Of a stretch of 63,569 nucleotides of DNA, positions 1 through 63,569 are shown one piece after another. Both the position numbers and the translations under genes were made by a program. How positions within the stretch are numbered: the stretch's first letter is position 1; every line of letters starts with the position of its first letter. The stretch comes from Candidatus Micrarchaeia archaeon (GTDB lineage Archaea > Micrarchaeota > Micrarchaeia > Burarchaeales > JAVZCV01), in contig JAVZCV010000001.1 of NCBI GenBank assembly GCA_038874215.1, positions 98,427 through 161,995 on the forward strand. The letters run 5' to 3'. The notes under the pieces were generated by a model. The model searched no databases and was not told the origin of the DNA. It was given only the letters and a program-made list of their open reading frames with translations.

Positions 1-1
1 A

Positions 2-142
2 AAGATTAAGAAAAACAAGTTGAGTTTGAAGTTGAAGAGGCCGATATGCGTTGAGCCGAATTCACGTGTTGCGGTTTGCAGGCGCGTTGGGCAGAGATGG
101 AGGATAGCGGCATACGGCACTGTTGTTGAGGGGGTGGAGTGA
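2..142 (+). CDS. translation initiation factor aIF-2 gamma, C-terminal fragment (5' end outside window)
   Basis: Frame open from the window edge to TGA at 140-142, forming a TGATG overlap with the next gene. The peptide ...LKLKRPICVEPNSRVAVCRRVGQRWRIAAYG... resembles the conserved aIF2-gamma C-terminus (..RVAISR.IG.RWRLIGYG). Confidence 0.45.
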   Translation, partial: KIKKNKLSLKLKRPICVEPNSRVAVCRRVGQRWRIAAYGTVVEGVE

Positions 143-921
143 TGAAGCCGGGTAAAGTTGAGAAGTATATCATTGAAAGAATTGGGGAGAATGGAGCTCT
201 TTTATTTATACTCATAGACCCGTGCGATTACAGGGGGGAGAAGGAAGCCGTGAATACTGCTAAAAACGCATATGAAGGTGGAGCCGACGTGATACTCGTT
301 GGTGGAAGCATTGGGGCACAGGGTGAGCTGCTTGACAATGTAGTAAAAGGTATAAAGGACTGTGTTTCGGTTCCTGTTGTCCTCTTCCCAGGTAATATCG
401 GAACGGTATCAAAGTATGCTGATGCTGTTTATTTCATGTCCCTGCTCAACTCTCGGAATGCTTACTGGATAACTGGTGCGCAGGCTCTCGCCGCACATGC
501 TGTAAAGAAACTTGGAATTGAACCTCTGCCGGTGGGCTATGTGCTCATCCATCCCGGCGGAACTGCGGGATGGGTTGGTGATGTTAACCTTGTGCCGAGA
601 GATAAGCCCGATATAGCAGCCTCTCTTGCGCTCGCCGCAGACTGCTGTGGGTTCAGGTTTCTTGTGACGGACTGTGGTTCTGCGCCAGCAACAGGCCCTA
701 TGTCCGTTGAGATGGTGAGGGCTGTTAGAGAAGCAACGTCTGCAGTTTATATAGTTGGAGGTGGAATAAGAACTCCTAAACAGGCTCGGGAGATAACGAA
801 CGCCGGCGCTGATGCGATTCAGGTTGGTACTGCGGTTGAAAAAGTCAGCGATGTTGTTGGTGTTGTTAAAGCACTCTCAAAGGCTGTGAGGGAAGGGGCA
901 CGCTCTCGAAAGATTAAATAG
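142..921 (+). CDS. geranylgeranylglyceryl phosphate synthase (PcrB/GGGPS family)
   Basis: 260-aa ORF with motifs GGADVILVGGS and IVGGGIR typical of the PcrB/GGGPS TIM barrel. A GTG at 139 is an alternative start. Confidence 0.8.
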   Translation: MKPGKVEKYIIERIGENGALLFILIDPCDYRGEKEAVNTAKNAYEGGADVILVGGSIGAQGELLDNVVKGIKDCVSVPVVLFPGNIGTVSKYADAVYFMSLLNSRNAYWITGAQALAAHAVKKLGIEPLPVGYVLIHPGGTAGWVGDVNLVPRDKPDIAASLALAADCCGFRFLVTDCGSAPATGPMSVEMVRAVREATSAVYIVGGGIRTPKQAREITNAGADAIQVGTAVEKVSDVVGVVKALSKAVREGARSRKIK

Positions 922-943
922 TGGATTATTGAGAGGTGGTTGT

Positions 944-1963
944 GTGGAGAGTATAATAAGGGATGCGCTTTCGGGTGTTGGTGCTGAGACAATAAGCAAT
1001 GAAGATATAAGGATATGCGTTGTTGGCGCTGGTGGAGCGGGCTGCAACACGATAAACAGGCTTGCAAAAGTAGGTATAAGGGGTGCAGACTTGATAGCGC
1101 TCAACACCGATGCTAAACATCTTAATATAGTTTCTCCTGCTGCAAAGCGACTGCTGATAGGAAAGGCTATAACGAAAGGGCTTGGGGCTGGCGGCTTTCC
1201 AGACATAGGGAGAAAGTCTGCCGAGGCATCAAAAGAGGAGATAGCAAGGCTGCTGAAAGATGCTAGGCTTGTTTTCATATCTTTTGGGTTGGGAGGAGGG
1301 ACCGGGACGGGCTCTGCTCCTGTCGTTGCGGAGATTGCAAAAAATGAGGGAGCGATCGTCGTCGCAGTTGCTACATACCCGTTCCGCCTTGAAAGGGCTA
1401 GGTTGAAGAAAGCAGATGACGGGATAAGGGAGATTACGAAGGCAGCGGACACGCTCGTGTTAATAGACAACAACAAGCTTGCGGAGTATGCACCAAACCT
1501 TCCGATGGAGCAAGCATTCATGCTTGCGGATGAGATAACTGCACGTGCAGTGCGCGGCATAGTTGAAACGATAAAAACGCCGAGCCTCATAAACCTTGAT
1601 TTTGCGGATGTGTCTGCAATAATGCGCGGCGGCGGGATTTCAATGATAGCTGTCGGCGAGGGAAAGGGAACAGAGAGAGTCAAGAAAACGGCCCAAAGTA
1701 CGCTGAACAATGTCCTGCTTGACGTAGACTACAGGGGTGCAAAAGGTGTCCTTCTACACCTTACTGGCGGTCCAGACATGACGCTCGGAGAGGCAAACGA
1801 GCTCGGGGAGCTGATAACAGAGGAGGTTGACCCGAACGCAAATGTAATATGGGGGGCGAGGCTTGACAACAGTTTTTCTGGCAGGATAGAAGCGATAGCT
1901 ATATTCACGAACGTGAGCATAGCGCACACGGGCGAAGAATGCGAGCGGGCAGAATATATGTAA
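944..1963 (+). CDS. ftsZ: cell division protein FtsZ
   Basis: GAGGAGCNTINRL and the tubulin signature GLGGGTGTGSAPVVAEIAK. The GTG at 944 is preceded by GAGGTGG; the track start is the TTG at 929. Confidence 0.93.
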   Translation: MESIIRDALSGVGAETISNEDIRICVVGAGGAGCNTINRLAKVGIRGADLIALNTDAKHLNIVSPAAKRLLIGKAITKGLGAGGFPDIGRKSAEASKEEIARLLKDARLVFISFGLGGGTGTGSAPVVAEIAKNEGAIVVAVATYPFRLERARLKKADDGIREITKAADTLVLIDNNKLAEYAPNLPMEQAFMLADEITARAVRGIVETIKTPSLINLDFADVSAIMRGGGISMIAVGEGKGTERVKKTAQSTLNNVLLDVDYRGAKGVLLHLTGGPDMTLGEANELGELITEEVDPNANVIWGARLDNSFSGRIEAIAIFTNVSIAHTGEECERAEYM

Positions 1964-3559
1964 TCAGATCCAGAGCCACGGCAGGAAATTGGCAAGGAAA
2001 GAGAGAACCACTGCAAGCACTATTATGTTCATTATTCTCCTGTCTATATTCAGCTCAAGTATTCTGAACCCGTCAAATGCGGGTATGGGGAGCAAATTTA
2101 CAGAGCCTATAAGGAAATTCAGAACGAATGATAGCGCGAGGAAAGAGTAGAAGAAGGAGATCCATTCAAACCCATCTTTGTATGCAGGAGGAATGACGTG
2201 CATTCTCCCGAAAACCCTAAAAACTATGTTGCTTCCGATTTTGTTTGAAACCAATATTCCTATCTTACCGTTCTCATCGGCTACTCTTACGATGCTTCCT
2301 TTTTCAGTCGTTATGTTGACCAATGTTCCTGGGTTAAAACCAACTGCATTCTTGTAATCCTCAGACTCATGTATTGGATAACCGTTTATACTTATTATAG
2401 CTGTTCTCTCAATCGTTTTGTTATCAACCTCTGCAAGGAAAACACGCCTATCCTCATACGGTTCTGTGATTAAGAGCAGGGAGAAGAGGAGGAACATTGA
2501 AATTAGAGAAACAAGCAGGTTGGCTGCCGAGCCAGCCACAAGGACGCGGGTCTGCTTAACTTTATCTTTCTTTTGGAGTTCTTTTTCATCAGGATCAACA
2601 AAAGCGCCGAAGGGCAAAATGCCGAAGAAAACAAGCCCTGTGGATGTAACAGGAATTCGCATGACTCTTGAAAGCACTCCATGTGAGAACTCGTGCACGA
2701 AAAGAAGAACGGCTATGGCCGCTATTCCCGATATGAAATCTATGTTTATCCCAGGCAGGAGAAGCGATGCGCCAGGCGTTGCTTTGCTCATCGGCTCTTT
2801 GATGCCGAAGAATAAAGCTGCAATTAGGGTTAGCAGTATATATAGTCCTTGCATTATCAATCCTGCAACGGTTGCGGTGCTTAGCCCGCCTATGAGAAGT
2901 ATTGCAAGCATTCCATACCAAACATAGTCGGACGAACTGCCATACTGCGCAGTAGCGCTTCTGAAGGTGATGGGGAGATTTATCACGGAGAAGGTTATCG
3001 GTAGTATTGTTGGCATCACGAAAAGGATAAAGAAAACAAGCAGAATGAGGGAAGCGAGATATACGCGCCAACCCATCTTTCTATTCATGAAAATGGATGG
3101 TAGACCGAAGCCGAGAACAAGCCCGATGTCGGCAAAAGTCTTCCATAAATTCTTATGCGCTGAAGCAACCTCGTCAAGAAGGGCAATTCCCGCCTTGCCT
3201 CTCAATATGAGCAGGCCGTACTGGTTCTCAATTTTACAAAATGAAGAAACCGCTTTTGTTGTAGCGTAGAGAAGGAAAACGCAGGAGACCAGTTTTGGTA
3301 GCGCTTCTAAATCTGATTTTACGATTATATAAAATCCCACTATTGAGAAAACAATAACGAATGTAAGAACTGTCTGTAATTTAAGGTGTTGCTTAAGGAT
3401 GTTGGAGGAGATTACGATAAGGGCGAGAACGAGCGCGGGAGATAACAAGGCGGGACCGTATTTCAGCAGATAAATTGAGATGACCGATAGCACAAGCCAT
3501 GAGAGCCCAGCTACAAGGAACGCTATCTCTGCTTTTTCAAGTAGTTTGCTCAATTTCAC
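1964..3559 (-). CDS. site-2 protease family (M50) membrane metalloprotease with PDZ-like insert
   Basis: HEFSHG (HExxH) within a TM segment, C-terminal NLLPIPAFDG motif, many hydrophobic helices. Confidence 0.85.
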   Translation of the reverse strand: MKLSKLLEKAEIAFLVAGLSWLVLSVISIYLLKYGPALLSPALVLALIVISSNILKQHLKLQTVLTFVIVFSIVGFYIIVKSDLEALPKLVSCVFLLYATTKAVSSFCKIENQYGLLILRGKAGIALLDEVASAHKNLWKTFADIGLVLGFGLPSIFMNRKMGWRVYLASLILLVFFILFVMPTILPITFSVINLPITFRSATAQYGSSSDYVWYGMLAILLIGGLSTATVAGLIMQGLYILLTLIAALFFGIKEPMSKATPGASLLLPGINIDFISGIAAIAVLLFVHEFSHGVLSRVMRIPVTSTGLVFFGILPFGAFVDPDEKELQKKDKVKQTRVLVAGSAANLLVSLISMFLLFSLLLITEPYEDRRVFLAEVDNKTIERTAIISINGYPIHESEDYKNAVGFNPGTLVNITTEKGSIVRVADENGKIGILVSNKIGSNIVFRVFGRMHVIPPAYKDGFEWISFFYSFLALSFVLNFLIGSVNLLPIPAFDGFRILELNIDRRIMNIIVLAVVLSFLANFLPWLWI

Positions 3560-3618
3560 ATGCGTATTAATGCGGGTAATATATTATAATTTACCGTGTT
3601 ATTTGATTAGGGATTTGA

Positions 3619-4083
3619 ATGCCCGAATGCGAAATGTGCGGTTCTGAAAATGCGAGATGCGTGGTGAAAATCGAAGGAGCGAAGCTTCTTGTTTGCGAGA
3701 AGTGTGCGAGGCATGGTGAGGTTATAGCGGTTGAGAGGAAAGAAAGGCAGATTCAGAAGAAGGTTGAGAAAAAGAAGGAGGAGCGCGAGATTGTAGTCGT
3801 CCCCAATTTTGGGGATATGATAAGGAGAGCACGTGAAAAGATGAAAATTCCGCGTTCTGTTCTCGCAGAAATGCTGAACGAAAAGGAATCTTACATAGAG
3901 AGGATTGAGGCGGAGAAAACGATACCGAGCGAGGCGCTTGCGAGAAAGATGGAAAAGGTGTTGGGGATTAAACTGCTTGAAGAGGTTTTAGTGGACAGAA
4001 AGGGGGCTTCGGAAGGAAAAAAAGAGGACCTAACTCTCGGGGACATAGTAGTTTTGAAGAAGAAGGGTGGAGGTGAAGGGTGA
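3619..4083 (+). CDS. archaeal MBF1-type transcriptional regulator (Zn-ribbon + HTH)
   Basis: N-terminal CxxC...CxxC zinc ribbon (CEMCGS..CEKCARHG) and a C-terminal XRE-like HTH (IRRAREKMKIPRSVLAEMLNEKESYIERIE). Confidence 0.8.
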   Translation: MPECEMCGSENARCVVKIEGAKLLVCEKCARHGEVIAVERKERQIQKKVEKKKEEREIVVVPNFGDMIRRAREKMKIPRSVLAEMLNEKESYIERIEAEKTIPSEALARKMEKVLGIKLLEEVLVDRKGASEGKKEDLTLGDIVVLKKKGGGEG

Positions 4084-5094
4084 GTGGGGGTTGATTTGGG
4101 TTTAATAGTCGCAAAGGAAGAAATAGATGTGGCACACCTGAGTGGAAGAAAGCTCGCAGTAGATGCATACAACGCACTCTATCAATTCTTGTCTATAATA
4201 AGGCAGAGGGATGGCACTCCCCTTCTTGATGCAAAAGGCAGGATAACAAGCCATCTTTCTGGCCTTTTTTACAGAACGGCGAATCTGCTTGAGTATGGAA
4301 TAAAGCCCGTTTATGTTTTTGACGGAGTTCCGCCAGAGGAGAAAAAAAGAACCATAGAGGAGAGAATAGCGATTAGAGAGGAGGCAAAAGAAAAGTGGGT
4401 TGAGGCTCTTGCGATGGGTGATGCAGAGGCGGTAAGAAGGTATTCGCAGGCTTCCTCGCATCTCACTTCGGACATGGTTGAGGAAGCAAAAAAACTCTTA
4501 TCTCTAATGGGGCTACCCGTAGTGAATGCGCCGAGTGAAGGCGAAGCGCAGGCTGCCCACATGGCGAAGAAGGGGGATGTGTGGGCATGCTCATCGCAGG
4601 ATTACGATTCGCTTCTTTTCGGCGCTCCGCTTTTAGTCAGGAACCTCACTATAACGGGCAGGAGAAAATTGCCGAGGAAGGATGTTTATGTTCAGATAGT
4701 CCCAGAGCTCATTTATCTTGATAAAACGCTTGAACAAAATGGGCTGACGCACGAAAAACTCATATGGCTCGGCGTTCTTATAGGGACGGATTTCAATGAG
4801 GGAGTAAGAGGGGTGGGGCCGAAGAAAGCGTTAAAGCTTGTTTCCTCCCATGGCTCGTTTGACGAGATAGCAAGCGAGCTCGTTCTTGATGAAACGTTTT
4901 CCCAAGCGCTTCGCATATTCAAAAACCCGAATGTCAGCGATGATTACAGCGTATATTTCAAAGAGCCCGATTCCGAAGGCATAATCTCGTTTCTATGCGA
5001 TGAGCATGATTTCTCAAGAGAAAGAGTTGAGAAGGTCCTTGATAAGATTGGGCAGAGAGTGGGGACGCAGTCAAAGCTGGACGAATGGTTCTGA
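4084..5094 (+). CDS. fen: flap endonuclease 1
   Basis: GTG start directly after the upstream stop. Motifs MGVDLG, AYNALYQFLS, PVYVFDG, APSEGEAQAA, GTDFN. Confidence 0.95.
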   Translation: MGVDLGLIVAKEEIDVAHLSGRKLAVDAYNALYQFLSIIRQRDGTPLLDAKGRITSHLSGLFYRTANLLEYGIKPVYVFDGVPPEEKKRTIEERIAIREEAKEKWVEALAMGDAEAVRRYSQASSHLTSDMVEEAKKLLSLMGLPVVNAPSEGEAQAAHMAKKGDVWACSSQDYDSLLFGAPLLVRNLTITGRRKLPRKDVYVQIVPELIYLDKTLEQNGLTHEKLIWLGVLIGTDFNEGVRGVGPKKALKLVSSHGSFDEIASELVLDETFSQALRIFKNPNVSDDYSVYFKEPDSEGIISFLCDEHDFSRERVEKVLDKIGQRVGTQSKLDEWF

Positions 5095-5096
5095 TT

Positions 5097-5495
5097 TTAT
5101 ACGTATTTCCTCACGAAGGGACCTATTACAGGTAGATCAAACATTTTAGCATTCAGCGCGCAGTATGCCATCACTATTCTCGCTATGGCTCCAAAGAAAA
5201 AGGTAAGGTACATCAGGAAGGTGATGAGAAATGCACAGATGATCGTTATCATCGTGATGATGTATAGGATAAATAAAAACATCCATAAAATGGAGAGTGC
5301 AATGTCAAAAAATGCGCTCTGCAAAGCATGGAAGCGAACATACCTGTCATCCTTCTTCAAGAGGTAGACTAGTACGGGACCGAGCAAAGGAAAGAATATT
5401 GAAACTACGTAGGCGAGTGCAGCCATGACACCCGAATCCTTATCCTGCATTGTTATTTCGTCCATGCAATATACCATCATAGAAAGGGGTTTCAC
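5097..5495 (-). CDS. small multi-pass membrane protein (DUF4870-like)
   Basis: 132 aa with 3-4 hydrophobic helices and LLKKDDRYVRFHALQS, a motif typical of that family as recalled. Abuts the stop of the upstream gene. Confidence 0.6.
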   Translation of the reverse strand: MKPLSMMVYCMDEITMQDKDSGVMAALAYVVSIFFPLLGPVLVYLLKKDDRYVRFHALQSAFFDIALSILWMFLFILYIITMITIICAFLITFLMYLTFFFGAIARIVMAYCALNAKMFDLPVIGPFVRKYV

Positions 5496-6707
5496 TCAGT
5501 AATAAACCTTTGCCTTGCCCTCAACTATTTTATATGTCAGCTCAGGGAGCTTATCCAGCTCATCAGCAACAACATCGCTAATCCTGCTCTCAAAGTCGCT
5601 CATTGGTCTTTCTGAAAGCACCTGCACGCTGACAGATTTTGGCTCGTTTATGGGCTTTCCTATCTGGGAAAGAAGGGATACGTTGCACTCCTCAACACCG
5701 CGAATCTCTGCGATGCGCTCTGCAATTGCGAAGGCAAGGATGCTGTAAAGCTTACCGACATGGTTCACGGGATTCTTGCCGGCGGTTGCCTCAAGCGTCA
5801 TCGGCCTGCACGGGGTTATTAGACCGCTCGCCCTGTTTCCCCTACCAACGCTCCCGTCATCCCCCATCTCTGCGCTTAAGCCCGTTAGCGTTATATATAC
5901 CGAGTCGTTCTTGTAATCGTCGGCAGTGTTAACTGCAACGCTAACCTCCACATCAGGATATTTCTTGCAAACTGCCTCTATATCAGAGATGACTTTTTCT
6001 TTTGATTTTATGTAGTCATCAAGGTTGTTCAGAAATCTTGATACGAATGCTATCGCAACCGTAAGGGATATGCTCTCGCCTTCCCGCACAGCCATTACCT
6101 TTACATCCTCGCCCACCTCAGGCCTTTTTTTCTTGTACTCCGCCGAGTTTAGCATCTTCTCAACTTCTATAACCATTTTCTCTGTTGTGCTCAGCGGAGC
6201 AAAGCCAACCCCAAAGGAGGTATCGTTCGCAAGAGGTATTTCTGGACCACGGAGGAACAGCTCAACGAGGTCGTGGCTTCCCTGCGATATTCGTGAGTCT
6301 ATTATAACATCGCCCTCAACATCAAGGAACCTGCACACTTTCCGCAGGTATTCATGCGTTGATTTTATCGCTATTTCTTCAGCAGGGACCCATTTGCCAG
6401 CTGCGGATGAAGTCGCCCTTCCGCTCAGGAGAATGTATATTGGCTTGATGAATTCGCCACCGCCATATTTAACAGATGTCGCTCCGCCGCATATCTGCCC
6501 TTTATCAACGTTGTGGTGTAGGATTTTCCCGAACACGTTTAGGTACTCCTTGCACAATTCCCTGCTTATGTTCTCAACTATACCGTCTATCAGCGTATCT
6601 GGGTGCCCTATCCCCTTTCTCTCAACTATTTCGGTTTTTTTTCTGCTTATGGCGTTTGCAAGTGGCTCTATGTTTATTCTTTTTGCTTTCAACAAAACAC
6701 CCCGCAT
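5496..6707 (-). CDS. mat: S-adenosylmethionine synthetase, archaeal type
   Basis: 403 aa with [14 protein letters not shown] near the N-terminus; length and overall pattern fit archaeal MAT. Confidence 0.9.
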
Positions 6708-6710
6708 TAG

Positions 6711-8006
6711 CTATCGTATAATCGCACCAATGCCTTTAAACTTTAACTTTATTTTGTTTTCTACCTCCTTCACTCTTTCAGGAAAAATGGAGAAGCGGAG
6801 CGTAACGCTCTTCTTTCCCTTAATTTCGTACTTATCAACAATATTCACATCAAGTATATCTTCGTCAATTCCCATCGCGAATTCTTTGAGAGTCTCATCA
6901 TCGTAGTCTTCAAAAACAAAGGAAAGATCTCTGCTCGCCGCTTCCACGCTTTTTATTTTCCAATCCCTCGTCTCTTGTTCATTCAGCACGCGTACGTATG
7001 GGAGATTAAGCTCAAATATTCTTTTACCGCAACGCATGCGAACGCGGTCTATTCCGACATCTTCTAGGATACCGAAATGCACAATCCCAGAGTTCAGGTT
7101 TTTCAAAGCAATTTTTCTGCCTATCATTGATTTGAGCCATGCGCGTTCGTGTTGCATCGCAGATATTACTTTGTCAGAACTCCACAGTTTATTCTCTATG
7201 TTGCCTATTCCTTTCGCACTCTTCGCAAAGAAAGACAAGAATTCCTCCTCGTTTTTGTCTTCTGATATCCTCGCAAGTTTTTCTGCATTCTCAAGGAAAA
7301 GCTTCCTTATCTCGCTTGCGTATGGGTTTGTAGTTTGTATCTGCGAATAAACATGGGGATTCTGGCCGAGGACACGCGCAACCATATCCATAGTTATCTC
7401 AAAAACAGGGGATGAAAAATAGGGAAGTTTCTTTGTGTCAATGCCTGCTTCGCCTATCGTTGCCCCCGCAGAGATGTAGATGTAGTGGGTTAGGACCTGG
7501 ACAACGGAGAGAAGCTTGTCATGCTCTTCTGCACTCGTCTCATATATTTTTGCTCCCTCCTCATCAAAAAATTGCGTTATTTCGTTGTATTTTGGCCCTT
7601 TTCGCACTGGAACAAAAACGACACACAAGCCAGCAAGCGATTCAACACGTGGGCCGTGCATGGGGTGGCAACCAGCAACCTCTCCTTCAAATTCAGACAT
7701 GGTCTTTATGACGGGCACCTTTACGCTCGTGAAGTCCATGAGGAGCGCATCGCGCTTCATTAGAGGAATTGCTTTTTTCACTGTTTCAACAGCCGCGCTT
7801 ATCGGAACAGACACAATAACAATGTCTGCGTTGCTTATCTCACTAAAATCGCATGCATCAACTCCTATCTTTTCTGCTGCTATTCTTGCTTTATCCACGT
7901 CTCTACTGATTATACCCACGTCAAATTTTCTTTTCATGAGGCGAGCGTAGAGCGCGCCGAACTCGCCCGTTCCGCCAATTATTAGAAGCCTGCTCTTCCC
8001 GCTCAT
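6711..8006 (-). CDS. tyrA: prephenate dehydrogenase
   Basis: Rossmann motif LLIIGGTGEFG, catalytic region GCHPMHGP, and the long C-terminal regulatory-type extension seen in archaeal TyrA. Confidence 0.85.
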   Translation of the reverse strand: MSGKSRLLIIGGTGEFGALYARLMKRKFDVGIISRDVDKARIAAEKIGVDACDFSEISNADIVIVSVPISAAVETVKKAIPLMKRDALLMDFTSVKVPVIKTMSEFEGEVAGCHPMHGPRVESLAGLCVVFVPVRKGPKYNEITQFFDEEGAKIYETSAEEHDKLLSVVQVLTHYIYISAGATIGEAGIDTKKLPYFSSPVFEITMDMVARVLGQNPHVYSQIQTTNPYASEIRKLFLENAEKLARISEDKNEEEFLSFFAKSAKGIGNIENKLWSSDKVISAMQHERAWLKSMIGRKIALKNLNSGIVHFGILEDVGIDRVRMRCGKRIFELNLPYVRVLNEQETRDWKIKSVEAASRDLSFVFEDYDDETLKEFAMGIDEDILDVNIVDKYEIKGKKSVTLRFSIFPERVKEVENKIKLKFKGIGAIIR

Positions 8007-8695
8007 GCAACCACGATGGAAAACTCGCTGAATTTAGCGCCTATTGCGCCACCCACCGCACCGAGAATTGGAAAGATGAATGTGGCGGCGACAAACCGTA
8101 TTATTGTTAGGAATATGTCGGGGGTTATATCTAGCCCGAGTATCTGAAGCAGGAGTTTCGCGTTATCAGGGCTCATGTACTTAACCATAGGTGCGAGGAA
8201 AGCACCGTATGCCGCAGGGCCGAAGAATGCGCTTATCACGAAGGAGACGAGCGTTGAAACAAAGGCGGCGAAAAGACCGCAAATAGCACCAACCCTTATT
8301 CCATCAGAAACGCGCAGGGCTCCGCCAGCCTCGTGCTTTAAGAAATAAGCTGACAAAAACCCGCCAATGAACCATGTTATGATGCTCAGGTTGAGAAGGG
8401 GTATGCCCATTAGGATGCCCATCGCTATCCCGCCTGCTATCGCTGGCGTTATCATAGTTCTCATGTCTATCGTTCTCGCAAAACCCGCCTTGAGGATTGT
8501 TGCCTTAGGGACGCTAACCTTTGCGATCCCTTTTTTAGCAGGGGTTATTATCTCGGGTGGTTCGGCGCCATGCTCAACGCAATGCACGCAAACAAGCCTA
8601 TTCCCTGCCTCGCGAGCACAGTCTGCACAAACCGCTTTAAAACAAAACCCGCATATTCCGACTGCTTCCCTGTCCCTGTGGTAAAAGCAAATCAT
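8003..8695 (-). CDS. membrane protein with N-terminal B-box/zinc-ribbon
   Basis: N-terminus CFYH..CGFCFKAVCADC..CVHC followed by 4-5 TM helices. ATGA overlap with tyrA. Confidence 0.6.
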   Translation of the reverse strand: MICFYHRDREAVGICGFCFKAVCADCAREAGNRLVCVHCVEHGAEPPEIITPAKKGIAKVSVPKATILKAGFARTIDMRTMITPAIAGGIAMGILMGIPLLNLSIITWFIGGFLSAYFLKHEAGGALRVSDGIRVGAICGLFAAFVSTLVSFVISAFFGPAAYGAFLAPMVKYMSPDNAKLLLQILGLDITPDIFLTIIRFVAATFIFPILGAVGGAIGAKFSEFSIVVA

Positions 8696-8725
8696 TTTAG
8701 CACCGATGTTTTTATGGAGTTTATA

Positions 8726-10003
8726 TTAAATATTTCTGCCATTTGCTCGCTCAACTTTTACGGTGAATTCAAACCTTGAGAAGACGTGCGTGCCCAAAAC
8801 TACTGGTTCAAATTCAATCAATATCTTCTCGTATTGGCTTTTTCCTGCACGGATTTCCACTTTCTTTTCTTCCCCTACATTAAGATTGCCTAAACGGGCC
8901 TCATCCTCAAGCGTTAGGAGAACTATTCCCGCTATCATCTCCCCACATATATTTTTCACCAAGAGTGATATTCGCCCTTCATCATCGGCAACGTTGTCTA
9001 TAATCTGAACTTCAAAAATCGGTGCAAGTCGTATCGGCCTCGTTGCGCTTTCTCCTTTGCCGTCTATGCTGCCTTCCCCTCTCTTAAGCTTTTCGGAAAT
9101 TACAGTTTCTTTCATTTTTCTCCTTATCTTGTGCTTTGTGCTGTATATTGAGCTGTACAGCAAGTAAATAATGGCAAGTGATAGTATAGCCGCTATTAGG
9201 ATTGGTGTGGAGTTTAGGATTTCTTTTTCAATATCGGGCAGTGTGGGCTCATATCTTATAGGGACAGGAGCACGCGGCGTTGTTTCAAAGTAGGGGCTTA
9301 ATGCCGAGATTGCTGTTGGCTGTGTGAGCAAAGAATTAACATTTTCTCCACGAGATGGGAGCATAACTCGTTCACCAATAGCGCTTCTGAAAACAATCGC
9401 ACTTCCTGCTGGTAGTAGGCGGGCATAACTCACCATCCTGCCGAAATCGGAGTCATTCTCAAGCGCTCGGAGAGTTTCGTCCCCTGCATCAGTGATTGCA
9501 TCCGTATCTCTGACCTTTACAACACGTGCCCTAATATTTTCGGTTTCTTTTTTATCAAGCTTGAACGGCTCGCCAGAAAGAACGCTGCTGATTCCACTCG
9601 CGCAGTGATGAAGGAGGGTGGTTTTCACATCGCCGCCTTTTGTAAGAGCAACCCTTGCCTCATCATCGCATTTTAGAGCAGAAATCATGTTGTCTATTTC
9701 GCCATATGTTGTTTGTCCTCTGCTTGGCAGGGCTATCGCACGCCTTCCGTCATTATCGGAATAGATGAAAAAACCCGGTTTTGTTGCATTTTCCAACCCG
9801 CTTGGTATTCCCTTCTCCTTCAATATCAGAAATTCTCTGCCACTTACATTAGCCGTTTGTATCCCTTGATTAAAAATTCCTCGGATTTCTTCGCTGTCAA
9901 TCAGGAGATTCTCGTGCGTGTCCACATTCCATCTCTCAAGCCTGAATGCAGAGAATGCCATCAATAGTGCGAGGAAGACGAAAAGTGGTGAGCGCCATTT
10001 CAA
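8726..10003 (-). CDS. hypothetical single-pass membrane protein (third gene of the MoxR-VWA operon)
   Basis: Signal-peptide-like N-terminus (MKWRSPLFVFLALLMAFSA), a central TM (ILIAAILSLAIIYLLYSSIY), ATGA overlap with the upstream VWA gene. Confidence 0.65.
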   Translation of the reverse strand: MKWRSPLFVFLALLMAFSAFRLERWNVDTHENLLIDSEEIRGIFNQGIQTANVSGREFLILKEKGIPSGLENATKPGFFIYSDNDGRRAIALPSRGQTTYGEIDNMISALKCDDEARVALTKGGDVKTTLLHHCASGISSVLSGEPFKLDKKETENIRARVVKVRDTDAITDAGDETLRALENDSDFGRMVSYARLLPAGSAIVFRSAIGERVMLPSRGENVNSLLTQPTAISALSPYFETTPRAPVPIRYEPTLPDIEKEILNSTPILIAAILSLAIIYLLYSSIYSTKHKIRRKMKETVISEKLKRGEGSIDGKGESATRPIRLAPIFEVQIIDNVADDEGRISLLVKNICGEMIAGIVLLTLEDEARLGNLNVGEEKKVEIRAGKSQYEKILIEFEPVVLGTHVFSRFEFTVKVERANGRNI

Positions 10004-10878
10004 GCAACCACCTTCTTAACACCCCTGAATAGCGCAGTCGGTAGCTCGTGAATGCTCTTAACACGCTCTACAACAATTCGTTGTTTCTCAATCTCTTCGG
10101 TGAAAGTGAGTGCACTGAACATCCCCCAAACTCTGCTTGCGTATTTGGCTTCAAGCAGGAGTGGGAGGTAAAGAATTCGCACGCCCCATTTTGAGAATTT
10201 AACAAGAAGCTCCAACGAGCATTTTTGTATGCTGCAGTCTTCCATATAGTCGTTCATGCCCCCTTCCGGCAGTCCATCGGTAAGTATCACGATGATTCTC
10301 TTACCTCCTCGTATATGCCATCGCATTCTTTCTAGTTCATAAAGTGCTTTATCAAGCCTTGTTGCGCCAGAACCGTTGCGGATAACCAGCTCGCGGTACC
10401 CTTTGAGTTGTATAGCATCGTCGCTATATGAAAGAATGAGGGGATTTGCCCGCGGTCCGAAAATTTCGCAGAGAGAAACGCACGCTATTTTTGCGAATGT
10501 TTGTGGCGCTTCTTCCTCCGCTATCTGCTTATTTAGAAAATCGCTCCTCCACCATGCAGTCATGGAATTTGAATCGTCATAAAGCAGGGCGATTCGGACA
10601 ACCCTTTCTTTTTGCACCCTTTTTCTTCCGACTGCAAATTCGGGCATTCTGCCATGTGTGCAGAAATTGCTTATCGTTTTGTACATGTTTATGTGGGACG
10701 AACCATCATATGGAACGTCAGAAACACAGTATTCGTTGGGCGGCATGAAATTCAACGCGCTGCTTATATGCTTTCCTACCGCTCTGCACTGGAGGATGAA
10801 TTCTTCGTATATGAAAGGGTCGTACTTTTTTGTGAGAATAGCGCAGAGGTTTGCAGCACGCTTTTGTGCTTCTTGCAC
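10000..10878 (-). CDS. von Willebrand factor type A domain protein
   Basis: MIDAS-like ALLYDDSNSMT (DxSxS) and downstream VILTDGLPEGG. Confidence 0.8.
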   Translation of the reverse strand: MQEAQKRAANLCAILTKKYDPFIYEEFILQCRAVGKHISSALNFMPPNEYCVSDVPYDGSSHINMYKTISNFCTHGRMPEFAVGRKRVQKERVVRIALLYDDSNSMTAWWRSDFLNKQIAEEEAPQTFAKIACVSLCEIFGPRANPLILSYSDDAIQLKGYRELVIRNGSGATRLDKALYELERMRWHIRGGKRIIVILTDGLPEGGMNDYMEDCSIQKCSLELLVKFSKWGVRILYLPLLLEAKYASRVWGMFSALTFTEEIEKQRIVVERVKSIHELPTALFRGVKKVVA

Positions 10879-10886
10879 GAAAACAC

Positions 10887-11750
10887 CTAAAGCTCTTCAG
10901 AAACACGCAATGCTATTTCCTTAACGATATTTACAGAGATATCGTCGGTCTCATCCCCTATGACGAGCGCCTGCTGGAATGCGGCTTCAAGGAAGGCTGT
11001 CTTCATGTCTGTTCCTTCTTCCATCGCAGCGGCACAGTATTTTGCCATTTTTATTGCTCCGTCAACAGATAGCCCCTGCCTTAGTGCTGTCTCTCTCTTA
11101 GCGATTTTTCTCGTTTCTTCGGCAAATTTCATTATTGCATTTACGACACGCTCGTTAGCTTTGCTTCTATCAATTAGCACATTTCGCTCAACGCTTGCGG
11201 GCGGGTAGTCCATGAATATTGGTACAAAACGCCTCTTCAAAGCCGAGCTCATCCTGAATGTCCCTTCGTCTCCTATGTTCGCAGTTGCTACCACAACCCA
11301 GTCTTCTGGTTTTTTTATTATTGCCTCTTCATGCTCAAGGGGTAGATAACCTCGGGAGAGAAGAAGGAAAAGGCCAGAGTATGCACTTGTAGGCGCCCTC
11401 GTGAATTCATCTATCAACAGATTTTTGTTTTCTTTGAGGCAGCGCGTGACGACCCCATCTTTGAAAAGTTTCTTTCCCCCTGAAAGGGCGAGTGGATGAA
11501 AACCGCCTATCAGTTGGTATTCCGTCATGCCTTCTGTTGCCTCTATTTTCAGAAAATCTCCAAAAAATGAGAGAACGTGCTCGGCGAGCGTTGTTTTTCC
11601 ATTGCCAGCAGGCCCGTAGAGCATTATCGGGTAGCCCATCTTTATGTAGCGGAGCATTTTCAGTATAACGGGTTCTTGCCCTTTCACTTCCGAAGTTGCG
11701 ATTATTTTTTCATAATCTTCTTTTTTTATGTCTGAAGGTTTTATTGCCAT
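10887..11750 (-). CDS. AAA+ ATPase, MoxR/AAA_5 (CbbQ/NorQ-like)
   Basis: Walker A LYGPAGNGKTTLA and Walker B LLIDEFTRA; lies 8 nt upstream of the VWA partner. Confidence 0.85.
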   Translation of the reverse strand: MAIKPSDIKKEDYEKIIATSEVKGQEPVILKMLRYIKMGYPIMLYGPAGNGKTTLAEHVLSFFGDFLKIEATEGMTEYQLIGGFHPLALSGGKKLFKDGVVTRCLKENKNLLIDEFTRAPTSAYSGLFLLLSRGYLPLEHEEAIIKKPEDWVVVATANIGDEGTFRMSSALKRRFVPIFMDYPPASVERNVLIDRSKANERVVNAIMKFAEETRKIAKRETALRQGLSVDGAIKMAKYCAAAMEEGTDMKTAFLEAAFQQALVIGDETDDISVNIVKEIALRVSEEL

Positions 11751-11804
11751 AAGTTAATCTCTCGGCGCAAATATTTAAAACTCTTTAAAGCGAGGTAATA
11801 AGCC

Positions 11805-12965
11805 ATGAAAGAGAAAAACAAGAATTTTCAGAAATTCATAGAGCCGCTTGCATTAGAGGGCAATGAAAATGTTGCGGATTTTGTTGAAAATGTCTATGGG
11901 AACTCAGGATACAACGCAAGAAAGCTCGCCGATGCATGCAGGATTTTTTCAAAGATGATAAGGGAGAACTCAACGATATGCATAACGCTCGCTGGCGCCA
12001 TGACTCCCATAGGCATGGGCGGGCCTCTTATAAGACTTGTTGAAAACGGTTTCGTTGATTTCATAATATCAACGGGTGCAAACCTTTACCATGACCTGCA
12101 CCGCGCTTTTGATTACCCTGTCATGCAAGGGAGCGAAAAGGTTGACGATGAAAGACTGTATAGGCAGGGTATTTCTCGCATCTATGATGTTTTTATAGAG
12201 GACGGTGAGACTTTGTTGAATACGGACAAGTGCATTATTGATGCCATAAGAAGCACGCATATTGGCGGAACGGTGTCAACGGCAGAGCTTAACAACACGA
12301 TAGGCAGAAGGGTACTTGCAACAGCGCCCCATCCCGAGAAATCTCTGCTTGCAACATGCGCCAAGCATGATGTGCCCGTGTATACGCCCGCAGCTGGTGA
12401 TTCTTCAATAGGCATGAACATCGTGCTTCCATACATATTCGGGCAGAGGGTTTCAATAGACCCCATTCTGGATATAATAGAAACGACCGCAATAGTGGCG
12501 GCGGCAGAAAAAAACGGTGTTGTGGTGGTGGGTGGCGGCGCACCAAAAAATTTCTACCTTCAGACGCAACCCGTTCTTTGGCAGATATTTATGGATGAAA
12601 GGGGAGGGCACGATTATTTCATACAGCTAACTACTGACTCTCCACAATGGGGTGGCTTGTCTGGCGCAACTCCGCAGGAAGCAAAATCGTGGGGCAAGGT
12701 TAGGAACCCTCACAATAATGCAACCGTAGTGTATTCCTGCGCCTCAATAACCTTCCCAATTCTTGCGCAACATGCCCTCATGCGCAACAAACCACGCACA
12801 ATGAAGAAGCTTTATGCAAAAAGGGGAGAGCTTGTAAGAAGGCTTATCAAAAAGTCCGTAGTGGGGAACAAAAGGTTGATGAGGAGAATAGGTCGTTGGG
12901 CAAAACCAGAGAAGTGTGAGGAGATATTAAGATATTACGAGAAGAAGACGGAAGGAGCATGCTGA
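11805..12965 (+). CDS. dys: deoxyhypusine synthase
   Basis: Motifs GAMTPIGMGG, STGANLYHD, GGGAPKNF, GGLSGATPQEAKSWGK. Confidence 0.9.
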   Translation: MKEKNKNFQKFIEPLALEGNENVADFVENVYGNSGYNARKLADACRIFSKMIRENSTICITLAGAMTPIGMGGPLIRLVENGFVDFIISTGANLYHDLHRAFDYPVMQGSEKVDDERLYRQGISRIYDVFIEDGETLLNTDKCIIDAIRSTHIGGTVSTAELNNTIGRRVLATAPHPEKSLLATCAKHDVPVYTPAAGDSSIGMNIVLPYIFGQRVSIDPILDIIETTAIVAAAEKNGVVVVGGGAPKNFYLQTQPVLWQIFMDERGGHDYFIQLTTDSPQWGGLSGATPQEAKSWGKVRNPHNNATVVYSCASITFPILAQHALMRNKPRTMKKLYAKRGELVRRLIKKSVVGNKRLMRRIGRWAKPEKCEEILRYYEKKTEGAC

Positions 12966-13007
12966 GGATGGGGAAGTATTATTTACTTTTATTTTTCTAA
13001 TATATTC

Positions 13008-13305
13008 GCAGCGGATAGGTCGGGAGGCTAGGGGTCTCCTGTAACCACAAATCCCCTTGCGGTGGGACCGAAAGACCGGTTGCGCTTCTGTCGGGTGCAG
13101 GCACGCTCTGCGTACTGGCGTTGAGGTCTTGCCTCTTGGGACGATGCGCTATGTGAAACGGGTCAGGCCGGAAGGAGCAGCCCTAAGCATAAACGTCATC
13201 TTTCAAAAAAGACGGTGAAATGCATCGTGCTCAGAGCCAACAGGACCGAGCAAAGGCGCAGAAAACGGTCTGTATCCGAAGATGCAAGACCGGAGCCTCC
13301 GCTGC
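13008..13305 (+). ncRNA. ffs: signal recognition particle (7S) RNA
   Basis: Universal helix-8 motif GGTCAGGCCGGAAGGAGCAGCC at 13161-13182 and Alu-domain CCTGTAACC. The 5' GCAGCGGA..GGAGGCT pairs with the 3' AGCCTCCGCTGC. About 298 nt, the typical archaeal size. Confidence 0.9.
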
Positions 13306-13309
13306 ATGC

Positions 13310-13508
13310 GCTGGGATCGCCTAGCGGTTCAGGCTTTGTAGCTAAAAGCTTGAGCAAAGAACAAAGCTTGCGTTAAAGGGCGGCAGCCTGCTATGTTCCT
13401 TCCTGCGTGGAAAGGAAAAGCAGCAAGCTGTTTGGCCATTCGGCCATCGTGGGTTCGAAAGAGTCGCCCATTCATAAACTGCCTCGTCCGAAAATCCCAC
13501 TCCCAGCG
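13310..13508 (+). tRNA. tRNA-Ser(GCU) with three predicted introns
   Basis: Acceptor GCTGGGA/TCCCAGC plus discriminator G. D-arm GCC-TAGCGGTTCA-GGC. Anticodon stem GCAGC/GCTGT with loop CT-GCT-A|A. Long variable arm TTGGCCATTCGGCCATC. T-stem GTGGG/CCCAC. Exons about 13310-13334, 13382-13393, 13426-13459, 13495-13508 (85 nt mature). Introns about 47, 32 and 35 nt. Confidence 0.8.
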
Positions 13509-13510
13509 CT

Positions 13511-13527
13511 TAATTATTTTTTTCTCT
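13511..13527 (+). terminator. oligo-T tract downstream of SRP RNA/tRNA-Ser
   Basis: TAATTATTTTTTTCTCTT immediately 3' of the tRNA; archaeal termination commonly occurs at T-runs. Confidence 0.4.
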
Positions 13528-13570
13528 TAATATGCAACATCTGCGAGCATGGGCTGACGACTCTGATACA

Positions 13571-13578
13571 TTTAAAAT
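13571..13578 (+). promoter_or_regulatory. TATA-box candidate for tRNA-Ile
   Basis: TTTAAAAT about 30-35 nt upstream of the tRNA 5' end. Confidence 0.4.
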
Positions 13579-13607
13579 CCTCACACGCATAACGTTATCC
13601 GTCATGC

Positions 13608-13682
13608 GGGCCCATAGCTTAGCCTGGTTGGAGCGCTCGGCTGATAACCGGGAGGTCGCCGGTTCGAATCCGGCTGGGCCCA
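13608..13682 (+). tRNA. tRNA-Ile(GAU), intron-less
   Basis: Clean cloverleaf: acceptor GGGCCCA/TGGGCCC+A, D-stem GCTT/GAGC, anticodon stem CTCGG/CCGGG with loop CT-GAT-AA, T-arm GCCGG-TTCGAAT-CCGGC. Confidence 0.93.
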
Positions 13683-13750
13683 CTAATTGTAGATTCCTTT
13701 ATATACTTTTTTTACCATAATATTATCTAAAACGATTTGCGGGTTATTGA

Positions 13751-14941
13751 ATGGATGAAAAGAAAAGAGGTAAGGATATTTTTTACAAGGATTTAGAGCG
13801 GGAGATAGAAGGGAGGAATGTTTCGGTAGGGTTTGAAAGAAAAGGGGATAGGCTGATAATAAAGGCTGAGAAGGTTAGGGGGAATGTAGAAAGCATAAAA
13901 CGCGCGATAAAGGAGCAGGTAGAAAAAAGGCGTGGGGACAACGAATTTTTACAGCTTGTTGAAGAAATTGAGAGAGATATATCAAAAATAGAGGGAGAGT
14001 TGCGCATACTTAGAAAAAAACTGGAAGTTTTGCGCTTCGCTGCAGAGGAGTATGTCTCCGAGCCAGCTGCGGGTAGAAGTGAGGGCGAGGATGAGGAACA
14101 AAGTGAGGCAGTTGTGTATGCTGTTGCTACTGGGAAAAAAAAGGAGTTTGAGGCTGGAAGAAATGAAAATAATGGTAATCCGGGGATGCACGCAGTGAAT
14201 TCAAAAAAACAAAGGCCCGAAATTCCGCCCGCACCAGACTACATACCCGTAATAGAGTTTAGTTCTTCTTCTGATGAAGAAAAAGGTGTGAGGGTTGAGT
14301 CTGGCTGGAGAGACCTATATCCCGAGAATACGGTGGCATTCAACACTGATTTCATGATGGGAATAGAGAAAGTAGGTATAGCGGAGGAAAAGAAGGGGGA
14401 GGAGCGAGTCCTTGAGATAAACGAGAGAATAGCAAGGGAGATTGCAAGCATTGCAGAATTCGGAGTGCAGAAGGAGAGCGAATCTCCTTTTGAAGGTTTT
14501 TTTGGAAGCGTCTCTTCTGTTATATCGTCTTTTGTAGCGTACCCTTCAAAGTTTTTGGGTAAGAAGGAGAGCTCCGAGGCTCAGGAGTGGAAAGCCGGCA
14601 TGGAGCCTGTGGGGAGAGAGAGTTATGACGGCAGTTTTGAAAAAGCACAGACAAGCACTGAAACGTATCCTGTAGAAGAATCGTTAGAAAAGCCGATAAC
14701 GATGCCCGAGGCACCCGAATATGTTCCTCAGATAACTGAATTTGACATATTTCGGGGGAAGTATCTTAGCTTGCAGTCAAACAGGGCGCTTACAGTAGAG
14801 GAGATTGCAAGGATTACGGGGGATAACGAAGCGGATGTGAAGGGGTGGCTAACAAGACTTGTAGGTGAAGGGGTTGTAAAAAAAGTAAAAAGAAGAAAGA
14901 AGGGCGCATATGTAGATGCGTATATTATTTTAGAAAAATAG
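13751..14941 (+). CDS. hypothetical acidic protein with N-terminal coiled coil and C-terminal winged-helix-like domain
   Basis: 396-aa ORF. Charged heptad-like N-terminus, low-complexity E/S-rich middle, C-terminus LTVEEIARITGDNEADVKGWLTRLVGEGVVKKV resembling a wHTH. Confidence 0.6.
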   Translation: MDEKKRGKDIFYKDLEREIEGRNVSVGFERKGDRLIIKAEKVRGNVESIKRAIKEQVEKRRGDNEFLQLVEEIERDISKIEGELRILRKKLEVLRFAAEEYVSEPAAGRSEGEDEEQSEAVVYAVATGKKKEFEAGRNENNGNPGMHAVNSKKQRPEIPPAPDYIPVIEFSSSSDEEKGVRVESGWRDLYPENTVAFNTDFMMGIEKVGIAEEKKGEERVLEINERIAREIASIAEFGVQKESESPFEGFFGSVSSVISSFVAYPSKFLGKKESSEAQEWKAGMEPVGRESYDGSFEKAQTSTETYPVEESLEKPITMPEAPEYVPQITEFDIFRGKYLSLQSNRALTVEEIARITGDNEADVKGWLTRLVGEGVVKKVKRRKKGAYVDAYIILEK

Positions 14942-14945
14942 AGGG

Positions 14946-16622
14946 TTAGGCTCTTTTCGCTATAACATACATCGCATGAGACCATGAAAGCGGAATTACC
15001 CACTTTGGCTTGAAAGCCGTATCAACCTGCTCAGGAAGAAAGCCGAACCTGTTTGCGCATTTCTCCACTTTCTCTAAAAGTGCAGAGGCACGCTCGTTTT
15101 CGCCTATCACCTTGTAGTACCAAGCAAGCCATGCGGTGCATAGTGGCCATGCGCTTTCGCCCCTTGGATAAACGTCAAACTCATAACGCATGAGGCCTGC
15201 TTCTGTCATAAGGCGTTTTTCTATCGTTTTTATGGTTGATAGCATCCGTTCATCTTTTGGTTCTATTACTTCAAATGGAACTGCTATTCCGATTAGGCTG
15301 GAATCTACGGTGCTGTCGCGTGCCGAAACGTCCACTGAGCGCATGAACCTTTTTGAATGCTTCTCCCAAAAGCGTTCTGAGAACGCTGCTTTTATGCTGT
15401 TCGCATCATGAAGCCATCTCTCTTCAGCCAACCCCAAATCCCCAAGCATTTGATGGGCTTTTATTAGCCCGCAGTATGCAGACGCATATGTATATGCGTG
15501 GAAGGATTTTCTCTCCTCCCAAAGGTCTGTTTGGGGAAGCGGGATTTTGGTGCAATTGGCTATATAGTCCGCACAGCTGCGTATTTCTTTTGCGATTTCT
15601 TTAACAAATTTATCATCTTCAAATGCCTTCCAGTATTCCCAAACCGCCCATATGAAAGTGCCAGCCTGGTCAAGTTGTAGGGACCACGATGGTGCTGGAT
15701 TGCCATTTGTGTAGTATCTTTGCCTGAACTCCCCCCTTATGCCTACTCCTGCAATCCATTGCAAGAGTCGTTTTGCTCTTTCCTGTTCGTTAAGGCATGT
15801 AAGCGCCTTCGCTACATATGAACAGTCTCTTACCCATGAAAAACCGTAGCCACCACAGTATCTGAATTCTGGGTCTATCTCTGGTGCGGCGATTATAGCG
15901 CCATTCTCGTGTTGCAGAACCCTAAAAACATAGCGAGATGCACGGATAAGCTTATCCCCGTCAGCATTATTCTGCCAGAACTCTGCCGTGCGTTTTTCCA
16001 TCTCTTCATAACTTTCGGCTTTTTCCAAAACATTGAGAATTTCTTTTGAGCTTAGCCCAGCAGCAATCAGAACTTTAGCATTTGGTTCCAGAATTGCCGC
16101 TGCGCCGCAGTCCTTCATAGCAAATCTGTTTCTATCAAGGCATCCGCTCTCAAGCTCCTCTACGAGGTTTCCATATCCGCATGCATAGTCTAAGAAATCA
16201 CCTTTCATCCCGAAGCAGTAGTTCCGTTTATAGAAAAGAAATATGCCGTCTGTGTATTCAACCCCGCTTCCAATGCTTGTCGTTCCTATTCTCATTTTCC
16301 ACAAAAGCGCAGATTCCCCGCCATGGTTAATTTTCAATGCGAAAATAGGCTCGTATGCATCAACGAACATGTTGAAGTAGCCGGTTGAAAGTATAAAGCC
16401 GTTAAGGCTTGCGTCTTTCTCTTCTAATTCAATCCAACGCAGTTTTTTAGCTGGTGAGTTCAGTTGCTTCTCGTACAATCCAAGTTTTAGGATGACGTCG
16501 TGAACTTCGTCTATGGGATAGAAAAAGCGCCGAACCTCAAGCGTATTTCCGAGAGCAACGTTAAGCTTTCCGTTTCCGAGCAAAACGCTGTAAAGCAGGG
16601 ATTTCTCGTAGTTAAAATCCAT
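14946..16622 (-). CDS. glycoside hydrolase family 15 (glucoamylase/trehalase-like)
   Basis: GYGFSWVRDCSY, LPEQVD and PLSWSHAMY motifs of the GH15 (alpha/alpha)6 barrel. Confidence 0.85.
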   Translation of the reverse strand: MDFNYEKSLLYSVLLGNGKLNVALGNTLEVRRFFYPIDEVHDVILKLGLYEKQLNSPAKKLRWIELEEKDASLNGFILSTGYFNMFVDAYEPIFALKINHGGESALLWKMRIGTTSIGSGVEYTDGIFLFYKRNYCFGMKGDFLDYACGYGNLVEELESGCLDRNRFAMKDCGAAAILEPNAKVLIAAGLSSKEILNVLEKAESYEEMEKRTAEFWQNNADGDKLIRASRYVFRVLQHENGAIIAAPEIDPEFRYCGGYGFSWVRDCSYVAKALTCLNEQERAKRLLQWIAGVGIRGEFRQRYYTNGNPAPSWSLQLDQAGTFIWAVWEYWKAFEDDKFVKEIAKEIRSCADYIANCTKIPLPQTDLWEERKSFHAYTYASAYCGLIKAHQMLGDLGLAEERWLHDANSIKAAFSERFWEKHSKRFMRSVDVSARDSTVDSSLIGIAVPFEVIEPKDERMLSTIKTIEKRLMTEAGLMRYEFDVYPRGESAWPLCTAWLAWYYKVIGENERASALLEKVEKCANRFGFLPEQVDTAFKPKWVIPLSWSHAMYVIAKRA

Positions 16623-16743
16623 GATAACCCCTTATGACTACCTCTGCGCCCATGATTTATGTTCATTCTAGGAGTCCCGAATTTTAAATATATGCGCCCC
16701 CAGCGGACGATGCAAATGGAAATATGCGTGAGACGCCCATAAC

Positions 16744-17394
16744 TCACTTTTTGTATATTATAACGATGTTGGAAGCGAACTGTGGAAAAGAGTAGGTCAT
16801 GGGCATTGTAAATTTGTATATCCAGCTTATCGGGAGTATCGTATCTATGCTCCCAGTAAATGTACGTATGCCTATCCCAATTTTTTCTACTATATCCAAG
16901 CCGTTTTCCTTGCCCATCGCCTCAAGCGTTTTCAAATCAAAATGGTAAATATGGTCGCCTCTGCCCCTCTTTCCAAACCAGAATGCATTCGGGGTTGAGA
17001 GAATCAGAATTCCGTCTTTTTTTAGCAACTCGCACCATTTTTTGAATGCAAACTGGGGATTTGTAAGATGTTCTATTATCTCTATTGCAAATATCATGTC
17101 ATAGCTGGACTTTTTGCAAATTGGCGGGGGGTCGTGCGCATCCCCAACAAAAAAAGATACGTTTTTGTAAGACCCTTTCATCGCAGATATTACTGCGGGA
17201 TCTATATCAAAAGCATCTATCTCGTAATTGTCGTCATTACCTAAAATTTCTGATGCCAAGGAGTAGTTGCAACCTATGTCAAGGCATTTGCCGCCGCTTT
17301 TGTGTTTTTTAATTATATCGTGCACTACCTTTCTTAGTTGGTTGTGATAAGCCTTGCTCCAGTTGCTGAAGAATATGCGTTGGATTTTTGCCAT
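16744..17394 (-). CDS. class I SAM-dependent methyltransferase
   Basis: Motif I CLDIGCNYS, motif II-like DAFDID, FAIEIIEHL. Confidence 0.8.
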   Translation of the reverse strand: MAKIQRIFFSNWSKAYHNQLRKVVHDIIKKHKSGGKCLDIGCNYSLASEILGNDDNYEIDAFDIDPAVISAMKGSYKNVSFFVGDAHDPPPICKKSSYDMIFAIEIIEHLTNPQFAFKKWCELLKKDGILILSTPNAFWFGKRGRGDHIYHFDLKTLEAMGKENGLDIVEKIGIGIRTFTGSIDTILPISWIYKFTMPMTYSFPQFASNIVIIYKK

Positions 17395-17541
17395 TGCTAG
17401 TGGATTGCATAAAAATATATAAAAAAGCTCCAGAGAGCGCTGCTCTGGCAGGAATACTTCGGCAACGCGATAGATTTATTAATGTGAATGGGTAAGTAGT
17501 ATGTGTCTTATTTCTGCATAGGAGATTTTCGGAGTGATAAA

Positions 17542-18018
17542 ATGTATTTACTGTATAATGCGCCAAATAATGCTGGTCGGAGTAGGGCTAGTAGGAAGCA
17601 TCGTCTTCCCTATACTCGCGATAGATTTTTGCAAGTGCATAGGGCGCTCCGAACTGCAAGCAAATTGGTCCTAGAATCTTTAACAACAGGACAGGCAATA
17701 AAGGTAAGAGAAGCTCTTGAGAAACTCCGCGATGGAATGAAAGGAAGATTCTCGGATGAGGACATGGAGGATATGATTCTATCAGTAGCATATCATATAT
17801 ACACAGAAATAAAGAAGGGAAAAACAGTTTTTGATGAGTTGGTGGAGAAGGTTGGGCGTTTGAATTTGGAATGTGCAGAAGGCATGACAGCGGAGGAGAG
17901 GCTTGCGCCAATTTTAGCCCAGCTTGGGATAAAACTGTTGCCTTTTGATAGGAGAGTGGAGGCTAGGGCGGTTTTTAAGACTATTTTTGACCTTGGCTTG
18001 CCAGTGAATGGAGCGTAG
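17542..18018 (+). CDS. hypothetical protein
   Basis: Open frame 17503-18018. The start is uncertain: GTG 17503, ATG 17542 or an internal TTG. No recognisable motif. Confidence 0.4.
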   Translation: MYLLYNAPNNAGRSRASRKHRLPYTRDRFLQVHRALRTASKLVLESLTTGQAIKVREALEKLRDGMKGRFSDEDMEDMILSVAYHIYTEIKKGKTVFDELVEKVGRLNLECAEGMTAEERLAPILAQLGIKLLPFDRRVEARAVFKTIFDLGLPVNGA

Positions 18019-18050
18019 AATATTTATAGGCTCCTACGTATTTCTTCTGT

Positions 18051-18791
18051 ATGCCAGAAAAAAAACCTGCTTTCATTTTTAGGCTACCTGATGGGAGGGA
18101 GGTAGAAAAGGCGAGAACGATTGAGGAGTTTTGCACCTGCATTATGAAAGTTCCTATAGCTTCCGTAATATATCACCAGATACGAGGCGATTTTTCTCGG
18201 TGGCTTAGGGATATCGGCTATAAGAATGCTGCTGAGAGTATTGAGGAGTATAAACAAGGGGAGAATATCAGGATGGATATCGTTTCGCTTGTTCTGGAGA
18301 ACATAGACGAGCTTCCCAACGATGCAGTCCGCTTTATGAGATGCATTGAATGCGGAGCACGCATGCGGAAGTTCCTAATCTGCTCGTACTGTGGGATGCC
18401 ACACTGCAAAAACCACATAATAACGATTGGTGGGAAAAGTGGCGCCATAGTAGAAATATGCCCGAAATGCATAACTCGGTTTGAAAGGTATCTTCCCTAC
18501 GAGTTCGTATTTCGCGGCGAAGGAGGTAAAGAGATAGGGAGGGCGAGAGACCTGAGGAGGTTTGTGGAGATTGCAGACATCGTCCCAGAAAGCGTTTTGA
18601 AGGGGCATTTCCTTAACTGGGATTTTGCACAGTGGTTTGAGAGCATTGGCGAATTTGAGGCGGCACGCAATTTTAGGCTTCTTGGAGAATGGTTGAGAAA
18701 GCCGCGGAGGGTTGAGAGTTGGAAAAAACTGCTTTTTGACTGCATGTTCCGCGATGTGGATGCGATATTCTTCAAGCCGAGACGCGTCTGA
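18051..18791 (+). CDS. hypothetical protein with an internally duplicated module flanking a Cys4 zinc ribbon
   Basis: The N-terminal module FIFRLPDGREVEKARTIEEF...GDFSRWLRDIGY recurs as FVFRGEGGKEIGRARDLRRF...WDFAQWFESIGE. Between the two copies lies CIECG..CSYCG..CPKC. Confidence 0.65.
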   Translation: MPEKKPAFIFRLPDGREVEKARTIEEFCTCIMKVPIASVIYHQIRGDFSRWLRDIGYKNAAESIEEYKQGENIRMDIVSLVLENIDELPNDAVRFMRCIECGARMRKFLICSYCGMPHCKNHIITIGGKSGAIVEICPKCITRFERYLPYEFVFRGEGGKEIGRARDLRRFVEIADIVPESVLKGHFLNWDFAQWFESIGEFEAARNFRLLGEWLRKPRRVESWKKLLFDCMFRDVDAIFFKPRRV

Positions 18792-18826
18792 TTACTCCGA
18801 ATTTTTCTTCGTGGATAACTCCCCAG

Positions 18827-19303
18827 TCAAAGTCTTCGTCTTTGTGAGGAGGGAGACTTTTCTTCGGCTTTCCGAGAGCGATTATGCAAAGAATTTTCTG
18901 GCATATTTAGGATATCCTTGACTATTTTCTCGGGGTCTGCTCCGTCATCTCTTTCGCCCTCTCTAACCTGAACCCAACAGCTGCCGATTCCTTCCTCCTC
19001 TGCCTGCAACATTATGTGCGTTGCGGCGATGCTGCAGTCTTCAATCCACCTTTTTCCTCGCTTCATGTCGGCGCAGACCGCTATGCAGGCGGGTGCATGC
19101 TCAATGAATGAGGACCACTTCGTAACACGGGAAAGTTTTCTTCTCGTGTCTTCGTTCTTCACAACAATAAGATGAACGGGCCTCCTGTTCGCCGAAGAAG
19201 GCGCATATACCGCAGCACGGATAATATCGTTCAGCTTTTCGTCTTCAATTGTTTCGTTCTTGTAGTTTCTTATGCTCCTGCGCTTTCGCATCGCCTCCAG
19301 CAT
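18827..19303 (-). CDS. nitroreductase family protein (3' end apparently frameshifted)
   Basis: N-terminus RKRRSIRNYK...APSSANRRP fits the family. The expected C-terminus ILCIIALGKPKKSLPPHKDEDFDWGVIHEEKF is in the +1 frame after an A4 run (plus-strand T-run 18894-18897). Confidence 0.75.
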   Translation of the reverse strand: MLEAMRKRRSIRNYKNETIEDEKLNDIIRAAVYAPSSANRRPVHLIVVKNEDTRRKLSRVTKWSSFIEHAPACIAVCADMKRGKRWIEDCSIAATHIMLQAEEEGIGSCWVQVREGERDDGADPEKIVKDILNMPENSLHNRSRKAEEKSPSSQRRRL

Positions 19304-19312
19304 TCCCCCACC

Positions 19313-20686
19313 TCATGTTTTTATATGGCCAGACCTTTTTAGTAGGTTAACCAGTAGGATTGGTGTTATTATAGTCGTGAGCATCACCGCAGTCGCTATC
19401 ACGGAATACTCGGCGTTTGTAAGCAAAGTTCTGCCAGTAGAGGGGTTTACCGTTGTTAAGCCAAATAGTGCAACGATTAGACCTATTTCTCCTCTTGGCA
19501 CCATGCCAAGGCCGAGTAGGCTTGAGTCGCTTAGGGGTAGGCCACTTAAACGCCCCGCAAGCCCGCATCCCAGTATTTTTGTGATGAAGGCTAGAAGAGT
19601 AACGCCAAGAACGGGCAGGATATAGGTGTAGATCTGTGTTATATCTATGAGAACACCGAGTGTGATGAAAAATATGGGGGTGAACAATGCTTCAAGAGGG
19701 AAAATTGACTCAACCACGTCTTTGTGAAGCTTGCTAAGCGTCAAGCCCGCTATGAAAGCGCCAACTATGCTTGAGAGACCTATGAACTCTGCAACATATG
19801 CGTATGTGAAAACATACAGCATTATCGTGAGGAATCTCTCGTGCGTTATTTTGCGCATGCGAGAGAAATAGCTCTCGTATAAGAATTCACCAAGGGTTAT
19901 TCCGCCGATGACAAAGATGGCAGCCAATGCAAATTTGCTCAGGATATCGCCTATTGAAACAGCACCTTTTGCAACCTGCATTGAGAACGAGAGGACGAGA
20001 AGACCGAGAACGTCATCTATGACTGCTGCGCCGATTAGTATGCGCGCGAACCTCTTCTCAAGCAGTTTTAATTCGTCAAGAATTGCTACGGTTATCCCAA
20101 CGCTCGTCGCTGTAAGCGCTGTTCCAAGAAGCAATGCGCTCTCGCCAGAGGTGTAGAGCCCGAGCAAACCCGATACGCCAACATAGTAGCCGAGGATGAA
20201 TGGGAAGACAACGCCCGCTATTGCAACAAGCGCATTTTCAAAAGAGAATATGTCCCTCACATCGTTATGGAGGCCGATTTTGAATAGGAGTATTATCGCA
20301 CCCAGCTGGGCGAAAATTTTAACGACTTCCAATTCGGGGAGGAATATGGTAGGAAGGCCGAGGAGGTGGGTTGTTGAAGGACTTATCAACATCCCGATGA
20401 GCAACTGGAGTATTACAACGGGCTGTTTGAGATACACGATCAGCGTGTTCGCTATTGTTGCTGAGAAAAGCAGTGTTATTATTTCAAACCATGCATCCTT
20501 CTCATGCCCGAATATCTCGCGCCTAAAAACGGATATTATGAGCACAATGACGAGGAGCATTAGCAAAATTCCTGAAACCTGCAAAACACGGCTGTGGAGT
20601 TTTGGGATTTCTGAATGCATCTTTGCTATGGCTTTTGCCCATGCTTCTCGGTATTTTTCAGATATGCGGAACAGGAGCGTATCCAT
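19313..20686 (-). CDS. cation:proton antiporter (CPA2/Kef-NapA type)
   Basis: About 12 TM helices with family-like segments (GLSSIVGAFIAGL, GMVPRGEIGLIVA). Start moved to the ATG at 20686 because the upstream 47 codons run through the AT-rich divergent promoter region. Confidence 0.8.
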   Translation of the reverse strand: MDTLLFRISEKYREAWAKAIAKMHSEIPKLHSRVLQVSGILLMLLVIVLIISVFRREIFGHEKDAWFEIITLLFSATIANTLIVYLKQPVVILQLLIGMLISPSTTHLLGLPTIFLPELEVVKIFAQLGAIILLFKIGLHNDVRDIFSFENALVAIAGVVFPFILGYYVGVSGLLGLYTSGESALLLGTALTATSVGITVAILDELKLLEKRFARILIGAAVIDDVLGLLVLSFSMQVAKGAVSIGDILSKFALAAIFVIGGITLGEFLYESYFSRMRKITHERFLTIMLYVFTYAYVAEFIGLSSIVGAFIAGLTLSKLHKDVVESIFPLEALFTPIFFITLGVLIDITQIYTYILPVLGVTLLAFITKILGCGLAGRLSGLPLSDSSLLGLGMVPRGEIGLIVALFGLTTVNPSTGRTLLTNAEYSVIATAVMLTTIITPILLVNLLKRSGHIKT

Positions 20687-20716
20687 AAATTCCCCTTGAA
20701 CTTTAAGCTTATAGGA

Positions 20717-20739
20717 AATATTTAATAAATTTAAATGCA
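20717..20739. promoter_or_regulatory. divergent promoter region (TATA-like elements) between the antiporter and htpX
   Basis: AAATATTTAATAAATTTAAATGC lies in the 64-nt spacer between two divergent genes. Confidence 0.35.
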
Positions 20740-20750
20740 AGTATAAAGGC

Positions 20751-21707
20751 ATGTTCTCTGGTATTACAAAACTACAGCTAACGATGATTTTTACGACCGT
20801 GCTCGTTTTTGGGGTAGTCGGCGGCATTCTTGCAGTTTTGCTTCTTTATATGGGTGTCAGTGGCTATGCTGGTATCCTTATATGGCTCATTTTCTCGTTG
20901 TTCATGATTGGGCTGCAGTGGTACCTTGGCCCGATAATAATAGTTTGGGTGACAGGAGCGAAGGAGCTTGGTGAAAACCAGTTGCCATGGCTGCATAGAA
21001 TGGTGGAAGATTTGAGCAAAGAGGCGAATATACCAAAGCCAAAACTCTACGTTGTTGAGGACAGCAGTCCGAATGCATTTGCATTTGGAAGGACTCAGGG
21101 CTCGTCGGCTATCGCAGTTCACACGGGACTTTTGAGGATGCTGGATGAAGATGAGGTTAGAGCAGTCGTAGCGCACGAAATAGGGCATATAAAGCACAGG
21201 GACGTTCTCGTCATGACCGTGGCGAGCGTTCTTCCCGTTCTGCTTTATTATATGGTTATAATATTCGGTGGAAGCAGGGATAGGGAGCGCAGCGCTGGTT
21301 CGTATATCTTGGTTTTCTTAGGGGCCATTATTGCACAGTTTTTGGGCCAGTTGCTCGTTATGTGGCTTTCGCGAGTCAGAGAGTATTATGCTGATGCGTT
21401 CAGTGCATATGCCACAAAACAGCCAGTATCTCTCATGAGGGCTCTTGCAAAGATAACATACCGACATGCGCTTTCGCCTTCGTCTTCCTCATCACCAGTT
21501 AATGCTTTTTACATAGCGGATCCTTCATCTGGCTCAGCACACATAGCCGCAATGGCAAGGGCTCTTGAACTCGGCAATGATGAGCTTCTTAGCGAAGCGA
21601 TAGAGAAAGAGAAGAAGATGGGTGCGATTGAGCTCTTTAGCACTCACCCGCTTACGGCGAACAGGCTTGAAGCGTTGATGAAAATAAAGAAGGAGATCGG
21701 GGCGTAA
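20751..21707 (+). CDS. htpX: zinc metalloprotease HtpX (M48)
   Basis: HEIGHIKHRD (HExxH), N-terminal TM helices, C-terminal STHPLTANRLEAL. Confidence 0.9.
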   Translation: MFSGITKLQLTMIFTTVLVFGVVGGILAVLLLYMGVSGYAGILIWLIFSLFMIGLQWYLGPIIIVWVTGAKELGENQLPWLHRMVEDLSKEANIPKPKLYVVEDSSPNAFAFGRTQGSSAIAVHTGLLRMLDEDEVRAVVAHEIGHIKHRDVLVMTVASVLPVLLYYMVIIFGGSRDRERSAGSYILVFLGAIIAQFLGQLLVMWLSRVREYYADAFSAYATKQPVSLMRALAKITYRHALSPSSSSSPVNAFYIADPSSGSAHIAAMARALELGNDELLSEAIEKEKKMGAIELFSTHPLTANRLEALMKIKKEIGA

Positions 21708-21724
21708 GGTTTAGAAGCCAGTCA

Positions 21725-22018
21725 TTATTCAGGTGTTTCCTTTTTCTTTTCATCTGTTTCTTCCTTAACTCCCAAACTTCTGTTTATCCTGTTTGCCGTT
21801 TGCGTTAAAGATTGCGAGACGAGGGCGAGCATAAGCCCGTATGTCTCGGGCATGCTTCTCACGTTGCTGAGGCATGCGTTTGCAAATTTCAGAGGCTTTT
21901 CTCCACCACCACCTATAACAAGGGAGTAGGAGATAAGTATGGGGTTGTTGGGGCAGTTCTTCGCTATGAATGCCTCAAGCTCTTTCCTAAATCTTTCCCC
22001 ATCTATCTCATCATACAT
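21725..22018 (-). CDS. hypothetical small protein
   Basis: ORF 21725-22045. Start set to the ATG at 22018 (MYDEIDGERF...) to avoid a 23-nt overlap with the alaS 3' end. Confidence 0.45.
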   Translation of the reverse strand: MYDEIDGERFRKELEAFIAKNCPNNPILISYSLVIGGGGEKPLKFANACLSNVRSMPETYGLMLALVSQSLTQTANRINRSLGVKEETDEKKKETPE

Positions 22019-22022
22019 AACA

Positions 22023-24722
22023 TCACCCGTTTGTAAGTTCTTCAAAGGCTTTTTCTATTCCTTGCGTTTTTTCAAATTTTCCTCGCGCAAATTTTTTGTT
22101 TCCTCCTCCTTTCCCGCCGAATTTTTTAAGAAGTGCGCTTGCAATCTCGTTCGCCTTCATTGGGTGTTTCTCTCCCGCCCCTATAACGAATTCGTTGCGC
22201 TTATTCACGAAGAGCACGCGTGCATTCTCGTTTTTTTCTGCGTACGCGAGACATATCTGCTGCATAATTTCAATATCGTAATCAATCGCTGTTCTCGCAA
22301 CATTTCCGCCTTTTTTTTCAAGCTCTCTCACTTCTGCCAACGCAATGAGCTTCGTCATCTCCTCTATTTTCTTATCCTTCTCTTTCCATTCCCTGAAAAA
22401 GCGTGCAGTCGCATCGGGAAGTTGCTCGGGGGAAACGCTCAGGTTTGAGCTCGCCCTTGCGAGTAGTTTTTCCCTCTGCTGGATGAATTCAACAGCCTTA
22501 TCTCCTGCGCAGAATTCAAGCCTAACAACCCCATCTTGTATTCTTTCGTCCCGTATTATTTTGAACATCCCGATTTTTGCGGTGCTTGAAACATAGAGGC
22601 CGCCACACGCCTCAACGTCTATTTCTCCTTCCTTCCCTATTTTCGTCACTCTAACTTTCTTGCCAGGTGAGCCACCACCCTGATAAAGCCTGAACCCGTA
22701 TTTTCTCTCGGCCTCGCCGCGTTCAAGCCATTCTGATGAGATGGGGTGGTCCTCAAGAATTAGTTCGTTAACTCTTCTCTCTATCGCAGAGACCTGTTCA
22801 TCTGATAGCTTTTCGTAGTGCGTTATGTCTAGGTGAGCTTTTTCAACAGTTTTTTTTGCGCCCGCCTGCCATACATGTTTCCCAAGCATATTTCTGCAAA
22901 CGGCGTTCAAAAGATGCGTTGCTGCATGGTGCCTCATGAGCGCCATTCTGCGATTTATGTCCACGTGGCAATGTACAAAATCGCCTTTTTTCAAATCTCC
23001 AATTTTTTCCAACTTGTGGAATATAACTCCGCCGACCTTCTGCACATCCAATACTCTTATGCGCTTTCCGTTATGCTCAACGAAGCCCGTATCGTTGTCC
23101 TGCCCTCCGCCCGTAGGGTAGAAAACAGTTTTATCCAGAACTATCGCATCGTTCTGCACATCAATAATTTTGGCATCGCATTCAGTCAGATAATCGTAGT
23201 AGAGCAGCTTTGTTTCGCTCAGATCTGCGACTTCATAGCCCCCCTCTGCTTTTTCCTCGGCGAAAACATGCTTCTGCGTCAGCCTATTGTAGAAATCGTA
23301 AGGCAGTTCAACTTCCATGTTTTTCTCGCGCGCAACCTCTGAGACGAGCTCTGGGGTTATGCCATGCGATTCGTAAAGGAGGACCATCTCGTCTTCCTCT
23401 ATTCTTTTCTTCTTCGCCAGTCTCTCGCTAACTATTCTCCGTGATTTTTCAAGCGTATTGGCGTATCTCTTCTCCTCAACTTCTATTATCTCGCTTATCT
23501 CTGCTAGATTTTCGTATATTTCTGGAAAGAGTGGTTTCAGATAATCGGCGTGCATGTGTATTACATCGTTCAATGAGAAACTGAGCCCGTAATCCCGTAT
23601 AAACCCGAGCGCTCTTCTGAGTATGACACGCAGGTTATACCCGCCGCCCACATTGCTGGGGAGACCTCCGTCCGCTATTGCGAATGCGAGCGCACGTGAG
23701 TGGTCTGCTATCGCATATATCGCCTCCACTGGTGCTATCTTCTTCTCAAGTTCACTAACGCTTAGCCTGAGCTTCTGCGCTATCAGTTCACGTGCCATCT
23801 TTGGGTTCTTCGTTTCAGAAAGGTCAAGCGAACCACATACTCTTGCATACTCGTTGAAAACATGCCTATCGTATTCAACTCCGCTTGTTTTAATCAGCTT
23901 TTCAACAACGGGACCGAAAGCGCAGTCATAAGCTGTTGGCGTGCCCGCAGCATACCATACTATCCTTTCAAAGCCCCAACCAACATCAATAACCTTGCTT
24001 TCAAGCTCCTCAATCCTATCGCCAACCTTCCTGAACTCTGTGAAAACAGAATTTACTATTTCAAGCCCTTTTGAGAAAGTCTCAAGACATGGGCCGAACG
24101 AACTCAGGTCGGGCATAGCCCATATATCCTCAACATACGTTAGCTCGTCTTCCCCTATTCCAAGCACTTTCGTCAGGTATTCAAAGTTGAGCTCTATGCA
24201 CCTGTCCTTCCAATAGCCATCTGCGGGATAGTTGAAGGAATGCTGCCCTGCCATTATGAAACATGAGAAATGCCTTCCCGTTACCCCCACATTCGGTATA
24301 TCGTTGAACCTGAGGCACATCTGTGGAACAACGAGAGGGTTGGCAGGATATTCAAACACAACCGCACCCTGCTCAAGTCTCATGAAGTCAACTATTGATG
24401 CAATTGTGAAGTAGAGATCGTCCCTCCACCTGCATATGACGGGATAGCGCGGTATTGACTCATGCCCATGCCCAACGAAAAACTTCTCAAAGCCGCGCCA
24501 AACTTCTATGTAGTCTGCATCTCTTTTGCCAAAAAATGAATAGGGCTCGCATGAGGAGTCGCCGCATGTCTCCTTCCCTAAGCTCCAGAAATTCCTTCCG
24601 CACTTTGGGCATTTTTTCCTCTCAAAGCCCTTCTCCCTGAAAAACTCAAGCGCGTAGTGCTTTTCGTATTCCTCTGAGAATTTCTTTTTGAGCTCCTGCT
24701 TCGTCGTCGGGATTTTAGTCAT
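22023..24722 (-). CDS. alaS: alanine--tRNA ligase (archaeal type)
   Basis: 899 aa with HHAATHLLN and ACGGLYV motifs of the second/editing domain; N-terminal class II catalytic core pattern. Confidence 0.95.
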   Translation of the reverse strand: MTKIPTTKQELKKKFSEEYEKHYALEFFREKGFERKKCPKCGRNFWSLGKETCGDSSCEPYSFFGKRDADYIEVWRGFEKFFVGHGHESIPRYPVICRWRDDLYFTIASIVDFMRLEQGAVVFEYPANPLVVPQMCLRFNDIPNVGVTGRHFSCFIMAGQHSFNYPADGYWKDRCIELNFEYLTKVLGIGEDELTYVEDIWAMPDLSSFGPCLETFSKGLEIVNSVFTEFRKVGDRIEELESKVIDVGWGFERIVWYAAGTPTAYDCAFGPVVEKLIKTSGVEYDRHVFNEYARVCGSLDLSETKNPKMARELIAQKLRLSVSELEKKIAPVEAIYAIADHSRALAFAIADGGLPSNVGGGYNLRVILRRALGFIRDYGLSFSLNDVIHMHADYLKPLFPEIYENLAEISEIIEVEEKRYANTLEKSRRIVSERLAKKKRIEEDEMVLLYESHGITPELVSEVAREKNMEVELPYDFYNRLTQKHVFAEEKAEGGYEVADLSETKLLYYDYLTECDAKIIDVQNDAIVLDKTVFYPTGGGQDNDTGFVEHNGKRIRVLDVQKVGGVIFHKLEKIGDLKKGDFVHCHVDINRRMALMRHHAATHLLNAVCRNMLGKHVWQAGAKKTVEKAHLDITHYEKLSDEQVSAIERRVNELILEDHPISSEWLERGEAERKYGFRLYQGGGSPGKKVRVTKIGKEGEIDVEACGGLYVSSTAKIGMFKIIRDERIQDGVVRLEFCAGDKAVEFIQQREKLLARASSNLSVSPEQLPDATARFFREWKEKDKKIEEMTKLIALAEVRELEKKGGNVARTAIDYDIEIMQQICLAYAEKNENARVLFVNKRNEFVIGAGEKHPMKANEIASALLKKFGGKGGGNKKFARGKFEKTQGIEKAFEELTNG

Positions 24723-24787
24723 GCTATCAAATCTCCAGATAATTTATAATTCCTTACGTAGAAATACGATGGAAGCGAGGGAATAGC

Positions 24788-27496
24788 TTGGATTGGCATT
24801 CTTTAAATGAGAAAACGGTATTGAAGAAACTTGAAACGAGAGATGAGGGTCTCACGCCCGAGAAGGCACGAGAGAGGCTATCCGTATACGGTTATAATGA
24901 GCTTGTTGAGAAGAAGAAAAAAAGCGCACTGGATATGTTTTTATCACAGTTCAAGAATATTCTAATAATAATATTGATAATTGCGGCTGCGATATCTGCG
25001 TTTCTTCTTAACGAATATATAGATGCTGCTGCGATATTCGCAATCGTAATTCTAAACGCAATACTCGGGTTCAGGCAGGAGTATCAGGCAGAGAAGGCTC
25101 TTGAGGCTTTAAAGAAGCTCGCCGCACCAAAAGCCCGTGTCCTTCGCGATGGGGAGATTGAGTATATTCCAGCGCGCGAGCTCGTGCCGGGGGATATCGT
25201 GCTATTTGAGGCTGGGGACAAAGTGCCAGCGGACATTAGGATTCTTGAAGCAGTGAATGTGCGTGTTGATGAGTCTCTTCTCACTGGAGAATCAACGCCC
25301 GTTGAGAAGGAGGCATGCACCATGGGGAAACACAAGGTAGTGATAGGGGACATGAAGAATATGCTTTTCATGGGAACAGTGGTCACCTACGGGAGAGGCA
25401 GGGGTGTCGTTGTTGCAACGGGTATGAGAACCGAAGTCGGCAAGATAGCTGAGAAGATGCAGGAGGTTGAAGAAGAGGAGACGCCTTTGCAGAAAATGAT
25501 AGACGAGATGGGAAAGCAAATTGGCACGGGCATACTCTTGATATGCGCACTCATTTTCGTTATTGGTGTTTTGAGAAAAAGCGCGGATGTTGATGCGATA
25601 AGATGGTATGTGGACATGTTTCTCGTTGCAGTCAGCCTTGCTGTCGCTGCCATACCAGAAGGCCTGCCCGCAATAGTAACGATAAGCCTTGCAATAGGCT
25701 TGCAGAGAATGGCACAGAGAAATGCGATTGTAAGAAAACTGCCAGCAGTTGAAACGCTCGGCTCAACGATGGTTATATGCTCTGACAAAACTGGCACATT
25801 GACGAGGAATGAGATGCTCGTGCGGGCTATTTACGTTGGCAGAGATGTGGAAGTAACGGGCACGGGATACGAAACAAAAGGGGATTTCTATGAGAATGGA
25901 AAAAGAATTGAGCCAAAAAGTGATGAGCGCCTGATGCTTATTCTTAAAGGAATGGCGTTGTGCAACAATGCTAAGTTGAGTGATAAGGAAGAGGGCAAAG
26001 TTGTGGGAGACCCGACAGAAGCCGCCCTTCTCGTCGCTGCTGCAAAGGCTTTTTCAATAAGAGAAATTGAAGAGAGTATGCCGAGAGTAAAGGAGATTCC
26101 TTTTGATTCGGATAGAAAGCGAATGGGTACTGTGCATAAAACGGATAAAGGGTATGTGCTTTTTGTTAAGGGTGCGCCAGAGATAGTGATTTCGCTATGC
26201 GATAGGGATTATAGTGGTGGGGAACTTGGCGATAAAGAACGGAAGAGGATAATCAAAAAGAACGAGGAACTTGCTCAAAAAGGAATGCGTGTTCTTGCAA
26301 TCGCATACCGAGAATTGGGGGAGGGTGAGCAGAAGGAGGCAAAAGAGGAAAACCTAGTATTCTTGGGGCTTGTGGGGATGATGGACCAGCCGAGGGATGA
26401 GGCGAAGGAGGCGGTTAGAATATGCAAAGAGGCGGGAATACGAGTCATAATGATAACTGGGGACCATAAAATAACTGCTCTCGCAGTTGCGAAAGAGCTT
26501 GGAATAACTGCGGAGGGGGCAAAGGCATTAACAGGAGAGGAACTAAATAGGATGAGTGATGAGGAGCTTTTTAGAGTCATAGATGAGGTAGATGTGTATG
26601 CTCGTGTTTCCCCAGAACATAAGCTGAGGATAGTGAATGCGCTTAAGCGGGCGGGCTATATAGTTGCGATGACGGGGGATGGAGTTAACGATGCGCCAGC
26701 CCTGAGAAGAGCGGATATAGGGATAGCGATGGGCATAACAGGGACTGATGTCTCAAAGGAGGCATCTGACATGATACTTCTTGATGATAATTTCGCAACG
26801 ATACAGAGGGCGGTTGAGGAAGGCAGGGTAATATACAACAATATCAGGAAGTCTGTTTATTACCTTCTCTCCTGCAATGCTGGGGAAGTCATGACGATTT
26901 TTATTGCGACACTTATAAACCCAGTTCTCGTTCCGCTTCTACCGATACAGCTTCTTTGGATGAACCTTGTGACCGACGGTTTGCCTGCGCTTGCGCTCGG
27001 TGTTGACCCGCCCGAGCCAGACATAATGAAGAAAAAGCCGCGCGATCCTAAGGAGAAAATAATAACGAAGGAGGCGCTTTTGGGATTCATTCTCGTGGGA
27101 TTCATTATTATGCTTGGTACCCTGGGCCTTTTTGTTGCTGAGATATACATGGCTTACGGAACCGATGCGGTTCTCGGGAAAGTGCCATTAACTGATGAGA
27201 TGCTTGCACGGCCGAGAACCGTTGCCTTCACTGCTATGGTCCTATTTCAGATGTTCTTGGCTTTTGCAAGCCGATCTTTCAGCCCGCTTTATAAGGTTGG
27301 GATTTTCACAAACAAAAAGCTCGTAGGCGCTGTTTTACTTTCTGTAGCGTTGCAAATCGTTGTAGTGTATTGGGGGGTTGCACAGCCAATATTCAACACC
27401 GTCCCACTTTCTCTCGTAGACTGGGCTCTGATAGTGGGTGTTGCGAGCAGCATATTTTTTGTTGTAGAGGGAGCAAAGATTATGAGAAAACAGTAG
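24788..27496 (+). CDS. P-type cation-transporting ATPase (type IIA, Ca2+-like)
   Basis: TGES, CSDKTGTLT, MTGDGVNDAPAL and 10 TM segments. TTG start. Confidence 0.95.
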   Translation: MDWHSLNEKTVLKKLETRDEGLTPEKARERLSVYGYNELVEKKKKSALDMFLSQFKNILIIILIIAAAISAFLLNEYIDAAAIFAIVILNAILGFRQEYQAEKALEALKKLAAPKARVLRDGEIEYIPARELVPGDIVLFEAGDKVPADIRILEAVNVRVDESLLTGESTPVEKEACTMGKHKVVIGDMKNMLFMGTVVTYGRGRGVVVATGMRTEVGKIAEKMQEVEEEETPLQKMIDEMGKQIGTGILLICALIFVIGVLRKSADVDAIRWYVDMFLVAVSLAVAAIPEGLPAIVTISLAIGLQRMAQRNAIVRKLPAVETLGSTMVICSDKTGTLTRNEMLVRAIYVGRDVEVTGTGYETKGDFYENGKRIEPKSDERLMLILKGMALCNNAKLSDKEEGKVVGDPTEAALLVAAAKAFSIREIEESMPRVKEIPFDSDRKRMGTVHKTDKGYVLFVKGAPEIVISLCDRDYSGGELGDKERKRIIKKNEELAQKGMRVLAIAYRELGEGEQKEAKEENLVFLGLVGMMDQPRDEAKEAVRICKEAGIRVIMITGDHKITALAVAKELGITAEGAKALTGEELNRMSDEELFRVIDEVDVYARVSPEHKLRIVNALKRAGYIVAMTGDGVNDAPALRRADIGIAMGITGTDVSKEASDMILLDDNFATIQRAVEEGRVIYNNIRKSVYYLLSCNAGEVMTIFIATLINPVLVPLLPIQLLWMNLVTDGLPALALGVDPPEPDIMKKKPRDPKEKIITKEALLGFILVGFIIMLGTLGLFVAEIYMAYGTDAVLGKVPLTDEMLARPRTVAFTAMVLFQMFLAFASRSFSPLYKVGIFTNKKLVGAVLLSVALQIVVVYWGVAQPIFNTVPLSLVDWALIVGVASSIFFVVEGAKIMRKQ

Positions 27497-27526
27497 AGGG
27501 GAGCATTCTGTGGATTTTATGGGGAG

Positions 27527-27536
27527 TATTTAAATA
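27527..27536 (+). promoter_or_regulatory. TATA-box candidate
   Basis: TATTTAAATA about 36-45 nt upstream of the start codon at 27572. Confidence 0.35.
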
Positions 27537-27571
27537 CCGATAATTCAATTTTAGGTGAGAGAGGTGATTTA

Positions 27572-27799
27572 GTGGCTCGGGCAAAAAAAACAGAAAAGGT
27601 AGGTAAGATAACAAAGGATATGATGATAGCCGATGTAATAAAGGCGTATCCGCAAACTTTTGAGGTTTTCGTGAAGCATGGGCTTGGGTGCCTATTCTGC
27701 CACGGCGCTGCTTTTGAAACTGTTGAGCAGGGTGCTCTTGCGCATGGAATAGACCTAGAAATCCTTCTTAAAGAGCTAAATGCGGCTACATCAAAGTAG
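27572..27799 (+). CDS. DUF1858 / hybrid-cluster-protein-associated redox disulfide-like small protein
   Basis: 75 aa; MIADVIKAYPQTFEVFVKHGLGCLFCHGA...ETVEQGALAHGID matches the CxxC-containing DUF1858 pattern as recalled. Confidence 0.6.
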   Translation: MARAKKTEKVGKITKDMMIADVIKAYPQTFEVFVKHGLGCLFCHGAAFETVEQGALAHGIDLEILLKELNAATSK

Positions 27800-27802
27800 G
27801 AG

Positions 27803-27915
27803 TAGCCCCGAGAGGATTTCCGCTCAAAAGCCAGTATCGGTTTATTTTTTTGGAATTTCGAACCTCTGTGACTGGGTCCAGAGCCCAGTATCCTTGACCG
27901 CTAGATGACGGGGCT
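27803..27915 (-). tRNA. tRNA-Gln(CUG) with a 40-nt intron in the T-loop
   Basis: Minus strand: acceptor AGCCCCG/CGGGGCT+A, D-arm ATCT-AGCGGTCAA-GGAT, anticodon stem CTGGG/CCCAG with loop CT-CTG-GA, T-stem AGAGG/CCTCT. The T-loop TTCGAA|T is interrupted by plus-strand 27817-27856. Confidence 0.85.
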
Positions 27916-27941
27916 ACTAATTAGAAAGATTGTCGGCAAAT

Positions 27942-27950
27942 TATTTAAAT
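27942..27950 (-). promoter_or_regulatory. TATA-box candidate for tRNA-Gln
   Basis: ATTTAAATA (minus strand) centred about 31 nt upstream of the tRNA 5' end. Confidence 0.45.
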
Positions 27951-27983
27951 CTCCATTTTTAGCTCCTCGGGAAAGAAATTGCA

Positions 27984-28502
27984 TTACCAAGGAACCTTCT
28001 TGATGCCGATTTTGTTTGCGAATATGTTTGTCAGAACATGGAGGATGTAAGTGAGCAGGAGCAGGAATACGATGCTTGCCCACGAAAGCGGAATGAAAGG
28101 GTAGAGCAAGATTATAGAAAAAAAGATGAAAGTAAGTTGATCAAGAATAGGCACGGGAGCACCTCTCTTGTAGTTCATCCTCCTTTTAATGAAACTTCCG
28201 ATAACATCGCCACAAACGGCACCCAGAGATAGCACACACCCACTCCATAGAAATATGCCGCCTAGAAATACTTGCTCCAATATCGCAGTGAGAATGCCAG
28301 CAGACAAGCCAAAAGCAAAACCGCGCCATGTTTTCCCATCTCCTAAAATTCTGTTCCCATCAAAAAAATTCCTGCCGAAATCCATGGGCATGCCGCCGCC
28401 GAATATTGTGGGCGTGGAGTTTGCAACGTATGCAGGCAGAACAAGTAGAATAAGCCAAACAACATCTATTGACAAGATATCATGCAGCAAATTTTCTAGC
28501 AT
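27984..28502 (-). CDS. carS: CDP-archaeol synthase
   Basis: LPAYVANSTPTIFGGGMPMDFG...GDGKTWRG matches the CarS (DUF46) signature; 5 TM helices. A GTG at 28514 is an alternative start. Confidence 0.75.
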   Translation of the reverse strand: MLENLLHDILSIDVVWLILLVLPAYVANSTPTIFGGGMPMDFGRNFFDGNRILGDGKTWRGFAFGLSAGILTAILEQVFLGGIFLWSGCVLSLGAVCGDVIGSFIKRRMNYKRGAPVPILDQLTFIFFSIILLYPFIPLSWASIVFLLLLTYILHVLTNIFANKIGIKKVPW

Positions 28503-28546
28503 GCAACCACGCACACATTTTTAAGCATTATAGGAGAGATAGGCTC

Positions 28547-29437
28547 ATGAAAGTTAAAAACCTTCTTATCGGCATAACTGTTTTTCTTCTTGTTATCGTT
28601 ATTGTTGCGATAGGGTTGGTGTTAGTTATACCTGTGGCAGCGCCATCTCCCTGTGTAGGTGTTATAGAAGTGGATGGGCAAATAACCCTTAAAAAGCAAT
28701 CATACGGACTTTTTGAAACTCAGGGAATTTCAGCTGAGGAGATAGAGGAGATGATAGGGGAGGCAGAGATGAGGGACGATATAAAGGCTGTTGTATTTGA
28801 GATAAATTCGCCAGGCGGGTCTGTCGTTGCAACAAGAGAGATGTATGAGAATGTGAAAAGCCTGAAAAAGCCAAAGGTAGCATACCTACGAGAAATCGCC
28901 GCCTCGGGAGGATACTATGTTGCGGTTGGAACCGACTACATAGTCACCGATCCCGATGCGATTACGGGCAGCATTGGAGTTAGAGCTACATTTGAAGACT
29001 TGTCTGGACTATTTGAAAAGTTGGGTATAAATGTAACCACAATAAAATCAGGGGAGAAGAAAGACATCGGCGACCCGACGAGGCCGCTGAGCGAGGAGGA
29101 GAGAGCGATATTGCAGGGAATAGTTGATGAGATATTTCTTGAGTTTAGAGAAGATGTGAGGGAGAGCAGGGGAAGTCGGCTGAACAGCACGGCGTTCGCA
29201 GAGGTTCTTGATGGGAGGATATTAACAGGAAGACAGGCGAAAAGAGTGGGGCTTGTAGATGAGGTAGGCAACAAAAAAACCGCAATTAGGGTTGCGGGAC
29301 GGATGGCGGGCATTGAAGGTGAACCAAGGGTATGCAAGATAGAGCGGAGGGTTGGCCTTTGGGAAAGCATGCTGTCTGGTTTGGCCCGTGTGCTTCCATT
29401 AGAGAACTCACAGAGGATAAACCTGTATTTTTCTTAA
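28547..29437 (+). CDS. sppA: signal peptide peptidase SppA, 36K type (S49)
   Basis: EINSPGGSV and AASGGYY motifs, N-terminal TM anchor. Start set to the ATG at 28547 (MKVKNLLIGITVF). Confidence 0.9.
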   Translation: MKVKNLLIGITVFLLVIVIVAIGLVLVIPVAAPSPCVGVIEVDGQITLKKQSYGLFETQGISAEEIEEMIGEAEMRDDIKAVVFEINSPGGSVVATREMYENVKSLKKPKVAYLREIAASGGYYVAVGTDYIVTDPDAITGSIGVRATFEDLSGLFEKLGINVTTIKSGEKKDIGDPTRPLSEEERAILQGIVDEIFLEFREDVRESRGSRLNSTAFAEVLDGRILTGRQAKRVGLVDEVGNKKTAIRVAGRMAGIEGEPRVCKIERRVGLWESMLSGLARVLPLENSQRINLYFS

Positions 29438-29481
29438 AAAATCTCAAAAGGTTTATAATTGTGGATGGAGCATCTTATTCT

Positions 29482-30717
29482 ATGGAAAAAGGGGAAGATA
29501 CGAGCTCATTTGTAGAACTGCTTTTTGATAATTTTGGGGAAAGTGGGATTGAAGTGTATTGGCGCTTTTTGATGGGGGAGAGCCCCGAAGAGATAATGCT
29601 TGCCATGCGTTTGAGCGAAGCGCAGACGTTTAGAATTATTGAGTTCATAAAAAACATGAAGGGAGATGTTGGTGGGCTCTTTTATGGTGAGAAGAAACCA
29701 TGGGTAAAAAAGTACAAGGGTGAGGACGTTTTTTTGGAGATTAAAGAGGAGAAGGTAGGGATACGTGAGGATGCAGAAGTTATACATGAGGCGAGAATGG
29801 AGGACATGAAAAACGAACTGCTTGTGTATGGGCGCTTTGGTTCAAACGGTTTGAAAGCATGGGCCATGCTCCTTGCAGGTAGGAACCTAGGGGAGGTGAT
29901 AGCTAATACAGGCATGAGTGCTCTTGAGATAGGGAGGATGATAGAGTATCTGGTCTCTCCAAAAATAGAGATAGAGGAAAGCAAGGAGCAGATGGGAGAA
30001 ACAGAGACAGAAAAAAAAGAGATGGTGGAAGATGAAAGCCTCTACACTTCAAAGACTCTTGTAACCGCTATTCGGCCTGGTGTTGCTCCTTTCTCACTAC
30101 GAGATAGTTATGATATGCCTCTCTTTGATAGAAGTAGGGTTAGAGGTACAGACATCTTTAAACTCCAAATATTGATAATTGTGGGTGTCATTCTTCTTCT
30201 TATACTTATATACTTTTATTTTAAACCTCTTGTGAGCCCGACGAGCGTGGTAGTAGAACCAAGATTAACGATGAGTAGTGATAAAGACCGCTATTTATTT
30301 AACGAGAGTGTAAGAATTTTTGGCTCTGCGATAAACTGTGGCAATAACGTCAGTATATATGTTTCGGGGAATTTTTTGGATGAAGTTGCTGTTGAAGATG
30401 GGCATTATTCAAAGAGCATGCAGGGGCTCTCACCAGGCCAGCACGAGATAACGGCAAAATGTGGAAACACCACTACCACCCTATCCATTCTGGTTTTTGA
30501 ACCAGAATGTAGTGAGGGGGTTGTCGCTCCTTGCATTGATTCGCTTGGGTGCAGCGGTACAAGAACGTGTAGAAATGGCCGATGGACGGCATGCTACGTG
30601 AGAAGGATATGTACGCCTGGGGAAGAAGTAGGTTGCATGATGCCAGATGGCTGCAGTTTTGGAAAGAAAGTATGCAATGAGTGCGGGACGGATTTTGGAC
30701 CGTGTAGGCGGGTATGA
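29482..30717 (+). CDS. membrane-anchored protein: duplicated cytoplasmic HTH-like module, one TM, Ig-like plus Cys-rich ectodomain
   Basis: Repeat LLFDNFGESGIEVYWRFLMGESPEEIMLAMRLSEAQTFRIIEFI versus LLVYGRFGSNGLKAWAMLLAGRNLGEVIANTGMSALEIGRMIEYL. TM ILIIVGVILLLILIYFYF. 11 Cys in the last ~66 residues. TATA-like TTTATAAT about 25 nt upstream of the ATG at 29482. Confidence 0.7.
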   Translation: MEKGEDTSSFVELLFDNFGESGIEVYWRFLMGESPEEIMLAMRLSEAQTFRIIEFIKNMKGDVGGLFYGEKKPWVKKYKGEDVFLEIKEEKVGIREDAEVIHEARMEDMKNELLVYGRFGSNGLKAWAMLLAGRNLGEVIANTGMSALEIGRMIEYLVSPKIEIEESKEQMGETETEKKEMVEDESLYTSKTLVTAIRPGVAPFSLRDSYDMPLFDRSRVRGTDIFKLQILIIVGVILLLILIYFYFKPLVSPTSVVVEPRLTMSSDKDRYLFNESVRIFGSAINCGNNVSIYVSGNFLDEVAVEDGHYSKSMQGLSPGQHEITAKCGNTTTTLSILVFEPECSEGVVAPCIDSLGCSGTRTCRNGRWTACYVRRICTPGEEVGCMMPDGCSFGKKVCNECGTDFGPCRRV

Positions 30718-31514
30718 ACATGGGTGCAAAAAAGGCGTTTGTGTTCACAATTGATGCTTTCATATCGCTTACCATAGCGGTGATAATAATCTTTGCGATG
30801 TTGCTTCTTATCCACATCCCCCGCATACATTATGCAACCTACGAGCAAGAGTACGAAATAGCAGGCGATACACTCAGGGTATTGGACACGCTTAGGATTG
30901 GGTATATAACTGAAAACCCACACTGGAGTAAGGATGCGGTGGCGAATGCCCTCGGTGCAGAGGAGAAACATAGCGTTCTTGAACAAATTGTTGCTTACGC
31001 ATCCCAGCCCGGTGGGCTTGATCCATATCGGGTGGATTGTAGCAACCCAGGCACAATCGCAACTGATTTTGCGTGTGATTTTTTGGAAATGATGATTCCG
31101 AAGAGGTATGGCTATAGTTTAGAGCTAAACAGATTTGGTGCGTGGGAGACGATTGCAAAGCGTGAGAAGGCATATAGAAAGCTGCAGGCAGTAAGCACGC
31201 GGATAGTTTATGGCCCTGCATATACGACGATAAGCGAGGAGGCATATGGAACCATTGACCCATTCAATCCGACAAGCGGTGCGGACATTGAACCGAGGTC
31301 TCTTTACGTGATTGAGGGCGAATCACCATACTGTTATATGAGATGCCGGGGGTACCTGGGTTTTGGGAATGCTTATAAGAGCAGCGATGGTAGGATAGAA
31401 TCCCAGTTCCTTGACCCTTGTACGAGGGACCCTTGTAATCCCCCGAGCAACCCCGTATATCGGAAGGGCAATATAATCGGACCGTATGTGGTCAGGCTTG
31501 TGGTGTATATATGA
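30714..31514 (+). CDS. type IV pilin-like protein (class III signal peptide)
   Basis: N-terminus MNMGAKKA|FVFTIDAFISLTIAVIIIFAMLLL. ATGA overlap with the upstream gene. Cys-rich C-terminus. Confidence 0.7.
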   Translation: MNMGAKKAFVFTIDAFISLTIAVIIIFAMLLLIHIPRIHYATYEQEYEIAGDTLRVLDTLRIGYITENPHWSKDAVANALGAEEKHSVLEQIVAYASQPGGLDPYRVDCSNPGTIATDFACDFLEMMIPKRYGYSLELNRFGAWETIAKREKAYRKLQAVSTRIVYGPAYTTISEEAYGTIDPFNPTSGADIEPRSLYVIEGESPYCYMRCRGYLGFGNAYKSSDGRIESQFLDPCTRDPCNPPSNPVYRKGNIIGPYVVRLVVYI

Positions 31515-34249
31515 AATGCTGTAGTAAGAAGGGATTCCTCTTCACTCTCCTTGTCTTTATAGTTCTTGTCTTTATCGTTTTCTTGGCTTACATAATGGTA
31601 AAAAATGTTGAAGAGAAGGAGAGAACAAGAGCTGAGGAGTTTAAGATAAAAACCCTTCTTTCTATTTCGCGCTCGCTTAGCAAAGAAGAGATAAACGAAA
31701 TGGCCAGAACCGCAAATACGCGCGCCCTCTACTGTTTCAACAAATACGTGTATTATAACGGTTACATTACTGATGAGGATGGTGATGGGAATATCGTTGA
31801 TGATGAGGTGAAGGATAAGATAGAAGAAATAATCGTTCGCGGTATAGCGGACCCAGAAAGGCCAGTAGAAAATTGCATGGGTGGAGCAGACTTGGAAACA
31901 ATAGTAAGCAAAATTGAAAGTAGTGTTGGCATCGTTGGTTTTTCTGCTGATGTAGACGTAGAAAACCTTCAGGTAGAACAGCAGGACCCGTGGAGTATAA
32001 AATTTGAGTACGACATGGTGATTAGTATCAGAGATAGCTCCCCAGAACCCAAGATGAGTTTGCACCGCAGAGTGCACGTAAGCAACAGGATTCCCATAAC
32101 AGGGCTTGTGGACCCTGTTACGGCATTGGAGAGCAGGAGTAAGACGCAGCACACAGGTATGGATAGGTTCATCAAGCAGATTTACTACCCAAAACGCATT
32201 CTTGTCTATACGAATGCGAGGGAAAATGATGCTGGGTTAAATGCAGAGTCCTTTAACAACGACCTTGTCAGAATTCTTGGTGAGCAAGGCTATACTGTAA
32301 CAGTCATGGACAGGTACGATGCCTCGGGTAATCTCAAAATAGATGCGAAGCTCACAGATAGCCTGCTCGCTAATTTTTCGCAGTTGTGGGTTATATCCTC
32401 TCGTGATTGCTCTGGTTGCAAACTTGATGAAGATGATCCTTTGGGGGAGATGGAGAGGGCAGCGGTAAGAAAGTTCCATAAACGCGGCAATGGGATAGCG
32501 CTGTTTTCATACGGGCATCCCCAGGATGCTAAGGTATTTGCCAACAGTATTCTTGAAGCTCTTGGGATGATGAGAAGTGACGGATATGCTGAGTTTGTGG
32601 ATGGGGAAGTTGATAGAAAAGATGGGATAAATTTAACCGAATCGGATATATCTTACAGTACCAGCTCGCCTATATTTTACAATGTTGATAGGATAAGCGG
32701 TGGTAAAAAGGAGGCGAAAATAGAGATTGCGCTATCCAACCCAAAGGCCGCACGCATTCTCTGGGACGAGCGTACGGGAAAACAAGGCAATGTTGTTGTG
32801 GTCGTGGACGAGGATACGGCTGGGGAGATTATAGGGGGCCGTGTTCTTCTTGATTCTTCTTTTACCAGATTGCGCGACGCAGATGTAGTGGCGACCGCGA
32901 GTGGTGCTTATGATGACGGGGGTATAACGGATTATGAGACTGCACAATACGCGGTTAACATCGCAGATTACCTTGCGAATAGTCCTCAGCGCCCACCCGA
33001 AGGGTATGTCATGCTCCTTACAGAGAAACATGGCGGTGATGGTTTAAGAATCCGTGGCAAAGGTTGGTTTTATGGAAATTGGACTGAAATTTTTGATGAA
33101 TATGCAAACATATTAGTAACGGATAACCCCAAGCACGTGTTGGAGGTTCTTTCTAATCCTAGTGATGCGAACTATGAGAAATACGTGAAATTCGGTGCCT
33201 TCATCATAACTGTGGAGCCGAGCATAGATGTGGGTAGAAGCGACCCAGGGACATACGATGATACTGGCACGCCTGGGACGGACTCATCGTGCAATTATCT
33301 TGGCGGAACTTTTGATGATGGTATGGGAAACACCTGTGATTATGAAGTTTATGCAGAAGATCCCAATGGCCCTGGGGGTTGTTTTGACTGCTTACGCTGG
33401 AGCAAAGGTTGTAGTGTAGGTGGTGTTACACACTGTGAATTAAAGCCAGAGGTCTGGGCTAACAGAATAGACAGGCCTTTTATAGTTTTTCCAGAGTTTT
33501 CAGACTATAAAGATAAACTTGAAACGTACAGGCACGGCATACTGATAGATACGCATACGTGGAAAAATGCTGATAATATTGATATGGATGATGTGAGGGC
33601 AGGGGACGATGATAACCCCGATTCACCGTCTAACGCTTACTGGCGCATATATGACATTGAAGGAATGCGCGAACTATCAGTGTGCCTGTTCTACGAGAGG
33701 AACAACAGCGCACCAAGTTTTCTTAAGAGGCACACCGTGCAGTGGGATGAAACAGGTAGCACGGATTTGGATGAAAATGGAATACAGAGTTTTGTAGTGT
33801 TCAGTAGGGAGGATACGAACAGATGGGACTACACGCGTGTTGATTACCTATTCTGGCGGGGAGAAGGCGAAAATCTCGTGAATACTGGGGGCGACCCAAA
33901 TGAAGACCCGGATAACCCGTCTCAACCGCCTAATCCACCGTGGCTCGGCGACAATAATGCTGTTCCTGGGGAATATGTGATAAAGGGCATGCCGGGTTGC
34001 AAATATTCTGCGATGTGTACGTGCCCCTTACTATCACCACTCAGATTGTTTAGGTTGAGTGGGGATGATGTAGAACGGTTCGGTATTGTCCAGAGCGTTG
34101 ACCACGATAATGATGCGAGTACTCCTCCTATTGATATAAACATCGCATGTAGGGATTACGTAAAAAACAAGGGACGCCCAGACGAGAAAACTTATAAGGC
34201 GGGTGCAGCATGCGTTGACGATGATTTCAAAGCGGCAAACTGTCCTTGA
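31511..34249 (+). CDS. giant (912 aa) pilin-like surface protein
   Basis: N-terminus MKCCSKKG|FLFTLLVFIVLVFIVFLAYIMV. ATGA overlap with the upstream gene. Large D/G/C-rich extracellular region. Confidence 0.75.
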   Translation: MKCCSKKGFLFTLLVFIVLVFIVFLAYIMVKNVEEKERTRAEEFKIKTLLSISRSLSKEEINEMARTANTRALYCFNKYVYYNGYITDEDGDGNIVDDEVKDKIEEIIVRGIADPERPVENCMGGADLETIVSKIESSVGIVGFSADVDVENLQVEQQDPWSIKFEYDMVISIRDSSPEPKMSLHRRVHVSNRIPITGLVDPVTALESRSKTQHTGMDRFIKQIYYPKRILVYTNARENDAGLNAESFNNDLVRILGEQGYTVTVMDRYDASGNLKIDAKLTDSLLANFSQLWVISSRDCSGCKLDEDDPLGEMERAAVRKFHKRGNGIALFSYGHPQDAKVFANSILEALGMMRSDGYAEFVDGEVDRKDGINLTESDISYSTSSPIFYNVDRISGGKKEAKIEIALSNPKAARILWDERTGKQGNVVVVVDEDTAGEIIGGRVLLDSSFTRLRDADVVATASGAYDDGGITDYETAQYAVNIADYLANSPQRPPEGYVMLLTEKHGGDGLRIRGKGWFYGNWTEIFDEYANILVTDNPKHVLEVLSNPSDANYEKYVKFGAFIITVEPSIDVGRSDPGTYDDTGTPGTDSSCNYLGGTFDDGMGNTCDYEVYAEDPNGPGGCFDCLRWSKGCSVGGVTHCELKPEVWANRIDRPFIVFPEFSDYKDKLETYRHGILIDTHTWKNADNIDMDDVRAGDDDNPDSPSNAYWRIYDIEGMRELSVCLFYERNNSAPSFLKRHTVQWDETGSTDLDENGIQSFVVFSREDTNRWDYTRVDYLFWRGEGENLVNTGGDPNEDPDNPSQPPNPPWLGDNNAVPGEYVIKGMPGCKYSAMCTCPLLSPLRLFRLSGDDVERFGIVQSVDHDNDASTPPIDINIACRDYVKNKGRPDEKTYKAGAACVDDDFKAANCP

Positions 34250-34259
34250 TGGTGTAAAC

Positions 34260-34820
34260 ATGAAAGCGCAGGCAAGCATTGAGATGATGACTGTTATAGC
34301 GTTCATGGCCATCGTGCTTGTACCGCTCATAGTTATTCTATACCATAACACGCAGAATAGCCTTGACCGCATAGCGGTTGAGAGGGCACAGGACACGGCT
34401 GCTATGATAAGCGAAATTGTTTTTGAGGTATGGGCTGAGGGCGGCATGTATAGGTTTGATGCGACAGACCCGACAAAGCCAAGCGCCACTGCGGAAGCTG
34501 TCAGGACGGTGATGGTGCCGCCGAGGGTCAAGATGGTTGCGGTTGGAAGCACAACACAGATAGATCCGAGCGATCCGAGCAATCACGAAAAGGGGAATGA
34601 GATTATTATATTCTTGGAGACTACTTCGGGTGTTATGCAGGTAGCGGTTAAAACAGTACCTGTGGTAAGGGAATCCGAAGACCCCAATAAACGCATAACA
34701 AAATGCGAAAACAGGTTTGGCGGAGGTGGAAAATACTGCTATGTCCCGTCAGGACCTATTAGGATAAGAGTTCGGCATGACCCCGTACAAAAAGATGTTC
34801 TTGTGGTGGAGAGAGCATAA
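34260..34820 (+). CDS. type IV pilin-like protein (class III signal peptide)
   Basis: MKA|QASIEMMTVIAFMAIVLVPLIVILY matches the archaeal class III signal consensus (K/R-G/A-Q-x-S-x-E). Lies 10 nt after the upstream stop. Confidence 0.75.
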   Translation: MKAQASIEMMTVIAFMAIVLVPLIVILYHNTQNSLDRIAVERAQDTAAMISEIVFEVWAEGGMYRFDATDPTKPSATAEAVRTVMVPPRVKMVAVGSTTQIDPSDPSNHEKGNEIIIFLETTSGVMQVAVKTVPVVRESEDPNKRITKCENRFGGGGKYCYVPSGPIRIRVRHDPVQKDVLVVERA

Positions 34821-34821
34821 C

Positions 34822-35364
34822 ATGAAAAAAGCACAAGCAGCGAATGAATTCGTTATGTTCTTCGGCTTTTTCCTACTCATATTCATGATTTTTCTTATAT
34901 TAGTAGTAGTTGAGGTAGGGGGGGAGGTAGACAGGGAAAAAAAGAGGCAGGCATACTACATAGTTGCGGATTTTGCAAGGGAGATAAACGATGCAGTTAT
35001 GTTGGGCGACGGCTACATGAGATACTACGAGTTTCCGCAAACAATAGCGGGGAATAGATACAACGTCACGATAAGACGCTCTGGTTTTGTTGAACTCTGC
35101 GTGATAGATGAAAGTAGCACGGCATGTTCACCTAAAAGTTTCTATGTATTCGCACCGTTGCTTATTAGAGATGGCTTTGAAGCAGATAATTTTGGAGATC
35201 CAGCTATAGACATTCTAACGTTTGATGGTGGTTTAAGTGTAGACCCTAAAGATGATGGGTGGATTGTGGATACGGTAATAGGGGATGGAGGAACCCAGCA
35301 TGATACTCTGGTGATTAAAAACGATAATGGGAAGATAAAATTAGGGCAGAAGAAAGTTGCATAG
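34822..35364 (+). CDS. type IV pilin-like protein (class III signal peptide)
   Basis: MKKA|QAANEFVMFFGFFLLIFMIFLILVVV; 1-nt spacer after the upstream stop. Confidence 0.75.
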   Translation: MKKAQAANEFVMFFGFFLLIFMIFLILVVVEVGGEVDREKKRQAYYIVADFAREINDAVMLGDGYMRYYEFPQTIAGNRYNVTIRRSGFVELCVIDESSTACSPKSFYVFAPLLIRDGFEADNFGDPAIDILTFDGGLSVDPKDDGWIVDTVIGDGGTQHDTLVIKNDNGKIKLGQKKVA

Positions 35365-36039
35365 GTGGTTATTTTGGAAAGGCGTTGGTTAAGGGCTCAA
35401 ATATACGCTCTTGATGCGATAATGGGTGCCATAATATTCACGATAACCCTATCGGTTATATTTTTCTACTGGTGGGCGATGGGTCCGATGCTCTATGACC
35501 AGAGGGAAGATATGAAGGCCGAGGCTGTACGTGCGGCAGGCATGCTAATGACATCCGGGAATCCAGAAAACTGGGATGAACTCGTCAATCCTAACGATTA
35601 TTCTACGTTTGGTGATGTAAGGCAGGTTGGGTTGATGAGAGATATGAATACGAACGAAATTAGCAAGGAGAAGATGGGTAATCTTACCGAGATGATAGGT
35701 TATAACACAATCGTAGGTCCGCCAGCTCTCGGACCAGGAAGCCCAGATTATGATTTTTATTACAAGGTGCGCGAGCTTTTAGGGATATCCTATCATTTCA
35801 ACATAACTATCGTTGATGTTGATGTTAGCAGTGGTGAAGAAAGGGAGAGAATAATAGCGAAGGCAGGTGTTTGCCCAAGACCCGATACCCCTGCAACAGG
35901 TTGCAGTTGCACAGTTAATGACGCATACTGCGTCTGCCGCCTCATGAATGTTGTCACTGTTGAGAGGAACATAATTTATGACGATGGAGCTGGCAAAAAG
36001 CCTGTTATTTTGAGGTTGCAACTCTGGTCAACCGCCTAA
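35365..36039 (+). CDS. type IV pilin-like protein
   Basis: GTG start abutting the upstream stop. The N-terminus ..RRWLRA|QIYALDAIMGAIIFTITLSVIFFYWW parallels the FTIDAFISL N-terminus of the 30714 gene. Confidence 0.65.
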   Translation: MVILERRWLRAQIYALDAIMGAIIFTITLSVIFFYWWAMGPMLYDQREDMKAEAVRAAGMLMTSGNPENWDELVNPNDYSTFGDVRQVGLMRDMNTNEISKEKMGNLTEMIGYNTIVGPPALGPGSPDYDFYYKVRELLGISYHFNITIVDVDVSSGEERERIIAKAGVCPRPDTPATGCSCTVNDAYCVCRLMNVVTVERNIIYDDGAGKKPVILRLQLWSTA

Positions 36040-36098
36040 TTCTGTCCGACATATGCCGAGGATAAGCGTATATACCAGAAAAAATAGATAGCATAGGG

Positions 36099-36677
36099 GT
36101 GGCGATGGTTTACGCAACTTCCCAGTCGCAGAAAGGAGGTATGGAAATACCGCATGGGGTGAAAAACGAAATATTGGCTGGTATAAACAATCTGCAAAAA
36201 ATAAAGCAGACGCTTGAAGCATACGAATGCGGGCATCCTGCATTTAGACCAGAAATAGAAAAAATAATCAATAGGATAGAGAGGCAGATGGAGGATTTGA
36301 GGAGGGAGGGAATAACAAGGGAGGAGTTAAACAGGATTTTGGAGTTTGTTAAAAATATCCAAGTGCAACCGATTGTCGTTGCTGCAAAAAGGGAGGCAGA
36401 AATTAGGGGTATGAAGCCAGCAACAGAAGGTCTGATGAATAGCGTCATGCATGAGGAGAGGAGAGGACATGAACCCGTCAGGATGACAAAAACGTTGCAG
36501 GGCGCCTTGATAGAACTCATGAATGCTGCGGCAAAAGATGGAACACAGACTGTTAGGCTTGTTTGCGATGAAAAGCTATGTGAGGAGATAATGAGAATTT
36601 TGAGGACACAGTTTGCTTGGCGACCGCCAAAAGAAATAAGTAGGAACGGCAATACGCTTACTGTAAATTTTTCGTAA
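36099..36677 (+). CDS. hypothetical protein
   Basis: 192-aa ORF (GTG 36099 or ATG 36105, preceded by AGGGGTGG). Helical, charged, no recognised motif. Confidence 0.5.
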   Translation: MAMVYATSQSQKGGMEIPHGVKNEILAGINNLQKIKQTLEAYECGHPAFRPEIEKIINRIERQMEDLRREGITREELNRILEFVKNIQVQPIVVAAKREAEIRGMKPATEGLMNSVMHEERRGHEPVRMTKTLQGALIELMNAAAKDGTQTVRLVCDEKLCEEIMRILRTQFAWRPPKEISRNGNTLTVNFS

Positions 36678-38867
36678 TTAGTCCATGAATTCGTTCGGGC
36701 TTGGTGGTTCTGGCTTTTCACCCTTTCTCTCCCTTATCTGCCTGACTATTTTCTGCTGGAGCTCTCTTGGAAGTGGCTCAAAGCCAGCATACTCGTGGTA
36801 CCATATGGCTCTGCCCTGCGTTGCGCTTCTTATAGCGTTTGAGAACCCGAACATCTCGGCGACTGGCACTTTTGATGTTATTGATGCTATTTCTCCCTCC
36901 TGCTCTATATTCAGGACTTCTCCTCTCCTTCCCTGTATCTGCTGTATTATTTCTGATATGTATTCATATGGGGCTTGGACGAAAAGCTTCTGCTTTGGCT
37001 CAAGCAGAATCGGACCCGCGAAGAGCATTGCTGCATAGATGGGTCTTCTTATTGCAGGGACTATCTGGGCAGGCCCTCTATGCACGGGGTCTTCGTGAAT
37101 GAGGGCATCAACAATCTTAACCTTTATGCCAGTGACCTTCTCTCTTGACATCGGGCCGCTGTTAACTGCTTCCTCAAAACCCTGTATGAGAAGCTCCATT
37201 ACGTCGTTCATGTACTGGACTCCTTTCGTCATGTCTATTAGGACGCATCTGTTGCATATGTCCTTTATGTTTTTCGCCTCTTCTCGCGGCATCCCTGCCT
37301 CAACAAGAGTCTCCACGTATTGCTTGCCTTTCGGCCTCCCGTCAGGTATTTTTCCTTCAAGCATTGCTTCGTAAACGCCTTTCTCCAAAGGCTCAACTAC
37401 AACTTGGAATTTGGAGTGCTTATTCGGGGATTTGCCCTCAACGGGCCCATAGGGCTTGTCTATCGTCTCTCGGTAAACGACTATGGGCGGCGATGTAACT
37501 ATCTCAACGCCCTTTTCATTAACTATTTTGTACTCTATTATCTCAAGGTGGAGCTCGCCCATGCCTGAGATGAGGTGCTCGCCCGTTTCAGGGTTTATCT
37601 CAACCTTCACCGTTGGGTCTTCCTTCGCTATCTCCCTGAGCACATCTATTAGTTTAACGATGTCCTTCGTATTTTTTGATTCAACGGATTTCGTCACGAC
37701 AGGCTCGGAGTAATGTTTTATCTGTTCAAATGGCTCTACCCCTTCTTCGCTGACTGTTTCGCCCACATACAAGTTGTGCAAACCAACGAGCGCAACGATG
37801 TTTCCCGCTGGAACCTCCTCAACTATTACTCTGTCTGGTCCCATGTATATGCCAACCTGTTGTATTTTTTCCCTCTTGAAAGTTGCGGCAAGCGTTACCT
37901 CTGTGCCTTTTTTTGCCGTGCCAGAAAAAACGCGCGCTATCCCAACTTCGCCCGCATGCTCGTCTATCACAACGCCGAAGATAACCATTGAAAGCTTTGC
38001 GCTCGGGTCGCAGTTGAGCATCGCCTTCCCAGAATCCGAGTTTATGTCCCCATGCCAGAGGACGGGCACCCTGTAATTCTGCGCAACTTTAGGGTCTGGA
38101 AGATGTGTTATGACCATTCCGAGTATAACCTCGTCTACGGGCGCCTTTTCTACAAGAACGGAGTGCTCGTTTTTTGAGCAGTATTCGTATATGTTTTTGA
38201 ATGTTATCCCAGTCCGCTTCATGTAGCTGAAGCTAAGAGCCCATCTGTGAAAAGCAGAACCGAATGCAACGTTTCCCTTCTCAACTCCGATGAGCCATTT
38301 GTCTTTGAACTCGGGCCTGCAATAGCGCTCAATCAGCCTGTTCACATTCGTTATTATCTTCACAAGCCTTGCCTGCATTTCTTCGGGTGAGAGCTTCAAT
38401 TCGTTTATGAGCCTGTCTATCTTGTTTATGAAAAGAACAGGCTTGCTGTTTTCTTTCAGCGCCTGCCTCAGAACGGTTTCTGTCTGCGGCATAACCCCCT
38501 CAACAGCATCAACAACGAGAACAACACCATCAACAGCCCTCATCGCTCTCGTCACGTGCCCCCCAAAATCCACATGCCCAGGCGTGTCTATCAGGTTTAT
38601 CAGATAGTCCTCCCCATTATATTCAAAACCAAGGGAGATGTATGCGGCTTTTATCGTTATTCCCCTTTTCTGCTCAAGCTCCTCGTAGTCCATTACACGC
38701 TGCTGGCCTGCAAGGTCTTTTGACATAAGGCCCGCACGTGCGACGAGAGAATCGGTTAGCGTAGTCTTCCCATGGTCAACATGCGCAACAATACCGATAT
38801 TCCTTATTCTCTCTGGTTTTGTCATAAGTTTTTGAATCTCCTCTACCACGTATTCTTTCCTTACCAT
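36678..38867 (-). CDS. fusA: translation elongation factor aEF-2
   Basis: AHVDHGKTTL, DTPGHVDF, NKIDR, and the diphthamide region HEDPVHRG. Confidence 0.97.
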   Translation of the reverse strand: MVRKEYVVEEIQKLMTKPERIRNIGIVAHVDHGKTTLTDSLVARAGLMSKDLAGQQRVMDYEELEQKRGITIKAAYISLGFEYNGEDYLINLIDTPGHVDFGGHVTRAMRAVDGVVLVVDAVEGVMPQTETVLRQALKENSKPVLFINKIDRLINELKLSPEEMQARLVKIITNVNRLIERYCRPEFKDKWLIGVEKGNVAFGSAFHRWALSFSYMKRTGITFKNIYEYCSKNEHSVLVEKAPVDEVILGMVITHLPDPKVAQNYRVPVLWHGDINSDSGKAMLNCDPSAKLSMVIFGVVIDEHAGEVGIARVFSGTAKKGTEVTLAATFKREKIQQVGIYMGPDRVIVEEVPAGNIVALVGLHNLYVGETVSEEGVEPFEQIKHYSEPVVTKSVESKNTKDIVKLIDVLREIAKEDPTVKVEINPETGEHLISGMGELHLEIIEYKIVNEKGVEIVTSPPIVVYRETIDKPYGPVEGKSPNKHSKFQVVVEPLEKGVYEAMLEGKIPDGRPKGKQYVETLVEAGMPREEAKNIKDICNRCVLIDMTKGVQYMNDVMELLIQGFEEAVNSGPMSREKVTGIKVKIVDALIHEDPVHRGPAQIVPAIRRPIYAAMLFAGPILLEPKQKLFVQAPYEYISEIIQQIQGRRGEVLNIEQEGEIASITSKVPVAEMFGFSNAIRSATQGRAIWYHEYAGFEPLPRELQQKIVRQIRERKGEKPEPPSPNEFMD

Positions 38868-38878
38868 GAAACCACCGA

Positions 38879-39481
38879 CTACCTTGCGCTCCTTGCTATC
38901 CTCTCTGCTTCGTCCTTTTTCTTTATCGCATAGCTGTTCACATCGCCTTTCGCTGCGAGCATAAGCTCGTCTGCAAGGGCCTGCGCGAGCGTCTTCTCCT
39001 TATCAAAGGAGCCCATTATTGCGGCGAGCGTTACATTTCGGAGAGCCATGTCAAGCCTTCTCTCTGCAGAAACATCAACGGCAACCTGATACGAAACTCC
39101 TCCGTAGCGAACACGGGTAGTGTCTTCGCGAGGCGCAGTGTTCTCCAACGCGTTTACGAGAATTTGTATCGGGTTCTGGTTTGACTTCTTCGCTATTATG
39201 TCAAATGCCTCCTCAACAACTCTCATCGCTTTGAATTTCTTTCCCTGCAATCTCCCATGCGTTCTTATAACCTTTCCCGCCATCTTTTCTCCCGTGCCAC
39301 CCCGCATCATTTTGTTTACGAGCCTCTCAACGATGTTCAGTTTTTCCTTTCCGAAAGGCTTTTTCGCATGCCTTCCGTGGCTATGGGGAACGGAAAGGGG
39401 TGAGAGAGAGATGTATTGTTTTAGGCTCTCATCGTTTATCGTTATTCCTTCAAAATCATATTTCCCAAAAACTTTCGCCAT
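38879..39481 (-). CDS. rps7: 30S ribosomal protein S7 (uS7)
   Basis: MAKVFGKYDFEGITINDESLKQYISL... is a typical archaeal uS7; conserved position after S12. Confidence 0.92.
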   Translation of the reverse strand: MAKVFGKYDFEGITINDESLKQYISLSPLSVPHSHGRHAKKPFGKEKLNIVERLVNKMMRGGTGEKMAGKVIRTHGRLQGKKFKAMRVVEEAFDIIAKKSNQNPIQILVNALENTAPREDTTRVRYGGVSYQVAVDVSAERRLDMALRNVTLAAIMGSFDKEKTLAQALADELMLAAKGDVNSYAIKKKDEAERIARSAR

Positions 39482-39492
39482 AAACACACCGT

Positions 39493-39921
39493 TTACCTCT
39501 TTGGCTTCTCCTTTCTCTTAAGCCGCAGCTCCTCAAGGTCAACTCCGTTCACTGCAACAACCTTGTGCCTTACTCCCGGTATGCTGCCCATCTGCCCTCT
39601 TTGCGAGCCGCCAAGGTCCTCAACAAGAACCTCATCGTGCTCTTCTATTATGTTGATGGCACCGTCGCGCGGGCAGAATGCAGTGATTACCTTGCCATTT
39701 TTTATGAGCTGAACTTTCACGCATTTTATCAGACCAGAGTGCGGTTGCTTCTGCTCTATGGATTTTTTCTCAAGCACTATGCCCTTTGCCTGAGGGGCGC
39801 CTTCAAGCGGGTCAAACTTCTCCTTTAACCGAAGCTTTCTCCTTTTCCATGTCTTCTTCAGCCATTTTTGCCTCTGCCGCTTTCTCTTCATGTCCCTTCC
39901 GCTGAATTCTCCTTTTCCCAT
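39493..39921 (-). CDS. rps12: 30S ribosomal protein S12 (uS12)
   Basis: [20 protein letters not shown]...[24 protein letters not shown]...[12 protein letters not shown] at 39921; the track's TTG at 39939 is an alternative. Confidence 0.92.
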
Positions 39922-39940
39922 AAGCACACCAGTAAGCAAG

Positions 39941-40363
39941 TTATTTAGTGGAATAAAGTTTTAAACCTAATCCGAAGTGCCTCTGAAGGAGGGCTGCTGC
40001 AAGCTTTACCCTATACCCATCTCTGCCTATCGCTGCACCCCGCTCGCTCTCATTTACCTTGACAACCACATAGCTCATACCGTTTATCTTTTCCACGGAT
40101 GCCGTGACTCTTGCGATGCTGAATATGTTCTCGGCAAACCTCTCTGGTGTTTCTGCATACTCCACTATATAAACGTTCTTCTTAAAGAGCTGGCGAACGC
40201 GCGATATTGTGCTGCCTTTTTTCCCAATAGCCTTTCCCAACTGGTTTTTTTCAACCACGAAGGTAACAGAATCTGGCTGAATGAGACAATCTTTGCACGC
40301 TGCGCCTGTTAGCTTTTCAAAAAGTGCGATGCATTTCAAATCATCGTTTGTAAGCGTTACCAT
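39941..40363 (-). CDS. nusA: archaeal NusA-like protein (two KH domains)
   Basis: 140 aa; KH GxxG-type motifs [10 protein letters not shown] and [11 protein letters not shown]; conserved position between L30e and S12. Confidence 0.85.
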
Positions 40364-40376
40364 GAGTACACCAGCA

Positions 40377-40682
40377 TCACTGTGAGCTCTTGGCTAAATC
40401 AAGTAGTGCTGAGTTGCCCTGCTCCAAAATGCCCAAGAAAGAGACAGGAAATGGCCTGCCGCATGCGGAACCAAGATCAATAGAAGTGCCTTCATATACA
40501 TACACAGGTATGTTTGAAACTTTTGCCTTTTCTTTTATCGCATCCGCGAATTCCTTGGGTGAGTTTGAGGCTATTATGACTAGTTTCAAAGATGCATCTG
40601 TAAGAGCATTTGAAACAGAACGGTAGCCCATTATAACCTTGCCCGTATCTACTGCCATTCTTATGTTTTTATCAATATCCAT
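40377..40682 (-). CDS. rpl30e: 50S ribosomal protein L30e (eL30)
   Basis: 101 aa; GKVIMGYRSV...KLVIIASN pattern and conserved position after rpoA''. Confidence 0.85.
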   Translation of the reverse strand: MDIDKNIRMAVDTGKVIMGYRSVSNALTDASLKLVIIASNSPKEFADAIKEKAKVSNIPVYVYEGTSIDLGSACGRPFPVSFLGILEQGNSALLDLAKSSQ

Positions 40683-40692
40683 AGAAACAACC

Positions 40693-41691
<999 letters not shown>

Positions 41692-44244
41692 TTACTCCCT
41701 CTCGTGGTCTGTTATTAGTTCCCCTATCTTCATATCCCTTTGTGGGTCCACGCCGTCGCCACCGTACCTGAACTGGGCAATCATATTTCTGGCGTCGCGA
41801 ACACTTAAATCGCTTCTAACAACAAAATCCTGAAGGGCATTTATGAGTCTCCTTTGCATATATCCTGAGCGAGCCGTCCTTATCGCAGTATTCACGAGAG
41901 ATTCCCTGCCTCCGACGGAGTGGAAGAAGTAATCAATAGGTGTCAAACCTTCTGTGAAACAGCTGGGTATAAAGCCACGTGCATACGCCCCAAGGTCCCC
42001 TCTCTTGAAGTGATGGAGAGCTCGTTTGAAGTAACCACGGCTTATTCGCTTAGACCTTATTGACTGCTGGCCGAGCATGCATGCCATTTGTATAACGTTT
42101 AGTATGCTGCCTCGGGCGCCCGTGCGTGCCATGAGGATTGCACTGTTTTCTGGGCTTAAATCCTCCTCAACCACTTCTCCGCATGCCGTTCTCGCTTTAC
42201 CAAGAACCTCCATTGCCCTTTCTTCAAGTGTTTCTCTCAGCGTCCTGCCGGGAGTGCGCTCAAGCGTCTTGTTTTTATACTTCAAAACGAGAGCCTCTAC
42301 TTCTTTTCTTGCCTTTTCCTCTATCTTTTCTATTTTCTCGGAAGCGTTTTTGCTTATGTGGTAGTCTGAGAGGGTGACCGAGAAACCGTGCCTCGTCACA
42401 ACATATAAGGATACGCGTGTTGCCTTGTCTATGAAATCTCGTGCCGCATCCGAGGATATGAGCATCATTCGTTCAACGAGTTCGTTGCCAAATACTTTGC
42501 TGTCTATCGTGCCCGCTTCAAGCTGTCCGTTTTTGATGACAACGTAGGCGTCGTAGGGGCAGTCTTTTTTCACGCATTTTGTGCATTTCTTCCCATACAT
42601 GCACATTTTTGTCTTCGTCTCAAGGTTTATTTCTGGGTGGAGGAGCATGGAGAAGAGTTTTTTGCCAGAATATTTTCCATTTCTTTCGGGCTCAGGAAGT
42701 TCGTATTTCCCCACTATTGCAGCTATCTGGCATGCATCCTTCTTGTCAAAGTATGCATCTTTCTTCGTTAAGAAATAAACGCCAGACACATGGTCCTCGT
42801 GGGGCTTTATTATTGCATGGCCGTGGCGTGGGGAGATTATCTGGTCCTGAACCTTCATGAGCAGTTCTGCCTCAACTCTTGCTTCCTCTGTCTGCGGTAC
42901 GTGGAGATTCATCTCGTCTCCATCAAAGTCCGCGTTGTATGGGGGGCATACTGCAAGGTTAAGCCTGAAGGAGCGCCCGTTCATTATTCGCACATTGTGG
43001 CACATTATTGAAAGCCTGTGCAATGATGGCTGTCTGTTAAAAAGAACGGTATCGCCATTTTGCAACTGCCGCTCTATCGTGCAACCCGGGACCACTTCGT
43101 TAAGAACTTCCTCCCTTGTCTTGTCCGTTATTTTCTTTCTCTTCCCATCAGGGCGAACAAGATAAACCGCAAGAGGAGGTTCTGTGCGCATTATGAGCTT
43201 CTTGCATTCCTCAATATTCCAGTCTGTTACTTTAATTGGTACGGTGAGTTCTTCGGCTACGGCCCTCGGCACGCCAACCTCATTTATGCTTATGTTCGGG
43301 TCTGGGGATATGACCGTTCGCGCAGAAAAGTTAACGCGCTTGCCAGATAGGTTGTAGCGGAATCTTCCCTCTTTCCCTTTAAGCCTTTGTGAGAGTGTTT
43401 TCAGCGGTCTGCCAGACCTATGCCTTGCGGGCGGTATGTTTGCAGTCTCGTTATTGAAGTATGTCGTTACGTGGTATTGGAGAAGCTCCCATAAGTCTTC
43501 TATTATTAGTTGCGGCGCTCCGGCGTTTATGTTTGCTTCAAGCCTCTGGTTTATTCTCATTATATCCACGAGCTTATGCGTGAGGTCATCCTCAGAGCGC
43601 TCCCCTGTTTCAAGGGTTATTGAGGGTCTTACTGTCACAGGTGGAACAAGCAGTGCAGTAAGAACCATCCATTCAGGTCTCGCATATTCGGGGTCTATCC
43701 CAAGAATTTTTAGGTCTTCTGACGGAATTTTTTCAAGGTGGTCCCTTATATCTGTCGGAAGCAGCATTTTCCCATCTGCCTGAAAAGTGGTCGGCCTCTC
43801 AAACTTTATGTTCGGTTGCTTTGCACCGCAGTGCGGGCATTTTGATACCTTCCTTGACTTTTCAAGGAGGCTTAGCTGCTCCTCCTCGCTCACGGATTTT
43901 AGGTGCTCTATTTGTCTTTTTGGAAGCAGTATTCTGTGGCATGAAAAGCATGTGGCTTTAAGAAGAAGGAAAATAACGCGGGCAAACTCAGGGTGTATTA
44001 CGGGCCTAACGAGCTCGGTATGCCCAAAATGCCCAGAGCAGTCCCGTATTCTACCGCCGCATGTCTTGCATCTCAAACCTGGGTCTATAACACCAAGGCG
44101 CTGGTCAACAAGACCCCCGTCTATCGGGTAGCCGTCCTCATTATACGTATCGGGTATGGTTATTTTAGCTACCGAAATTTTCCTAATCATCTCTGGCGAG
44201 AAGAGGGAGAACTTTATTTTTTCTATCATTTTTTCTATCGCCAT
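41692..44244 (-). CDS. rpoA1: DNA-directed RNA polymerase subunit A'
   Basis: Zn-binding CKTCGG..C..HFGH, catalytic NADFDGDEMN, 850 aa. Confidence 0.97.
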   Translation of the reverse strand: MAIEKMIEKIKFSLFSPEMIRKISVAKITIPDTYNEDGYPIDGGLVDQRLGVIDPGLRCKTCGGRIRDCSGHFGHTELVRPVIHPEFARVIFLLLKATCFSCHRILLPKRQIEHLKSVSEEEQLSLLEKSRKVSKCPHCGAKQPNIKFERPTTFQADGKMLLPTDIRDHLEKIPSEDLKILGIDPEYARPEWMVLTALLVPPVTVRPSITLETGERSEDDLTHKLVDIMRINQRLEANINAGAPQLIIEDLWELLQYHVTTYFNNETANIPPARHRSGRPLKTLSQRLKGKEGRFRYNLSGKRVNFSARTVISPDPNISINEVGVPRAVAEELTVPIKVTDWNIEECKKLIMRTEPPLAVYLVRPDGKRKKITDKTREEVLNEVVPGCTIERQLQNGDTVLFNRQPSLHRLSIMCHNVRIMNGRSFRLNLAVCPPYNADFDGDEMNLHVPQTEEARVEAELLMKVQDQIISPRHGHAIIKPHEDHVSGVYFLTKKDAYFDKKDACQIAAIVGKYELPEPERNGKYSGKKLFSMLLHPEINLETKTKMCMYGKKCTKCVKKDCPYDAYVVIKNGQLEAGTIDSKVFGNELVERMMLISSDAARDFIDKATRVSLYVVTRHGFSVTLSDYHISKNASEKIEKIEEKARKEVEALVLKYKNKTLERTPGRTLRETLEERAMEVLGKARTACGEVVEEDLSPENSAILMARTGARGSILNVIQMACMLGQQSIRSKRISRGYFKRALHHFKRGDLGAYARGFIPSCFTEGLTPIDYFFHSVGGRESLVNTAIRTARSGYMQRRLINALQDFVVRSDLSVRDARNMIAQFRYGGDGVDPQRDMKIGELITDHERE

Positions 44245-44245
44245 T

Positions 44246-46081
44246 TCACTCAGCCTTGTCCTTTAATCTCAACCTTGGGAATATGCCTATCGCCTTTATT
44301 TCATCCAAGAGCAGTTTGAAGGCATAGCTCATCTCAACATAATGCAGGTCATTTGAATCGCAAAGCGGACAGTAGTCTATGTTTTTAACATGATCATGCA
44401 CTGCTATAGAACCGCACTGGTTGCATACGAGCTCCAAAGCCTTGTCGGACTCCTCAAGGAGGCGCTCTCTCAGCAGCATGCTCGCGCCATAGCCTATAAG
44501 GCAGTCTCTTTCCATCTCGCCAAACCTCAATCCGCCTTCCCTTGCCCTTCCCTCGGTTGGTTGATGGGTAAGCAGTTGAACAGGGCCTCTGCTTCTAACA
44601 TGCATTTTATTGGCAACTAGATGGTGCAGCTTCTGGTAGTATATGACACCCATAAAAACCTTTGACTCCAATTTCTCTCCGCTCAAACCGTCATAAAGCT
44701 CTTCTTTTCCATATTCATCAAAGCCATAGCTCTTCAGTATATCACAGAACTCCTTTTCCTTATCTCCTCCAAATGCGGTTCCATCACCTATTCTTCCTGT
44801 CATGCAAGAAGCCTTCGCACCAAGCATCTCTAGCATGTGGCCAGCTGTCATGCGTGAGGGTATTGCATGTGGGTTGATTATCAGGTCTGGAACTATTCCG
44901 CTTGAAGTGAATGGCATATCCTCTTGAGGAACGAGCAAACCTATTACTCCCTTCTGCCCATGCCTTGAAGCAAACTTATCACCCTGTTCGGGTATGCAGA
45001 TGCTCCGCACTCTAACCTTGACAAGCTTGTGCCCTGCGGGGTTTTCCGTGACGAGCACTGAATCAACTACGCCCGTGTCCCTCCCTTTAACAGTTACGGA
45101 GTTCTCGCGCTTCTTTTCTTCCGTTATGCCAAAGGACGACACTTCCTCAAGGAATCTTGGGGGTGATGTTTTTCCTATTAAAACATCCTTCGGTTTAACG
45201 ACGCTTTCTGGCTCAATTATTCCATCTTCTCCAAGATTCCTGTAAGTTTCCTCCTCTCTGTAACCTTGAACAACAGGCTGGGGAATCTCAAACTTATCCT
45301 TCTGACCACCTGGGTATTTCCTTTCCTCCGTCTCATAGGTTTTGTAGAATACTGAGCGTGCGAGAGCACGATCCACGCTGTTTCTGTTAAAAACTACTGC
45401 ATCGCCCATATTATAACCGAAATAACTCGTAACTGCCACGACGAAATTTTGACCCGCAGGCCTCTGGGACAGCCTTAGGGATTTATATGGGGAAGTTTGG
45501 ACGAGCGGTATTTGTGGGTAGTACATTATGTGGGCACGGGAATCCATGCGCAAGTTGAAGTTGCTCACATAAATTCCGAGGGACTGCTTGCTCATAGCGC
45601 ATGCCATTGTTATACGGGGTGAAGAATTGTATTCGGGGAATGGAAGCTGAGAAACTGTGATGCCCACGATTGATATGGGGTCTATCTCCAAATGCGTGTG
45701 CTCCTCAGTCAACTCCTCCTCTTTCATAGCAACGTATGCTTCCTCTTCCTCCTCAGCATCAAGCAACTCAACTACGCCCATTGAGAGAAGATGGTTCCAT
45801 GTAAGCTCCCCGTTGCGTATTTTTTCAGCTATTTCGGGCGTGAATTTGGATTTGCCGTTTTCAACGACGATGTATGGCCTGCGAGCCCTGCCGCTGTCTG
45901 TAGATATATGTACTTCGTTTGCTATGGGATTGTATGAAACATTTAGCTCAGGGTGGAGTTCTCCGCATCGCCTTTTTTGCCTAATTGTATTTACAAGTTC
46001 ATTTGGCTTCTGGTGGAAGCCAAGCAACCTTCCGTTCAGATATACCGCAGCTTTTTCCTCTTTTCCTTCGTTTTCCCCCAT
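44246..46081 (-). CDS. rpoB1: DNA-directed RNA polymerase subunit B' (C-terminal part of split RpoB)
   Basis: GDKFASRHGQKGV, GEMERDCLIGYGA, C-terminal Zn ribbon CNQCG..CPLC; 611 aa. Confidence 0.97.
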   Translation of the reverse strand: MGENEGKEEKAAVYLNGRLLGFHQKPNELVNTIRQKRRCGELHPELNVSYNPIANEVHISTDSGRARRPYIVVENGKSKFTPEIAEKIRNGELTWNHLLSMGVVELLDAEEEEEAYVAMKEEELTEEHTHLEIDPISIVGITVSQLPFPEYNSSPRITMACAMSKQSLGIYVSNFNLRMDSRAHIMYYPQIPLVQTSPYKSLRLSQRPAGQNFVVAVTSYFGYNMGDAVVFNRNSVDRALARSVFYKTYETEERKYPGGQKDKFEIPQPVVQGYREEETYRNLGEDGIIEPESVVKPKDVLIGKTSPPRFLEEVSSFGITEEKKRENSVTVKGRDTGVVDSVLVTENPAGHKLVKVRVRSICIPEQGDKFASRHGQKGVIGLLVPQEDMPFTSSGIVPDLIINPHAIPSRMTAGHMLEMLGAKASCMTGRIGDGTAFGGDKEKEFCDILKSYGFDEYGKEELYDGLSGEKLESKVFMGVIYYQKLHHLVANKMHVRSRGPVQLLTHQPTEGRAREGGLRFGEMERDCLIGYGASMLLRERLLEESDKALELVCNQCGSIAVHDHVKNIDYCPLCDSNDLHYVEMSYAFKLLLDEIKAIGIFPRLRLKDKAE

Positions 46082-46089
46082 TTAAACAC

Positions 46090-47556
46090 CTATTCCATAA
46101 AAACCCCAAGTTTTCTTATTTCCCTTTCAACTTCTGCCTCATCAACGCCTGTGGATATTTCACATAGAAGCGCCATGTTCTTCACAAGAGCGCATGAAGG
46201 TCCTTCTGGCGATTCGTTTGGGCAGAGCTTACCCCAGTGTGTCCCATGGAGGTCTCTTGCCTTAAAGTGGGGATGCTTTCTGCTAAGAGGCGAGATTATT
46301 CTCCTTAGATGGGATAGCATAGAGAGGTGGTTCGTTCTATCAAGAAGCTGGGATACGCCCGTTTGTCCAGCTATCCAGTTTCCCGTAGCCATAGAGTACC
46401 TTATACGTTCTGTAAGAGCATCGGGCCTGACAAGAGTCTGCACAACGAGCCTTCTTCCACGTGCATGTGCGCGCTCTATTTGATAAGCAACATCCTTAAC
46501 CAAGAACTGGAATGCATATCTGAATAATTCGTTCATAAGGTTTCCTGCGAGCTTTATTCTCTTGTTCGCATAGTGGTCCTTGTCATCTTCGGGAAGTTTT
46601 TTGTAAGCAACCCGTATCCCACGCTCCGCCATCTTGCAGAGGTAGTATGCCTTTGCAAGCCTGTCCTCAGGTTTAACCCCTATGTGGGGCAGGAGATAGC
46701 TATCAAGCAGTATCTCAGCTCTCTTCGCCCTATACTCCTTCGCTTGGCCTGGCGCAGCCTTCTTACCGATGTATTCAAGCGCATTTTCCTTATTGGTTGT
46801 TTCGTCAAGTTCTATATTTAGAAGAACATCGTTCTGAATGTAATCCTCGTTAGAGAAAGCGCTGATTATCTGCTCGTTTTTTTCCATGCCCAGCGCACGG
46901 AGAACGGCTATGAGCCTGAGGTCCTTTGGGGCGGCTGGAAAAACAACGACCATCGTGCCATCATACGCACGCTCAACTACGCAACGAGCCCTGAAACCAA
47001 GATTTGTTGAGAAGACTTTGGATGCAATTATTGCGCCGTCTTTCTCCTTTGAAACCATTATCCTATTCTGAGCCAGGTCTTCTATGCTTACGAGCACTCT
47101 CTCACTGCCGTTTATTATGAAGTAGCCGCCTGGGTCGTTCGGGTCTTCGCCCGCTTCAATCAGCTCGCTTCTTGTCATATTGCAGAGATGGCATAATTCA
47201 GAGCGCACCATGACGGGCAACTCGCCAATAAAAACCTCTGAGAATATTCGCCTTTCAACTCCTTCTATTACGGGTACCATTTCAAGGTATACTGGGGCAG
47301 CATATGTTAGGTTTCTCAGTCTTGCCTCCATCGGAGTGATGTATCTGTGTGAGCCGTCAGCCTCAACTATCATGGGTTTCTCAAGGCGCACTCTGCCAAG
47401 TTTCAGCTTATATCCCTCTATATTCGGCTCTATGTATCCAACGCTGTCTATTATTTCCTGAATGCCGGAGTTTACAAATTTATTGTATGATTCAAGGTGT
47501 TGCCGCACGAGGCTGTTTTGTCTGAAATATGCGTCGAGCAATTCGCTCATCAACAC
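46090..47556 (-). CDS. rpoB2: DNA-directed RNA polymerase subunit B'' (N-terminal part of split RpoB)
   Basis: 488 aa; DPGGYFIINGSERV and HPHFKARDLHGTHWGKLCPNESPEG motifs. Confidence 0.97.
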   Translation of the reverse strand: MLMSELLDAYFRQNSLVRQHLESYNKFVNSGIQEIIDSVGYIEPNIEGYKLKLGRVRLEKPMIVEADGSHRYITPMEARLRNLTYAAPVYLEMVPVIEGVERRIFSEVFIGELPVMVRSELCHLCNMTRSELIEAGEDPNDPGGYFIINGSERVLVSIEDLAQNRIMVSKEKDGAIIASKVFSTNLGFRARCVVERAYDGTMVVVFPAAPKDLRLIAVLRALGMEKNEQIISAFSNEDYIQNDVLLNIELDETTNKENALEYIGKKAAPGQAKEYRAKRAEILLDSYLLPHIGVKPEDRLAKAYYLCKMAERGIRVAYKKLPEDDKDHYANKRIKLAGNLMNELFRYAFQFLVKDVAYQIERAHARGRRLVVQTLVRPDALTERIRYSMATGNWIAGQTGVSQLLDRTNHLSMLSHLRRIISPLSRKHPHFKARDLHGTHWGKLCPNESPEGPSCALVKNMALLCEISTGVDEAEVEREIRKLGVFME

Positions 47557-47558
47557 AC

Positions 47559-47816
47559 CTACTTTATTACAACGCGGTAGTATGCATTCCCTCCTGTTGT
47601 GTCGTTCCGCGTTATTTTTATTATGTCACCAACTTTTACTTCAAGATGCGCTATGGCAGGATCATCTATGTGTATTTTTGGCAATTTTGATTTATCCACC
47701 TTTAAAGCAGAAAGAACCTCTTCGGGATTTTGCAAAATTTCGTGCTTTGGAACAAGTTCATGGGTTAGAGGAGGTCTGCTGCCGCCCAACATCTCACCTA
47801 AGAAGTAATATCTCAC
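47559..47816 (-). CDS. rpoH: DNA-directed RNA polymerase subunit H (Rpb5-like)
   Basis: HELVPKHEIL...LPKIHIDDPAI...GDIIKITRNDTTGGNAYYRVV. The track start is a GTG at 47816; the ATG at 47792 is equally plausible. Confidence 0.9.
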   Translation of the reverse strand: MRYYFLGEMLGGSRPPLTHELVPKHEILQNPEEVLSALKVDKSKLPKIHIDDPAIAHLEVKVGDIIKITRNDTTGGNAYYRVVIK

Positions 47817-47906
47817 GTATTTTATTGAGAAAGATATAAAAATGTTTCATTGATTTCTGGTCGCATAGGGATGAATACTCTTGGAATAGGGCCAACGGTT
47901 ATTCAA

Positions 47907-48284
47907 CTATCCAAGAACTTTCATCGCCTTTTTTATGTTGTCGGGCTTTATTACAAGCTCAACCTCGTTGCCTTTTCTTTCTAGAAGGTATACGCATTCA
48001 ATGTTTATGTTTTCCTTTGCAAGTTTTCTTGCAACCTTCCCCAGCTCTCCGGGTTTATCAAGCATTTTTACTACGAGCACGTCTCCTTCTACAACATTGA
48101 ACCCGCCCTGCTGGAGTATTTTTCTAGTAGTCGCCTCGTCTTCGGTTATTAATCTTATAACTCCTGCATCGCCTTGCCCCTGTGCAGATATTCCTTTTAT
48201 GTTAACGCCTGATCTCCCAAGGAGTTCGCAGACGTCTGCAAGGGCTCCAACTCTGTTTTCAACTATTATGGTAAACTGCCTCAT
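47907..48284 (-). CDS. tandem ACT domain protein
   Basis: Two ACT-like halves: VENRVGALADVCELLGRSGVNIKGISA and MLDKPGELGKVARKLAKENINIECVY. Confidence 0.75.
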   Translation of the reverse strand: MRQFTIIVENRVGALADVCELLGRSGVNIKGISAQGQGDAGVIRLITEDEATTRKILQQGGFNVVEGDVLVVKMLDKPGELGKVARKLAKENINIECVYLLERKGNEVELVIKPDNIKKAMKVLG

Positions 48285-48325
48285 GGTATCACCGATAGCT
48301 AATAGACGGAAAAGTTAATAATGGT

Positions 48326-49267
48326 TCAACCAGCGAGGTTTTTTGGATTTGGTTTCGCCACTTGAGGGACTGGAAAAACTGCAATCACGCTGCCCCTTAT
48401 CTGATTTTCTAACCACTCACGTGCAGCCTCTTGTGCTTTTTGAAGATGCAGTTTACCTTGCCTTTCCCCAAACATTTTTGCGATGTCTTCGGCATTCTTT
48501 TTTGCTTCTTCAAGTATCTGGAAGTACTGTGAGTAGTTCCTTCCTAGGTATTCCGCATACTCTGGAAGCTTTGCGCACTCCTCAAAAATGTACATGCCAG
48601 CCCTGACTGCATTATCAACCACATTTTTCCACTCTTCAAAAATCAGCCTGCATCGTTCATTCTCTTCTTTCTTGCGGATGCGGGCATTTATAAAGTTCTT
48701 AATGAGATGCGAAGCAAGATAAACACCAGATACAGCCGATACGCCCACGCCTATCCAGAAACTAGCACTTCCCACCGCATTCGCAGTTTCTATAAGATTT
48801 TTTATTGTCTCTACTATTCCTGTCAGCGTTACCGTTCCGGCAGCGACGAGCATTGCACTTCTCCTAAAATCGGACTCCTTTTTTATCTCCTCATCTCTTG
48901 TCTTAATGTAAGTTGTAAATAGTCTTTGCGAACTTATTAGGGATTCAAGATATGTTATGGCTTTATCAAGTATTTGATAACCGCAAGTGTCTCCGTTCGT
49001 CTTACATTCTTTCCTTCTTGCATACAAGTCTTCAAGTGTATGTTTTCCTATGGCTGCAACGGAATCGTCTGTTGGATCGCATAGTGTTGCAAGGCGAACA
49101 AATGTCAGTGCGGTTTCTTCTGGTGTTAGTGGCGGTTTTCTTGGCTCTTCAACCATTGTATTGCGGGATATAAAATATTTAGGACTTGTAGAATTTCCTC
49201 TTTGCAGCAAACGGGGTCCCCTACCTACAGGCATATGGCGGCTTGCTTCCAATGCAATCGCAGTCAT
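48326..49267 (-). CDS. hypothetical membrane-associated protein
   Basis: 313-aa ORF with two central hydrophobic helices and helical charged flanks. A TATA-like element lies about 28 nt upstream of the ATG. Confidence 0.55.
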   Translation of the reverse strand: MTAIALEASRHMPVGRGPRLLQRGNSTSPKYFISRNTMVEEPRKPPLTPEETALTFVRLATLCDPTDDSVAAIGKHTLEDLYARRKECKTNGDTCGYQILDKAITYLESLISSQRLFTTYIKTRDEEIKKESDFRRSAMLVAAGTVTLTGIVETIKNLIETANAVGSASFWIGVGVSAVSGVYLASHLIKNFINARIRKKEENERCRLIFEEWKNVVDNAVRAGMYIFEECAKLPEYAEYLGRNYSQYFQILEEAKKNAEDIAKMFGERQGKLHLQKAQEAAREWLENQIRGSVIAVFPVPQVAKPNPKNLAG

Positions 49268-49542
49268 ACCCCACCCCCTTGAGCCGCGTTATAAAATAAA
49301 CGTGTATGGGAGCTTTGTAGAAAACGACGAGATCGGTGGGGTCTATAAATAGCCAATCGTTTGAAGCTCAGGAATTTTCTGAACTTTCGCTGAGCTCTGA
49401 TCAGCACGCGGCCATTTAAAGACTGTCGGGACACGACCTATGCCCCCTCATCCAAGAGAGATATACAATGAAGTTGTATATTAAGGCAATAGTTTCTAAT
49501 GGAGGAGTAAGTAAAAGAAGATAAATTAGACATATGACGAAA

Positions 49543-49818
49543 TCATTTCTTTTTCTCTTTAGGTGTAGACTGGGGAGTAGTCTCAGAAGCATGGTGCTGT
49601 AGCAGTACTATTGTTGATACACTTATAAGACCTCCAGAAACGAATGTAAGTAGGAAGGCGAGTACGCCTATCGTGTAGAATTCGCCGATTTTGAAGCTGT
49701 TCCATATTTCGTCGGGTACATTGCTTTCTATCGCATTATAAATGAAGTTGAAGATTGCTGCAGCAACAACGAGCATCAAAACCCCAACAACGAAAGCCAC
49801 GTAGTATGTTTTGTCCAT
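49543..49818 (-). CDS. small membrane protein
   Basis: 91 aa with two clear TM helices and a basic C-terminal tail. Confidence 0.55.
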   Translation of the reverse strand: MDKTYYVAFVVGVLMLVVAAAIFNFIYNAIESNVPDEIWNSFKIGEFYTIGVLAFLLTFVSGGLISVSTIVLLQHHASETTPQSTPKEKKK

Positions 49819-49868
49819 GGTGTAATTTTTTTGATTAACTCTTTATAAATTTATCGGCAACGCATGCT

Positions 49869-50078
49869 CTATGCCTTAAAGACAAGGGTGAAATCAGCAT
49901 TCTCTAAATCGGTGCCTTTTGAAAATTCTTTTAGAAAGCCCAGAATAGCTTTTGGGTCCGTCTCATAAAAATCAGCATCAGCTTTTATAGTTATCTCTAT
50001 TTTTGAGCCACGCTCTGTGGTTTTGCTATTAAGCAACTTTTCAATTATATCCCTTGCTATGAGCATCTCGTGGCTCAT
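49869..50078 (-). CDS. hypothetical small protein
   Basis: 69-aa ORF divergent from pyrF; no motif. Confidence 0.4.
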   Translation of the reverse strand: MSHEMLIARDIIEKLLNSKTTERGSKIEITIKADADFYETDPKAILGFLKEFSKGTDLENADFTLVFKA

Positions 50079-50129
50079 GTAGTTAGGTATGATGCCGTCT
50101 TTATATATTTTTCGAGTTAGAGTATATTG

Positions 50130-50939
50130 ATGTCGGTTATACTTGAGAAGTACATAAATTTTAGAGAAGAAAAAGGGAGCATACTCTGCCTTGGGCTTGA
50201 TCCTGCAACCCCCGAGATGGGTGGGGGCATGCCTGAGAGCTATTTTGATACACTTTCAGATTCTGATGCGATTGCACGCTTCTGCCTTGACATCATTGAT
50301 GAGACGGCAGATTCGTGCTGTGCAGTAAAGATGAATGCACAGTACACGTTCCCTCTTCTCCCAGAACATTATGAGAGCATAAACAAAAGTGCGCATGAGA
50401 AAGGCATGCTCTCTATTCTTGATGTAAAGCTTGGCGACATAGGCTCAAGCAACGACGCCCTTTTATTCTGGGCAAAGAAAGTTGATTTTGATGCGATAAC
50501 GTTTTCCCCCTTTGCGGGGAATATAAAAGAAACGGTGAAGAAGGCGCATTTATTCGGAATCGGGGTTTTCGTGCTCACGCTCATGAGCAACCCCGAGGCA
50601 GTTTATTTCATGCGAGAGGCGAGAATAGAAGGAAAAAAAGGGTATGAGTGGATTGCGGAGCAGGCCGGCCTTTGTAGCGCAGATGGAGTGGTCGTTGGTG
50701 CGACAAATACAACAGAAGATGAATTTGCGGAAATAAGAGAGCTCGTTGGAGAAAATTGCATAATCCTCGTTCCAGGCGTCGGCGCACAGGGAGGGGATGC
50801 AGAGAGGGCAATAAAATTCGGCGGCGAGAACATCATGATAAACGTGGGGCGCGCGATAATATACGATAAATCGCCCGCAGAGGCTGCTGAGAAGTATAAG
50901 AATAATTTTAACAGAATAAGGTGGGGCATTGAAAAATGA
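50130..50939 (+). CDS. pyrF: orotidine 5'-phosphate decarboxylase
   Basis: ILCLGLDP and DVKLGDIGSSN motifs. ATG at 50130; the track's TTG at 50127 is an alternative. Confidence 0.88.
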   Translation: MSVILEKYINFREEKGSILCLGLDPATPEMGGGMPESYFDTLSDSDAIARFCLDIIDETADSCCAVKMNAQYTFPLLPEHYESINKSAHEKGMLSILDVKLGDIGSSNDALLFWAKKVDFDAITFSPFAGNIKETVKKAHLFGIGVFVLTLMSNPEAVYFMREARIEGKKGYEWIAEQAGLCSADGVVVGATNTTEDEFAEIRELVGENCIILVPGVGAQGGDAERAIKFGGENIMINVGRAIIYDKSPAEAAEKYKNNFNRIRWGIEK

Positions 50940-50946
50940 GCAGGAG

Positions 50947-51648
50947 ATGAAAGAGAAATTTTTGGATATGCTACTTAAAAAGGGTGCGTTGAGAATAGCA
51001 AAAAGCACTGGTGAGCTTTTCAAATTCAAGAGCGGGAGGCTCTCGCCGAACTTCATAAACATGGGCGCGCTGACGGACGGCGAATCCCTTGCACTACTGA
51101 AGAGGGCATATGCATTTCGGATAAAGAGCCTTCTTGAAAATGGGGGTTTGGAAACGTTTGATTTCGTGTTCGGGCCTGCGTATAAAGGGATACCCTTGGC
51201 ATGCCTTACATGCGAGGGGCTTTACGAGCTTGGCTTTGAAGTGCGCTACATGTATGATAGAAAAGAGGAGAAGGCATACGGGGATGTATCGTATGATAAG
51301 GTAATAGTCGGTGCTGGCTACTACAAAAAAGGGCAGAGAATACTCGTTGTTGATGATGTGATAACTACTGGCGCAACGAAGATTGACTCTCTTGAAAAGC
51401 TGAAGCTTCTTGAAGATGCGCGCATCGCAGGGATGCTCGTTGCAGTTGACAGGCAGGAACTTCTTGGAGATGCTGAAAATGTCGGGAAGACATCCGCATC
51501 GGACGAAATCCGCAGGCTTGGCATACCTTTCTTCTCAATAGTTAACATGCAGGATATATTCGCACACGTTGAAAAAAGCCTTCCCCCAGATATAAGGAAA
51601 TGCTGGGTTGACTATTACGAGAGATACGGGGCGGTGAAGCTCGTATAG
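50947..51648 (+). CDS. pyrE: orotate phosphoribosyltransferase
   Basis: PRPP-binding ILVVDDVITTGATK, FKFKSGRLSPNFINMG. ATG at 50947; the track's TTG at 50929 overlaps pyrF. Confidence 0.9.
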   Translation: MKEKFLDMLLKKGALRIAKSTGELFKFKSGRLSPNFINMGALTDGESLALLKRAYAFRIKSLLENGGLETFDFVFGPAYKGIPLACLTCEGLYELGFEVRYMYDRKEEKAYGDVSYDKVIVGAGYYKKGQRILVVDDVITTGATKIDSLEKLKLLEDARIAGMLVAVDRQELLGDAENVGKTSASDEIRRLGIPFFSIVNMQDIFAHVEKSLPPDIRKCWVDYYERYGAVKLV

Positions 51649-51656
51649 GTGGTTTT

Positions 51657-52571
51657 TTGCTTGAGACCAGCCTTTGCGGAATAAGAATGAAAAACCCCAC
51701 GATGCTCGCTTCGGGGATTCTTGGCTTAACGGGGGCGAGCATAGAGAGGGTTGCGCAAGGAGGAGCTGGGGCGGCTGTAACGAAATGCTTGGGCAAGGAG
51801 CAGAGAGTTGGTTTCAGGAACCCGACGGTAATAGCCTATGAACATTATGTAATGAATGCGATGGGAATGTGCAACCCAGGTATTGAGAATTACAAAGAGG
51901 AGCTTGGGATGGCGAAGAAGTCGGGCATACCAATTATAGCAAATGTTTTTGGAGGAACGCCCGAGGAGTTTGCATACGTAGCATCAAGGGCTGAAGAATA
52001 CGGCGCCGATGGCGTTGAGCTTAACGTCTCATGCCCGAATGTAATTGAGGGGGAGAAGCTTGGCATGGTGATAGGAAAAGATGCTGCGCTCGTTGAGAAT
52101 GTTGTATCGGCGGTAAAGAGTAGAATTAAAGTGCCAGTTTTCGTTAAGCTCACGCCGAATGTGAGCAGCATAGAGGAAATAGCGCTCGCGGCTGAGAGGG
52201 GAGGCGCTGATGGGATAACTGCGATAAATACGCTTGGGCCTGGGCTTGCAATAAACATAGAGGCGAGAAAGCCAATTCTCGGGAATAAATTCGGTGGTGT
52301 GAGCGGTCCAGCGATAAAGCCGATTGCGCTCGCATGCGTTTACAAAATTTATGAGAAGGTGAGCATACCGATTATAGGCGTCGGCGGGATAACTACGGGC
52401 AGGGATGCGATTGAGATGATGATGGCGGGAGCGAGAGTTGTTCAGGTAGGAAGTGCCGTTTATGTGCGGGGGCTGAATGTTTTCTCAAAGATATGCAAAG
52501 AAATTGAAGGATGGCTTTCTGCAAATGGGTATAGAAGCATTGAAGAGATTGTCGGTGTTGCGCATGAGTAA
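51657..52571 (+). CDS. pyrD: dihydroorotate dehydrogenase, catalytic subunit (class 1B)
   Basis: NPTMLASG, GADGVELNVSCPN, GGVSGPAIKPIAL. TTG start. Confidence 0.93.
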   Translation: MLETSLCGIRMKNPTMLASGILGLTGASIERVAQGGAGAAVTKCLGKEQRVGFRNPTVIAYEHYVMNAMGMCNPGIENYKEELGMAKKSGIPIIANVFGGTPEEFAYVASRAEEYGADGVELNVSCPNVIEGEKLGMVIGKDAALVENVVSAVKSRIKVPVFVKLTPNVSSIEEIALAAERGGADGITAINTLGPGLAINIEARKPILGNKFGGVSGPAIKPIALACVYKIYEKVSIPIIGVGGITTGRDAIEMMMAGARVVQVGSAVYVRGLNVFSKICKEIEGWLSANGYRSIEEIVGVAHE

Positions 52572-53331
52572 GGTTCCGAGCTCATTTCCAGAAATGGTAA
52601 GGATAACGAAGGCTTTTGAAGAGGGAACGAGAGTGAAGACATTCGTTGTTGAGAAGAGCATTAAGGCCGAGCCAGGCCAGCTTATACTTGTCTGGCTGCC
52701 TGGAATTGATGAGAAGCCCTTTGGTATTTCAAACCCTTCTCCTCTCCAGTTTTCTGTTGCGAAGGTTGGGCCTTTCTCATCGGCATTGCATGCTCTTAAA
52801 GAAGGGGATTGGGTAGGTGTGCGCGGCCCGATTGGCAGGGGGTTCAGGCTCTATAAGGGGAGGATACTGATTGTTGCGGGCGGCTATGGGCTTGCTCCGC
52901 TTCGCTTTCTGGTGAAGAGAGCAAGGGAGGAAGGAGTAGAGTATGACCTGATTGCATGCGCAAAAACCGCAAGTGAGCTTATGGATGTGGGCGATGCGCT
53001 CATTGCAACAGACGACGGAAGCAGGGGGAAAAAGGCGCTCGCAACAGAATATGCGGCTGAACTGATTGGCAAAAACCAATATGAATGCGTTTATGCATGC
53101 GGGCCTGAAAAGATGCTTCGCGTAATAGCGGAAATGTGCGCATCGCGCGGGATAAGATGCCAGGTTCTAATTGAGAGATATATAAAGTGCGGCATTGGGA
53201 TATGCGACAGCTGCGCTATTTCTGGACTTCGCGTCTGCAAGGATGGGCCTGTCTTTGATGGGGAAAAACTTTTGAAAACTGAGTTTGGAAGAATTAAGCG
53301 TGATGCTTCTGGGAAAATAATACCCGTGTGA
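52564..53331 (+). CDS. pyrK: dihydroorotate dehydrogenase electron-transfer subunit
   Basis: FAD/NAD-binding fold and C-terminal 2Fe-2S motif CGIGICDSCAISGLRVCKDG. The ATG at 52564 overlaps the pyrD stop by 8 nt (ATGAGTAA). Confidence 0.88.
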   Translation: MSKVPSSFPEMVRITKAFEEGTRVKTFVVEKSIKAEPGQLILVWLPGIDEKPFGISNPSPLQFSVAKVGPFSSALHALKEGDWVGVRGPIGRGFRLYKGRILIVAGGYGLAPLRFLVKRAREEGVEYDLIACAKTASELMDVGDALIATDDGSRGKKALATEYAAELIGKNQYECVYACGPEKMLRVIAEMCASRGIRCQVLIERYIKCGIGICDSCAISGLRVCKDGPVFDGEKLLKTEFGRIKRDASGKIIPV

Positions 53332-53340
53332 GGTGGTGGC

Positions 53341-53856
53341 ATGGATTTCTTTGAGCTGGTTGAAAAGCGCAGGTCTGTGCGCTCTTTTACAGATGCTGAT
53401 GTTGAGGAGGAGAAGCTGCAAAAGATAATAGATGCGGCAATCGCATCTCCCTCTGCGGGCAACCTGCAGGCATACAAAATATTCGTTGTAAGAGACAAGG
53501 AGAGGAGGAGGCTTCTCTCAGAGGCTGCGCTTTCTCAGGAGTTCATAAATGAGGCGCCCGTCTCCCTCGTCTTCTTTGCTGATAAGGCACGCTCTGCATC
53601 GCGCTATGGTGCGAGAGGTGCTTCTCTCTATGCAGTGCAGGATGCGACGATAGCATGCACGTTCGCAATGCTCGCCGCAACAGAGCTCGGGCTTGGAAGC
53701 GTCTGGGTTGGCGCTTTTGATGACAGCGAGGTTTCTCGCGTGTGCGGGGCTGAAAAGGACCTCGTGCCCGTTGCGATACTTCCAATAGGCTACCCATCAG
53801 AAACGCCGAGAAAAACTTTGAGGGCAGGCAGGGAGAGGCTTGTAAAAACTCTTTGA
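53341..53856 (+). CDS. nitroreductase family protein
   Basis: KRRSVRSF...ASPSAGNLQ...ILPIGYPSE, the typical FMN-dependent nitroreductase pattern. Confidence 0.85.
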   Translation: MDFFELVEKRRSVRSFTDADVEEEKLQKIIDAAIASPSAGNLQAYKIFVVRDKERRRLLSEAALSQEFINEAPVSLVFFADKARSASRYGARGASLYAVQDATIACTFAMLAATELGLGSVWVGAFDDSEVSRVCGAEKDLVPVAILPIGYPSETPRKTLRAGRERLVKTL

Positions 53857-53875
53857 GATTGAGGAAGTGAAGCTG

Positions 53876-55174
53876 ATGATAATTAAAAACGGCTATGTTG
53901 TTTTTGATGAGGAAGTAGTTCGCACGGACATAAAAATAGATGGGGAGCGCATAGCGGGCTTGGGGAGGTTTGAGGCTCCCCCAGAGGAGACCATTGAAGC
54001 AAGCGGGATGTATGTTTTCCCAGGCTTGATTGATGCGCACGTGCATTTCAGGGAGCCAGGCTTAACGCATAAAGAGGATTTTCTTACAGGAACGCGCGCT
54101 GCCCTCTCGGGCGGTGTCACTACGATTTTGGACATGCCGAACACAAAACCGCCAACAACGACTGCACGGCTGATGCGCGAGAAAAGGATGGAAGCAAAAG
54201 GGAAGGCGCTTTGCGATTTCGGCCTGCACATGGGCGCAACGAACAGCAATTTTGAAGAGGTTAAAAACGCAGACCCTCTCTCTTTGAAAATATTCATGGG
54301 CTCAACAACAGGAGATTTGCTCGTAAGCGATTACATCACATTCACAAGGCATTTTGCACTCTTTAAAGCAAATAGGCCGATATGCGTGCATGCAGAAGAT
54401 GAGAAGATGCTTGAGAAATTCAGGGAGAAGAAGGCACGCTATTGGAATGCTGTGAGGCCGCCGGTATGCGAGCATTTCGCAATAGGCAGGGCGCTAAGGG
54501 CTGCTGAAAATGCCATGAAGCGAGTACATGTATGCCACATAACAACGCCAGAGAGCGTTGAGATGGTTGCAAGTGCGAAAAACCGAGGAGTGAGGGCAAC
54601 ATGCGAGGTTACGCCGCACCACCTTCTTCTCAACGAATGTGATGAGGAGAAGCTCGGGGGGCTCGGAAGGGTAAATCCCCCTCTTCGCTCACGCTCTGAG
54701 CAGGCGAAGCTCTGGGGAATGATGCACAAAATTGACCTGATAGCATCAGACCACGCTCCCCACACGCTTGATGAGAAGGAGAGCGATGAGCCTCCATCTG
54801 GCATGCCTGGCGTTGAAACGCTTTTCCCCCTCATGCTTGACTCAATGGGAAAGGGAAGGATAACTCCGAGCAGGCTCATGGTGATGACAGCGAAGAACCC
54901 TGCAAGGATTTTCGGGATACCGATGAAGGGCGAGATAAGGCCTCACTACTACGCCGACCTCGTGCTCGTTGACATGAACGAGCGCTACACTATAAAAAGT
55001 GAGAGTCTCTTCACGAAGTGCGGATGGAGCCCTTTTGAGGGAAGGCAGGTTAGGGGGAGAATAAAGAAGGTTTTCCTGCGTGGCGAGCTCGTTTTTGACG
55101 GGGAGCAAGTAATAGCAAAACCTGGGGTTGGGAAGACTGTTGAGGAACTGTGGGCAAGAGAGGACGAAGAGTAG
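53876..55174 (+). CDS. pyrC: dihydroorotase
   Basis: DAHVHFREPG (HxH), SDHAPH. ATG at 53876 preceded by GAGG; a GTG at 53867 is an alternative. Confidence 0.92.
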   Translation: MIIKNGYVVFDEEVVRTDIKIDGERIAGLGRFEAPPEETIEASGMYVFPGLIDAHVHFREPGLTHKEDFLTGTRAALSGGVTTILDMPNTKPPTTTARLMREKRMEAKGKALCDFGLHMGATNSNFEEVKNADPLSLKIFMGSTTGDLLVSDYITFTRHFALFKANRPICVHAEDEKMLEKFREKKARYWNAVRPPVCEHFAIGRALRAAENAMKRVHVCHITTPESVEMVASAKNRGVRATCEVTPHHLLLNECDEEKLGGLGRVNPPLRSRSEQAKLWGMMHKIDLIASDHAPHTLDEKESDEPPSGMPGVETLFPLMLDSMGKGRITPSRLMVMTAKNPARIFGIPMKGEIRPHYYADLVLVDMNERYTIKSESLFTKCGWSPFEGRQVRGRIKKVFLRGELVFDGEQVIAKPGVGKTVEELWAREDEE

Positions 55175-55198
55175 CGCTCTATCGGTGATTATCTGATA

Positions 55199-56092
55199 GT
55201 GGTAGAAAAACTTACTAAGAAATTCGGCGACTTCACTGCTGTTGAGGATATCTCATTCACTGTGAATGATGGAGAAGTTTTTGGGATAGTTGGGCCCAAC
55301 GGGGCTGGGAAAAGCACGATAGTCAAGATGCTCAGCACGATACTTGAACCTACGAGTGGAAGCGCTACGATAAACGGCCTTGATATAAGAAGAGATGCCC
55401 AGAAAATACGCTCAATAATAGGCTATCTCCCAGAAGAACCTCGTACATACGATTACATGACTGGCTACGAATTCCTTGAGCTTTTCGCTGAGATGTATGG
55501 GGTTGAGAAAACACGCATACCAGAACTGATGGAGTTTGTCGGGTTAGACGAGCACATGGACAGGAAAGTGGGTGATTACTCAAAAGGCCTGCGGCAGAGG
55601 CTCTCGGTAGCGAGAGCTTTAATAAACGACCCTTCAATTCTCATATTTGATGAGCCGACGATGGGCCTTGACCCAGCATCTGCGAGAGAGCTACGCGATA
55701 AAGTTCTTGAAATGCGAAAGCAGGGAAAGACGATAGTGATGTGCACGCATTACATGGATGAGGCAGACTTTCTTTGCGACAGGCTTGCAATCCTCAACCA
55801 CGGAAGGATAGCGGCGGTGGGAAAACCAGAGGTTCTCAAACAGTCTCTCTCGCCTAAGCGCATTCTCTCCGTTGTTGTTGAATCAAAGGAGAGGGAATTT
55901 GCTGATGCGCTCGGGGCAAAAACTCTCGGGAGAAACATCCTCATTGAGAGGGATGACCTTGGGAGTGCGATGGTTGAAGCGGAGAATACTGCGCGCTCGC
56001 TAAATACGAGAATTCTCTCTGCTAAAAGCATAGAGCCGACGCTTGATGATGTTTTCATAGCGGTAACAAAGGAGAAGCTTGAGGAACGATAG
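55199..56092 (+). CDS. ABC transporter ATP-binding protein (ABC-2 type)
   Basis: Walker A GPNGAGKST, signature YSKGLRQRL, Walker B ILIFDEPT. GTG start. Confidence 0.9.
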   Translation: MVEKLTKKFGDFTAVEDISFTVNDGEVFGIVGPNGAGKSTIVKMLSTILEPTSGSATINGLDIRRDAQKIRSIIGYLPEEPRTYDYMTGYEFLELFAEMYGVEKTRIPELMEFVGLDEHMDRKVGDYSKGLRQRLSVARALINDPSILIFDEPTMGLDPASARELRDKVLEMRKQGKTIVMCTHYMDEADFLCDRLAILNHGRIAAVGKPEVLKQSLSPKRILSVVVESKEREFADALGAKTLGRNILIERDDLGSAMVEAENTARSLNTRILSAKSIEPTLDDVFIAVTKEKLEER

Positions 56093-56161
56093 AGCAAATT
56101 TTTCAAAAAATGCGCCAAAATTTTTCGTCATCTGCCGACGAATTTTTTTCTTTTCCATAGG

Positions 56162-56169
56162 TTTAAATA
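56162..56169 (+). promoter_or_regulatory. TATA-box candidate
   Basis: TTTAAATA about 35-40 nt upstream of the ATG at 56203. Confidence 0.35.
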
Positions 56170-56202
56170 CCCCAAAATGCACTTTTATTATCAGGTGGGG
56201 AT

Positions 56203-56490
56203 ATGGCGATGGCACAGGTTGAAAGGCCACGTTACGAAGAGAAAAAGCATGAGCAGGCGGCCGTTGTGAAAGAGATGAAGAAGGAGGCACCCGCACCGCA
56301 AGCAGAGACGATAGTGAAAGTGGATATGTACAAGCGAGACGCACGCAGGCTGATTGAAAACGCCCCGAATGAGGAGACAAGAAGGAAGGTTGAAGAGATG
56401 CTTAATAAGCTTGACAGGATACTGATGGCACGAGGGACAGACGAGAGCAAAAAAGCCCATGAGGCGATAATGGCGGTGGCTCATGCATGA
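56203..56490 (+). CDS. hypothetical small charged protein
   Basis: 95-aa ORF, helical and K/E-rich. Its stop overlaps the next start (ATGA). Confidence 0.5.
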   Translation: MAMAQVERPRYEEKKHEQAAVVKEMKKEAPAPQAETIVKVDMYKRDARRLIENAPNEETRRKVEEMLNKLDRILMARGTDESKKAHEAIMAVAHA

Positions 56491-56741
56491 TGAAGGTGGA
56501 TGAGATGGCTTCCGAAAGTCTGCTAAAAAAGATTCTTCAGTACGGCAATCCCTATTCTGAATATTACAAGAACGTTGAGGAATTGCTTGAGCTTATGGAC
56601 AACATGAAGCCCGAGGAATGGAAATACCTTCGGGAGATGGCTGAAAAGGGGAATATAATGGCGATATACCTGCTCTCATTCTACGAGGCGAGGAGAGGGG
56701 AGCAGAGCAAAGAGGAGGAAGGAACGCTTTTTATTCTCTAA
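56487..56741 (+). CDS. hypothetical small protein
   Basis: 84-aa ORF translationally coupled to the preceding gene. Confidence 0.45.
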   Translation: MMKVDEMASESLLKKILQYGNPYSEYYKNVEELLELMDNMKPEEWKYLREMAEKGNIMAIYLLSFYEARRGEQSKEEEGTLFIL

Positions 56742-56747
56742 CCCCAC

Positions 56748-57809
56748 CTAATACACGATTTCTTTCAGCTTTCCCATTTCCATTGCGTTCTTTATTTCTC
56801 GCGCTATTCTTCTTCCAGTGCTCATCGGCTCATCAAATAAATAAACAGAGTATGGCGAGCCGTCTGGGAAAAGATTAGTGCCCGCAACTATGCGGGCGCT
56901 TATCTCAAACACATAGAACCTGAAATCCTCATCGCATATCATCTCTATGCAGAATGGCCCCGGTATCCCTCCCATCAGCCTATCGGCAGCTTCTACAACG
57001 CGCCTGCCCATCTCCATCATCTCTGGAAGCAGGCTCTCCCTTACTGCAACGGGCGCATTCCCCACAACTCCGAAAGAAGGCTCTACTATTACTCCTGCGC
57101 TCATCGCCCTGTGTATATCCTCCACATTCGTCTCAATCCTCCTGTCTATTGATAGAAGCTCAATTGAGCCCTTTGAAGCGGGGTATGCGTCTTTTGAGAG
57201 GGGTGTGTAGAAGTAGTGAGGGTAGAAGCGCGTTCCCACTATGTACTCCTGTATCATCGCCCCTTCCGTGCTTTTTCCTTTCGTTTTTGCAAGAAAGTCC
57301 TCATAGCTGCTCACAACGATATAACCCTTTCCGCCCTTCGCACCTCCGAATTTCACGAGGCAGGGGCGGTCTATTTCCTCTGGCTTGAATATTTTTGGCA
57401 CGCGGAGTTTTGCCTCCCTCATCCACTCAAACATCTTTTCTCTGCTCCTCTCCCACATCAGGACTCGCCTGTTTCCGAATATCGGTATCTCAAGCTCCTC
57501 AAGATTTTTCACATACTCTATAAGCGAGCCGTGCGGAATTAGAATTGCGTTTTTCTCAACGAGCTCGCCAACAACATCGGGAAGGTCTGAGAATTCCTTC
57601 ATGCATATCAGCTCATCGGGCTTCGCAAGCCTGAAAGAGCGGTAAACCTCAAGCTTTCTCGGTATTGAAATCCCTATCGTCTTTATTCCTTCTCTCCTTG
57701 CCCCGTGGAAAATTTGGAGAGCGCTGTGCGAGCATATCGTCGCTATTTTTGGCTCCTCATACTCTTCAAGAATTTTGTGAATCCTTTCCCTCGCTATCAA
57801 CACAATCAC
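56748..57809 (-). CDS. purP: 5-formaminoimidazole-4-carboxamide ribonucleotide (FAICAR) synthetase PurP, paralog 2
   Basis: ATP-grasp PurP pattern (IATICSHSALQIFHGARREG, IPIFGNR, STGRRIA). Start placed at the GTG at 57809, 5 nt after the upstream stop; the track's ATG at 57905 would overlap the upstream gene by 91 nt. Confidence 0.85.
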   Translation of the reverse strand: MIVLIARERIHKILEEYEEPKIATICSHSALQIFHGARREGIKTIGISIPRKLEVYRSFRLAKPDELICMKEFSDLPDVVGELVEKNAILIPHGSLIEYVKNLEELEIPIFGNRRVLMWERSREKMFEWMREAKLRVPKIFKPEEIDRPCLVKFGGAKGGKGYIVVSSYEDFLAKTKGKSTEGAMIQEYIVGTRFYPHYFYTPLSKDAYPASKGSIELLSIDRRIETNVEDIHRAMSAGVIVEPSFGVVGNAPVAVRESLLPEMMEMGRRVVEAADRLMGGIPGPFCIEMICDEDFRFYVFEISARIVAGTNLFPDGSPYSVYLFDEPMSTGRRIAREIKNAMEMGKLKEIVY

Positions 57810-57814
57810 CCAAA

Positions 57815-58912
57815 CTATGTTGTGATTTCCTTCATCCTTCCAGTCTCCTCCGCTTCCCTTATCTCTATCGCTATTCTCCTTCCCGTGCTCATAGGCTCTC
57901 TCCAAAGGTATTCCGTGTATGGGGTGAATCTCGTGCCTGGCGAACCGGGCACGCGCATGCTCACATCAAAAATGACTGGCTTCTCGCCTTTTTCTTCTGG
58001 GACTACTGCACCCTGCAAAGCAAAAGGCCCGATTATCCCAGGAGGATATTCTTTTTTGCTCGCCTCAACGAATCTCTCACCAAGCTCAAAAACCTCTTCA
58101 AGAAGGCTTTCCCTGAGGGTGCATGCAACATGGCCAACCTCTATGTTTTTCACGCGCACGTATTTGAGAAGCTCCAGTTGCTCCTTTGCGGGCAGGCGCA
58201 GAATTCCGTCTATATTCGTCTGCCTTCTCATGTCTATCCCGAGCAGTTCAAGCTCGCCGCTCAGCGGAGAGTAGAAGTAGTTGAAGTTGAACTGCGCCCC
58301 AACGACATACTCCTCTATCACGGCGCTCTCAAGCCCTTCCTTCGTTATGATGCACTTTTCAAGCATCTCCCTCGCCTTCTGCTCATACTCCTCATAGCTC
58401 GTTGCGAAGAAGAATGCCCTCTCATACGAGCGCTTTGCCTCTGGCGCCTTCACTATGACGAGCGTGTCTATCTCCTCTGGCTTGAGCTGGCGGGGAAACC
58501 TTATTCCCGCTTTCTTAAGCAGGTAGTACTGGTTTTTCTTTTCGTAGCGCTCCTCAGCCCTGAGCATCCACCTGTTCCCGAAGATGGGCACATTGAATTT
58601 TTTCTCAATATTATCGTATCCGACATAAACTGAGAAGGAGCGGTTTGGGACGAAAACGCATTCAAGCTCTTGCAGTTTCTCCTTAACAGGCTCATTCACG
58701 ATATCTGCGAATTTATCAAGCAGTATTATCTCGTCAATTATCCCGATTTCCCTTCCATGGGCGTTCCTGCACCTATGCCGCACGTATGTTTTCTCCCTTC
58801 CCCTCTGGCATACTACGACAGTTTTTAGCCTCTCCTTTTTCGCACCTTCGCATATGTCAAGCGCGGAGTGGCTTCCGAGAGAGCAAACAGCTACCATTAA
58901 TCCGTTATACAC
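57815..58912 (-). CDS. purP: FAICAR synthetase PurP, paralog 1
   Basis: VCSLGSHSALDICEGAKKE, VPIFGNRWMLR, STGRRIAIEI: same family architecture as the downstream gene. Confidence 0.88.
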   Translation of the reverse strand: MYNGLMVAVCSLGSHSALDICEGAKKERLKTVVVCQRGREKTYVRHRCRNAHGREIGIIDEIILLDKFADIVNEPVKEKLQELECVFVPNRSFSVYVGYDNIEKKFNVPIFGNRWMLRAEERYEKKNQYYLLKKAGIRFPRQLKPEEIDTLVIVKAPEAKRSYERAFFFATSYEEYEQKAREMLEKCIITKEGLESAVIEEYVVGAQFNFNYFYSPLSGELELLGIDMRRQTNIDGILRLPAKEQLELLKYVRVKNIEVGHVACTLRESLLEEVFELGERFVEASKKEYPPGIIGPFALQGAVVPEEKGEKPVIFDVSMRVPGSPGTRFTPYTEYLWREPMSTGRRIAIEIREAEETGRMKEITT

Positions 58913-58959
58913 TCACAATATTTAAAACTTATATGGGAGATTGCTCATAGGGTGTCTGC

Positions 58960-59916
58960 GTGGGGTTTGACCCGAAGAAGTTCATAGAGAGATCGGTTGC
59001 TGAAATACGCGAACAAGTTGGGAGCTCAAAGGCGATAATAGCTGTTTCTGGCGGTGTTGACAGCTCTGTTGCCGCCGCTCTTGTAAACCGGGCGGTTTCT
59101 GGGCGGCTCGTTGCTGTTTTCGTTGATACGGGGCTTATGAGGATTGGCGAAGCCGAAAGCGTGAAGAATGCGCTCGGTGCGGTAGGCATAGATGTGCTCG
59201 TTGTTGATGCGTCAGATAGGTTTTTCTCAGCCCTTAAGGGAATAAAAAGCCCAGAGAAGAAGAGGAAGGTTATAGGCGAAACTTTCATACGCGTTTTTGA
59301 GGAGATTGCAGAGAAGGAAGGCGTTGAGTTTCTCGTGCAGGGCACAATCGCCCCAGACTGGATAGAGAGCGGCGGCATGGGGAGGGACAGGATAAAGTCC
59401 CACCACAACGTTGGAGGCCTGCCTTCAAGAATGAAGCTTAAGCTCATTGAGCCTCTACGCGAACTCTACAAACATGAGGTGCGCATGCTCGCGCGCGAGC
59501 TAGGCCTTCCCGAGAGCATAAGCGAGAGGCAGCCCTTCCCAGGGCCTGGCATAGGCGTTAGGATAATCGGCGAGATAACGAGGGAAAAAGCGGATATCGC
59601 AAAGAGGGCGTGCAAGATAGTGGAGGAGGAGATTGAAGCTGCGTGCAGGCATGGTGAAATTAAGCTCCCATGGCAGTACTTTGCGGCACTCATGCCGACG
59701 AGGACTGTTGGAGTGCGCGGAGATGAGAGAGCATACCAGTATACAGTAGTCGTCCGATGTGTTGATTCTCTTGATGGGATGACTGCGAATTTTTCCCGCA
59801 TCCCGCCCCACGTGCTTGAGAAGATATCAACGAGAATAACGAACGAGATACGGGAAGTTGGCCGCGTTCTCTATGATATAACGAACAAGCCGCCTGGCAC
59901 GATAGAGATGGAGTAG
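58960..59916 (+). CDS. guaAB: GMP synthase subunit B (ATP pyrophosphatase)
   Basis: PP-loop SGGVDSSV and SHHNVGGLP. GTG start. TATA-like ATATTTAAAAC about 35 nt upstream. Confidence 0.93.
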   Translation: MGFDPKKFIERSVAEIREQVGSSKAIIAVSGGVDSSVAAALVNRAVSGRLVAVFVDTGLMRIGEAESVKNALGAVGIDVLVVDASDRFFSALKGIKSPEKKRKVIGETFIRVFEEIAEKEGVEFLVQGTIAPDWIESGGMGRDRIKSHHNVGGLPSRMKLKLIEPLRELYKHEVRMLARELGLPESISERQPFPGPGIGVRIIGEITREKADIAKRACKIVEEEIEAACRHGEIKLPWQYFAALMPTRTVGVRGDERAYQYTVVVRCVDSLDGMTANFSRIPPHVLEKISTRITNEIREVGRVLYDITNKPPGTIEME

Positions 59917-59923
59917 TGGTTTT

Positions 59924-60490
59924 TTGATAGCGATAATAGACAACGGGGGCCAGTACACGCACCTTATAGGGAGGTGCGTGCGGGAGCTTGGCTTTGAAGC
60001 ACGGACTTTCCAGAACAAATCAAGCTTTGAAGCTGTTAAGGAAGCGGACGCAATCATACTCAGCGGGGGGCCTGGCTCTGCATACAAGGATGATTTTGGG
60101 ATATGCGAAAGAGCTGTTATGCAAGCTTTTGAAAAGGGCATGCCTCTTCTTGGGATATGCATGGGCCACCAGCTCATAGCCCATTATCTCGGCGGCTCTG
60201 TTGGGAGAGGGGAGAACGCCGAATATGGTGTTGTTGAGATAAGCGTGGATGAGGAGAGAGTGCTTTTTTCTGGTGTGCCGAGGCGATTCAGGGCATGGGT
60301 ATCCCATTTTGATGAAGTGAAGAAGATGCCGAAGGGATTCGTAAAAACCGCACATTCGGAAAAGTGTGGCGTTGAGGCGATGGAGCACGAAAAGAAGCCT
60401 ATTTTCGGCGTCCAGTTCCATCCCGAGGTTTGGCACACTGAGCACGGAGAAAAGATAATTGCAAACTTCCTCTCTCTCATGAAGAAGTGA
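59924..60490 (+). CDS. guaAA: GMP synthase subunit A (glutamine amidotransferase)
   Basis: GICMGHQL (nucleophile Cys) and VQFHPEV. TTG start. Confidence 0.93.
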   Translation: MIAIIDNGGQYTHLIGRCVRELGFEARTFQNKSSFEAVKEADAIILSGGPGSAYKDDFGICERAVMQAFEKGMPLLGICMGHQLIAHYLGGSVGRGENAEYGVVEISVDEERVLFSGVPRRFRAWVSHFDEVKKMPKGFVKTAHSEKCGVEAMEHEKKPIFGVQFHPEVWHTEHGEKIIANFLSLMKK

Positions 60491-60494
60491 TAGC

Positions 60495-61055
60495 GTGGAA
60501 TGGCTGGAATTCAAGAAACGCAGGCTCGCGCTTCTTGAGAAAGACAAGCGAATAGATGTTGGAATCCTGCCCCTTCTCAGGTGTATAAATTCCTTTGAGG
60601 AGTTCTGCACCTCTTCCTCATGCGCAGGGAGAATAACTCTACTTTCAATCCTCAGCTCTAAAAAAGATGCCGAAATATATGCGAAGTGGCACGAGCCCCC
60701 CTCTTTTGAAGAGTTTGTTGAAAAACTATCGTCATACAGGGGGAGGAAGCCTCTCTGGTTCAGGTGCGAGCCCTTCATACTGCATGTTTTCGCAAGGGAT
60801 TTTGAGAGCGCGCTCAATTTCATGCGCATATGCAGGAGAGCAGGAATAAAGAGGGGCGGGATACAATTTTCGCGAGAATTTGCATTCATTGAGATAGAGG
60901 GTACGCACGGCTTTGCCCTTCCTGTAAAGGGAGGAGGGAAGCAGCTGGTCAGTAAAGGATATTTGAGGCTTATCGTAAATGAGGCAAACAAAAATTTGGT
61001 AAAAAACGCACTCCAGATTATGAGGCTTGAAGGAGAGCTTGAATCAGTGAAATAA
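60495..61055 (+). CDS. taw3: tRNA(Phe) wyosine-derivative methyltransferase Taw3 (TYW3 family)
   Basis: Characteristic FCTSSSCAGRITLL motif; about 186 aa. Confidence 0.8.
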   Translation: MEWLEFKKRRLALLEKDKRIDVGILPLLRCINSFEEFCTSSSCAGRITLLSILSSKKDAEIYAKWHEPPSFEEFVEKLSSYRGRKPLWFRCEPFILHVFARDFESALNFMRICRRAGIKRGGIQFSREFAFIEIEGTHGFALPVKGGGKQLVSKGYLRLIVNEANKNLVKNALQIMRLEGELESVK

Positions 61056-61086
61056 TTTTTATTTTTTTCTCTATACTCCTTTACTC

Positions 61087-61938
61087 ATGTTTGGTGCGAT
61101 AAGCAACGGATTTTTGCTGATGAAGCAGTCTTTCTCAGTGCTTATGAAGGACAAGGAGATACTCCTCTTTCCCATCATAGCTTCTGTTTTTACAGGGCTT
61201 GCCTTCATATCATTATTTGTGCCGTATGCTTTGCTTCTGGGGGTGCTTGGCGACTATGCGGAACCCGTTGCATTTCTGCTCTTGTTCCTATTTTATTTTG
61301 TAAGCTCTTTAATCACAATCTTCTTCAACGCCGCTCTTGTAAGCTGTGTGAACATAAGGTTCAGCGGCGGGGACCCGACTTTTATGGATGGGATAAGAAG
61401 CGCGCTTAGGCATCTCCCAAAAATAATCGTCTGGGCGCTTTTTGTTGCAACAGTCGGCCTGGCTCTCCGCATGCTTGCAAGCCTTGCAGAGCGCAGCAAA
61501 AGCGAAGCGATGAGGCTGATTGGCAGGATTGTTGTAAGTGCGCTTGGCGCTGCGTGGAGCGTTGCCACTTTTTTCGTTGTGCCTATAATTGTGCTTGAGA
61601 ATGAGAGCAATCCGCTCGCAGCAATAAAGAAGTCTGTCAATCTCGTTTTCCGCACGTGGGGCGAGAACGCAGTAGGCCAGGTTTCAATGGCGATTTTCTT
61701 CTTCATAGCAGGCATTCTTGGTGCTATACCGATTGTGATTGGCCTTTCGGTAGGCAGTTTGCTGTTTCTCATCCTTGGCATAGGCTTTGCGCTCATATAC
61801 TGGTTTTTGCTCGCAATACTCAACTCTGCCCTAAGCAGTATCTTTACCGTTGCGCTCTATCGGTACGCAACAACTGGCAAAGTGGTTGAGGATTTCAGCC
61901 CTGAGCTTGTCAGGGGCGCATTTGCCCCCCACCAGTGA
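61087..61938 (+). CDS. multi-pass membrane protein (DUF6159-like)
   Basis: 283 aa with 6 hydrophobic helices. The N-terminus MFGAISNGFLLMKQSFSVLMKDKEILLFP resembles that family as recalled. Confidence 0.6.
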   Translation: MFGAISNGFLLMKQSFSVLMKDKEILLFPIIASVFTGLAFISLFVPYALLLGVLGDYAEPVAFLLLFLFYFVSSLITIFFNAALVSCVNIRFSGGDPTFMDGIRSALRHLPKIIVWALFVATVGLALRMLASLAERSKSEAMRLIGRIVVSALGAAWSVATFFVVPIIVLENESNPLAAIKKSVNLVFRTWGENAVGQVSMAIFFFIAGILGAIPIVIGLSVGSLLFLILGIGFALIYWFLLAILNSALSSIFTVALYRYATTGKVVEDFSPELVRGAFAPHQ

Positions 61939-61968
61939 TTGAATCTTCCGCTTTTCCCAATCGGAGAA

Positions 61969-61980
61969 TTTTATATATTT
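61969..61980 (+). promoter_or_regulatory. TATA-box candidate for tRNA-Leu
   Basis: TTTTATATATTT centred about 27 nt upstream of the tRNA 5' end. Confidence 0.5.
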
Positions 61981-62001
61981 TAGTCTCAGTATTATTCTTG
62001 T

Positions 62002-62239
62002 GCAGGGGTGCCGGAGCCTGGTCAATTAGCCCTTTTCTTTCATGAAGAAAAGTGCTAAGACCCCAAAAGAAACGGGCAGACCAAACGGGGCAGACTCAAG
62101 TAAACTTTTCTTTCAAAAAGAAAAGTTTAATCAAAAGAAAGAGACATCTGCTGGCTTAGGCCTACGAGAGTTCAAAGAGAAACCGCCAGCGCGGTTTCCT
62201 CTACCTTCCAGCAACTCGGAACAAATCTCTCCCCCTGCA
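62002..62239 (+). tRNA. tRNA-Leu(CAA) with three predicted introns
   Basis: Acceptor GCAGGGG/CCCCTGC+A. D-arm CCG-GAGCCTGGTCAA|A-CGG. Anticodon stem GCAGA/TCTGC with loop CT-CAA-G|A. Variable arm TGGCTTAGGCCTAC. T-stem GAGAG/CTCTC with T-loop TTCAAA|T. Exons 62002-62025, 62085-62100, 62146-62176, 62226-62239 (85 nt). Introns about 59, 45 and 49 nt. Confidence 0.8.
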
Positions 62240-62289
62240 CTCTACCCACTTCTCTGAGCAACTATTCAGATGTCTTGGGGCATTACGGT

Positions 62290-62313
62290 AGAGCGGCGGT
62301 TTCGCTCCGCTCT
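62290..62313. terminator. hairpin between convergent tRNA-Leu and the HEAT-repeat gene
   Basis: AGAGCGG-N10-CCGCTCT (7-bp stem) followed by CTTTATT. Confidence 0.3.
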
Positions 62314-62353
62314 CTTTATTGCCTTCAAAAGTAGTAAGCATCCTCCTGCTTCC

Positions 62354-63569
62354 CTAATGTGGCATCCACTTTTTGCCATTACCGTCCTTTTTCCTAAGCC
62401 TTCCTAATAACCTGCTTGGCCAGACATTCCTGCCCATCCTCCTCTCAGCTTCCCGAGCCCTCCTATGTTCTTCAAGCATTTCGAGGGCCTTATCTATCAA
62501 TCCCAGAGCGTATTTTTCTGCTTCCCAGAACGATAGTTTTACTACTCTCTCGCTGAAGACGCTTCTTGCTTCCCGAAGCGCATTCTCCCCAAGCTTTTCA
62601 ACAGTGCCATTCTCAATAGCATTTTCCAGCATTTCAATGATAGAACGACGGGCGTTTACCATTATATCCTCTGCAGGGCTTCCTGTTATACTGAGTGCAT
62701 CTACAAGTGCCCTTAGTGCACGCCCATCTGCGAAGAAGCGAAGCGCGTAAGCCGCAACAGTCCTCTCATTACTTCTTGCCTTATCATTCCTCAAGGTGTT
62801 TATGAGGTTTTCCATCAGATTGGGTTCCGCTGCTTCAAGGGTTCTTATTGCATCGGGTGTTGCTATCTCAAGCAGTGCTCTTCTTGCAGCAGTGCGAACA
62901 GTTTCATTTTCATCTGTAAGGAGCCTAGCAAGCGCTTTTGTTGCGCCATGTTGATATGCTGGAAGATAAGGTATCTTGCTTAGGTCTAACTTTGCAAGCT
63001 CATAAAGGCCTAATTTGCTAGCAGCGCCAAGGAGAGACATGAATTCATCAACTTTTTCTGGTGCAACTCCTGCTATGCTTTCTCTTTTTGAATAAAGTAA
63101 AAACTCTACATCAACCACGTAAACTTTATCGTCTCCAGGCGCATTGGAAAAAAGGTACTCTGCTATCGCGTTAAGGACTGCGTCCTTCTCAGCTTGCGTG
63201 AGGCTTAGTTGCCTGCCGATAAGTTGTGGGGCAGAGTTCATGAGTATCTCTAAGTTGCTCAAAACGCGCCATATGCCGCCCATCAGAAAGCCGATCTCCC
63301 CAAGCGCAGAGATTAGATATTTTCTTGTTTCGGGCTCGCGTGCGGTTGCTGATGCCTCTGCTAGATATGGCACAGTATCATTAACTGCATACTGTTCCAT
63401 CGGCGTTCCTCTTCTTTTCGCATAGTCCCATTCAAATCTATGCTTGAGTAGAACTCCAAGTGCTTCTGCCACATACTTCTTGACTTCTGCAGATGTTTCT
63501 ACCCGTAATCTATCCAGTATCATTGGGACAGCGCTGGCATCGCCAATCCACGATAGTGCTATGAGCGCG
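62354..63569 (-). CDS. HEAT-repeat (PBS-lyase-like) protein, 5' end outside window
   Basis: Repeated A..ALG.IGD..AV..L-type units. The frame stays open upstream of the track's ATG to the window edge (..ALIALSWIGDASAVPM..). Confidence 0.75.
   Translation of the reverse strand, partial: ALIALSWIGDASAVPMILDRLRVETSAEVKKYVAEALGVLLKHRFEWDYAKRRGTPMEQYAVNDTVPYLAEASATAREPETRKYLISALGEIGFLMGGIWRVLSNLEILMNSAPQLIGRQLSLTQAEKDAVLNAIAEYLFSNAPGDDKVYVVDVEFLLYSKRESIAGVAPEKVDEFMSLLGAASKLGLYELAKLDLSKIPYLPAYQHGATKALARLLTDENETVRTAARRALLEIATPDAIRTLEAAEPNLMENLINTLRNDKARSNERTVAAYALRFFADGRALRALVDALSITGSPAEDIMVNARRSIIEMLENAIENGTVEKLGENALREARSVFSERVVKLSFWEAEKYALGLIDKALEMLEEHRRAREAERRMGRNVWPSRLLGRLRKKDGNGKKWMPH

Follow-up and report, generated by a model that had tools for sequence, protein, structure and literature searches.

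In the window analysed here (the whole stretch of DNA under study, 63.6 kb), an archaeal SRP RNA gene is followed after 4 nt by four exon blocks on the + strand. We hold with high confidence that these blocks make up a real and very probably functional tRNA-Ser(GCU) gene interrupted by three bulge-helix-bulge (BHB) introns. The features of the locus are as follows.

13008-13305, + strand: archaeal SRP (7S) RNA gene, matching the Rfam Archaea_SRP model over positions 1-317 (91.6 bits, E 3e-19)
13310-13508, + strand: class II tRNA-Ser(GCU) gene with four collinear exons and three BHB introns
13310-13328, + strand: exon 1, 19 nt, with the BHB-defined 5' splice site after 13328; acceptor 5' strand GCUGGGA, U8 C9, D-stem 5' strand GCCU and D-loop AGCGGU (positions 1-20)
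13329-13376, + strand: intron 1, 48 nt, in the D-loop at 20/21, strict hBHBh'
13377-13393, + strand: exon 2, 17 nt, the 17-mer AGGGCGGCAGCCUGCUA; A21, D-stem 3' strand GGGC, G26, anticodon-stem 5' strand GCAGC, C32 U33, GCU and A37
13394-13425, + strand: intron 2, 32 nt, at the canonical position 37/38, BHB relaxed on the h' side
13426-13459, + strand: exon 3, 34 nt, from A38 through T-loop position 59; A38, anticodon-stem 3' strand GCUGU, 17-nt variable arm, T-stem 5' strand GUGGG and T-loop UUCGAA (54-59)
13460-13494, + strand: intron 3, 35 nt, in the T-loop at 59/60, central helix UUCG/cgaa
13495-13508, + strand: exon 4, 14 nt, ending at discriminator G73; U60, T-stem 3' strand CCCAC, acceptor 3' strand UCCCAGC and G73, with CCA not encoded
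13517-13523, + strand: T7 run 9 nt past the discriminator, read from the sequence as a likely archaeal terminator

The Bacteria_large_SRP model also scores above the Rfam gathering threshold at the SRP RNA locus. Besides this RNA, the archaeal hallmarks of the window, which has a G+C content of 46%, include deoxyhypusine synthase (DHS), GGGP synthase, CDP-archaeol synthase, an archaeal SAM synthetase, FEN1, split RpoB and RpoA, aEF-2 and S7/S12. An M48 peptidase and a second PurP-like gene are encoded as well. The nearest DHS sequences come from Micrarchaeota MAGs at 60-65% identity, with none closer among 5.8 billion proteins, and a 20-nt motif of SRP helix 8, taken from the window, recurs in about 70 MAGs of archaea, of which all but a few carry the label Micrarchaeota. 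On the evidence of these hallmarks, the nearest DHS sequences and the distribution of the SRP motif, the host is assigned to Micrarchaeota (DPANN), as a tiny, uncultivated lineage that has no close relative among sequenced genomes. The DHS gene of the window lies upstream of the tRNA-Ser, but neither SRP RNA nor tRNA-Ser was found near the closest DHS loci of Micrarchaeota (60-64% identity).

The spliced tRNA and its detection

Joining the four exons yields an 84-nt tRNA, GCUGGGAUCGCCUAGCGGUAGGGCGGCAGCCUGCUAAGCUGUUUGGCCAUUCGGCCAUCGUGGGUUCGAAUCCCACUCCCAGCG, which is called as tRNA-Ser(gct) by ARAGORN and has a canonical class II cloverleaf. All stems of the spliced product are intact, with G-U pairs as the sole irregularities, and the conserved nucleotides U8, A14, G15, G18 G19, A21, U33 and A37, the T-loop UUCGAAU and G73 are all present. 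The anticodon loop CUGCUAA, the 17-nt variable arm with its 5-bp stem UGGCC/GGCCA and G73 identify the product as class II and as isoacceptor GCU. The exons lie collinearly on the same strand within 199 nt, so the gene is neither split nor permuted.

A first-pass annotation of this DNA had proposed a class II tRNA-Ser(GCU) split by three introns, a reading with which the BHB motifs, the homologs and the covariation across introns agree. The four + strand blocks that it named, joined as it proposed, give an 85-nt product that is also called as tRNA-Ser(gct) and forms a class II cloverleaf. Its expectation that standard finders would miss the gene holds for ARAGORN and Rfam, the two tools that were run: ARAGORN on the window makes no call at 13310-13508, and Rfam, at gathering and at E<=5, gives no match within 13310-13508. 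An exact 25-mer of exon 1 as first annotated has 0 matches in GTDB representative genomes.

Splice sites were evaluated by a BHB scan over all splice-site pairs of the region. The motif sought has a central helix H of 4 bp, bordered by 3-nt bulges that are cut after their 2nd nucleotide, with an outer helix (h) on one side and a helix within the intron (h') on the other. BHB-like motifs with h>=3 and h'>=2 occur about 21 times per kb on the + strand. Because such short-helix motifs are frequent, the capacity to form a BHB alone proves little, and an unbiased SPLITS-style search was therefore run. In this search, every subset of at most three BHB candidates (H=4, h>=4) was removed from each intergenic gap on both strands, and the products were then submitted to ARAGORN. 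In the 12966-13750 gap, a tRNA-Ser resulted from 2 of 6,566 subsets, namely the proposed intron set and a variant with intron 1 shifted by 1 nt, and the same search on dinucleotide shuffles of the locus gave any tRNA in 0/100. The window also contains a tRNA-Gln(CUG), recovered by the SPLITS-style search, which likewise has a 59/60 BHB intron.

The abundance of short-helix motifs lends itself to the reading that the locus is no gene, the tRNA being either a chance assembly of fragments or a chimera of metagenome assembly. This is contradicted by the shuffles, by the small number of productive subsets, by the interrupted homologs found in dozens of genomes and by an independent Logan assembly (SRR30574052, L001), which matches the window at 100% identity over 857 nt that include the SRP RNA, tRNA-Ser and tRNA-Ile genes. 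The identity of the Logan assembly makes a local assembly artefact unlikely. Together, these observations effectively refute chance and chimera, to which we leave a negligible probability.

Splice sites and folding of the precursor

The BHB of intron 1 lies at 13328/13377 and has H=4, h'=10 and h=6, thus a strict hBHBh', with the central helix AGCG/cguu, bulges GU↓u and aa↓A (↓ marks the cut) and a 10-bp hairpin stem h'. Of all BHB motifs on the + strand of the window it is the strongest, and 0 of 20,000 intron shuffles equalled it. The first-pass annotation had instead placed intron 1 at 13335-13381 (25/26), with a junction free to slide by up to 4 nt. Under that placement the gene would be equally real, but the mature tRNA would have 85 nt, a D-loop AGCGGUUC and a junction reading ...GCGGUAGGGCGG..., and its acceptance by ARAGORN and its cloverleaf fold, mentioned above, count in its favour. 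Moreover, AGGC and GGGC border the segment 13335-13381, so that a D-stem is possible either way.

The splice motif and the homologs nevertheless speak against the 13335-13381 placement. At the 13334/13382 junction and its slides from -5 to +1, no more than 3 of the 4 central pairs form and the flanking helices h and h' reach at most 2 bp, as against H4/h'10/h6 at 13328/13377. Across the D-loop junction, 11 of 11 homologous tRNA-Ser(GCU) read GG(N)UAGGGCG, including four whose genes are uninterrupted; the corrected junction GGTAGGGCG agrees with all 11, while GGTTCAGGCG (also given as GGUUCAGGCG) of the 85-nt product is the sole outlier. This product would also have C at position 21 instead of the near-universal A21, and the first exon is 19 nt long and ends in GGU in 35/35 homologs with a D-loop intron. 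We therefore regard the 13335-13381 placement as very unlikely. On the basis of the BHB at 13328/13377 and the junction reads of the homologs, intron 1 is set at 13329-13376, outside the 4-nt slide range first given, which shortens the mature tRNA to 84 nt with the D-loop AGCGGUA.

The other two introns stand where they had been proposed, with the BHB register assigning 13394-13425 to the canonical position 37/38 and 13460-13494, in the T-loop, to 59/60. At both junctions a slide of 1-2 nt leaves the product unchanged, and it is this register that fixes the positions. Intron 2 has H=4 (CUGC/gcag), h=6 and h'=0, with bulges UA↓u and ca↓A; its internal hairpin is offset from the bulge, leaving the BHB relaxed on that side. 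The chance level for its central helix is modest (P(H=4) about 0.02 in shuffles). In every canonical intron, 'gcag' or 'gcgg' is separated from the 3' splice site by exactly 2 nt, however variable the length (46-143 nt in five homologs, 32-143 nt with the window included). Intron 3 has H=4 (UUCG/cgaa), h=5 (the T-stem) and h'=2, with bulges AA↓a and aa↓U, and P(H=4, h'>=2) is about 0.002 in shuffles. A BHB is thus found at 3 of 3 junctions, that of intron 2 being relaxed on one side; folding of the junctions, which had been suggested as a check, bears out introns 1, 2 and 3 at the corrected sites and fails at the intron 1 junction first annotated.

The 199-nt precursor has an unconstrained MFE of -78.8 kcal/mol (z -4.0), and 0 of 200 shuffles were equally stable. 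The five helices of the tRNA (acceptor, D, anticodon, variable and T) are part of this predicted fold, as are exact 3-4-3 motifs for introns 1 and 3; the helix at intron 2 is shifted by 1 nt relative to the canonical register. When the three canonical motifs are all imposed, the energy is -75.4 kcal/mol, and since the cost is 3.4 kcal/mol above the MFE, the canonical three-motif fold is a near-optimal alternative. With h'=0 and a canonical register that is not part of the predicted MFE, intron 2 might be handled poorly by a strict-specificity enzyme.

By eye, no C/D-box sRNA signatures were seen in the three introns. Group I and group II self-splicing introns, which run to hundreds of nucleotides and have a catalytic core that covariance models can recognise, were also considered and are ruled out by the lengths of 48, 32 and 35 nt and by the absence of any Rfam intron family at E<=5.

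Homologous genes and covariation in Micrarchaeota

Searches anchored on the SRP RNA, with spliced alignment followed by BHB refinement, located a tRNA-Ser(GCU) after the SRP RNA in 13 Micrarchaeota loci, with 0-3 introns at exactly three sites. The split in L148 and a 1-nt junction in L112 were set by hand. The loci are distributed as follows.

No intron: L115, L169, L187, L198
59/60 only: L160, L112, L150
37/38 and 59/60: L156, L148, L127
37/38: L142, whose contig ends inside the gene
20/21, 37/38 and 59/60: the window, L094

The 59/60 intron of the window thus recurs in seven other Micrarchaeota tRNA-Ser loci. L150 is called as an intact tRNA-Ser by ARAGORN, an artefact in which the T-loop intron is hidden. 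Among 47 related loci in total, the number of introns at these sites varies from 0 to 3, with conserved exons and variable introns, and the three-intron state is found in 2 of the 48 loci examined, the window and L094. A scan for D-loop introns, whose pattern was a tRNA-Ser(GCU) gene interrupted after GGU, gave matches in 26 species-representative genomes (24 labelled Micrarchaeota and 2 Marsarchaeota) and 9 metagenome contigs. The first exon has 19 nt in 35/35 of these loci, and the 20/21 intron stands alone in 34/35, the exception being L094. The exon 2 17-mer is identical in L094, L115, L198 and 35/35 pattern matches.

The other three-intron gene is L094, from the Micrarchaeota MAG LacPavin_0920_SED3_MAG_54_8 (JAPLWU010000117.1), where the tRNA-Ser(GCU) directly follows the SRP RNA as it does in the window. 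The two genes share the four-exon layout (19/17/33/14 nt in L094), the three intron positions and the bulges (GU↓n..aa↓A, UA↓n..ca↓A and AA↓a..aa↓U). Their introns differ, having 32, 143 and 83 nt in L094 versus 48, 32 and 35 nt in the window and no obvious sequence similarity. The T-loop and canonical introns of L094 also contain conserved hairpins that are common to other Micrarchaeota but absent from the introns of the window.

Covariation in the cloverleaf was analysed in 12 sequences, comprising the corrected product of the window, ten homologs and the splice version first annotated. Across the alignment, 98.4% of cells are paired, with two-sided changes in 14/26 pairs, a figure to be read with the fact that the junctions of the homologs were partly picked by requiring an ARAGORN-valid product, which mildly favours cloverleaf pairing and leaves the exon sequences unaltered. 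All five measures lie above those of 500/500 shuffles, and sliding the register by 1-3 columns lowers the pairing to 36-55%. Each of the helices tested bridges one or more of the introns proposed for the window.

Covariation also extends across the exon-intron boundaries. The central helix of intron 1 is AGUG/cacu in 17 of 28 distinct D-loop introns and AGCG/cguu in the window, corresponding to a change from U16-a to C16-g. C16 (AGCG) is found in the gene of the window only, and the intron there carries the matching g (cguu); as read from the aligned genes, this pair represents a compensatory exon-intron change. The T-loop introns form a comparable series at position 57 (G57-c, G57-u and A57-u), with central helices UUCG/cgaa in the window and L094, UUCG/ugaa in L160 and UUCA/ugaa in L127 and L112. 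In the hairpin h' of intron 1, the first three positions are paired in 28, 27 and 23 of the 28 distinct introns, with 5-6 pair types per position, a level reached by 0 of 2,000 shuffles. The sequence of this hairpin differs completely between lineages, and the bulges of the D-loop introns are almost invariant (GU↓n and aa↓A).

The comparative data bear on a further explanation, that the locus is a decaying tRNA pseudogene broken by three unrelated insertions and no longer processed. Such a gene would be silent to standard finders, as this one is, and a second tRNA-Ser(GCU) may exist elsewhere in the genome. Decay is hard to reconcile, however, with spliced stems that are all intact apart from G-U pairs, or with three insertions that each sit in BHB register, the joint chance probability of which is far below 1e-6. 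Other Micrarchaeota have introns at the same three sites, with covarying stems and exon-intron compensation, and this gene retains the conserved position behind the SRP RNA, with a T-run on its 3' side. A pseudogene is consequently improbable in our assessment, and a functional three-intron gene very probable.

Transcription, processing and comparison with known systems

The SRP RNA and the tRNA-Ser are probably co-transcribed, as suggested by the 4 nt that separate them, by the absence of any obvious promoter in between and by their conserved synteny. A spacer of 4 nt is too short to hold a promoter, and transcription probably begins from one upstream of the SRP RNA. The SRP helix-8 motif lies 131-240 nt upstream of the tRNA-Ser in 32/35 of the loci with a D-loop intron, and T-rich tracts 3' of the gene are also present in L094, L156, L148, L127 and L150. 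Downstream in the window, a tRNA-Ile(GAU) at 13608-13683 has its own TTTAAAAT box and is the sole tRNA called there by ARAGORN.

A literature search on the co-transcription of SRP (7S) RNA and tRNA in archaea returned nothing relevant. In Methanothermus fervidus, Haas and colleagues (1990) are said to have found the genes for 7S RNA and tRNA-Ser linked. The tandem of SRP RNA and then tRNA-Ser(GCU), conserved across the phylum, may be new.

From established archaeal tRNA biology and from work on Micrarchaeota, we infer a pathway in which transcription would start at the promoter upstream of the SRP RNA and run through the tRNA-Ser to the T7 run, and RNase P would cut at 13309/13310 to generate the tRNA 5' end. 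In the precursor, each exon-intron pair would fold as a 4-bp helix between two 3-nt bulges, and a broad-specificity endonuclease, of the epsilon2 type or equivalent, would cut each bulge after its 2nd nucleotide. The four exons would then be joined by a ligase of the RtcB type, and CCA would be added. A Pfam scan of 61 ORFs of the 63.6-kb window revealed no splicing endonuclease (PF01974/PF02778) and no RtcB, a result that carries no information, as the window takes up only part of a 162-kb contig and a small share of the genome. In ARMAN-2 (Candidatus Micrarchaeum), where introns interrupt 56% of the tRNA genes, the epsilon2 EndA cuts a strict 37/38 intron as well as a relaxed 59/60 intron in vitro (PMC3239211, PMC3488258).

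A more speculative possibility, which we put forward only tentatively, is that the SRP RNA and the intron-bearing tRNA-Ser(GCU) form one conserved Micrarchaeota processing unit, in which the tRNA would act through RNase P as the signal for SRP RNA 3'-end maturation. If so, the folding of the pre-tRNA and the biogenesis of SRP RNA would be coupled, the three fixed sites with their 0-3 introns would constitute a natural gain and loss series in one orthologous gene, and the window and L094 would hold the first three-intron tRNAs described outside Crenarchaeota.

The tRNA-Ser(GCU) and the tRNA-Gln(CUG) of the window both escape ARAGORN and the Rfam tRNA model. Because these tools miss such genes, Micrarchaeota bins will seem to lack essential tRNAs, and the seemingly missing tRNAs distort completeness and codon-usage inferences for DPANN archaea. 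In addition, the comparison set, one orthologous gene in about 48 lineages, is a resource for the study of BHB intron gain and loss and of recognition rules. Current understanding is not overturned by the finding, the main value of which lies in the annotation and the comparative data set.

Archaeal tRNA genes are described as having one to at most three introns, at canonical and non-canonical sites and mainly in Thermoproteales (PMC3239211, PMC4033280), where the multiple-intron genes were found via SPLITS/SPLITSX (Sugahara et al. 2007, 2008; reviewed in PMC4033280). The gene of the window resembles these in its collinear exons, in its up to three short BHB introns including D-loop and T-loop sites, and in being missed by standard finders. 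The Thermoproteales introns are removed by a broad-specificity splicing endonuclease, and the same is presumed for the gene of the window. The Thermoproteales, however, are Crenarchaeota with an (alpha-beta)2 enzyme, whereas the window belongs to DPANN Micrarchaeota and its enzyme is presumably epsilon2; and while multi-intron genes are reported to be common in Thermoproteales, the three-intron state occurs in 2/48 of the Micrarchaeota loci here. The three-intron architecture, mainly described for Thermoproteales, is thereby extended to Micrarchaeota, which fits the idea that broad-specificity splicing endonucleases permit introns to accumulate.

Within the phylum, ARMAN-1 and ARMAN-2 are listed with multiple-intron tRNAs (PMC4033280), and the ARMAN-2 epsilon2 EndA has been studied by Hirata et al. 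2012 (PMC3488258; PDB 4FZ2). ARMAN-2 has in common with the window introns at 37/38 and 59/60 in a strict or relaxed BHB (Fujishima et al. 2011, PMC3239211). In its main text, that paper gives no more than two introns per gene (tRNA-Pro GGG, 53/54 and 59/60) and makes no mention of a tRNA-Ser(GCU) with introns at 20/21, 37/38 and 59/60 (PMC3239211). The organism of the window has only distant relatives among the reference genomes, the DHS of the nearest one being at most 65% identical, and the three-intron tRNA state in Micrarchaeota may be new.

Outside the archaea, the three-intron tRNA-Ile(UAU) of Cyanidioschyzon merolae likewise has introns in the D-arm, anticodon arm and T-arm that depend on a protein endonuclease (PMC3728597, PMC9602550), but it is a eukaryotic nuclear gene processed by a eukaryotic enzyme complex and is of unrelated origin. 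The split and permuted tRNA genes of Nanoarchaeum, Caldivirga and C. merolae have their pieces at separate loci or in permuted order and join them in trans or by way of a circular intermediate, unlike the collinear exons of the window. In every structural feature tested here, the gene fits the known class of archaeal multiple-intron BHB tRNA genes.

Introns of homologous tRNA-Ser(GCU) genes

The introns of the related tRNA-Ser(GCU) loci, mostly from Micrarchaeota, were compared with those of the window gene. A common hairpin, cccuuucuuuu...aaaagaaaggg, is conserved in the T-loop (59/60) introns of six loci, and after it comes a second element, ccccaaaagaaaa...gggg. At the canonical (37/38) site, the introns of L094, L156, L142 and L148 are related to one another by sequence, because they share a common start, ccgaaccgcggaggggg(acacccccucccc)aguuuca.

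Introns with shared sequence elements (extracted-region coordinates)
59/60, conserved hairpin: L094 600-682, L156 432-530, L148 589-690
59/60, conserved hairpin: L127 496-566, L160 447-517, L112 468-529
37/38, common start: L094 424-566, L156 304-398, L142 417-510, L148 510-555

The pattern in the hairpin-bearing introns resembles that of a family of homologous introns or of a structured element embedded in them. The 35-nt T-loop intron of the window gene is without this hairpin element, and the sequence of its 32-nt canonical intron has no relation to those of the four 37/38 introns.

Interrupted tRNA genes and their annotation

The window contains a second interrupted tRNA gene, for which neither ARAGORN nor Rfam made a call.

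27803-27915, - strand, tRNA-Gln(CUG), whole gene
27915-27857, - strand, exon 1
27856-27817, - strand, T-loop (59/60) intron, 40 nt
27816-27803, - strand, exon 2

At its intron, the predicted central helix is UUCG/cgga and the bulges are AA|a and aa|U. About 30 nt upstream there is a TTTAAATA box. The related locus L150 (JAHKLY010000002.1) illustrates a wrong call in place of a missing one: the 'uninterrupted' tRNA-Ser(gct) reported by ARAGORN was rejected, since the gene is in fact interrupted at 59/60 by a 62-nt intron, and the call had read into this intron to give a false 3' half (...GGTTCAAACCTTTTCTCTTTT). The ORF at 13407-13592 (+), mentioned in the first-pass annotation, is almost certainly spurious. 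Within the window tRNA-Ser gene it runs across parts of introns 2 and 3 and of exons 3 and 4, and it also overlaps the terminator.

Other protein-coding regions

Seven consecutive ORFs at 29332-36721 (461, 266, 912, 82, 195, 224 and 203 aa), in a block adjoining the aEF-2/S7/S12/RNA polymerase cluster, gave no Pfam matches at E<=1e-5. Two further ORFs, overlapping by about 90 nt as called, may be tandem paralogs.

56748-57905, - strand, ORF of 385 aa matching PurP-type DUF1246/DUF1297 domains
57815-58912, - strand, ORF of 365 aa, putative second PurP-like gene, judged by eye from its translation

SRP RNA and its linkage to tRNA-Ser(GCU)

The window SRP RNA (13008-13305) scored 91.6 bits against Rfam Archaea_SRP, below the gathering threshold of 96.5, and under default settings was reported only as 'Bacteria_large_SRP' (64.3 bits), a label that could mislead domain assignment. 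Among the related loci, all SRP models fell under their own thresholds in 11 of the 12 tested. The SRP RNA gene is directly followed by tRNA-Ser(GCU) at 13310, with a spacer of 4 nt. The same order is found in 13 Micrarchaeota loci located via the SRP RNA motif and in 32 of the 35 loci with a D-loop (20/21) intron (named for this order: L094, L115, L127, L142, L160, L187, L198 and L201-L234). Its recurrence across loci suggests that SRP RNA and tRNA-Ser(GCU) are conserved as a dicistronic unit, and that the 3' end of the SRP RNA would be set by processing of the tRNA.

Follow-up and report, generated by a model that had tools for sequence, protein, structure and literature searches.

The 63.6-kb window, by which is meant the whole stretch of DNA analysed, contains four tRNA genes, three of which are interrupted. 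The uninterrupted tRNA-Ile(GAU) gene (13608-13683, plus strand; Rfam tRNA, 67.2 bits) is the sole tRNA reported by ARAGORN and Rfam on the unprocessed window, and the intron mode of ARAGORN recovers no tRNA beyond it. The other genes, encoding tRNA-Ser(GCU), tRNA-Gln(CUG) and tRNA-Leu(CAA), were located by manual reading of the sequence together with our own scan for bulge-helix-bulge (BHB) motifs, and carry three, one and three introns respectively, each 32-59 nt long. Within this sample of four tRNA genes, five of the seven introns occupy non-canonical positions, three of them in the T-loop. In silico splicing yields cloverleafs that ARAGORN recognizes at its default threshold in all three cases (Ser, 85 nt; Gln, 74 nt; Leu, 86 nt), compared with none of the three unspliced genes, and every exon set forms a complete cloverleaf with correct identity elements. 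An earlier note on this DNA had counted seven introns, with tRNA-Ile(GAU) as the only intact gene, and both statements hold: removing the seven segments restores clean cloverleafs, and ARAGORN and Rfam call tRNA-Ile(GAU) intact. Its outer limits, the start of tRNA-Ser at 13310 and the end of tRNA-Leu at 62239, are exact, and its tRNA-Gln intron stands, although that gene has to be moved to the minus strand.

The tRNA-Ser(GCU) gene (13310-13508, plus strand) comprises four exons (13310-13328, 13377-13393, 13426-13459 and 13495-13508) which, once joined, are called as tRNA-Ser(gct) and align to orthologues from Ca. Fermentimicrarchaeum limneticum (L084) and a second relative used for comparison of this gene (L083). 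Intron 1 (13329-13376; 48 nt), in the D-loop at 20/21, has a strict hBHBh' motif that is also its minimum-free-energy (MFE) fold, with central helix AGCG/CGTT, bulges GT|T and AA|A, an outer helix of 6 bp (by our own scan) and an inner helix of 10 bp. This position is also occupied in both relatives, where the central helix is compensatorily changed to AGTG/CACT. Intron 2 (13394-13425; 32 nt), at the canonical position 37/38, has a relaxed BHB with central helix CTGC/GCAG, a proper 3' bulge (CA|A) and a 5' site within a 4x2 internal loop (BHB conformer -18.8 versus MFE -20.6 kcal/mol). For intron 3 (13460-13494; 35 nt), in the T-loop at 59/60, the BHB is itself the MFE structure (-11.0 kcal/mol); its central helix involves T54-G57 (TTCG/CGAA), with bulges AA|A and AA|T, the T stem (5 bp) as outer helix and a short inner helix (2-3 bp). 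Introns 2 and 3 are missing from both orthologues, which are continuous at exactly these sites. Upstream lies an archaeal SRP (7S) RNA (13008-13305, plus strand), matched by Rfam Archaea_SRP at 91.6 bits (E 3e-19), slightly below the gathering score of 96.5, and by Bacteria_large_SRP at 64.3 bits, over the gathering score of that family. Because only 4 nt separate its 3' end from tRNA-Ser, the two are probably co-transcribed.

On the minus strand, tRNA-Gln(CUG) (27803-27915; tRNA-Gln(ctg) by ARAGORN once spliced) is divided into exons 27857-27915 (tRNA positions 1-59) and 27803-27816 (positions 60-73) by a single 40-nt intron in the T-loop at 59/60 (27817-27856). Its BHB is strict or near-strict, with central helix TTCG/CGGA (including one G-U pair), bulges AA|A and AA|T, an outer helix of 5 bp and an inner helix of 3 bp (BHB conformer -5.9 versus MFE -8.0 kcal/mol). 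The tRNA-Leu(CAA) gene (62002-62239, plus strand; tRNA-Leu(caa) by ARAGORN once spliced), an identical copy of which is present on the independently assembled Logan contig L001, consists of exons 62002-62025, 62085-62100, 62146-62175 and 62225-62239, separated by three introns with relaxed BHB motifs. Intron 1 (62026-62084; 59 nt), assigned to D-loop position 21/22 as the best-fitting cut, has central helix GGTC/GACC with loops or a junction rather than continuous helices on both flanks (BHB conformer -20.0 versus MFE -23.1 kcal/mol). Intron 2 (62101-62145; 45 nt), at the canonical 37/38, pairs CTC/GAG with an additional A-A mismatch and has a 3' bulge AC|A and a 5' site in a large internal loop; it holds a hairpin (AAACTTTTCTTTC/GAAAAGTTT) followed by AATCAAAAG. 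Intron 3 (62176-62224; 49 nt), in the T-loop, is best fitted by a central helix at G53-C56 (GTTC/GAAC), bulges AA|A and AA|A and a register-shifted outer helix GAGA/TCTC (constrained fold -16.1 versus MFE -20.2 kcal/mol). By sequence, its cut could fall at 57/58, 58/59 or 59/60; the 59/60 register, in which the intron would be 62177-62225 and the mature tRNA sequence unchanged, has no central helix (TTCA versus AACA), and 58/59 is the most likely site by BHB geometry.

Across the window, three of the motifs (Ser 20/21, Ser 59/60 and Gln 59/60) match the strict form or come close to it and four are relaxed (Ser 37/38, Leu 21/22, Leu 37/38 and the Leu T-loop), with BHB conformers 0-4.1 kcal/mol above the local MFE. 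A T-loop intron recurs in all three interrupted tRNAs, as proposed earlier; the shared 59/60 split suggested for them stands in Ser and Gln but probably not in Leu, where the geometry favours 58/59. The CGAAA-like intron ends had been viewed as mimics of the T-loop that left junctions ambiguous by 1-3 nt. Rather than imitating the T-loop, the string pairs with T54-G57, TTCGAA being palindromic, and thereby supplies the second strand of the central BHB helix. This 4-bp helix removes most of the ambiguity and sets the junction at 59/60 in the Ser and Gln genes, with 58/59 the most likely site in Leu.

In the proposed mechanism, each splice site is built on a 4-bp central helix between four exon bases ending 2 nt before the 5' cut and four intron bases ending 2 nt before the 3' cut, each cut falling 3' of its own central-helix strand, within a bulge or loop. 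For T-loop introns, the outer helix is supplied by the T stem and one central-helix strand by the near-universal T54-T55-C56-G57, which obliges the intron to finish with CGAA or CGGA and two further bases. The conserved palindromic loop combined with any T stem would provide a ready-made BHB half in every tRNA, from which we infer why introns turn up repeatedly in the T-loop. The arrangement parallels the canonical archaeal 37/38 hBHBh' intron: in the 59/60 T-arm, too, a 7-nt loop closes a 5-bp stem, the cut follows loop base 6, and loop bases 1-4 pair with the 3' end of the intron as the central helix; however, the exon strand is the variable anticodon loop at 37/38 and the invariant T-loop sequence at 59/60.

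The intron architecture of tRNA-Gln was found in at least 120 metagenomic tRNA-Gln genes in one scan, which combined the T-loop intron end rule (CGAA/CGGA plus two bases) with tRNA-Gln-specific exon anchors. Intron bases -6 to -3 fully pair with TTCG in 93 of the 105 distinct genes with a T-loop insert (chance, 3%). In a set of 78 distinct sequences, 86.5% pairing is seen for the hBHBh' structure, compared with 31-55% when partner columns are slid, with 10 of 15 pairs varying on both sides and a covariation score of 0.442 versus 0.166 in shuffled data (0/500 shuffles reach 0.442), though these counts overstate independent observations given that the selection pattern fixes GTTCGAA and TC and that the members are phylogenetically related. 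Such covariation supports the predicted flanking helices of the 59/60 T-loop motif.

Pairwise protein identities assign the host to Micrarchaeota (DPANN). The named relatives recovered with EF-2 are all Micrarchaeota (66-73% identity), and RpoA', RpoB', RpoB'' and EF-2 are 72-77% identical to those of Ca. Fermentimicrarchaeum limneticum, which NCBI places in kingdom Nanobdellati, phylum Microcaldota. On these identities, the host falls within DPANN and outside Thermoproteales. A host from Thermoproteales or Thermoproteota is rejected, the best relatives all being DPANN Micrarchaeota and rpoB being split. RNA polymerase subunit B is encoded on the minus strand (44246-47556) by separate genes for B'' (46090-47556; 488 aa) and B' (44246-46081; 611 aa), which share 72-77% identity with their split Rpb2-type counterparts in L083 and L084 (Pfam Rpb2_1-3 and Rpb2_4-7); the split rpoB noticed earlier is thereby confirmed in both the window and its relatives.

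The seven inserts are very probably short, protein-spliced BHB archaeal tRNA introns inside functional Micrarchaeota tRNA genes, a reading drawn from sequence comparison and folding. The cloverleafs restored by splicing and the continuity of the Ser orthologues at insert sites argue that the interrupted genes are not due to chance. Self-splicing group I and group II introns are ruled out, as their catalytic core needs hundreds of nucleotides and the inserts span 32-59 nt; Rfam intron families had zero matches in the window, even at E<=10. It is extremely improbable that the interrupted genes represent degenerating pseudogenes or errors of assembly, with the functional tRNAs encoded elsewhere: identity elements are intact in each full cloverleaf, BHB-type pairing bounds every insert, the same sequences occur on the separately assembled Logan contigs L001 and L082, and the position of the Ser D-loop intron is kept, with compensatory change, in relatives at ~73% EF-2 identity. 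DPANN genomes are also small, with tRNAs usually present as single copies, which further disfavours functional duplicates.

These protein-spliced introns would most likely be cleaved by a broad-specificity splicing endonuclease (EndA), of the three-unit epsilon2 type known from the phylum, and then ligated. No endA gene lies within the window, and no ligase gene was recognized among the ORFs covered by a general scan of the window. In line with the broad-specificity EndA predicted in the earlier note, four of the seven introns have relaxed motifs of the class tied to such an enzyme (PMC3239211); according to published work, only (alpha-beta)2 or epsilon2 enzymes process hBH/HBh' substrates of this kind (PMC3239211, PMC5829648). 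The epsilon2 EndA of ARMAN-2, published in 2011 (Fujishima et al. 2011, PMC3239211), is built from three-unit protomers of about 390 aa (alphaN-alpha-betaC, with an ARMAN-specific loop), cuts in vitro at an hBH intron located at 59/60 (PMC3239211) and has a determined structure (4FZ2; Hirata et al. 2012, PMC3488258). Its sequence retrieved 1,415 proteins at E<=1e-10, of which the best 120 are ~370-405 aa, matching the epsilon-type length, and come, where named, mostly from Micrarchaeota; among the matches listed, the epsilon-type ones are nearest to ARMAN-2 (Micrarchaeales) and none is named from Fermentimicrarchaeales-like relatives. That an ordinary strict-specificity EndA (alpha4 or alpha'2) would suffice for these introns is very unlikely. 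Strict enzymes do recognize 3-4-3 BHB motifs with helices on both sides, as in Ser 20/21, Ser 59/60 and Gln 59/60, but in Ser 37/38 and each of the Leu introns either a flanking helix is missing or the central helix contains a mismatch, which places these four beyond the published range of such enzymes, and the host phylum is known for epsilon2.

The window also records intron turnover, with tRNA-Ser carrying one intron in Fermentimicrarchaeum versus three here. Judged by local alignment, Leu introns 1 and 2 are paralogous (score 36 versus a shuffle maximum of 33; 0/2000 shuffles reach 36), and Leu intron 2 resembles the tRNA-Gln T-loop introns in L132, L099 and L179 (scores 38, 36 and 31; 0/200 shuffles). 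Both similarities hint at intron mobility, and large-scale tRNA intron transposition has been published for Thermoproteales (Fujishima 2010, as cited in PMC4033280). These observations lend some weight to the proposal that a single mobile intron was copied into all three T-loops, as opposed to each intron having been gained separately at a favoured site, a question of the origin of the recurrence and not of the nature of the introns. This origin is nevertheless unlikely, as the three T-loop introns share no mutual similarity beyond the obligatory CGAA/GAAC plus two bases, with every pairwise score below 20. A tentative possibility is that DPANN harbour mobile BHB intron families that move among D-, anticodon- and T-loops, within and between tRNA genes, with TTCGAA plus the T stem as a universal docking site. 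If so, the tRNA-Leu of the window would be a case caught in the act, its intron 2 being kin to 59/60 Gln introns of other organisms, and tRNA-Ser would have acquired its 37/38 and 59/60 introns recently, compared with Fermentimicrarchaeum.

Three of the four tRNA genes of the window escape standard tRNA finders, so that automated annotation of Micrarchaeota genomes will under-count tRNAs and may report false tRNA losses; the T-loop intron end rule offers a simple and specific search handle. Among known systems, Thermoproteales, as described through PMC4033280 (Sugahara 2008; Fujishima 2010), likewise have up to three introns per gene, non-canonical D- and T-loop sites and relaxed BHB motifs, as well as introns of similar sequence that occupy separate positions, as here in Leu introns 1 and 2. 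They differ at the kingdom level, the window host being DPANN rather than Thermoproteota, in the split rpoB of the window and in the enzyme, which is (alpha-beta)2 in Thermoproteales and expected to be epsilon2 in the window host. The paralogous Leu introns are a lead on the spread of BHB introns outside that order.

The closest parallel is Candidatus Micrarchaeum acidiphilum ARMAN-2. The earlier note had considered this intron pattern unexpected beside a split rpoB, but the combination is no surprise: the "few other lineages" that it set beside Thermoproteales take in ARMAN-1 and ARMAN-2, both Micrarchaeota, for which 59/60 introns, multi-intron tRNAs and a three-unit epsilon2 EndA have been published (PMC3239211, PMC4033280). 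In ARMAN-2, 56% of tRNA genes are disrupted, compared with three of the four-gene sample here, at positions that include 59/60 (tRNA-Cys and tRNA-Pro(GGG)) and 53/54 (additionally in tRNA-Pro(GGG); PMC3239211). It thus shares with the window host its phylum, many interrupted and some multi-intron tRNA genes, T-loop introns at 59/60, a mixture of strict and relaxed BHB motifs and a euryarchaeal-type split rpoB background. However, it belongs to another order-level lineage, the nearest named relative of the window host being Ca. Fermentimicrarchaeum (~73% EF-2 identity), and the window affects Ser, Gln and Leu tRNAs, with two genes carrying three introns each. The window tRNA introns are therefore no new kind of system; they are a new example of a phenomenon described in Micrarchaeota in 2011, stretching the ARMAN-2 picture to a distant lineage of the phylum, and the more novel part is a side finding, namely the paralogy of the Leu introns and the likeness of Leu intron 2 to Gln T-loop introns.

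Three of the four tRNA genes in the window are interrupted and are missed by standard tools, so that the value of this feature lies mainly in annotation, and in the lead it gives on mobile introns in DPANN. Across the whole window, ARAGORN and Rfam at gathering thresholds detect one tRNA only, tRNA-Ile(GAU) (13608-13683), and ARAGORN finds no further tRNA there when anticodon-loop introns are allowed; at an 80% threshold it makes 110 calls, mostly spurious, which were rejected. A SPLITS-like census with candidate intron pairs was impractical (~54,000 candidates per strand), and the interrupted genes were located by direct, by-eye reading of the non-coding gaps together with a custom scan for the bulge-helix-bulge (BHB) splice motif. 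These genes are tRNA-Ser(GCU) (13310-13508, plus strand), tRNA-Gln(CUG) (27803-27915, minus strand) and tRNA-Leu(CAA) (62002-62239, plus strand). In-silico removal of three, one and three segments respectively yields complete cloverleafs of 85, 74 and 86 nt, recognized by ARAGORN at its default threshold. The same interrupted genes are present on the separately assembled Logan contigs L001 and L082 from the same organism, the Logan contigs found being short fragments of it. The interrupted tRNA genes are a genuine, well-observed feature that the earlier note read correctly in outline: gap reading, BHB scan and spliced cloverleafs bear out its count of seven introns among four tRNA genes, with tRNA-Ile alone intact, and its end coordinates (13310 and 62239) are right.

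The splice sites follow the BHB rule with varying strictness: both strands of a 4-bp central helix run on the 3' side into a 3-nt bulge, which is cut after its second base. Ser 1 (position 20/21, 48 nt, AGCG/CGTT) adopts the strict form with outer and inner helices (hBHBh'; outer helix 6 bp in the custom scan, inner helix 10 bp), and this is also its minimum-free-energy fold. Ser 3 (59/60, 35 nt, TTCG/CGAA, inner helix 2-3 bp) and the single Gln intron (59/60, 40 nt, TTCG/CGGA, inner helix 3 bp) are near-strict, with the T stem as outer helix. The other four are relaxed. Ser 2 (37/38, 32 nt) pairs CTGC with GCAG and has a proper 3' bulge; its 5' site lies within a 4x2 internal loop. In Leu 2 (37/38, 45 nt) the central helix is CTC/GAG with an additional A-A mismatch, and a large internal loop holds the 5' site. 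Leu 1 (21/22, 59 nt, GGTC/GACC) is flanked by loops on both sides, and Leu 3 (49 nt, GTTC/GAAC) lies in the T loop. In the 58/59 register, Leu 3 forms a perfect GTTC/GAAC central helix, and GAGA/TCTC pairs as an outer helix shifted in register; the 59/60 register was rejected because TTCA opposite AACA gives no central helix, and the mature T loop, TTCAAAT, is identical in either register. Constraining the folds to the BHB costs 0-4.1 kcal/mol relative to the local energy minimum.

Protein identities place the host in Micrarchaeota. Its named EF-2 relatives all belong to this phylum, namely Ca. Fermentimicrarchaeum limneticum (73% identity), Ca. Burarchaeum (70-72%), Anstonellales and Gugararchaeum, and the Fermentimicrarchaeum locus shares 72-77% identity with the window in RpoA', RpoB', RpoB'' and EF-2. 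Since these relatives are Micrarchaeota, a position inside Thermoproteales, which the earlier note considered would make the intron pattern unremarkable, does not apply. In the NCBI taxonomy, Ca. F. limneticum is assigned to kingdom Nanobdellati (DPANN) and phylum Microcaldota, as Micrarchaeota is now called. As noted previously, rpoB is split in the window; it is likewise split in both relatives used for comparison, Ca. F. limneticum (L084, CP058998) and a Logan contig (L083).

The tRNA-Ser(GCU) genes of these relatives (L084, 291-407; L083, 466-582) match the exons of the window gene and contain the D-loop 20/21 intron only. Both are continuous exactly at the 32-nt anticodon-loop and 35-nt T-loop inserts of the window, and this comparison confirms independently that both inserts are introns. 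The 20/21 intron, common to all three genes (32-33 nt in the relatives), has undergone a compensatory change in its central helix, which is AGTG/CACT in the relatives vs AGCG/CGTT in the window. With three introns against one in either relative, the window gene points to intron gain or loss within the phylum.

It had been proposed that the CGAAA-like end of each T-loop intron mimics the T loop and thereby blurs the splice junction. The intron end is instead the opposite strand, pairing with T54-G57, and the CGAA or CGGA pairing fixes the 59/60 cut; mimicry was rejected in favour of complementarity through the BHB scan, pairing counts in metagenomic tRNA-Gln genes and covariation. Because TTCGAA is its own reverse complement, the partner of T54-G57 is CGAA, so a 59/60 intron needs this tetranucleotide, or CGGA if one pair is G-U, immediately before its two terminal bulge bases. 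A scan of metagenomes for tRNA-Gln exons in which 12-42 nt are inserted after GTTCGAA gave at least 120 contigs. Intron bases -6 to -3 were fully pairable with TTCG in 93 of 105 distinct tRNA-Gln genes (chance expectation 3%), reading CGAA in 46 and CGGA in 33. In 78 distinct sequences aligned in a fixed register, hBHBh' was 86.5% paired, vs 31-55% with partner columns slid by 1-3, and the central helix 96.8% paired. For all of these counts, the search pattern itself fixes GTTCGAA and TC, and the sequences retrieved are related to each other, seventy-five coming from one G+C-rich soil/peat lineage with a 34-nt intron. Each of the first three inner-helix pairs occurs as four to six pair types, with both sides changing, and the covariation score of 0.442 (0.166 in shuffles) was reached by none of 500 shuffles.

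Nearly identical tRNA-Gln(CUG) genes with the 34-nt 59/60 intron occur on at least 75 of the fetched contigs L085-L204 (e.g. L086, L112 and L141). These contigs are G+C-rich and for the most part derive from metagenomes of soil or peat, and the intron stem shows many compensatory changes. Many low-G+C contigs (31-47% G+C) contain a second tRNA-Gln intron beside the 59/60 one, located at varying positions in the D arm or D loop and spanning 12-190 nt (L092, L093, L099, L109, L117, L143, L146, L152, L155, L161, L176, L178, L179, L192 and others). Searching all fetched loci with a generic regular expression for T-loop introns returned mainly false positives in bacterial contigs. The search recovered the window tRNA-Ser, and its only likely new case was L111 (~1220-1400), a class II (Leu-like) tRNA of the G+C-rich lineage with a 35-nt T-loop intron between TTCAAA and T, near the interrupted tRNA-Gln.

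Recurrence at the T loop could reflect copying of one intron between genes or a structural predisposition of the site. Related introns do occur at different positions. Leu 1 (D loop, 62026-62084) and Leu 2 (anticodon loop, 62101-62145) have CTTTTCTTTCA..AAGAAAAGT and CAAAAGAAA in common, with a local score of 36 that none of 2000 dinucleotide shuffles reached (mean 16.7, maximum 33), and on this alignment are paralogous. Leu 2 also resembles tRNA-Gln 59/60 introns on three metagenomic contigs, L132 (~5440-5480), L099 (~2600-2660) and L179 (~9930-9990, minus strand), through a common hairpin, AAACTTT..AAAGTTT, followed by (A/C)ATCAAAAG. The scores are 38, 36 and 31 respectively (maximum-over-database null: mean 20.6, maximum 33; 0/200), and Leu 2 and the L132 intron have a 19-nt exact block in common. 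These hairpin-containing introns possibly form a mobile BHB intron family outside Thermoproteales, and the similarities offer a starting point for work on intron mobility among DPANN archaea. Among the window's three T-loop introns themselves, local alignment scores reveal no detectable mutual relatedness. A T arm with a 59/60 intron has the same geometry as an anticodon arm with a canonical 37/38 intron, namely a 5-bp stem, a 7-nt loop and a cut after the sixth loop base. We infer that structural predisposition probably explains the T-loop recurrence better than copying does.

Several other loci in the window merit description. An archaeal SRP (7S) RNA identified with Rfam (13008-13305) ends 4 nt 5' of tRNA-Ser, a spacing that makes co-transcription probable; its score of 91.6 bits is slightly below the Rfam archaeal gathering threshold of 96.5. 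Upstream, a deoxyhypusine-synthase-family protein (11805-12965) has 60-64% identity to a few DPANN MAGs and 54-62% to many Planctomycetota and other bacterial proteins, pointing to an enzyme of bacterial type or to horizontal transfer. Most matches in a genome contig scan for this protein were Planctomycetota, and the Micrarchaeota MAG loci reached through its synteny had no adjoining SRP RNA or tRNA-Ser. A search of 5.8 billion proteins with the neighbouring ORF 13751-14941 (plus strand) recovered no homologue beyond the ORF itself. At E<=1e-5, Pfam gave no match for this ORF, for ORFs 8003-10878 and 48326-49267 (both minus strand), or for seven consecutive plus-strand ORFs at 29332-36677 (461, 266, 912, 205, 195, 224 and 192 aa). 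About 275 nt of non-coding DNA at 49268-49542 contains a hairpin (GAAGCTCAGGAATTTTCTGAACTTTCGCTGAGCTC) and gave no tRNA or Rfam match. The tRNA-Gln neighbourhood is not kept at the EF-2 loci of relatives. Intein/homing-endonuclease Pfam domains (PF14528, PF14890) are found in some Micrarchaeota EF-2 homologues (P0025, 1249 aa; P0031, 890 aa), and the window EF-2 (729 aa) is without them.

Searching with most of the tRNA splicing endonuclease (EndA) sequence of ARMAN-2 (Ca. Micrarchaeum acidiphilum), rebuilt from a PDB alignment, yielded 1,415 proteins at E<=1e-10. Of these, the 120 best measure ~370-405 aa, the epsilon-type length, and those named by organism are mostly Micrarchaeota. Some epsilon-length homologues (P0122, P0147, P0171, P0236) are source-labelled Marsarchaeota or Nitrososphaerota, reflecting either misassigned bins or a wider distribution of the three-unit enzyme. 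Neither Pfam searches on most window ORFs nor tblastn with the EndA of M. jannaschii revealed an endA in the window, and the tblastn query likewise gave none in any fetched locus.

Multi-intron tRNAs together with a split rpoB had appeared striking; the ARMAN-1 and ARMAN-2 literature makes this co-occurrence the already published state of the phylum (PMC3239211; PMC4033280). Fujishima et al. (2011, PMC3239211) report disruption of 56% of the tRNA genes in ARMAN-2, with an hBH intron at position 59/60 of pre-tRNA-Cys and two introns, at 53/54 and 59/60, in pre-tRNA-Pro(GGG). They also describe a new EndA of three units, epsilon2, that cleaves a 59/60 intron in vitro; its structure (4FZ2) and broad specificity have been reviewed (PMC6379350). 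ARMAN-1 and ARMAN-2 are both listed as having multi-intron tRNAs (PMC4033280). The window lineage is far from ARMAN-2, different tRNAs are affected and two of its genes have three introns each. Modestly new are which tRNAs are interrupted and how many introns a gene carries, the intron turnover, and the related introns at different positions (Leu 1, Leu 2 and the Gln introns). The last of these resemble intron transposition as known from Thermoproteales (Fujishima 2010, as cited in PMC4033280).

Follow-up and report, generated by a model that had tools for sequence, protein, structure and literature searches.

A conserved, uncharacterised minor-pilin-like gene module in Micrarchaeota

Archaeal type IV pilus (T4P) systems 1 and 2 (clades 1 and 2 of Makarova, Koonin & Albers 2016) encode dissimilar class III signal proteins and one large ‘component’ in a single operon. 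They include the locus MIA14_0252-0260 of the cultivated Micrarchaeote Mia14, in which an ATPase and TadC lie directly beside seven class III genes; the Mia14 genome has T4P ATPases, TadC and a single A24 peptidase (PMC5498576). Archaeal pilin sets located apart from the ATPase and TadC genes, and served by them in trans, are also documented (Makarova 2016, PMC4858521).

The minor pilins EpdA-C of Methanococcus maripaludis are essential for piliation, belong to DUF361/Class_IIIsignal, and have short basic leaders that are cleaved by EppA ahead of the motif QXSXEXXXL. Their genes are part of an 11-gene locus with an ATPase, two TadC genes and a peptidase. The specificity of EppA for glutamine at +1 was reportedly described by Szabo and colleagues in 2007. 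In the bindosome assembly system of Sulfolobus (pilin-like BasABC plus BasEF), small class III proteins are thought to build a surface structure that is short, unlike a long pilus; the Bas genes lie together with those for an ATPase and a membrane protein of the system.

[quoted passage not shown] The single subunit lacking Glu5, which in T2SS and Gram-positive T4P is the largest one as well, is read as the first subunit at the tip (Ng et al. 2016, PMC5207764). It has additional domains and serves as cap or initiator of the filament (PMC5207764).

Here, we analyse six genes (g1 to g6) within a window of 63,569 nucleotides, the whole stretch of DNA examined, from a Candidatus Micrarchaeia archaeon. 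The explanation that we consider probable is that g1-g6 form one operon in which g2-g6 encode archaeal type IV pilin-like proteins of a minor-pilin initiation or tip complex, with the motor and peptidase encoded elsewhere. The set has the pattern of an uncharacterised yet typical minor-pilin-like module.

Organisation and conservation of the operon

The open reading frames of the window place g1-g6 on the + strand at 29482-36039 as a six-gene operon (Table 1). Stop and start codons overlap as ATGA at the g1/g2 (30714-30717) and g2/g3 (31511-31514) junctions, and the remaining spacers are 10 nt (g3/g4), 1 nt (g4/g5) and 0 nt (g5/g6, where TAG is followed directly by GTG). The genes g1-g6 thus form one operon, and the junctions fit translational coupling. 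The TATA-box-like sequence ahead of g1 is a candidate archaeal promoter, from which a leaderless g1-g6 transcript would start. The operon is preceded by an SppA gene and followed by EF-2, S7 and the RNAP cluster. An earlier sequence-only reading had described the tight coupling, these neighbours, and four Cys-rich products among the six, all of which are borne out; the cysteine counts are 13 (g1), 6 (g2), 19 (g3), 2 (g4), 2 (g5) and 5 (g6, close to the C-terminus).

Table 1. Features of the operon and its upstream flank
Feature	Coordinates	Strand	Description	Basis
SppA-type signal peptide peptidase (S49)	28547..29437	+		Pfam Peptidase_S49/NfeD1b_N on identical Logan copy
TATA-box-like TTTATAA	29452..29458	+	Centre 27 nt 5′ of g1 ATG	Sequence reading
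g1	29482..30717	+	Single-pass membrane protein	Hydropathy, Cys positions
g2	30714..31514	+	Pilin-like, 266 aa, MNMGAKKA/FVFTIDAF, acidic residue at +6	N-terminal motif, orthologues
g3	31511..34249	+	Giant pilin-like, 912 aa, MKCCSKKG/FLFTLL, helix without acidic residue	HMMER relatives, AlphaFold
g4	34260..34820	+	Small pilin-like, 186 aa, MKA/QASIEMM, Q +1, E +5	Alignment A4, AlphaFold
g5	34822..35364	+	Small pilin-like, 180 aa, MKKA/QAANEF, Q +1, E +5	Alignment A5
g6	35365..36039	+	Pilin-like, 224 aa from GTG, ..RRWLRA/QIYALDA, Q +1, D +6	Motif, orthologues
A slash marks the predicted leader boundary, here and in the text.

Hydropathy and cysteine positions divide the g1 product into a cytoplasmic N-terminal part of ~215 aa, a transmembrane (TM) helix at ~220-250, an extracellular region, and a 12-Cys domain (340-410) at its end. 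The cytoplasmic part contains an internal duplication of ~50 aa, with a repeat score of 60 compared to a shuffle mean of 31 (SD 5.9; 1 of 300 shuffles scored higher, at 63). This duplicated module prompted the idea of a membrane-bound HTH regulator, which without any family match stays a guess. The Cys domain matches a TM+Cys protein of ~117 aa whose gene stands between those of SppA and g2 in 27 Micrarchaeota loci, with E values down to 2e-14. In the orthologous operons, the C-terminal 12-Cys domain is thus conserved as the first gene, and g1 is a conserved membrane partner. This is a small correction to the earlier description of g1 as a non-pilin membrane protein: it is not an arbitrary one.

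The core g2-g3-g4-g5-g6 retains its order in 50 Micrarchaeota genome loci and in 29 metagenome loci, which were collected with narrow subfamily alignments. Orthologues of g2 are present in 47 of the 50 genome loci; g2 is a paralogue of g6, and g4 of g5. Public records label these proteins hypothetical. A genome scan using g3 alone gave no match, and in word-indexed searches of proteins neither g3 nor g1 nor a 55-sequence profile found anything beyond the query. An exhaustive HMMER search identified 151 representative relatives of g3 at E<=1e-3, nearly all of them beginning ..[KR]G F[FL]F[TV]. The nearest, P0003, is alone in its own contig.

CarS(-), SppA and g1 are often also found upstream of the core in the Micrarchaeota loci. 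The window SppA shares 43-54% identity with the SppA that immediately precedes the module in 37 of the 50, and as a conserved neighbour it may be co-regulated with the module. We judge it unlikely to be a functional partner that clears leaders, because the leaders are only 3-10 residues long and because linkage to SppA/CarS is mostly absent from a second subfamily (present in 1 of 29 metagenome loci, L079); it is retained as conserved synteny only. A MoxR/VWA operon at 8003-11750 was considered as a pilus regulator and set aside, being 18 kb away and unlinked in related loci.

Class III signals and domain structure

All five proteins g2-g6 have a short basic leader with [KR]-[GA] immediately before a hydrophobic segment, which by hydropathy is the only such segment in each. 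Our own FlaFind-like rule asks for [KR][GA] and then a stretch of 20 residues that has a mean hydropathy >=1.5, is free of K/R over its first 18 positions, and contains no more than one charged residue. Of the 62 window genes, six pass: the five consecutive operon genes and an M50 peptidase. Among the related loci the rule holds for 66/74 g2, 71/79 g3, 53/67 g4, 54/66 g5 and 54/61 g6 members (81-90%), against a background of 11/920 unrelated ORFs (1.2%), and five consecutive positives would therefore arise by chance at ~1e-10. No further credible pilin-like ORF was found in a six-frame scan of the window.

The class III (prepilin-like) signals that had been noted on five N-termini are present as quoted, and their motifs are position-specific and conserved in ~80 orthologous loci: RA/FIFSLD in g2, KKG/F[LF]F[TV] in g3, KG/QSSLE in g4, RG/QVATE in g5 and KG/QYFSFD in g6. 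The residue at +1 is F in 61/66 g2 and 67/71 g3 motif-positive members, and Q in every one for g4, g5 and g6. The triplet at -2/-1/+1 is RAF in 40/48 g2-slot members, and KGQ is found in 31/35 g6-slot members, as in the g6 orthologues beginning MKG/QYFSFDAIIA. Across the 35 g4 sequences of alignment A4, Q(+1), E(+5) and a Pro in the helix never vary; Q and E are invariant across 36 g5 sequences (alignment A5) and present in all 54 motif-positive g5 members. An acidic residue is thus fixed at +5 in g4 and g5 and, one off the canonical +5, at +6 in g2 (D in 65/66 motif-positive members) and g6 (54/54). Only g3 is without one, as are GspK-type subunits, and no D/E occurs at +1 to +12 in 71/71 motif-positive members of its family.

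The N-terminal features can be compared with those of the Epd minor pilins. Leaders are short and basic in both, Q at +1 is shared with g4, g5 and g6, and g4 fits QxSxE (QASIE; QSSLE in orthologues), whereas the +1 residue of g2 and g3 is F.

Type IV pilins have ~20 hydrophobic residues that make up the first half of a long N-terminal helix, ahead of a globular beta-rich domain; hydropathy and the AlphaFold models of g3 and g4 agree with this. The g4 model has a helix at 2-63 and then 6-7 beta strands (pLDDT 73.6); that of g3 has a helix at 7-55 and a sheet at 144-195 (pLDDT ~90 for residues 10-210). At 912 aa, compared to 180-266 aa for the other four pilin-like subunits, g3 consists of a conserved helix plus alpha/beta domain (residues 9-220), an inserted ThuA/DUF4350-like domain (~227-504; nt 32189-33022), and a conserved Cys-rich C-terminal region (~510-912). 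The assignment of the insert derives from secreted bacterial proteins that match the insert alone and carry ThuA or DUF4350.

The HMM comparison with pilin families that had been proposed as a check did not yield an assignment. Pfam and NCBIfam searches with the six proteins and their orthologue sets gave no match at curated thresholds, and those at E 0.002-0.2 are sub-threshold matches to Class_IIIsignal, DUF7266, DUF7287, DUF7288, DUF7262, DUF7311, TadE, BasB and ComGE. Pilin_N (old DUF1628) is in none of the result lists. For Class_IIIsignal (PF04021, ex-DUF361), no protein reached the gathering threshold; the window proteins have no match at E<=1, and 3/35 g4 and 2/36 g5 orthologues match below threshold (E 0.005-0.07). 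DUF7266, DUF7287, DUF7288, DUF7262 and DUF7311, which we take to be haloarchaeal pilin-like families, are matched in a minority of orthologues at E>=0.0017, all below their Pfam gathering thresholds; g5 scores 14.5 bits against DUF7266 (cut-off 27.6) and g6 15.2 bits against DUF7288 (cut-off 27). PDB sequence searches, including profiles, gave no significant match, nor did Foldseek searches of the PDB with the g3 and g4 models at E<=0.001, and the topology is compatible with pilins without being diagnostic.

Assembly and alternative explanations

Pfam scans of 40 window ORFs outside the operon revealed no T2SE ATPase, T2SSF/TadC or Peptidase_A24, in agreement with the sequence-only reading; the search in this genome covered the 63.5-kb window. 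ATPase and TadC are consistently missing: within 10 kb of the module in the 79 related loci there is neither a T2SE-type Walker A nor a TadC, and no GxGD motif of A24 peptidases was found in their flanks, the ATPase and peptidase screens using our own sequence motifs and not HMMs. By the definition of a complete archaeal T4P locus in Makarova 2016 and MacSyFinder-type models (ATPase, TadC and pilins co-located), this is a set of pilin-like genes alone, here and in related loci. It differs in this from the Mia14, Epd and Bas loci, and its likeness to the Mia14/arCOG pilin families is drawn from gene content. As no motor gene lies within 10 kb in any of the 79 loci, the link to a motor is drawn by analogy; separation from the motor has been described before in archaea, and its absence nearby is therefore no anomaly.

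The composition of the set – five dissimilar single-copy subunits in fixed order, four of them acidic and one large and acid-less – argues for a minor-pilin initiation or tip complex and not a major-pilin locus, as had been suggested from the one giant and four small subunits; the E5/D6 pattern with a single large acid-less subunit is that of minor-pilin sets. By the traits of GspK-type tip or initiator subunits given in PMC5207764, taken as a functional class and not as a homology family, g3 is a candidate tip or initiator subunit: it is the largest, is hydrophobic and not acidic at +5, and combines a ThuA-like insert with a Cys-rich C-terminal region. A search for GspK sequence homology in g3 found none. 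The bacterial T2SS and T4aP sets are an analogy only, with no sequence or Foldseek similarity detectable; the large subunit is encoded second here but last in those sets, two subunits here have their acid at +6, and the archaeal cell lacks the secretin and outer membrane of the bacterial setting.

In the assembly we propose, each of g2-g6 would start out with a class III leader that is very short and ends in [KR][GA], and the N-terminal helix would insert the protein into the membrane. A prepilin peptidase of the PibD/FlaK/EppA type, presumably encoded elsewhere, would cut the leader, and an ATPase/TadC module, likewise encoded elsewhere, would extract the subunits from the membrane, stacking them by their N-terminal helices. 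The first and topmost subunit would be g3, displaying its ThuA-like and Cys-rich domains, with g4/g5 and g2/g6 beneath it and a major pilin provided from elsewhere. Any role in adhesion or host contact, as raised in the sequence-only reading, is putative.

A different possibility, which we regard as unlikely, is that g2-g6 are a complete short filament, a pseudopilus like that of T2SS or the Sulfolobus bindosome, with g4 or g5 as repeating unit and g3 as cap, which organises or extrudes surface proteins instead of forming a long adhesive pilus. The five-member composition equals that of GspG-K, g4 has a weak N-terminal match to BasB (E 0.022, cut-off 230 bits, covering signal and helix only), and the window and most related loci have no separate small major-pilin gene beside the set. 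However, archaeal major pilins are typically stand-alone genes elsewhere (PMC4858521), a sixth gene in Bilamarchaeaceae loci, g4-like and at a distance of 1-3 kb, could encode the major subunit, and neither g4 nor g5 is marked out as abundant.

More doubtful still is that the N-termini are uncleaved signal anchors, and that g1-g6 form a membrane-anchored envelope complex tied to SppA/CarS, for example in S-layer anchoring or membrane biogenesis, without T4P machinery. The set is single-copy, phylum-wide and housekeeping-like, has no curated pilin family match, is syntenic in Micrarchaeota with SppA and CarS, both of them housekeeping membrane genes, and never adjoins ATPase/TadC in the 79 loci, all of which speaks for such a complex. 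But [KR][GA] coincides exactly with the boundary of the helix, the +1 residue is nearly always Q or F, and the buried acid is fixed at +5/+6 in four subunits and missing from the largest only; prepilin processing and helix stacking, and not plain anchors, have these hallmarks, and the scarcity of SppA/CarS linkage in the second subfamily also speaks against the complex. Finally, a chance run of N-terminal TM segments in unrelated or spurious ORFs, for which the lack of database family matches and nothing else can be cited, is refuted by the same-order orthologues of all six genes in dozens of genomes and by the low motif background (1.2%).

Implications for Micrarchaeota

DPANN archaea, Micrarchaeota among them, live attached to other archaea, and links resembling pili have been seen between the cells. 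To our knowledge, none of the proteins that make DPANN-host contact are known. The large, variable subunit g3 carries a ThuA-like domain in this lineage. We think it improbable that the module is a dedicated device by which the symbiont attaches or connects to host cells, or that it assembles without a canonical type IV pilus ATPase.

The module leaves the knowledge of how type IV filaments work unchanged. It is a conserved set of five pilin-like genes that has neither annotation nor a Pfam family, and the motifs RA/FIFSLD, KKG/FFFT, KG/QSSLE, RG/QVATE and KG/QYFSFD can serve to annotate it elsewhere. The predicted assembly order would put the giant acid-less subunit on top and the four subunits with acidic residues below, and the proteins are concrete candidates for tagging, antibody work and cryo-ET in the few cultivated Micrarchaeota.

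Operon layout and prepilin-like N-termini

Six successive ORFs on the + strand (29482-36039) encode a membrane protein (g1) and five pilin-like proteins (g2-g6, the core module), with junctions as described in the sequence-only reading: ATGA overlaps at g1/g2 and g2/g3, then spacers of 10 nt (g3/g4, containing GGTG), 1 nt (g4/g5) and 0 nt (g5/g6, where TAG is directly followed by GTG). A TTTATAA element upstream of g1 would be compatible with an archaeal promoter and a leaderless transcript. The next gene, g7, begins 59 nt beyond g6 with its own TATA-like element at ~36070; it has zero Pfam matches and no counterpart in any related locus, and probably lies outside the module.

Coordinates of the operon, neighbouring features and features of related loci (window positions unless a locus, L0xx, is named)
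Feature	Position	Strand	Description
TTTATAA element	29452-29458		27 nt upstream of g1 ATG, in 44-nt gap after SppA
g1	29482-30717	+	membrane protein, 411 aa, 13 Cys
g1 cytoplasmic extension	29482-30138		residues 1-219
g2	30714-31514	+	266 aa, 6 Cys
g3	31511-34249	+	912 aa, 19 Cys
g4	34260-34820	+	186 aa, 2 Cys
g5	34822-35364	+	180 aa, 2 Cys
g6	35365-36039	+	224 aa from GTG start, 5 Cys
g7	36099-36677	+	soluble protein, 192 aa
Membrane protein	8003-8695	-	
425-aa protein	8726-10003	-	without family
VWA_CoxE protein	10000-10878	-	weak match
MoxR-type ATPase	10887-11750	-	AAA_5
SRP RNA	13011-13279	+	
tRNA-Ile	13608-13683		
Tandem PurP-type genes	56748-58912	-	two, DUF1246/DUF1297
P0003	L097 7865-10528		closest g3 relative
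Sixth g4-like gene	L023 13494-13934; L024 15181-15633; L025 11562-12014; L050 13859-14314		Bilamarchaeaceae
KaiC/RecA-like ATPase	L025 14463-15149		
AAA+/Mg-chelatase-like ATPase	L066 13251-14669		~1.5 kb downstream of g6; also L055, L060, L065, L067, L072, L075
Membrane/secreted protein genes	L044 83-5620		also L006, L015, L028

In g2-g6 alike, the only hydrophobic segment is N-terminal; as the earlier reading had proposed, K/R-[A/G] stands just before it. A FlaFind-like rule of our own ([KR][GA], then 20 hydrophobic residues with mean hydropathy of at least 1.5 and little charge) picks six of the 62 window genes – g2-g6 consecutively, and an M50 peptidase – and a six-frame scan of the window gave no further credible pilin-like ORF. 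Among other ORFs of the related loci described below, only 11/920 are picked. The motif is specific to each gene position, and is kept although g3 proteins are only ~25-45% identical between species; Q(+1), E(+5) and one helix proline do not vary across the g4 alignment (+1 being the first residue after the predicted cleavage point). Filament subunits that stack through their helices combine a near-invariant helix with a divergent globular part, and bury a carboxylate at a constant position. Judged by sequence, the g2-g6 N-termini appear to behave as prepilin signals. In AlphaFold models, g4 consists of one 62-residue helix and, after it, 6-7 strands (mean pLDDT 73.6), and g3 has a helix at residues 7-55 with more helices and a sheet after it (pLDDT ~90), its insert and parts of its C-terminal region being poorly predicted; these predictions agree in outline with a prepilin-like reading.

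N-terminal signals and occurrence of orthologues (/, predicted cleavage point)
Protein	N-terminus	Commonest -2/-1/+1 triplet	Picked by rule	+1	Acidic residue	Genome loci with orthologue
g1						27/50
g2	M-R-A/FIFSLDAFVAFTLAL	RAF 40/48	66/74	F	+6 in 65/66	47-48 of 50
g3	KKG/F[LF]F[TV]	not tallied	71/79	F	none in +1..+12, 71/71	50/50
g4	MKG/QSSLELL	KGQ 29/40	53/67	Q	+5 in 53/53	32-37 of 50
g5	RG/QVATEF	RGQ 22/42	54/66	Q	+5 in 54/54	38-44 of 50
g6	MKG/QYFSFDAIIA	KGQ 31/35	54/61	Q	+6 in 54/54	40-48 of 50

The class III signal assignment fared less well against family models, the orthologues giving scattered matches, all below threshold, to Class_IIIsignal, DUF7266, DUF7287, DUF7262, DUF7311 and TadE. 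Neither the set proteins nor 55 relatives of g3 score above the curated thresholds of Pfam or NCBIfam, Foldseek searches of the PDB with the g3 and g4 models gave no significant match, and profile searches of PDB sequences found nothing.

Relatives, gene order and lineage-specific parts

Word-indexed protein searches returned the queries alone, and a 12-kb Logan contig holds an identical copy of the locus. An exhaustive HMMER search recovered 151 cluster representatives related to g3 (E<=1e-3), one of them full-length: P0003 (887 aa, 31% identity), which has the same architecture, insert included. Its gene is solitary, between genes for the PolD large subunit and a dehydrogenase, with g2, g4, g5 and g6 not nearby. 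Many relatives are 480-620 aa or ~310 aa long and have the N-terminal 220 residues of g3 in common, most of the longer ones also sharing its C-terminal third; nearly throughout, they start ..[KR][KR]G-F-[FL]-F-[TV].

Pattern scans with subfamily alignments yielded 50 loci from GTDB species genomes, with titles nearly all naming Candidatus Micrarchaeota, Micrarchaeia, Bilamarchaeaceae or 'ainarchaeum' (four only a generic 'archaeon'), and 49 metagenome loci; analysis of the latter covered the 29 that exceed 4 kb. The recurrent order in the genome loci is CarS(-), SppA, g1, g2, g3, g4, g5, g6, with SppA present at 37/50 and CarS at 22/50. Metagenome loci of a second subfamily repeat the core g2-g3-g4-g5-g6, for the most part with neither SppA, CarS nor g1 beside it. 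The window SppA and CarS are 43-54% and 38-46% identical to their Micrarchaeota counterparts, which makes a divergent, Micrarchaeota-like DPANN archaeon the probable source. Under iterative searching g2 falls together with g6, and g4 with g5, indicating two old paralogue pairs in the set, whose five-member composition is fixed. Named public records found are all 'hypothetical protein', the NCBI ones in Candidatus Micrarchaeota or Bilamarchaeaceae, and the module appears to be a conserved Micrarchaeota feature.

By sequence comparison the window copy is one of the divergent members; two of its parts, the g3 insert and the g1 cytoplasmic extension, are additions specific to its lineage. The insert (residues ~227-504) matches unrelated secreted bacterial proteins with ThuA or DUF4350 domains, and its weak resemblance to flavodoxin or GATase folds (Foldseek against the PDB) is consistent with ThuA. 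The C-terminal 12-Cys domain of g1 corresponds to a ~117-aa TM+Cys protein of Micrarchaeota loci. Its ~215-aa cytoplasmic extension is unmatched in every related locus, g1 orthologues included, and has no family match; it contains a duplicated ~50-aa module resembling a helix-turn-helix (residues 12-63 and 113-164; score 60, shuffle mean 31).

Several flanking genes recur. Bilamarchaeaceae loci have a sixth g4-like gene (MKGQVSTEL.., ~150 aa), a candidate major pilin, less than 3 kb downstream of g6 and always beside a ~365-aa gene; one of these loci also encodes a KaiC/RecA-like ATPase. An AAA+/Mg-chelatase-like ATPase (Walker A LLVGPPGTGKSMLAQAI; 470 aa, or 537 aa in L072), not of T2SE type, is a conserved downstream neighbour in the second subfamily. 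Four Micrarchaeota loci have 4-5 consecutive genes for membrane or secreted proteins of ~240-480 aa, without a Pfam match, 4-9 kb upstream of the module, with genes for a PIN_5 ribonuclease and a Pab1020-type RNA ligase coming after them.

Separation from motor and peptidase

Pfam scans of 40 other window ORFs found no T2SE ATPase, TadC or A24 peptidase, upholding the earlier statement that assembly machinery is missing; what they detected are ordinary archaeal housekeeping genes (e.g. CarS, GGGP synthase, FtsZ, AlaRS, EF-2, RNAP, pyrimidine/purine genes). The tandem PurP-type genes, taken as longest ORFs, share 91 nt, which makes it probable that one of them starts further downstream. The SRP RNA, just upstream of tRNA-Ile, scores 64.3 bits with RF01854, the model for large SRP RNA of bacteria (cut-off 60); all window protein markers are archaeal. 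A four-gene operon (8003-11750) with MoxR-type and VWA_CoxE genes lies 18 kb from the pilin operon, and MoxR/vWA pairs are possible pilus regulators in some archaea (Makarova 2016).

Screening with our own motifs rather than HMMs, we found a T2SE-type Walker A in 0/1,357 ORFs lying up to 10 kb from the module at 79 loci, and no A24-type GxGD motif in the flanks of related loci; a Walker A of whatever type occurs in 22 ORFs of 300 aa or more, and these resemble Orc1/Cdc6, AAA+/Mg-chelatase-like and other unrelated ATPases. Since no such ATPase motif turns up around any of the 79 loci, lying apart from the motor is a trait that the module has conserved and no accident of the window. Nor is it unprecedented, since in euryarchaea pilins encoded in trans are served by ATPase/TadC modules, and a single pilin set can be shared by duplicated motors (Makarova et al. 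2016, PMC4858521), and Micrarchaeote Mia14 has two T4P systems with one prepilin peptidase, one locus comprising ATPase, TadC and seven class III genes (Golyshina et al. 2017, PMC5498576). Archaeal gene sets of class III signal or minor-pilin-like type that lie away from their motor are an already known kind. The particular g2-g6 module is uncharacterised, without family model or solved structure, and is not described in a 2026 preprint on archaeal type IV filament systems, which reports system 1 in DPANN.

A putative initiation or tip complex

We favour a reading in which g2-g6 would be cleaved after [KR][GA] by an A24 peptidase and extracted by an ATPase/TadC, both encoded in trans, and would assemble by stacking into a tip or initiation complex of minor pilins, g3 being topmost; on our analysis such a complex is probable. 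In this model the ThuA-like domain of g3 would point away from the cell, as would the Cys-rich regions of g1, g2, g3 and g6. In bacterial minor-pilin sets only one subunit lacks Glu5, and in T2SS and Gram-positive T4P this subunit (the GspK family) is also the largest, a pattern proposed as the signature of the nascent filament's first subunit (Ng et al. 2016, PMC5207764). The placement of g3 is based on this rule, which g3, the one large acid-less member, fits exactly.

A self-contained pseudopilus is unlikely. Less likely still is a complex of uncleaved proteins in the membrane, linked to SppA/CarS. A chance origin of the pattern is excluded. The main value of the g2-g6 module may lie in offering a concrete candidate for a DPANN cell-contact apparatus, a reading that the data allow.

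Follow-up and report, generated by a model that had tools for sequence, protein, structure and literature searches.

A tRNA-Leu(CAA) gene with three predicted introns in a Micrarchaeota-like archaeon, two of them probably built from copies of a dispersed module

The 63,569-nt stretch of DNA analysed here (the window) probably carries a functional tRNA-Leu(CAA) gene with three bulge-helix-bulge (BHB) introns, two of which would have been built from separately arrived copies of a dispersed module. The gene, belonging to a Micrarchaeota-like DPANN archaeon, would be transcribed as a precursor of ~240 nt from a TATA-type promoter, its three introns would be cut out by an archaeal splicing endonuclease, and the exons would be joined by a tRNA ligase. 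The usual archaeal tRNA ligase is RtcB. Introns 1 and 2 would be alike because each is mostly one copy of a conserved module of ~45 nt, which is dispersed in DPANN genomes at transcribed non-coding sites; the two copies, of different subfamilies, would have arrived separately, neither having been copied from the other, and the 3' splice-site half of intron 1 may derive from a short stretch of the neighbouring exon copied in tandem. The direction and the mechanism of the spread of the module, as well as its role, are matters that we infer. The GuaA subunit B of the locus matches many proteins at ~70% identity, almost all of them bearing the names Candidatus Micrarchaeota, Micrarchaeia, Bilamarchaeaceae or Anstonellaceae, and the gene order purP-purP-guaA is common to the locus and a Micrarchaeota genome, which points to a DPANN archaeon and not to a member of the Thermoproteales.

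When the exons of 62002-62239 are spliced together, the 85-nt product is called as tRNA-Leu(caa) by ARAGORN and has a normal class II cloverleaf, with an acceptor stem of 7 bp, a D-stem of 3 bp, anticodon and T-stems of 5 bp each and a long variable arm. This bears out an earlier note on this DNA, in which a class II tRNA-Leu(CAA) of 85 nt with three introns had been proposed; the exon strings given there at 62002-62025, 62085-62100, 62146-62176 and 62226-62239 match the sequence, and the introns have the claimed lengths of 59, 45 and 49 nt. The CCA is not encoded at the 3' end of the gene. In the genomic sequence of the window the unspliced gene was missed by both ARAGORN and Rfam. The features of the locus are as follows.

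61970..61977, + strand: TTTATATA, resembling a TATA box and lying 32 nt before the 5' end of the tRNA; a putative archaeal promoter read from the sequence
62002..62025, + strand: exon 1, with the acceptor 5' strand, the D-stem 5' strand and the D-loop; positions 1-21
62026..62084, + strand: intron 1, 59 nt, in the D-loop at about 21/22; module copy of the 'CCC' subfamily, with P1 at 62026-30/62054-58, the P2 inner hairpin at 62032-39/62045-52 and the tail at 62065-72
62073-62084: 3' end of intron 1, 12 nt that repeat the beginning of exon 2 in degenerate form
62085..62100, + strand: exon 2, with the D-stem 3' strand, the anticodon stem 5' strand and the loop through G37; anticodon CAA
62101..62145, + strand: intron 2, 45 nt, at the canonical position 37/38; nearly all of it a module copy of the 'AATC' subfamily, with P1 at 62101-04/62126-29, P2 at 62105-12/62118-25 and the tail at 62133-40
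62146..62175, + strand: exon 3, with A38, the anticodon stem 3' strand, the long variable arm, the T-stem 5' strand and the T-loop to A58
62176..62224, + strand: intron 3, 49 nt, in the T-loop at 58/59, with its own hairpin GAAACCGC-CAGC-GCGGTTTC and without the module
62225..62239, + strand: exon 4, with the remainder of the T-loop, the T-stem 3' strand, the acceptor 3' strand and the discriminator A73

The usual archaeal spacing between TATA box and start suggests the promoter role of TTTATATA. An intronless tRNA-Leu(CAA) of another archaeon (L042/L044) is identical to the spliced product at 77 of 85 positions. Of the eight differences, six make up three compensating pairs in the anticodon and T-stems; the remaining two are isolated changes, one in the variable region and one in the T-loop. 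The 24-nt exon 1 occurs unchanged in eight metagenome tRNA-Leu genes, in all of which (8/8) ACGGG follows directly, without a D-loop intron, and this metagenome scan with exon 1 returned no close orthologue carrying the introns of the window. A 71-aa ORF, previously taken for an artefact, is most likely spurious indeed, since it overlaps the tRNA gene and no gene is called there in the public contig that carries the locus; this contig, a metagenome assembly of 13 kb, is the only public one with the neighbouring protein. Another tRNA gene of the window, tRNA-Ser(GCU), also has three introns and also splices into a valid tRNA; it was found through one cluster in a short-word BLAST search of ~27 tRNA sequences against the window, the rest of the matches being mostly noise. 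Two of the three tRNA genes in the window were missed by standard tRNA finders, so the tRNA sets of such genomes are probably undercounted.

The splice junctions were placed by the BHB rule, which calls for two 3-nt bulges flanking a helix of 4 bp, with cleavage after the second base of each bulge. Applied to tRNA genes at two other loci (L011 and L012), the rule recovered the canonical 37/38 junctions with fully paired central helices (G-U allowed), which supports it. BHB folding had been named beforehand as a check on the proposed junctions, and BHB features were found at all three exon-intron pairs. In intron 1 the central helix GGUC (62020-23)/GACC (62079-82) is paired at 4/4 positions between bulges AAU and AAA, while the outer helices are weak, giving a motif of the relaxed type. 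In intron 2 the central helix CUCA/AGAG is paired at 3/4 positions, with bulges AGU and ACA and an outer helix of 6 bp. In intron 3 GUUC (62170-73)/GAAC (62219-22) is paired at 4/4 positions, with bulges AAA and AAA and an outer helix of 4 bp. For this T-loop intron the earlier length and spliced product hold, but the junction does not, since the best BHB register lies one base upstream, at 62176-62224. The hairpins described earlier within introns 1, 2 and 3 fold as claimed, with z-scores of -3.0, -3.35 and -4.0, respectively, against shuffled sequence, and minimum-energy folds of the introns with their exon flanks recover the same helices for introns 1 and 2. Excision at the three junctions is a prediction from these motifs.

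The weak outer helix of intron 1 and the central mismatch of intron 2 mean that an enzyme tolerant of relaxed motifs would be needed. The window encodes no splicing endonuclease homologue detectable by tblastn; a related contig, L051, contains a tRNA_int_endo gene. For Candidatus Micrarchaeum, an epsilon2 endonuclease of broad specificity and tRNA genes heavily disrupted by introns are documented (PMC3239211), and an epsilon2-type endonuclease may, by lineage, be the splicing enzyme here too. Three introns per tRNA gene is the known archaeal maximum (PMC3239211; PMC4033280).

Introns 1 and 2 resemble each other beyond chance. The identical strings reported for them, CTTTTCTTTCA at 62032-62042 and 62105-62115 and AAGAAAAGT at 62045-62053 and 62118-62126, were recovered at these coordinates, and a third common block, CAAAAGAAA at 62064-62072 and 62132-62140, can be added to them, which the earlier note had not listed. 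The window, 63.5 kb long, holds exactly two occurrences of the hairpin CTTTTCTT-N(3-9)-AAGAAAAG, while 100 shuffles yielded none, and local alignment of the two introns scores 36, against a null maximum of 21 (0/1000 shuffles). None of the other 14 pairings of the six tRNA introns of the window stands out, the lowest value, 19/1000 shuffles, being unremarkable for 14 comparisons. The idea that the shared strings might be a low-complexity motif found throughout the genome did not hold in the window, where only two copies of the motif exist; the motif is nonetheless common across genomes. An exact match to the 11-mer at 13834-13844 on the minus strand lies within a coding region and was set aside as a chance match.

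The likeness would be explained by a module of ~45 nt in which a covarying outer stem and the invariant CUUUUCUU/AAGAAAAG hairpin are followed by a short linker and a AAAAGAAA tail. When 21 copies are aligned, neither the hairpin nor the tail varies, the U directly after the hairpin is nearly invariant, and the outer stem covaries: 28 cells are changed on both sides, a score that was reached by 0/500 shuffles, and slid registers score much lower. The sequence of the module is unchanged across genomes of 33% to 56% G+C. A covariance model derived from this alignment detects two copies and no others in the window, intron 1 with 56 bits and intron 2 with 58.6 bits; the sense strand of the window copies scores 56-59 bits versus 18-31 bits for the antisense strand, and the archaeal and bacterial copies in the model alignment score 44-63 bits. 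Rfam 15 has no family overlapping the module in the window, nor, at E<=1, in eight related loci. Among ~8 million searchable papers, none contains the hairpin sequence in any of four versions, and keyword searches on DPANN tRNA introns gave nothing on the module.

Of the 36 loci returned by a scan of one genome per species for the 20-base core CTTTTCTTTCA-NN-AAGAAAAGT, 15 are archaeal; they come from Aenigmatarchaeota, Iainarchaeota, Micrarchaeota, Woesearchaeota, unclassified archaea and a single bin with the label Methanosarcinales. The AAAAGAAA tail follows 5-12 nt downstream of the hairpin in 13 of the 15 archaeal loci. Four viral contigs with the hairpin contain no convincing module, and two full-length model matches in them reach only 26-31 bits. 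In six genomes, genes for tRNA-Leu, Tyr, Ser, Gln, Ile and Met carry the module in D-loop, 37/38 or T-loop introns. The host tRNA genes listed below were spliced by hand, and all the products were accepted by ARAGORN.

L011, Micrarchaeota: tRNA-Tyr, element in the 37/38 intron
L012, Aenigmatarchaeota: tRNA-Ser(UGA) with three introns, element in the 37/38 intron
L006, unclassified archaeon: tRNA-Ser(GCU), whose D-loop intron has the hairpin
L002, Aenigmatarchaeota: tRNA-Gln, element in the D-loop intron and a variant in the trailer
L031, Aenigmatarchaeota: tRNA-Ile with three introns, element in the D-loop intron, with a variant form in the intron of the T-loop and a further copy in the trailer
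L014, unclassified archaeon: tRNA-Met with three introns, element in the T-loop intron

The tRNA-Leu gene of the window is therefore one case of a pattern that recurs in DPANN archaea. Copies of the module also lie in tRNA trailers, spacers and gaps between protein genes. The copies outside tRNA genes are intergenic and have the same direction as the flanking genes, often 0-30 nt from a stop codon and as close as 12-25 nt before the next gene (L034, L035); one lies between the genes of ribosomal proteins L39e and L31e. A scan for BHB motifs around these copies was uninformative, as shuffled controls passed about as often as the real sequences and strict criteria missed some of the known intron copies.

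The earlier note had suggested that introns 1 and 2 are paralogous, one having arisen from the other within the gene. Their relationship by descent stands, being beyond chance; the copying of one from the other inside the gene is not supported. Such an intragenic origin, by duplication or intron transposition of one hairpin-bearing intron with later divergence, would agree with the distance of only 16 nt between the two, with the 39 of 59 aligned columns that they share and with their three identical blocks. Similar introns spreading among canonical and non-canonical positions are documented in Thermoproteales (PMC4033280; PMC4090602), and local duplication did happen at this locus, where intron 1 holds a tandem copy of exon sequence. 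The intragenic origin nevertheless appears unlikely, because what the two introns share does not reach beyond the invariant core of the module, their common positions being those unchanged in all 21 aligned copies from many genomes. In the variable columns introns 1 and 2 match at only 4 of 21, whereas intron 1 matches its closest relative, the T-loop intron of tRNA-Met in L014, at 15 of 21, and intron 2 matches a 3'-UTR copy located after an ORF (L026) at 15 of 16; by BLAST, 62101-62140 and L026 are identical at 40/40 bases. The linkers place them in different subfamilies, '...CCC-AAAAGAAAC' for intron 1 together with L004, L025, L014 and L034, and '...AATC-AAAAGAAAC' for intron 2 together with L026, L035, L023, L028 and L033. 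The order of module 1, exon copy, exon 2 and module 2 is also unlike that of a simple tandem duplication of exon 2 with its intron. Given the low mutual match, the much closer relatives elsewhere and the different linker subfamilies, it is more plausible that a dispersed element arrived separately in the two introns than that an intragenic duplication produced them, although the subfamily argument uses only 16-21 variable columns of a short AT-rich element, and strong functional constraint could inflate the likeness between copies in different genomes.

Separate arrivals of the module are in line with the comparison to L053, a syntenic orthologue from Micrarchaeota located just after guaA, which has no D-loop intron and no module. 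Its 37/38 intron is 19 nt long and unrelated to intron 2, and its T-loop intron is at the same site as intron 3 but is long and unrelated in sequence. This pattern suggests that the 37/38 and T-loop positions are older, that the D-loop intron 1 is a lineage-specific gain and that the module was not an original part of intron 2. The D-loop intron is likewise absent from all eight metagenome genes whose exon 1 is identical.

Intron 1 carries a further trace that may be connected with its gain. The near-copy CGGGCAGAC (62073-62081) of the exon string CGGGGCAGAC (62086-62095), which had been pointed out before, was found there, and the last 12 nt of the intron, CGGGCAGACCAA, are a degenerate copy of the following exon CGGGGCAGAC plus a second CAA like that at the end of exon 1. 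Where the tandem copies join, the sequence provides GACC and the AA of the 3' bulge, that is, the 3' half of the splice motif. We infer that a short tandem duplication of CAAACGGGGCAGAC alone would create a cleavable helix-plus-bulge, the module then being accommodated in the loop. The model proposed for Caldiarchaeum subterraneum, in which an intron is gained via recombination with a mobile element bearing an intron-containing tRNA fragment (PMC3293823), offers a parallel, as the exon copy at 62073-62084 resembles the predicted tRNA-fragment scar (PMC3293823). Unlike in that model, the locus has no integrase, att-length repeat or inserted element, and the exon copy is only 12 nt long.

An unusual part of the module is its tail, which is the mirror image of the purine strand of the hairpin and thus the parallel complement of the pyrimidine strand. 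This relation holds across the sequence variants below, L011 being the exception.

Main form: pyrimidine strand C-U4-C-U3, tail A4-G-A3
L031, two copies: pyrimidine strand C-U3-C-U4, tail G-A3-G-A4
L002: pyrimidine strand C-U3-C-U5, tail G-A3-G-A5
L031, T-loop intron: pyrimidine strand C-U3-C-U2, tail G-A3-G-A2
Two Firmicutes loci: pyrimidine strand U4-C-U-C-U2, tail A4-G-A-G-A2
L014: pyrimidine strand U4-C-U4, tail A4-G-A4

For three asymmetric variants the mirror is the unique best of all letter permutations (9/9 of 36, 10/10 of 45 and 7/7 of 21), a direct copy scoring 5-7, and for most other variants it is among the top-scoring arrangements. Direct copies would form better Watson-Crick pairs than the mirror tails, but they are not observed; because the cores are nearly mirror-symmetric, an alternative Watson-Crick pairing of 7-8 bp between the tail and the pyrimidine strand is possible.

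We know of no copying process that produces mirror repeats, nor of a symmetric protein that could read them. A mirror repeat is the hallmark of a third strand that runs antiparallel to the purine strand in a duplex, and triple helices are formed by H-DNA mirror repeats and by the MALAT1 and PAN ENE elements. The module has the corresponding signature, a homopurine tract mirrored across a short spacer beside its pyrimidine complement, and in this it is like H-DNA, MALAT1 and the PAN ENE. The known stable RNA triplexes of MALAT1 and the PAN ENE consist of U.A-U triples with two pyrimidine strands, whereas the sense transcript of the module has one pyrimidine and two purine strands. A triplex in this transcript would require A.A-U and G.G-C triples, which to our knowledge are not an established RNA fold; instead, it could form as single-stranded DNA, or between the pyrimidine strand of the transcript and the downstream duplex. 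Tentatively, the module might be an undescribed structured element with a purine tail that mirrors its hairpin and makes an intramolecular triple helix, which spreads across DPANN and some bacteria and seeds or fills tRNA BHB introns.

Several more familiar kinds of element were considered and do not fit. The hairpin of the module is A/U-rich and is followed by a purine tail, and its copies lie 12-25 nt before co-directional genes and inside tRNA genes; this placement between co-directional genes rules out a simple intrinsic terminator. In a transcription-factor operator the third repeat would not be expected to be a mirror copy, as it is here, being neither direct nor inverted. An H-type pseudoknot was rejected as well, the sequence after the tail not being consistently complementary to the hairpin loop. 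Inspection revealed no terminal inverted repeats, the ends of the module being mirror images and not reverse complements; no clear target-site duplication was seen, the only repeat flanking intron 1 being CAA, and no transposase gene lies near the tRNA-Leu locus in the window.

The copies might also owe their likeness to convergence, the module then being an RNA motif with a function, such as binding a protein or forming a triplex, that arose or was maintained independently by structural selection. The invariance of the hairpin and tail in genomes of 33% to 56% G+C, the covariation of the outer stem, the tail that follows the hairpin sequence across variants and the sense orientation in all archaeal copies with a known host transcript indicate selection on RNA or single-stranded DNA. 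Yet identity extends to subfamily-specific linker positions, as in the complete match of intron 2 to L026 and the shared 'TGCAAGTTGCCC' and 'TCTCTAAATC' linkers, and one subfamily occurs at non-homologous sites (L028 versus L033), so that copying is the easier explanation and convergence seems rather improbable. Function and mobility of the module are not mutually exclusive. That the gene is a decaying pseudogene riddled with insertions, UUG being decoded by another tRNA, might be suspected from three interruptions within 85 nt and from the failure of standard tools to find it, but is hardly credible with all cloverleaf stems intact, six of the eight differences from the intronless relative compensating in stems, BHB geometry kept at all three junctions, a promoter-like TATA box, a tRNA-Ser(GCU) in the window that is likewise split three times and valid once spliced, and the same pattern in other DPANN genomes.

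The preferred reading, a functional gene with separately acquired module copies, has a known background. Multi-intron tRNA genes with BHB introns at non-canonical positions have been described for Thermoproteales, Korarchaeum and Candidatus Micrarchaeum ARMAN-2 (PMC4033280, PMC3239211, PMC4090602). The gene of the window is like them in having up to three short protein-spliced introns, at 37/38, D-arm and T-loop sites such as 59/60, and in its relaxed BHB motifs, which in those hosts accompany a broad-specificity endonuclease (PMC4033280, PMC3239211, PMC4090602). It differs in its Micrarchaeota-like host, whose GuaA is only ~70% identical to named relatives, and in that a module known also from outside tRNA genes underlies two of its three introns. 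Highly similar introns in different tRNA genes and at different positions are likewise known from the intron families of Thermoproteales. The transposed-intron family there, as two reviews present it, is limited to one crenarchaeal order and to the inside of tRNA genes (PMC4033280, PMC4090602), whereas the module crosses at least four DPANN phyla and is also found in trailers, spacers and intercistronic gaps. Its defined hairpin and mirrored tail set it apart from the Thermoproteales families as far as the descriptions in the reviews go, and a similar architecture may exist among them. Multi-intron tRNA genes, non-canonical positions, relaxed splice motifs and related intron families are thus already known; the DPANN setting, the reach across phyla, the defined architecture of the unit, the copies outside tRNA genes and the covariation of the mirror tail distinguish the present case.

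How archaeal tRNA genes gain non-canonical introns is still unresolved. The work on Thermoproteales, as reviewed, describes related introns in different tRNAs, but neither a mechanism nor a defined mobile unit. The locus described here and its relatives define such a unit, with its parts, subfamilies, copies inside and outside tRNA genes and differences in presence and absence between orthologues, in DPANN archaea, where the phenomenon has hardly been described. If the mirror relation reflects a triple helix, it would be a new natural example of one. The module gives a testable lead on tRNA intron gain and, if it is indeed a spreading element that seeds or fills BHB introns, it would be a concrete vehicle for the long-unexplained gain of non-canonical introns by archaeal tRNA genes.

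An RNA gene cluster at 13008-13683 on the plus strand of the window comprises SRP RNA, tRNA-Ser(GCU) and tRNA-Ile(GAU), in that order, with a gap of 5 nt between the first two; an adjoining arrangement of tRNA-Ser and SRP (7S) RNA genes occurs in some methanogens. The features of the cluster are as follows:

13008-13305, plus strand: SRP RNA (Archaea_SRP, 91.6 bits, slightly below the gathering score)
about 13310-13331/34, 13378/82-13393, 13426-13459 and 13494-13508, plus strand: exons of tRNA-Ser(GCU)
between these exons, plus strand: introns of tRNA-Ser(GCU), of about 46 nt (D-arm), 32 nt (37/38) and 34 nt (T-loop)
13608-13683, plus strand: tRNA-Ile(GAU)

The tRNA-Ser(GCU) gene (13310-13508) is the second hidden three-intron gene of the window, beside tRNA-Leu(CAA), so that two of the window's three tRNA genes have three introns each. 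Both ARAGORN and Rfam missed it in the unspliced genomic DNA, and its spliced forms were accepted by ARAGORN. The module, a conserved element of about 45 nt found in two introns of tRNA-Leu(CAA), is absent from all three introns of tRNA-Ser(GCU), the 37/38 intron of which carries a separate pyrimidine/purine hairpin of its own (UUCCUUCC/GGAAAGGAA).

A hairpin with a mirrored purine tail was also found in bacterial genomes, namely in Christensenella, Lachnospiraceae, Eubacteriales, one Wirthbacteria bin, one Bacteroidota bin and one unclassified bin, always in intergenic positions. The sites, by locus, are:

L010: 2110-2155
L030: 1774-1819
L015: 1058-1105 and 1296-1341
L036: 1273-1321 and 5747-5792
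L021: 6692-6739 and 6957-7006
L037: 2519-2565
L005: 2855-2901

Their orientation relative to the neighbouring genes is mixed or unclear. Some copies form a distinct variant (CUUUUCUCUU / AAAAGAGAA), which in L015 is followed by an intrinsic terminator. The bacterial copies may be either the same element as the archaeal module or a parallel invention.

In a woesearchaeal locus (L023, about 100-300, minus strand) a repeat of about 35 nt, including a BRE/TATA-like promoter motif (CGTCAAAAGATTTATAA), lies on both sides of the module, suggesting a local duplication that took in the module. In two contigs with an intronless tRNA-Leu(CAA) (L042, 256-460, and L044, reverse strand), the 3' end of this gene is directly repeated (ATCCCTCCCCCTGCA) about 100 nt downstream, which looks like the attachment-site scar of a tRNA-integrated element.

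Two related Micrarchaeota contigs show further features around guaA: in L053 an IS200/IS605-type Y1 transposase gene (12029-12586) separates the two guaA subunit genes, and in L051 a gene for a 155-aa protein with a tRNA-intron-endonuclease domain (11469-11936) is located directly downstream of guaA. In the window, two PurP paralogues (DUF1246/DUF1297) lie side by side at 56748-58912 on the minus strand. Their neighbours are the genes of a split GMP synthase and one gene with a TYW3 domain. Since DPANN genomes are usually metabolically reduced, this intact neighbourhood of purine and pyrimidine synthesis is notable.

Three-intron genes were also found in other DPANN archaea. In an Aenigmatarchaeota genome (L012, CP066684.1), a tRNA-Ser(UGA) gene at about 420-720 on the minus strand has three introns, of which the one at 37/38 contains the module, and its CCA end is encoded; further examples are a tRNA-Ile (L031) and a tRNA-Met (L014). 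Therefore, three-intron tRNAs seem to be widespread across DPANN archaea.
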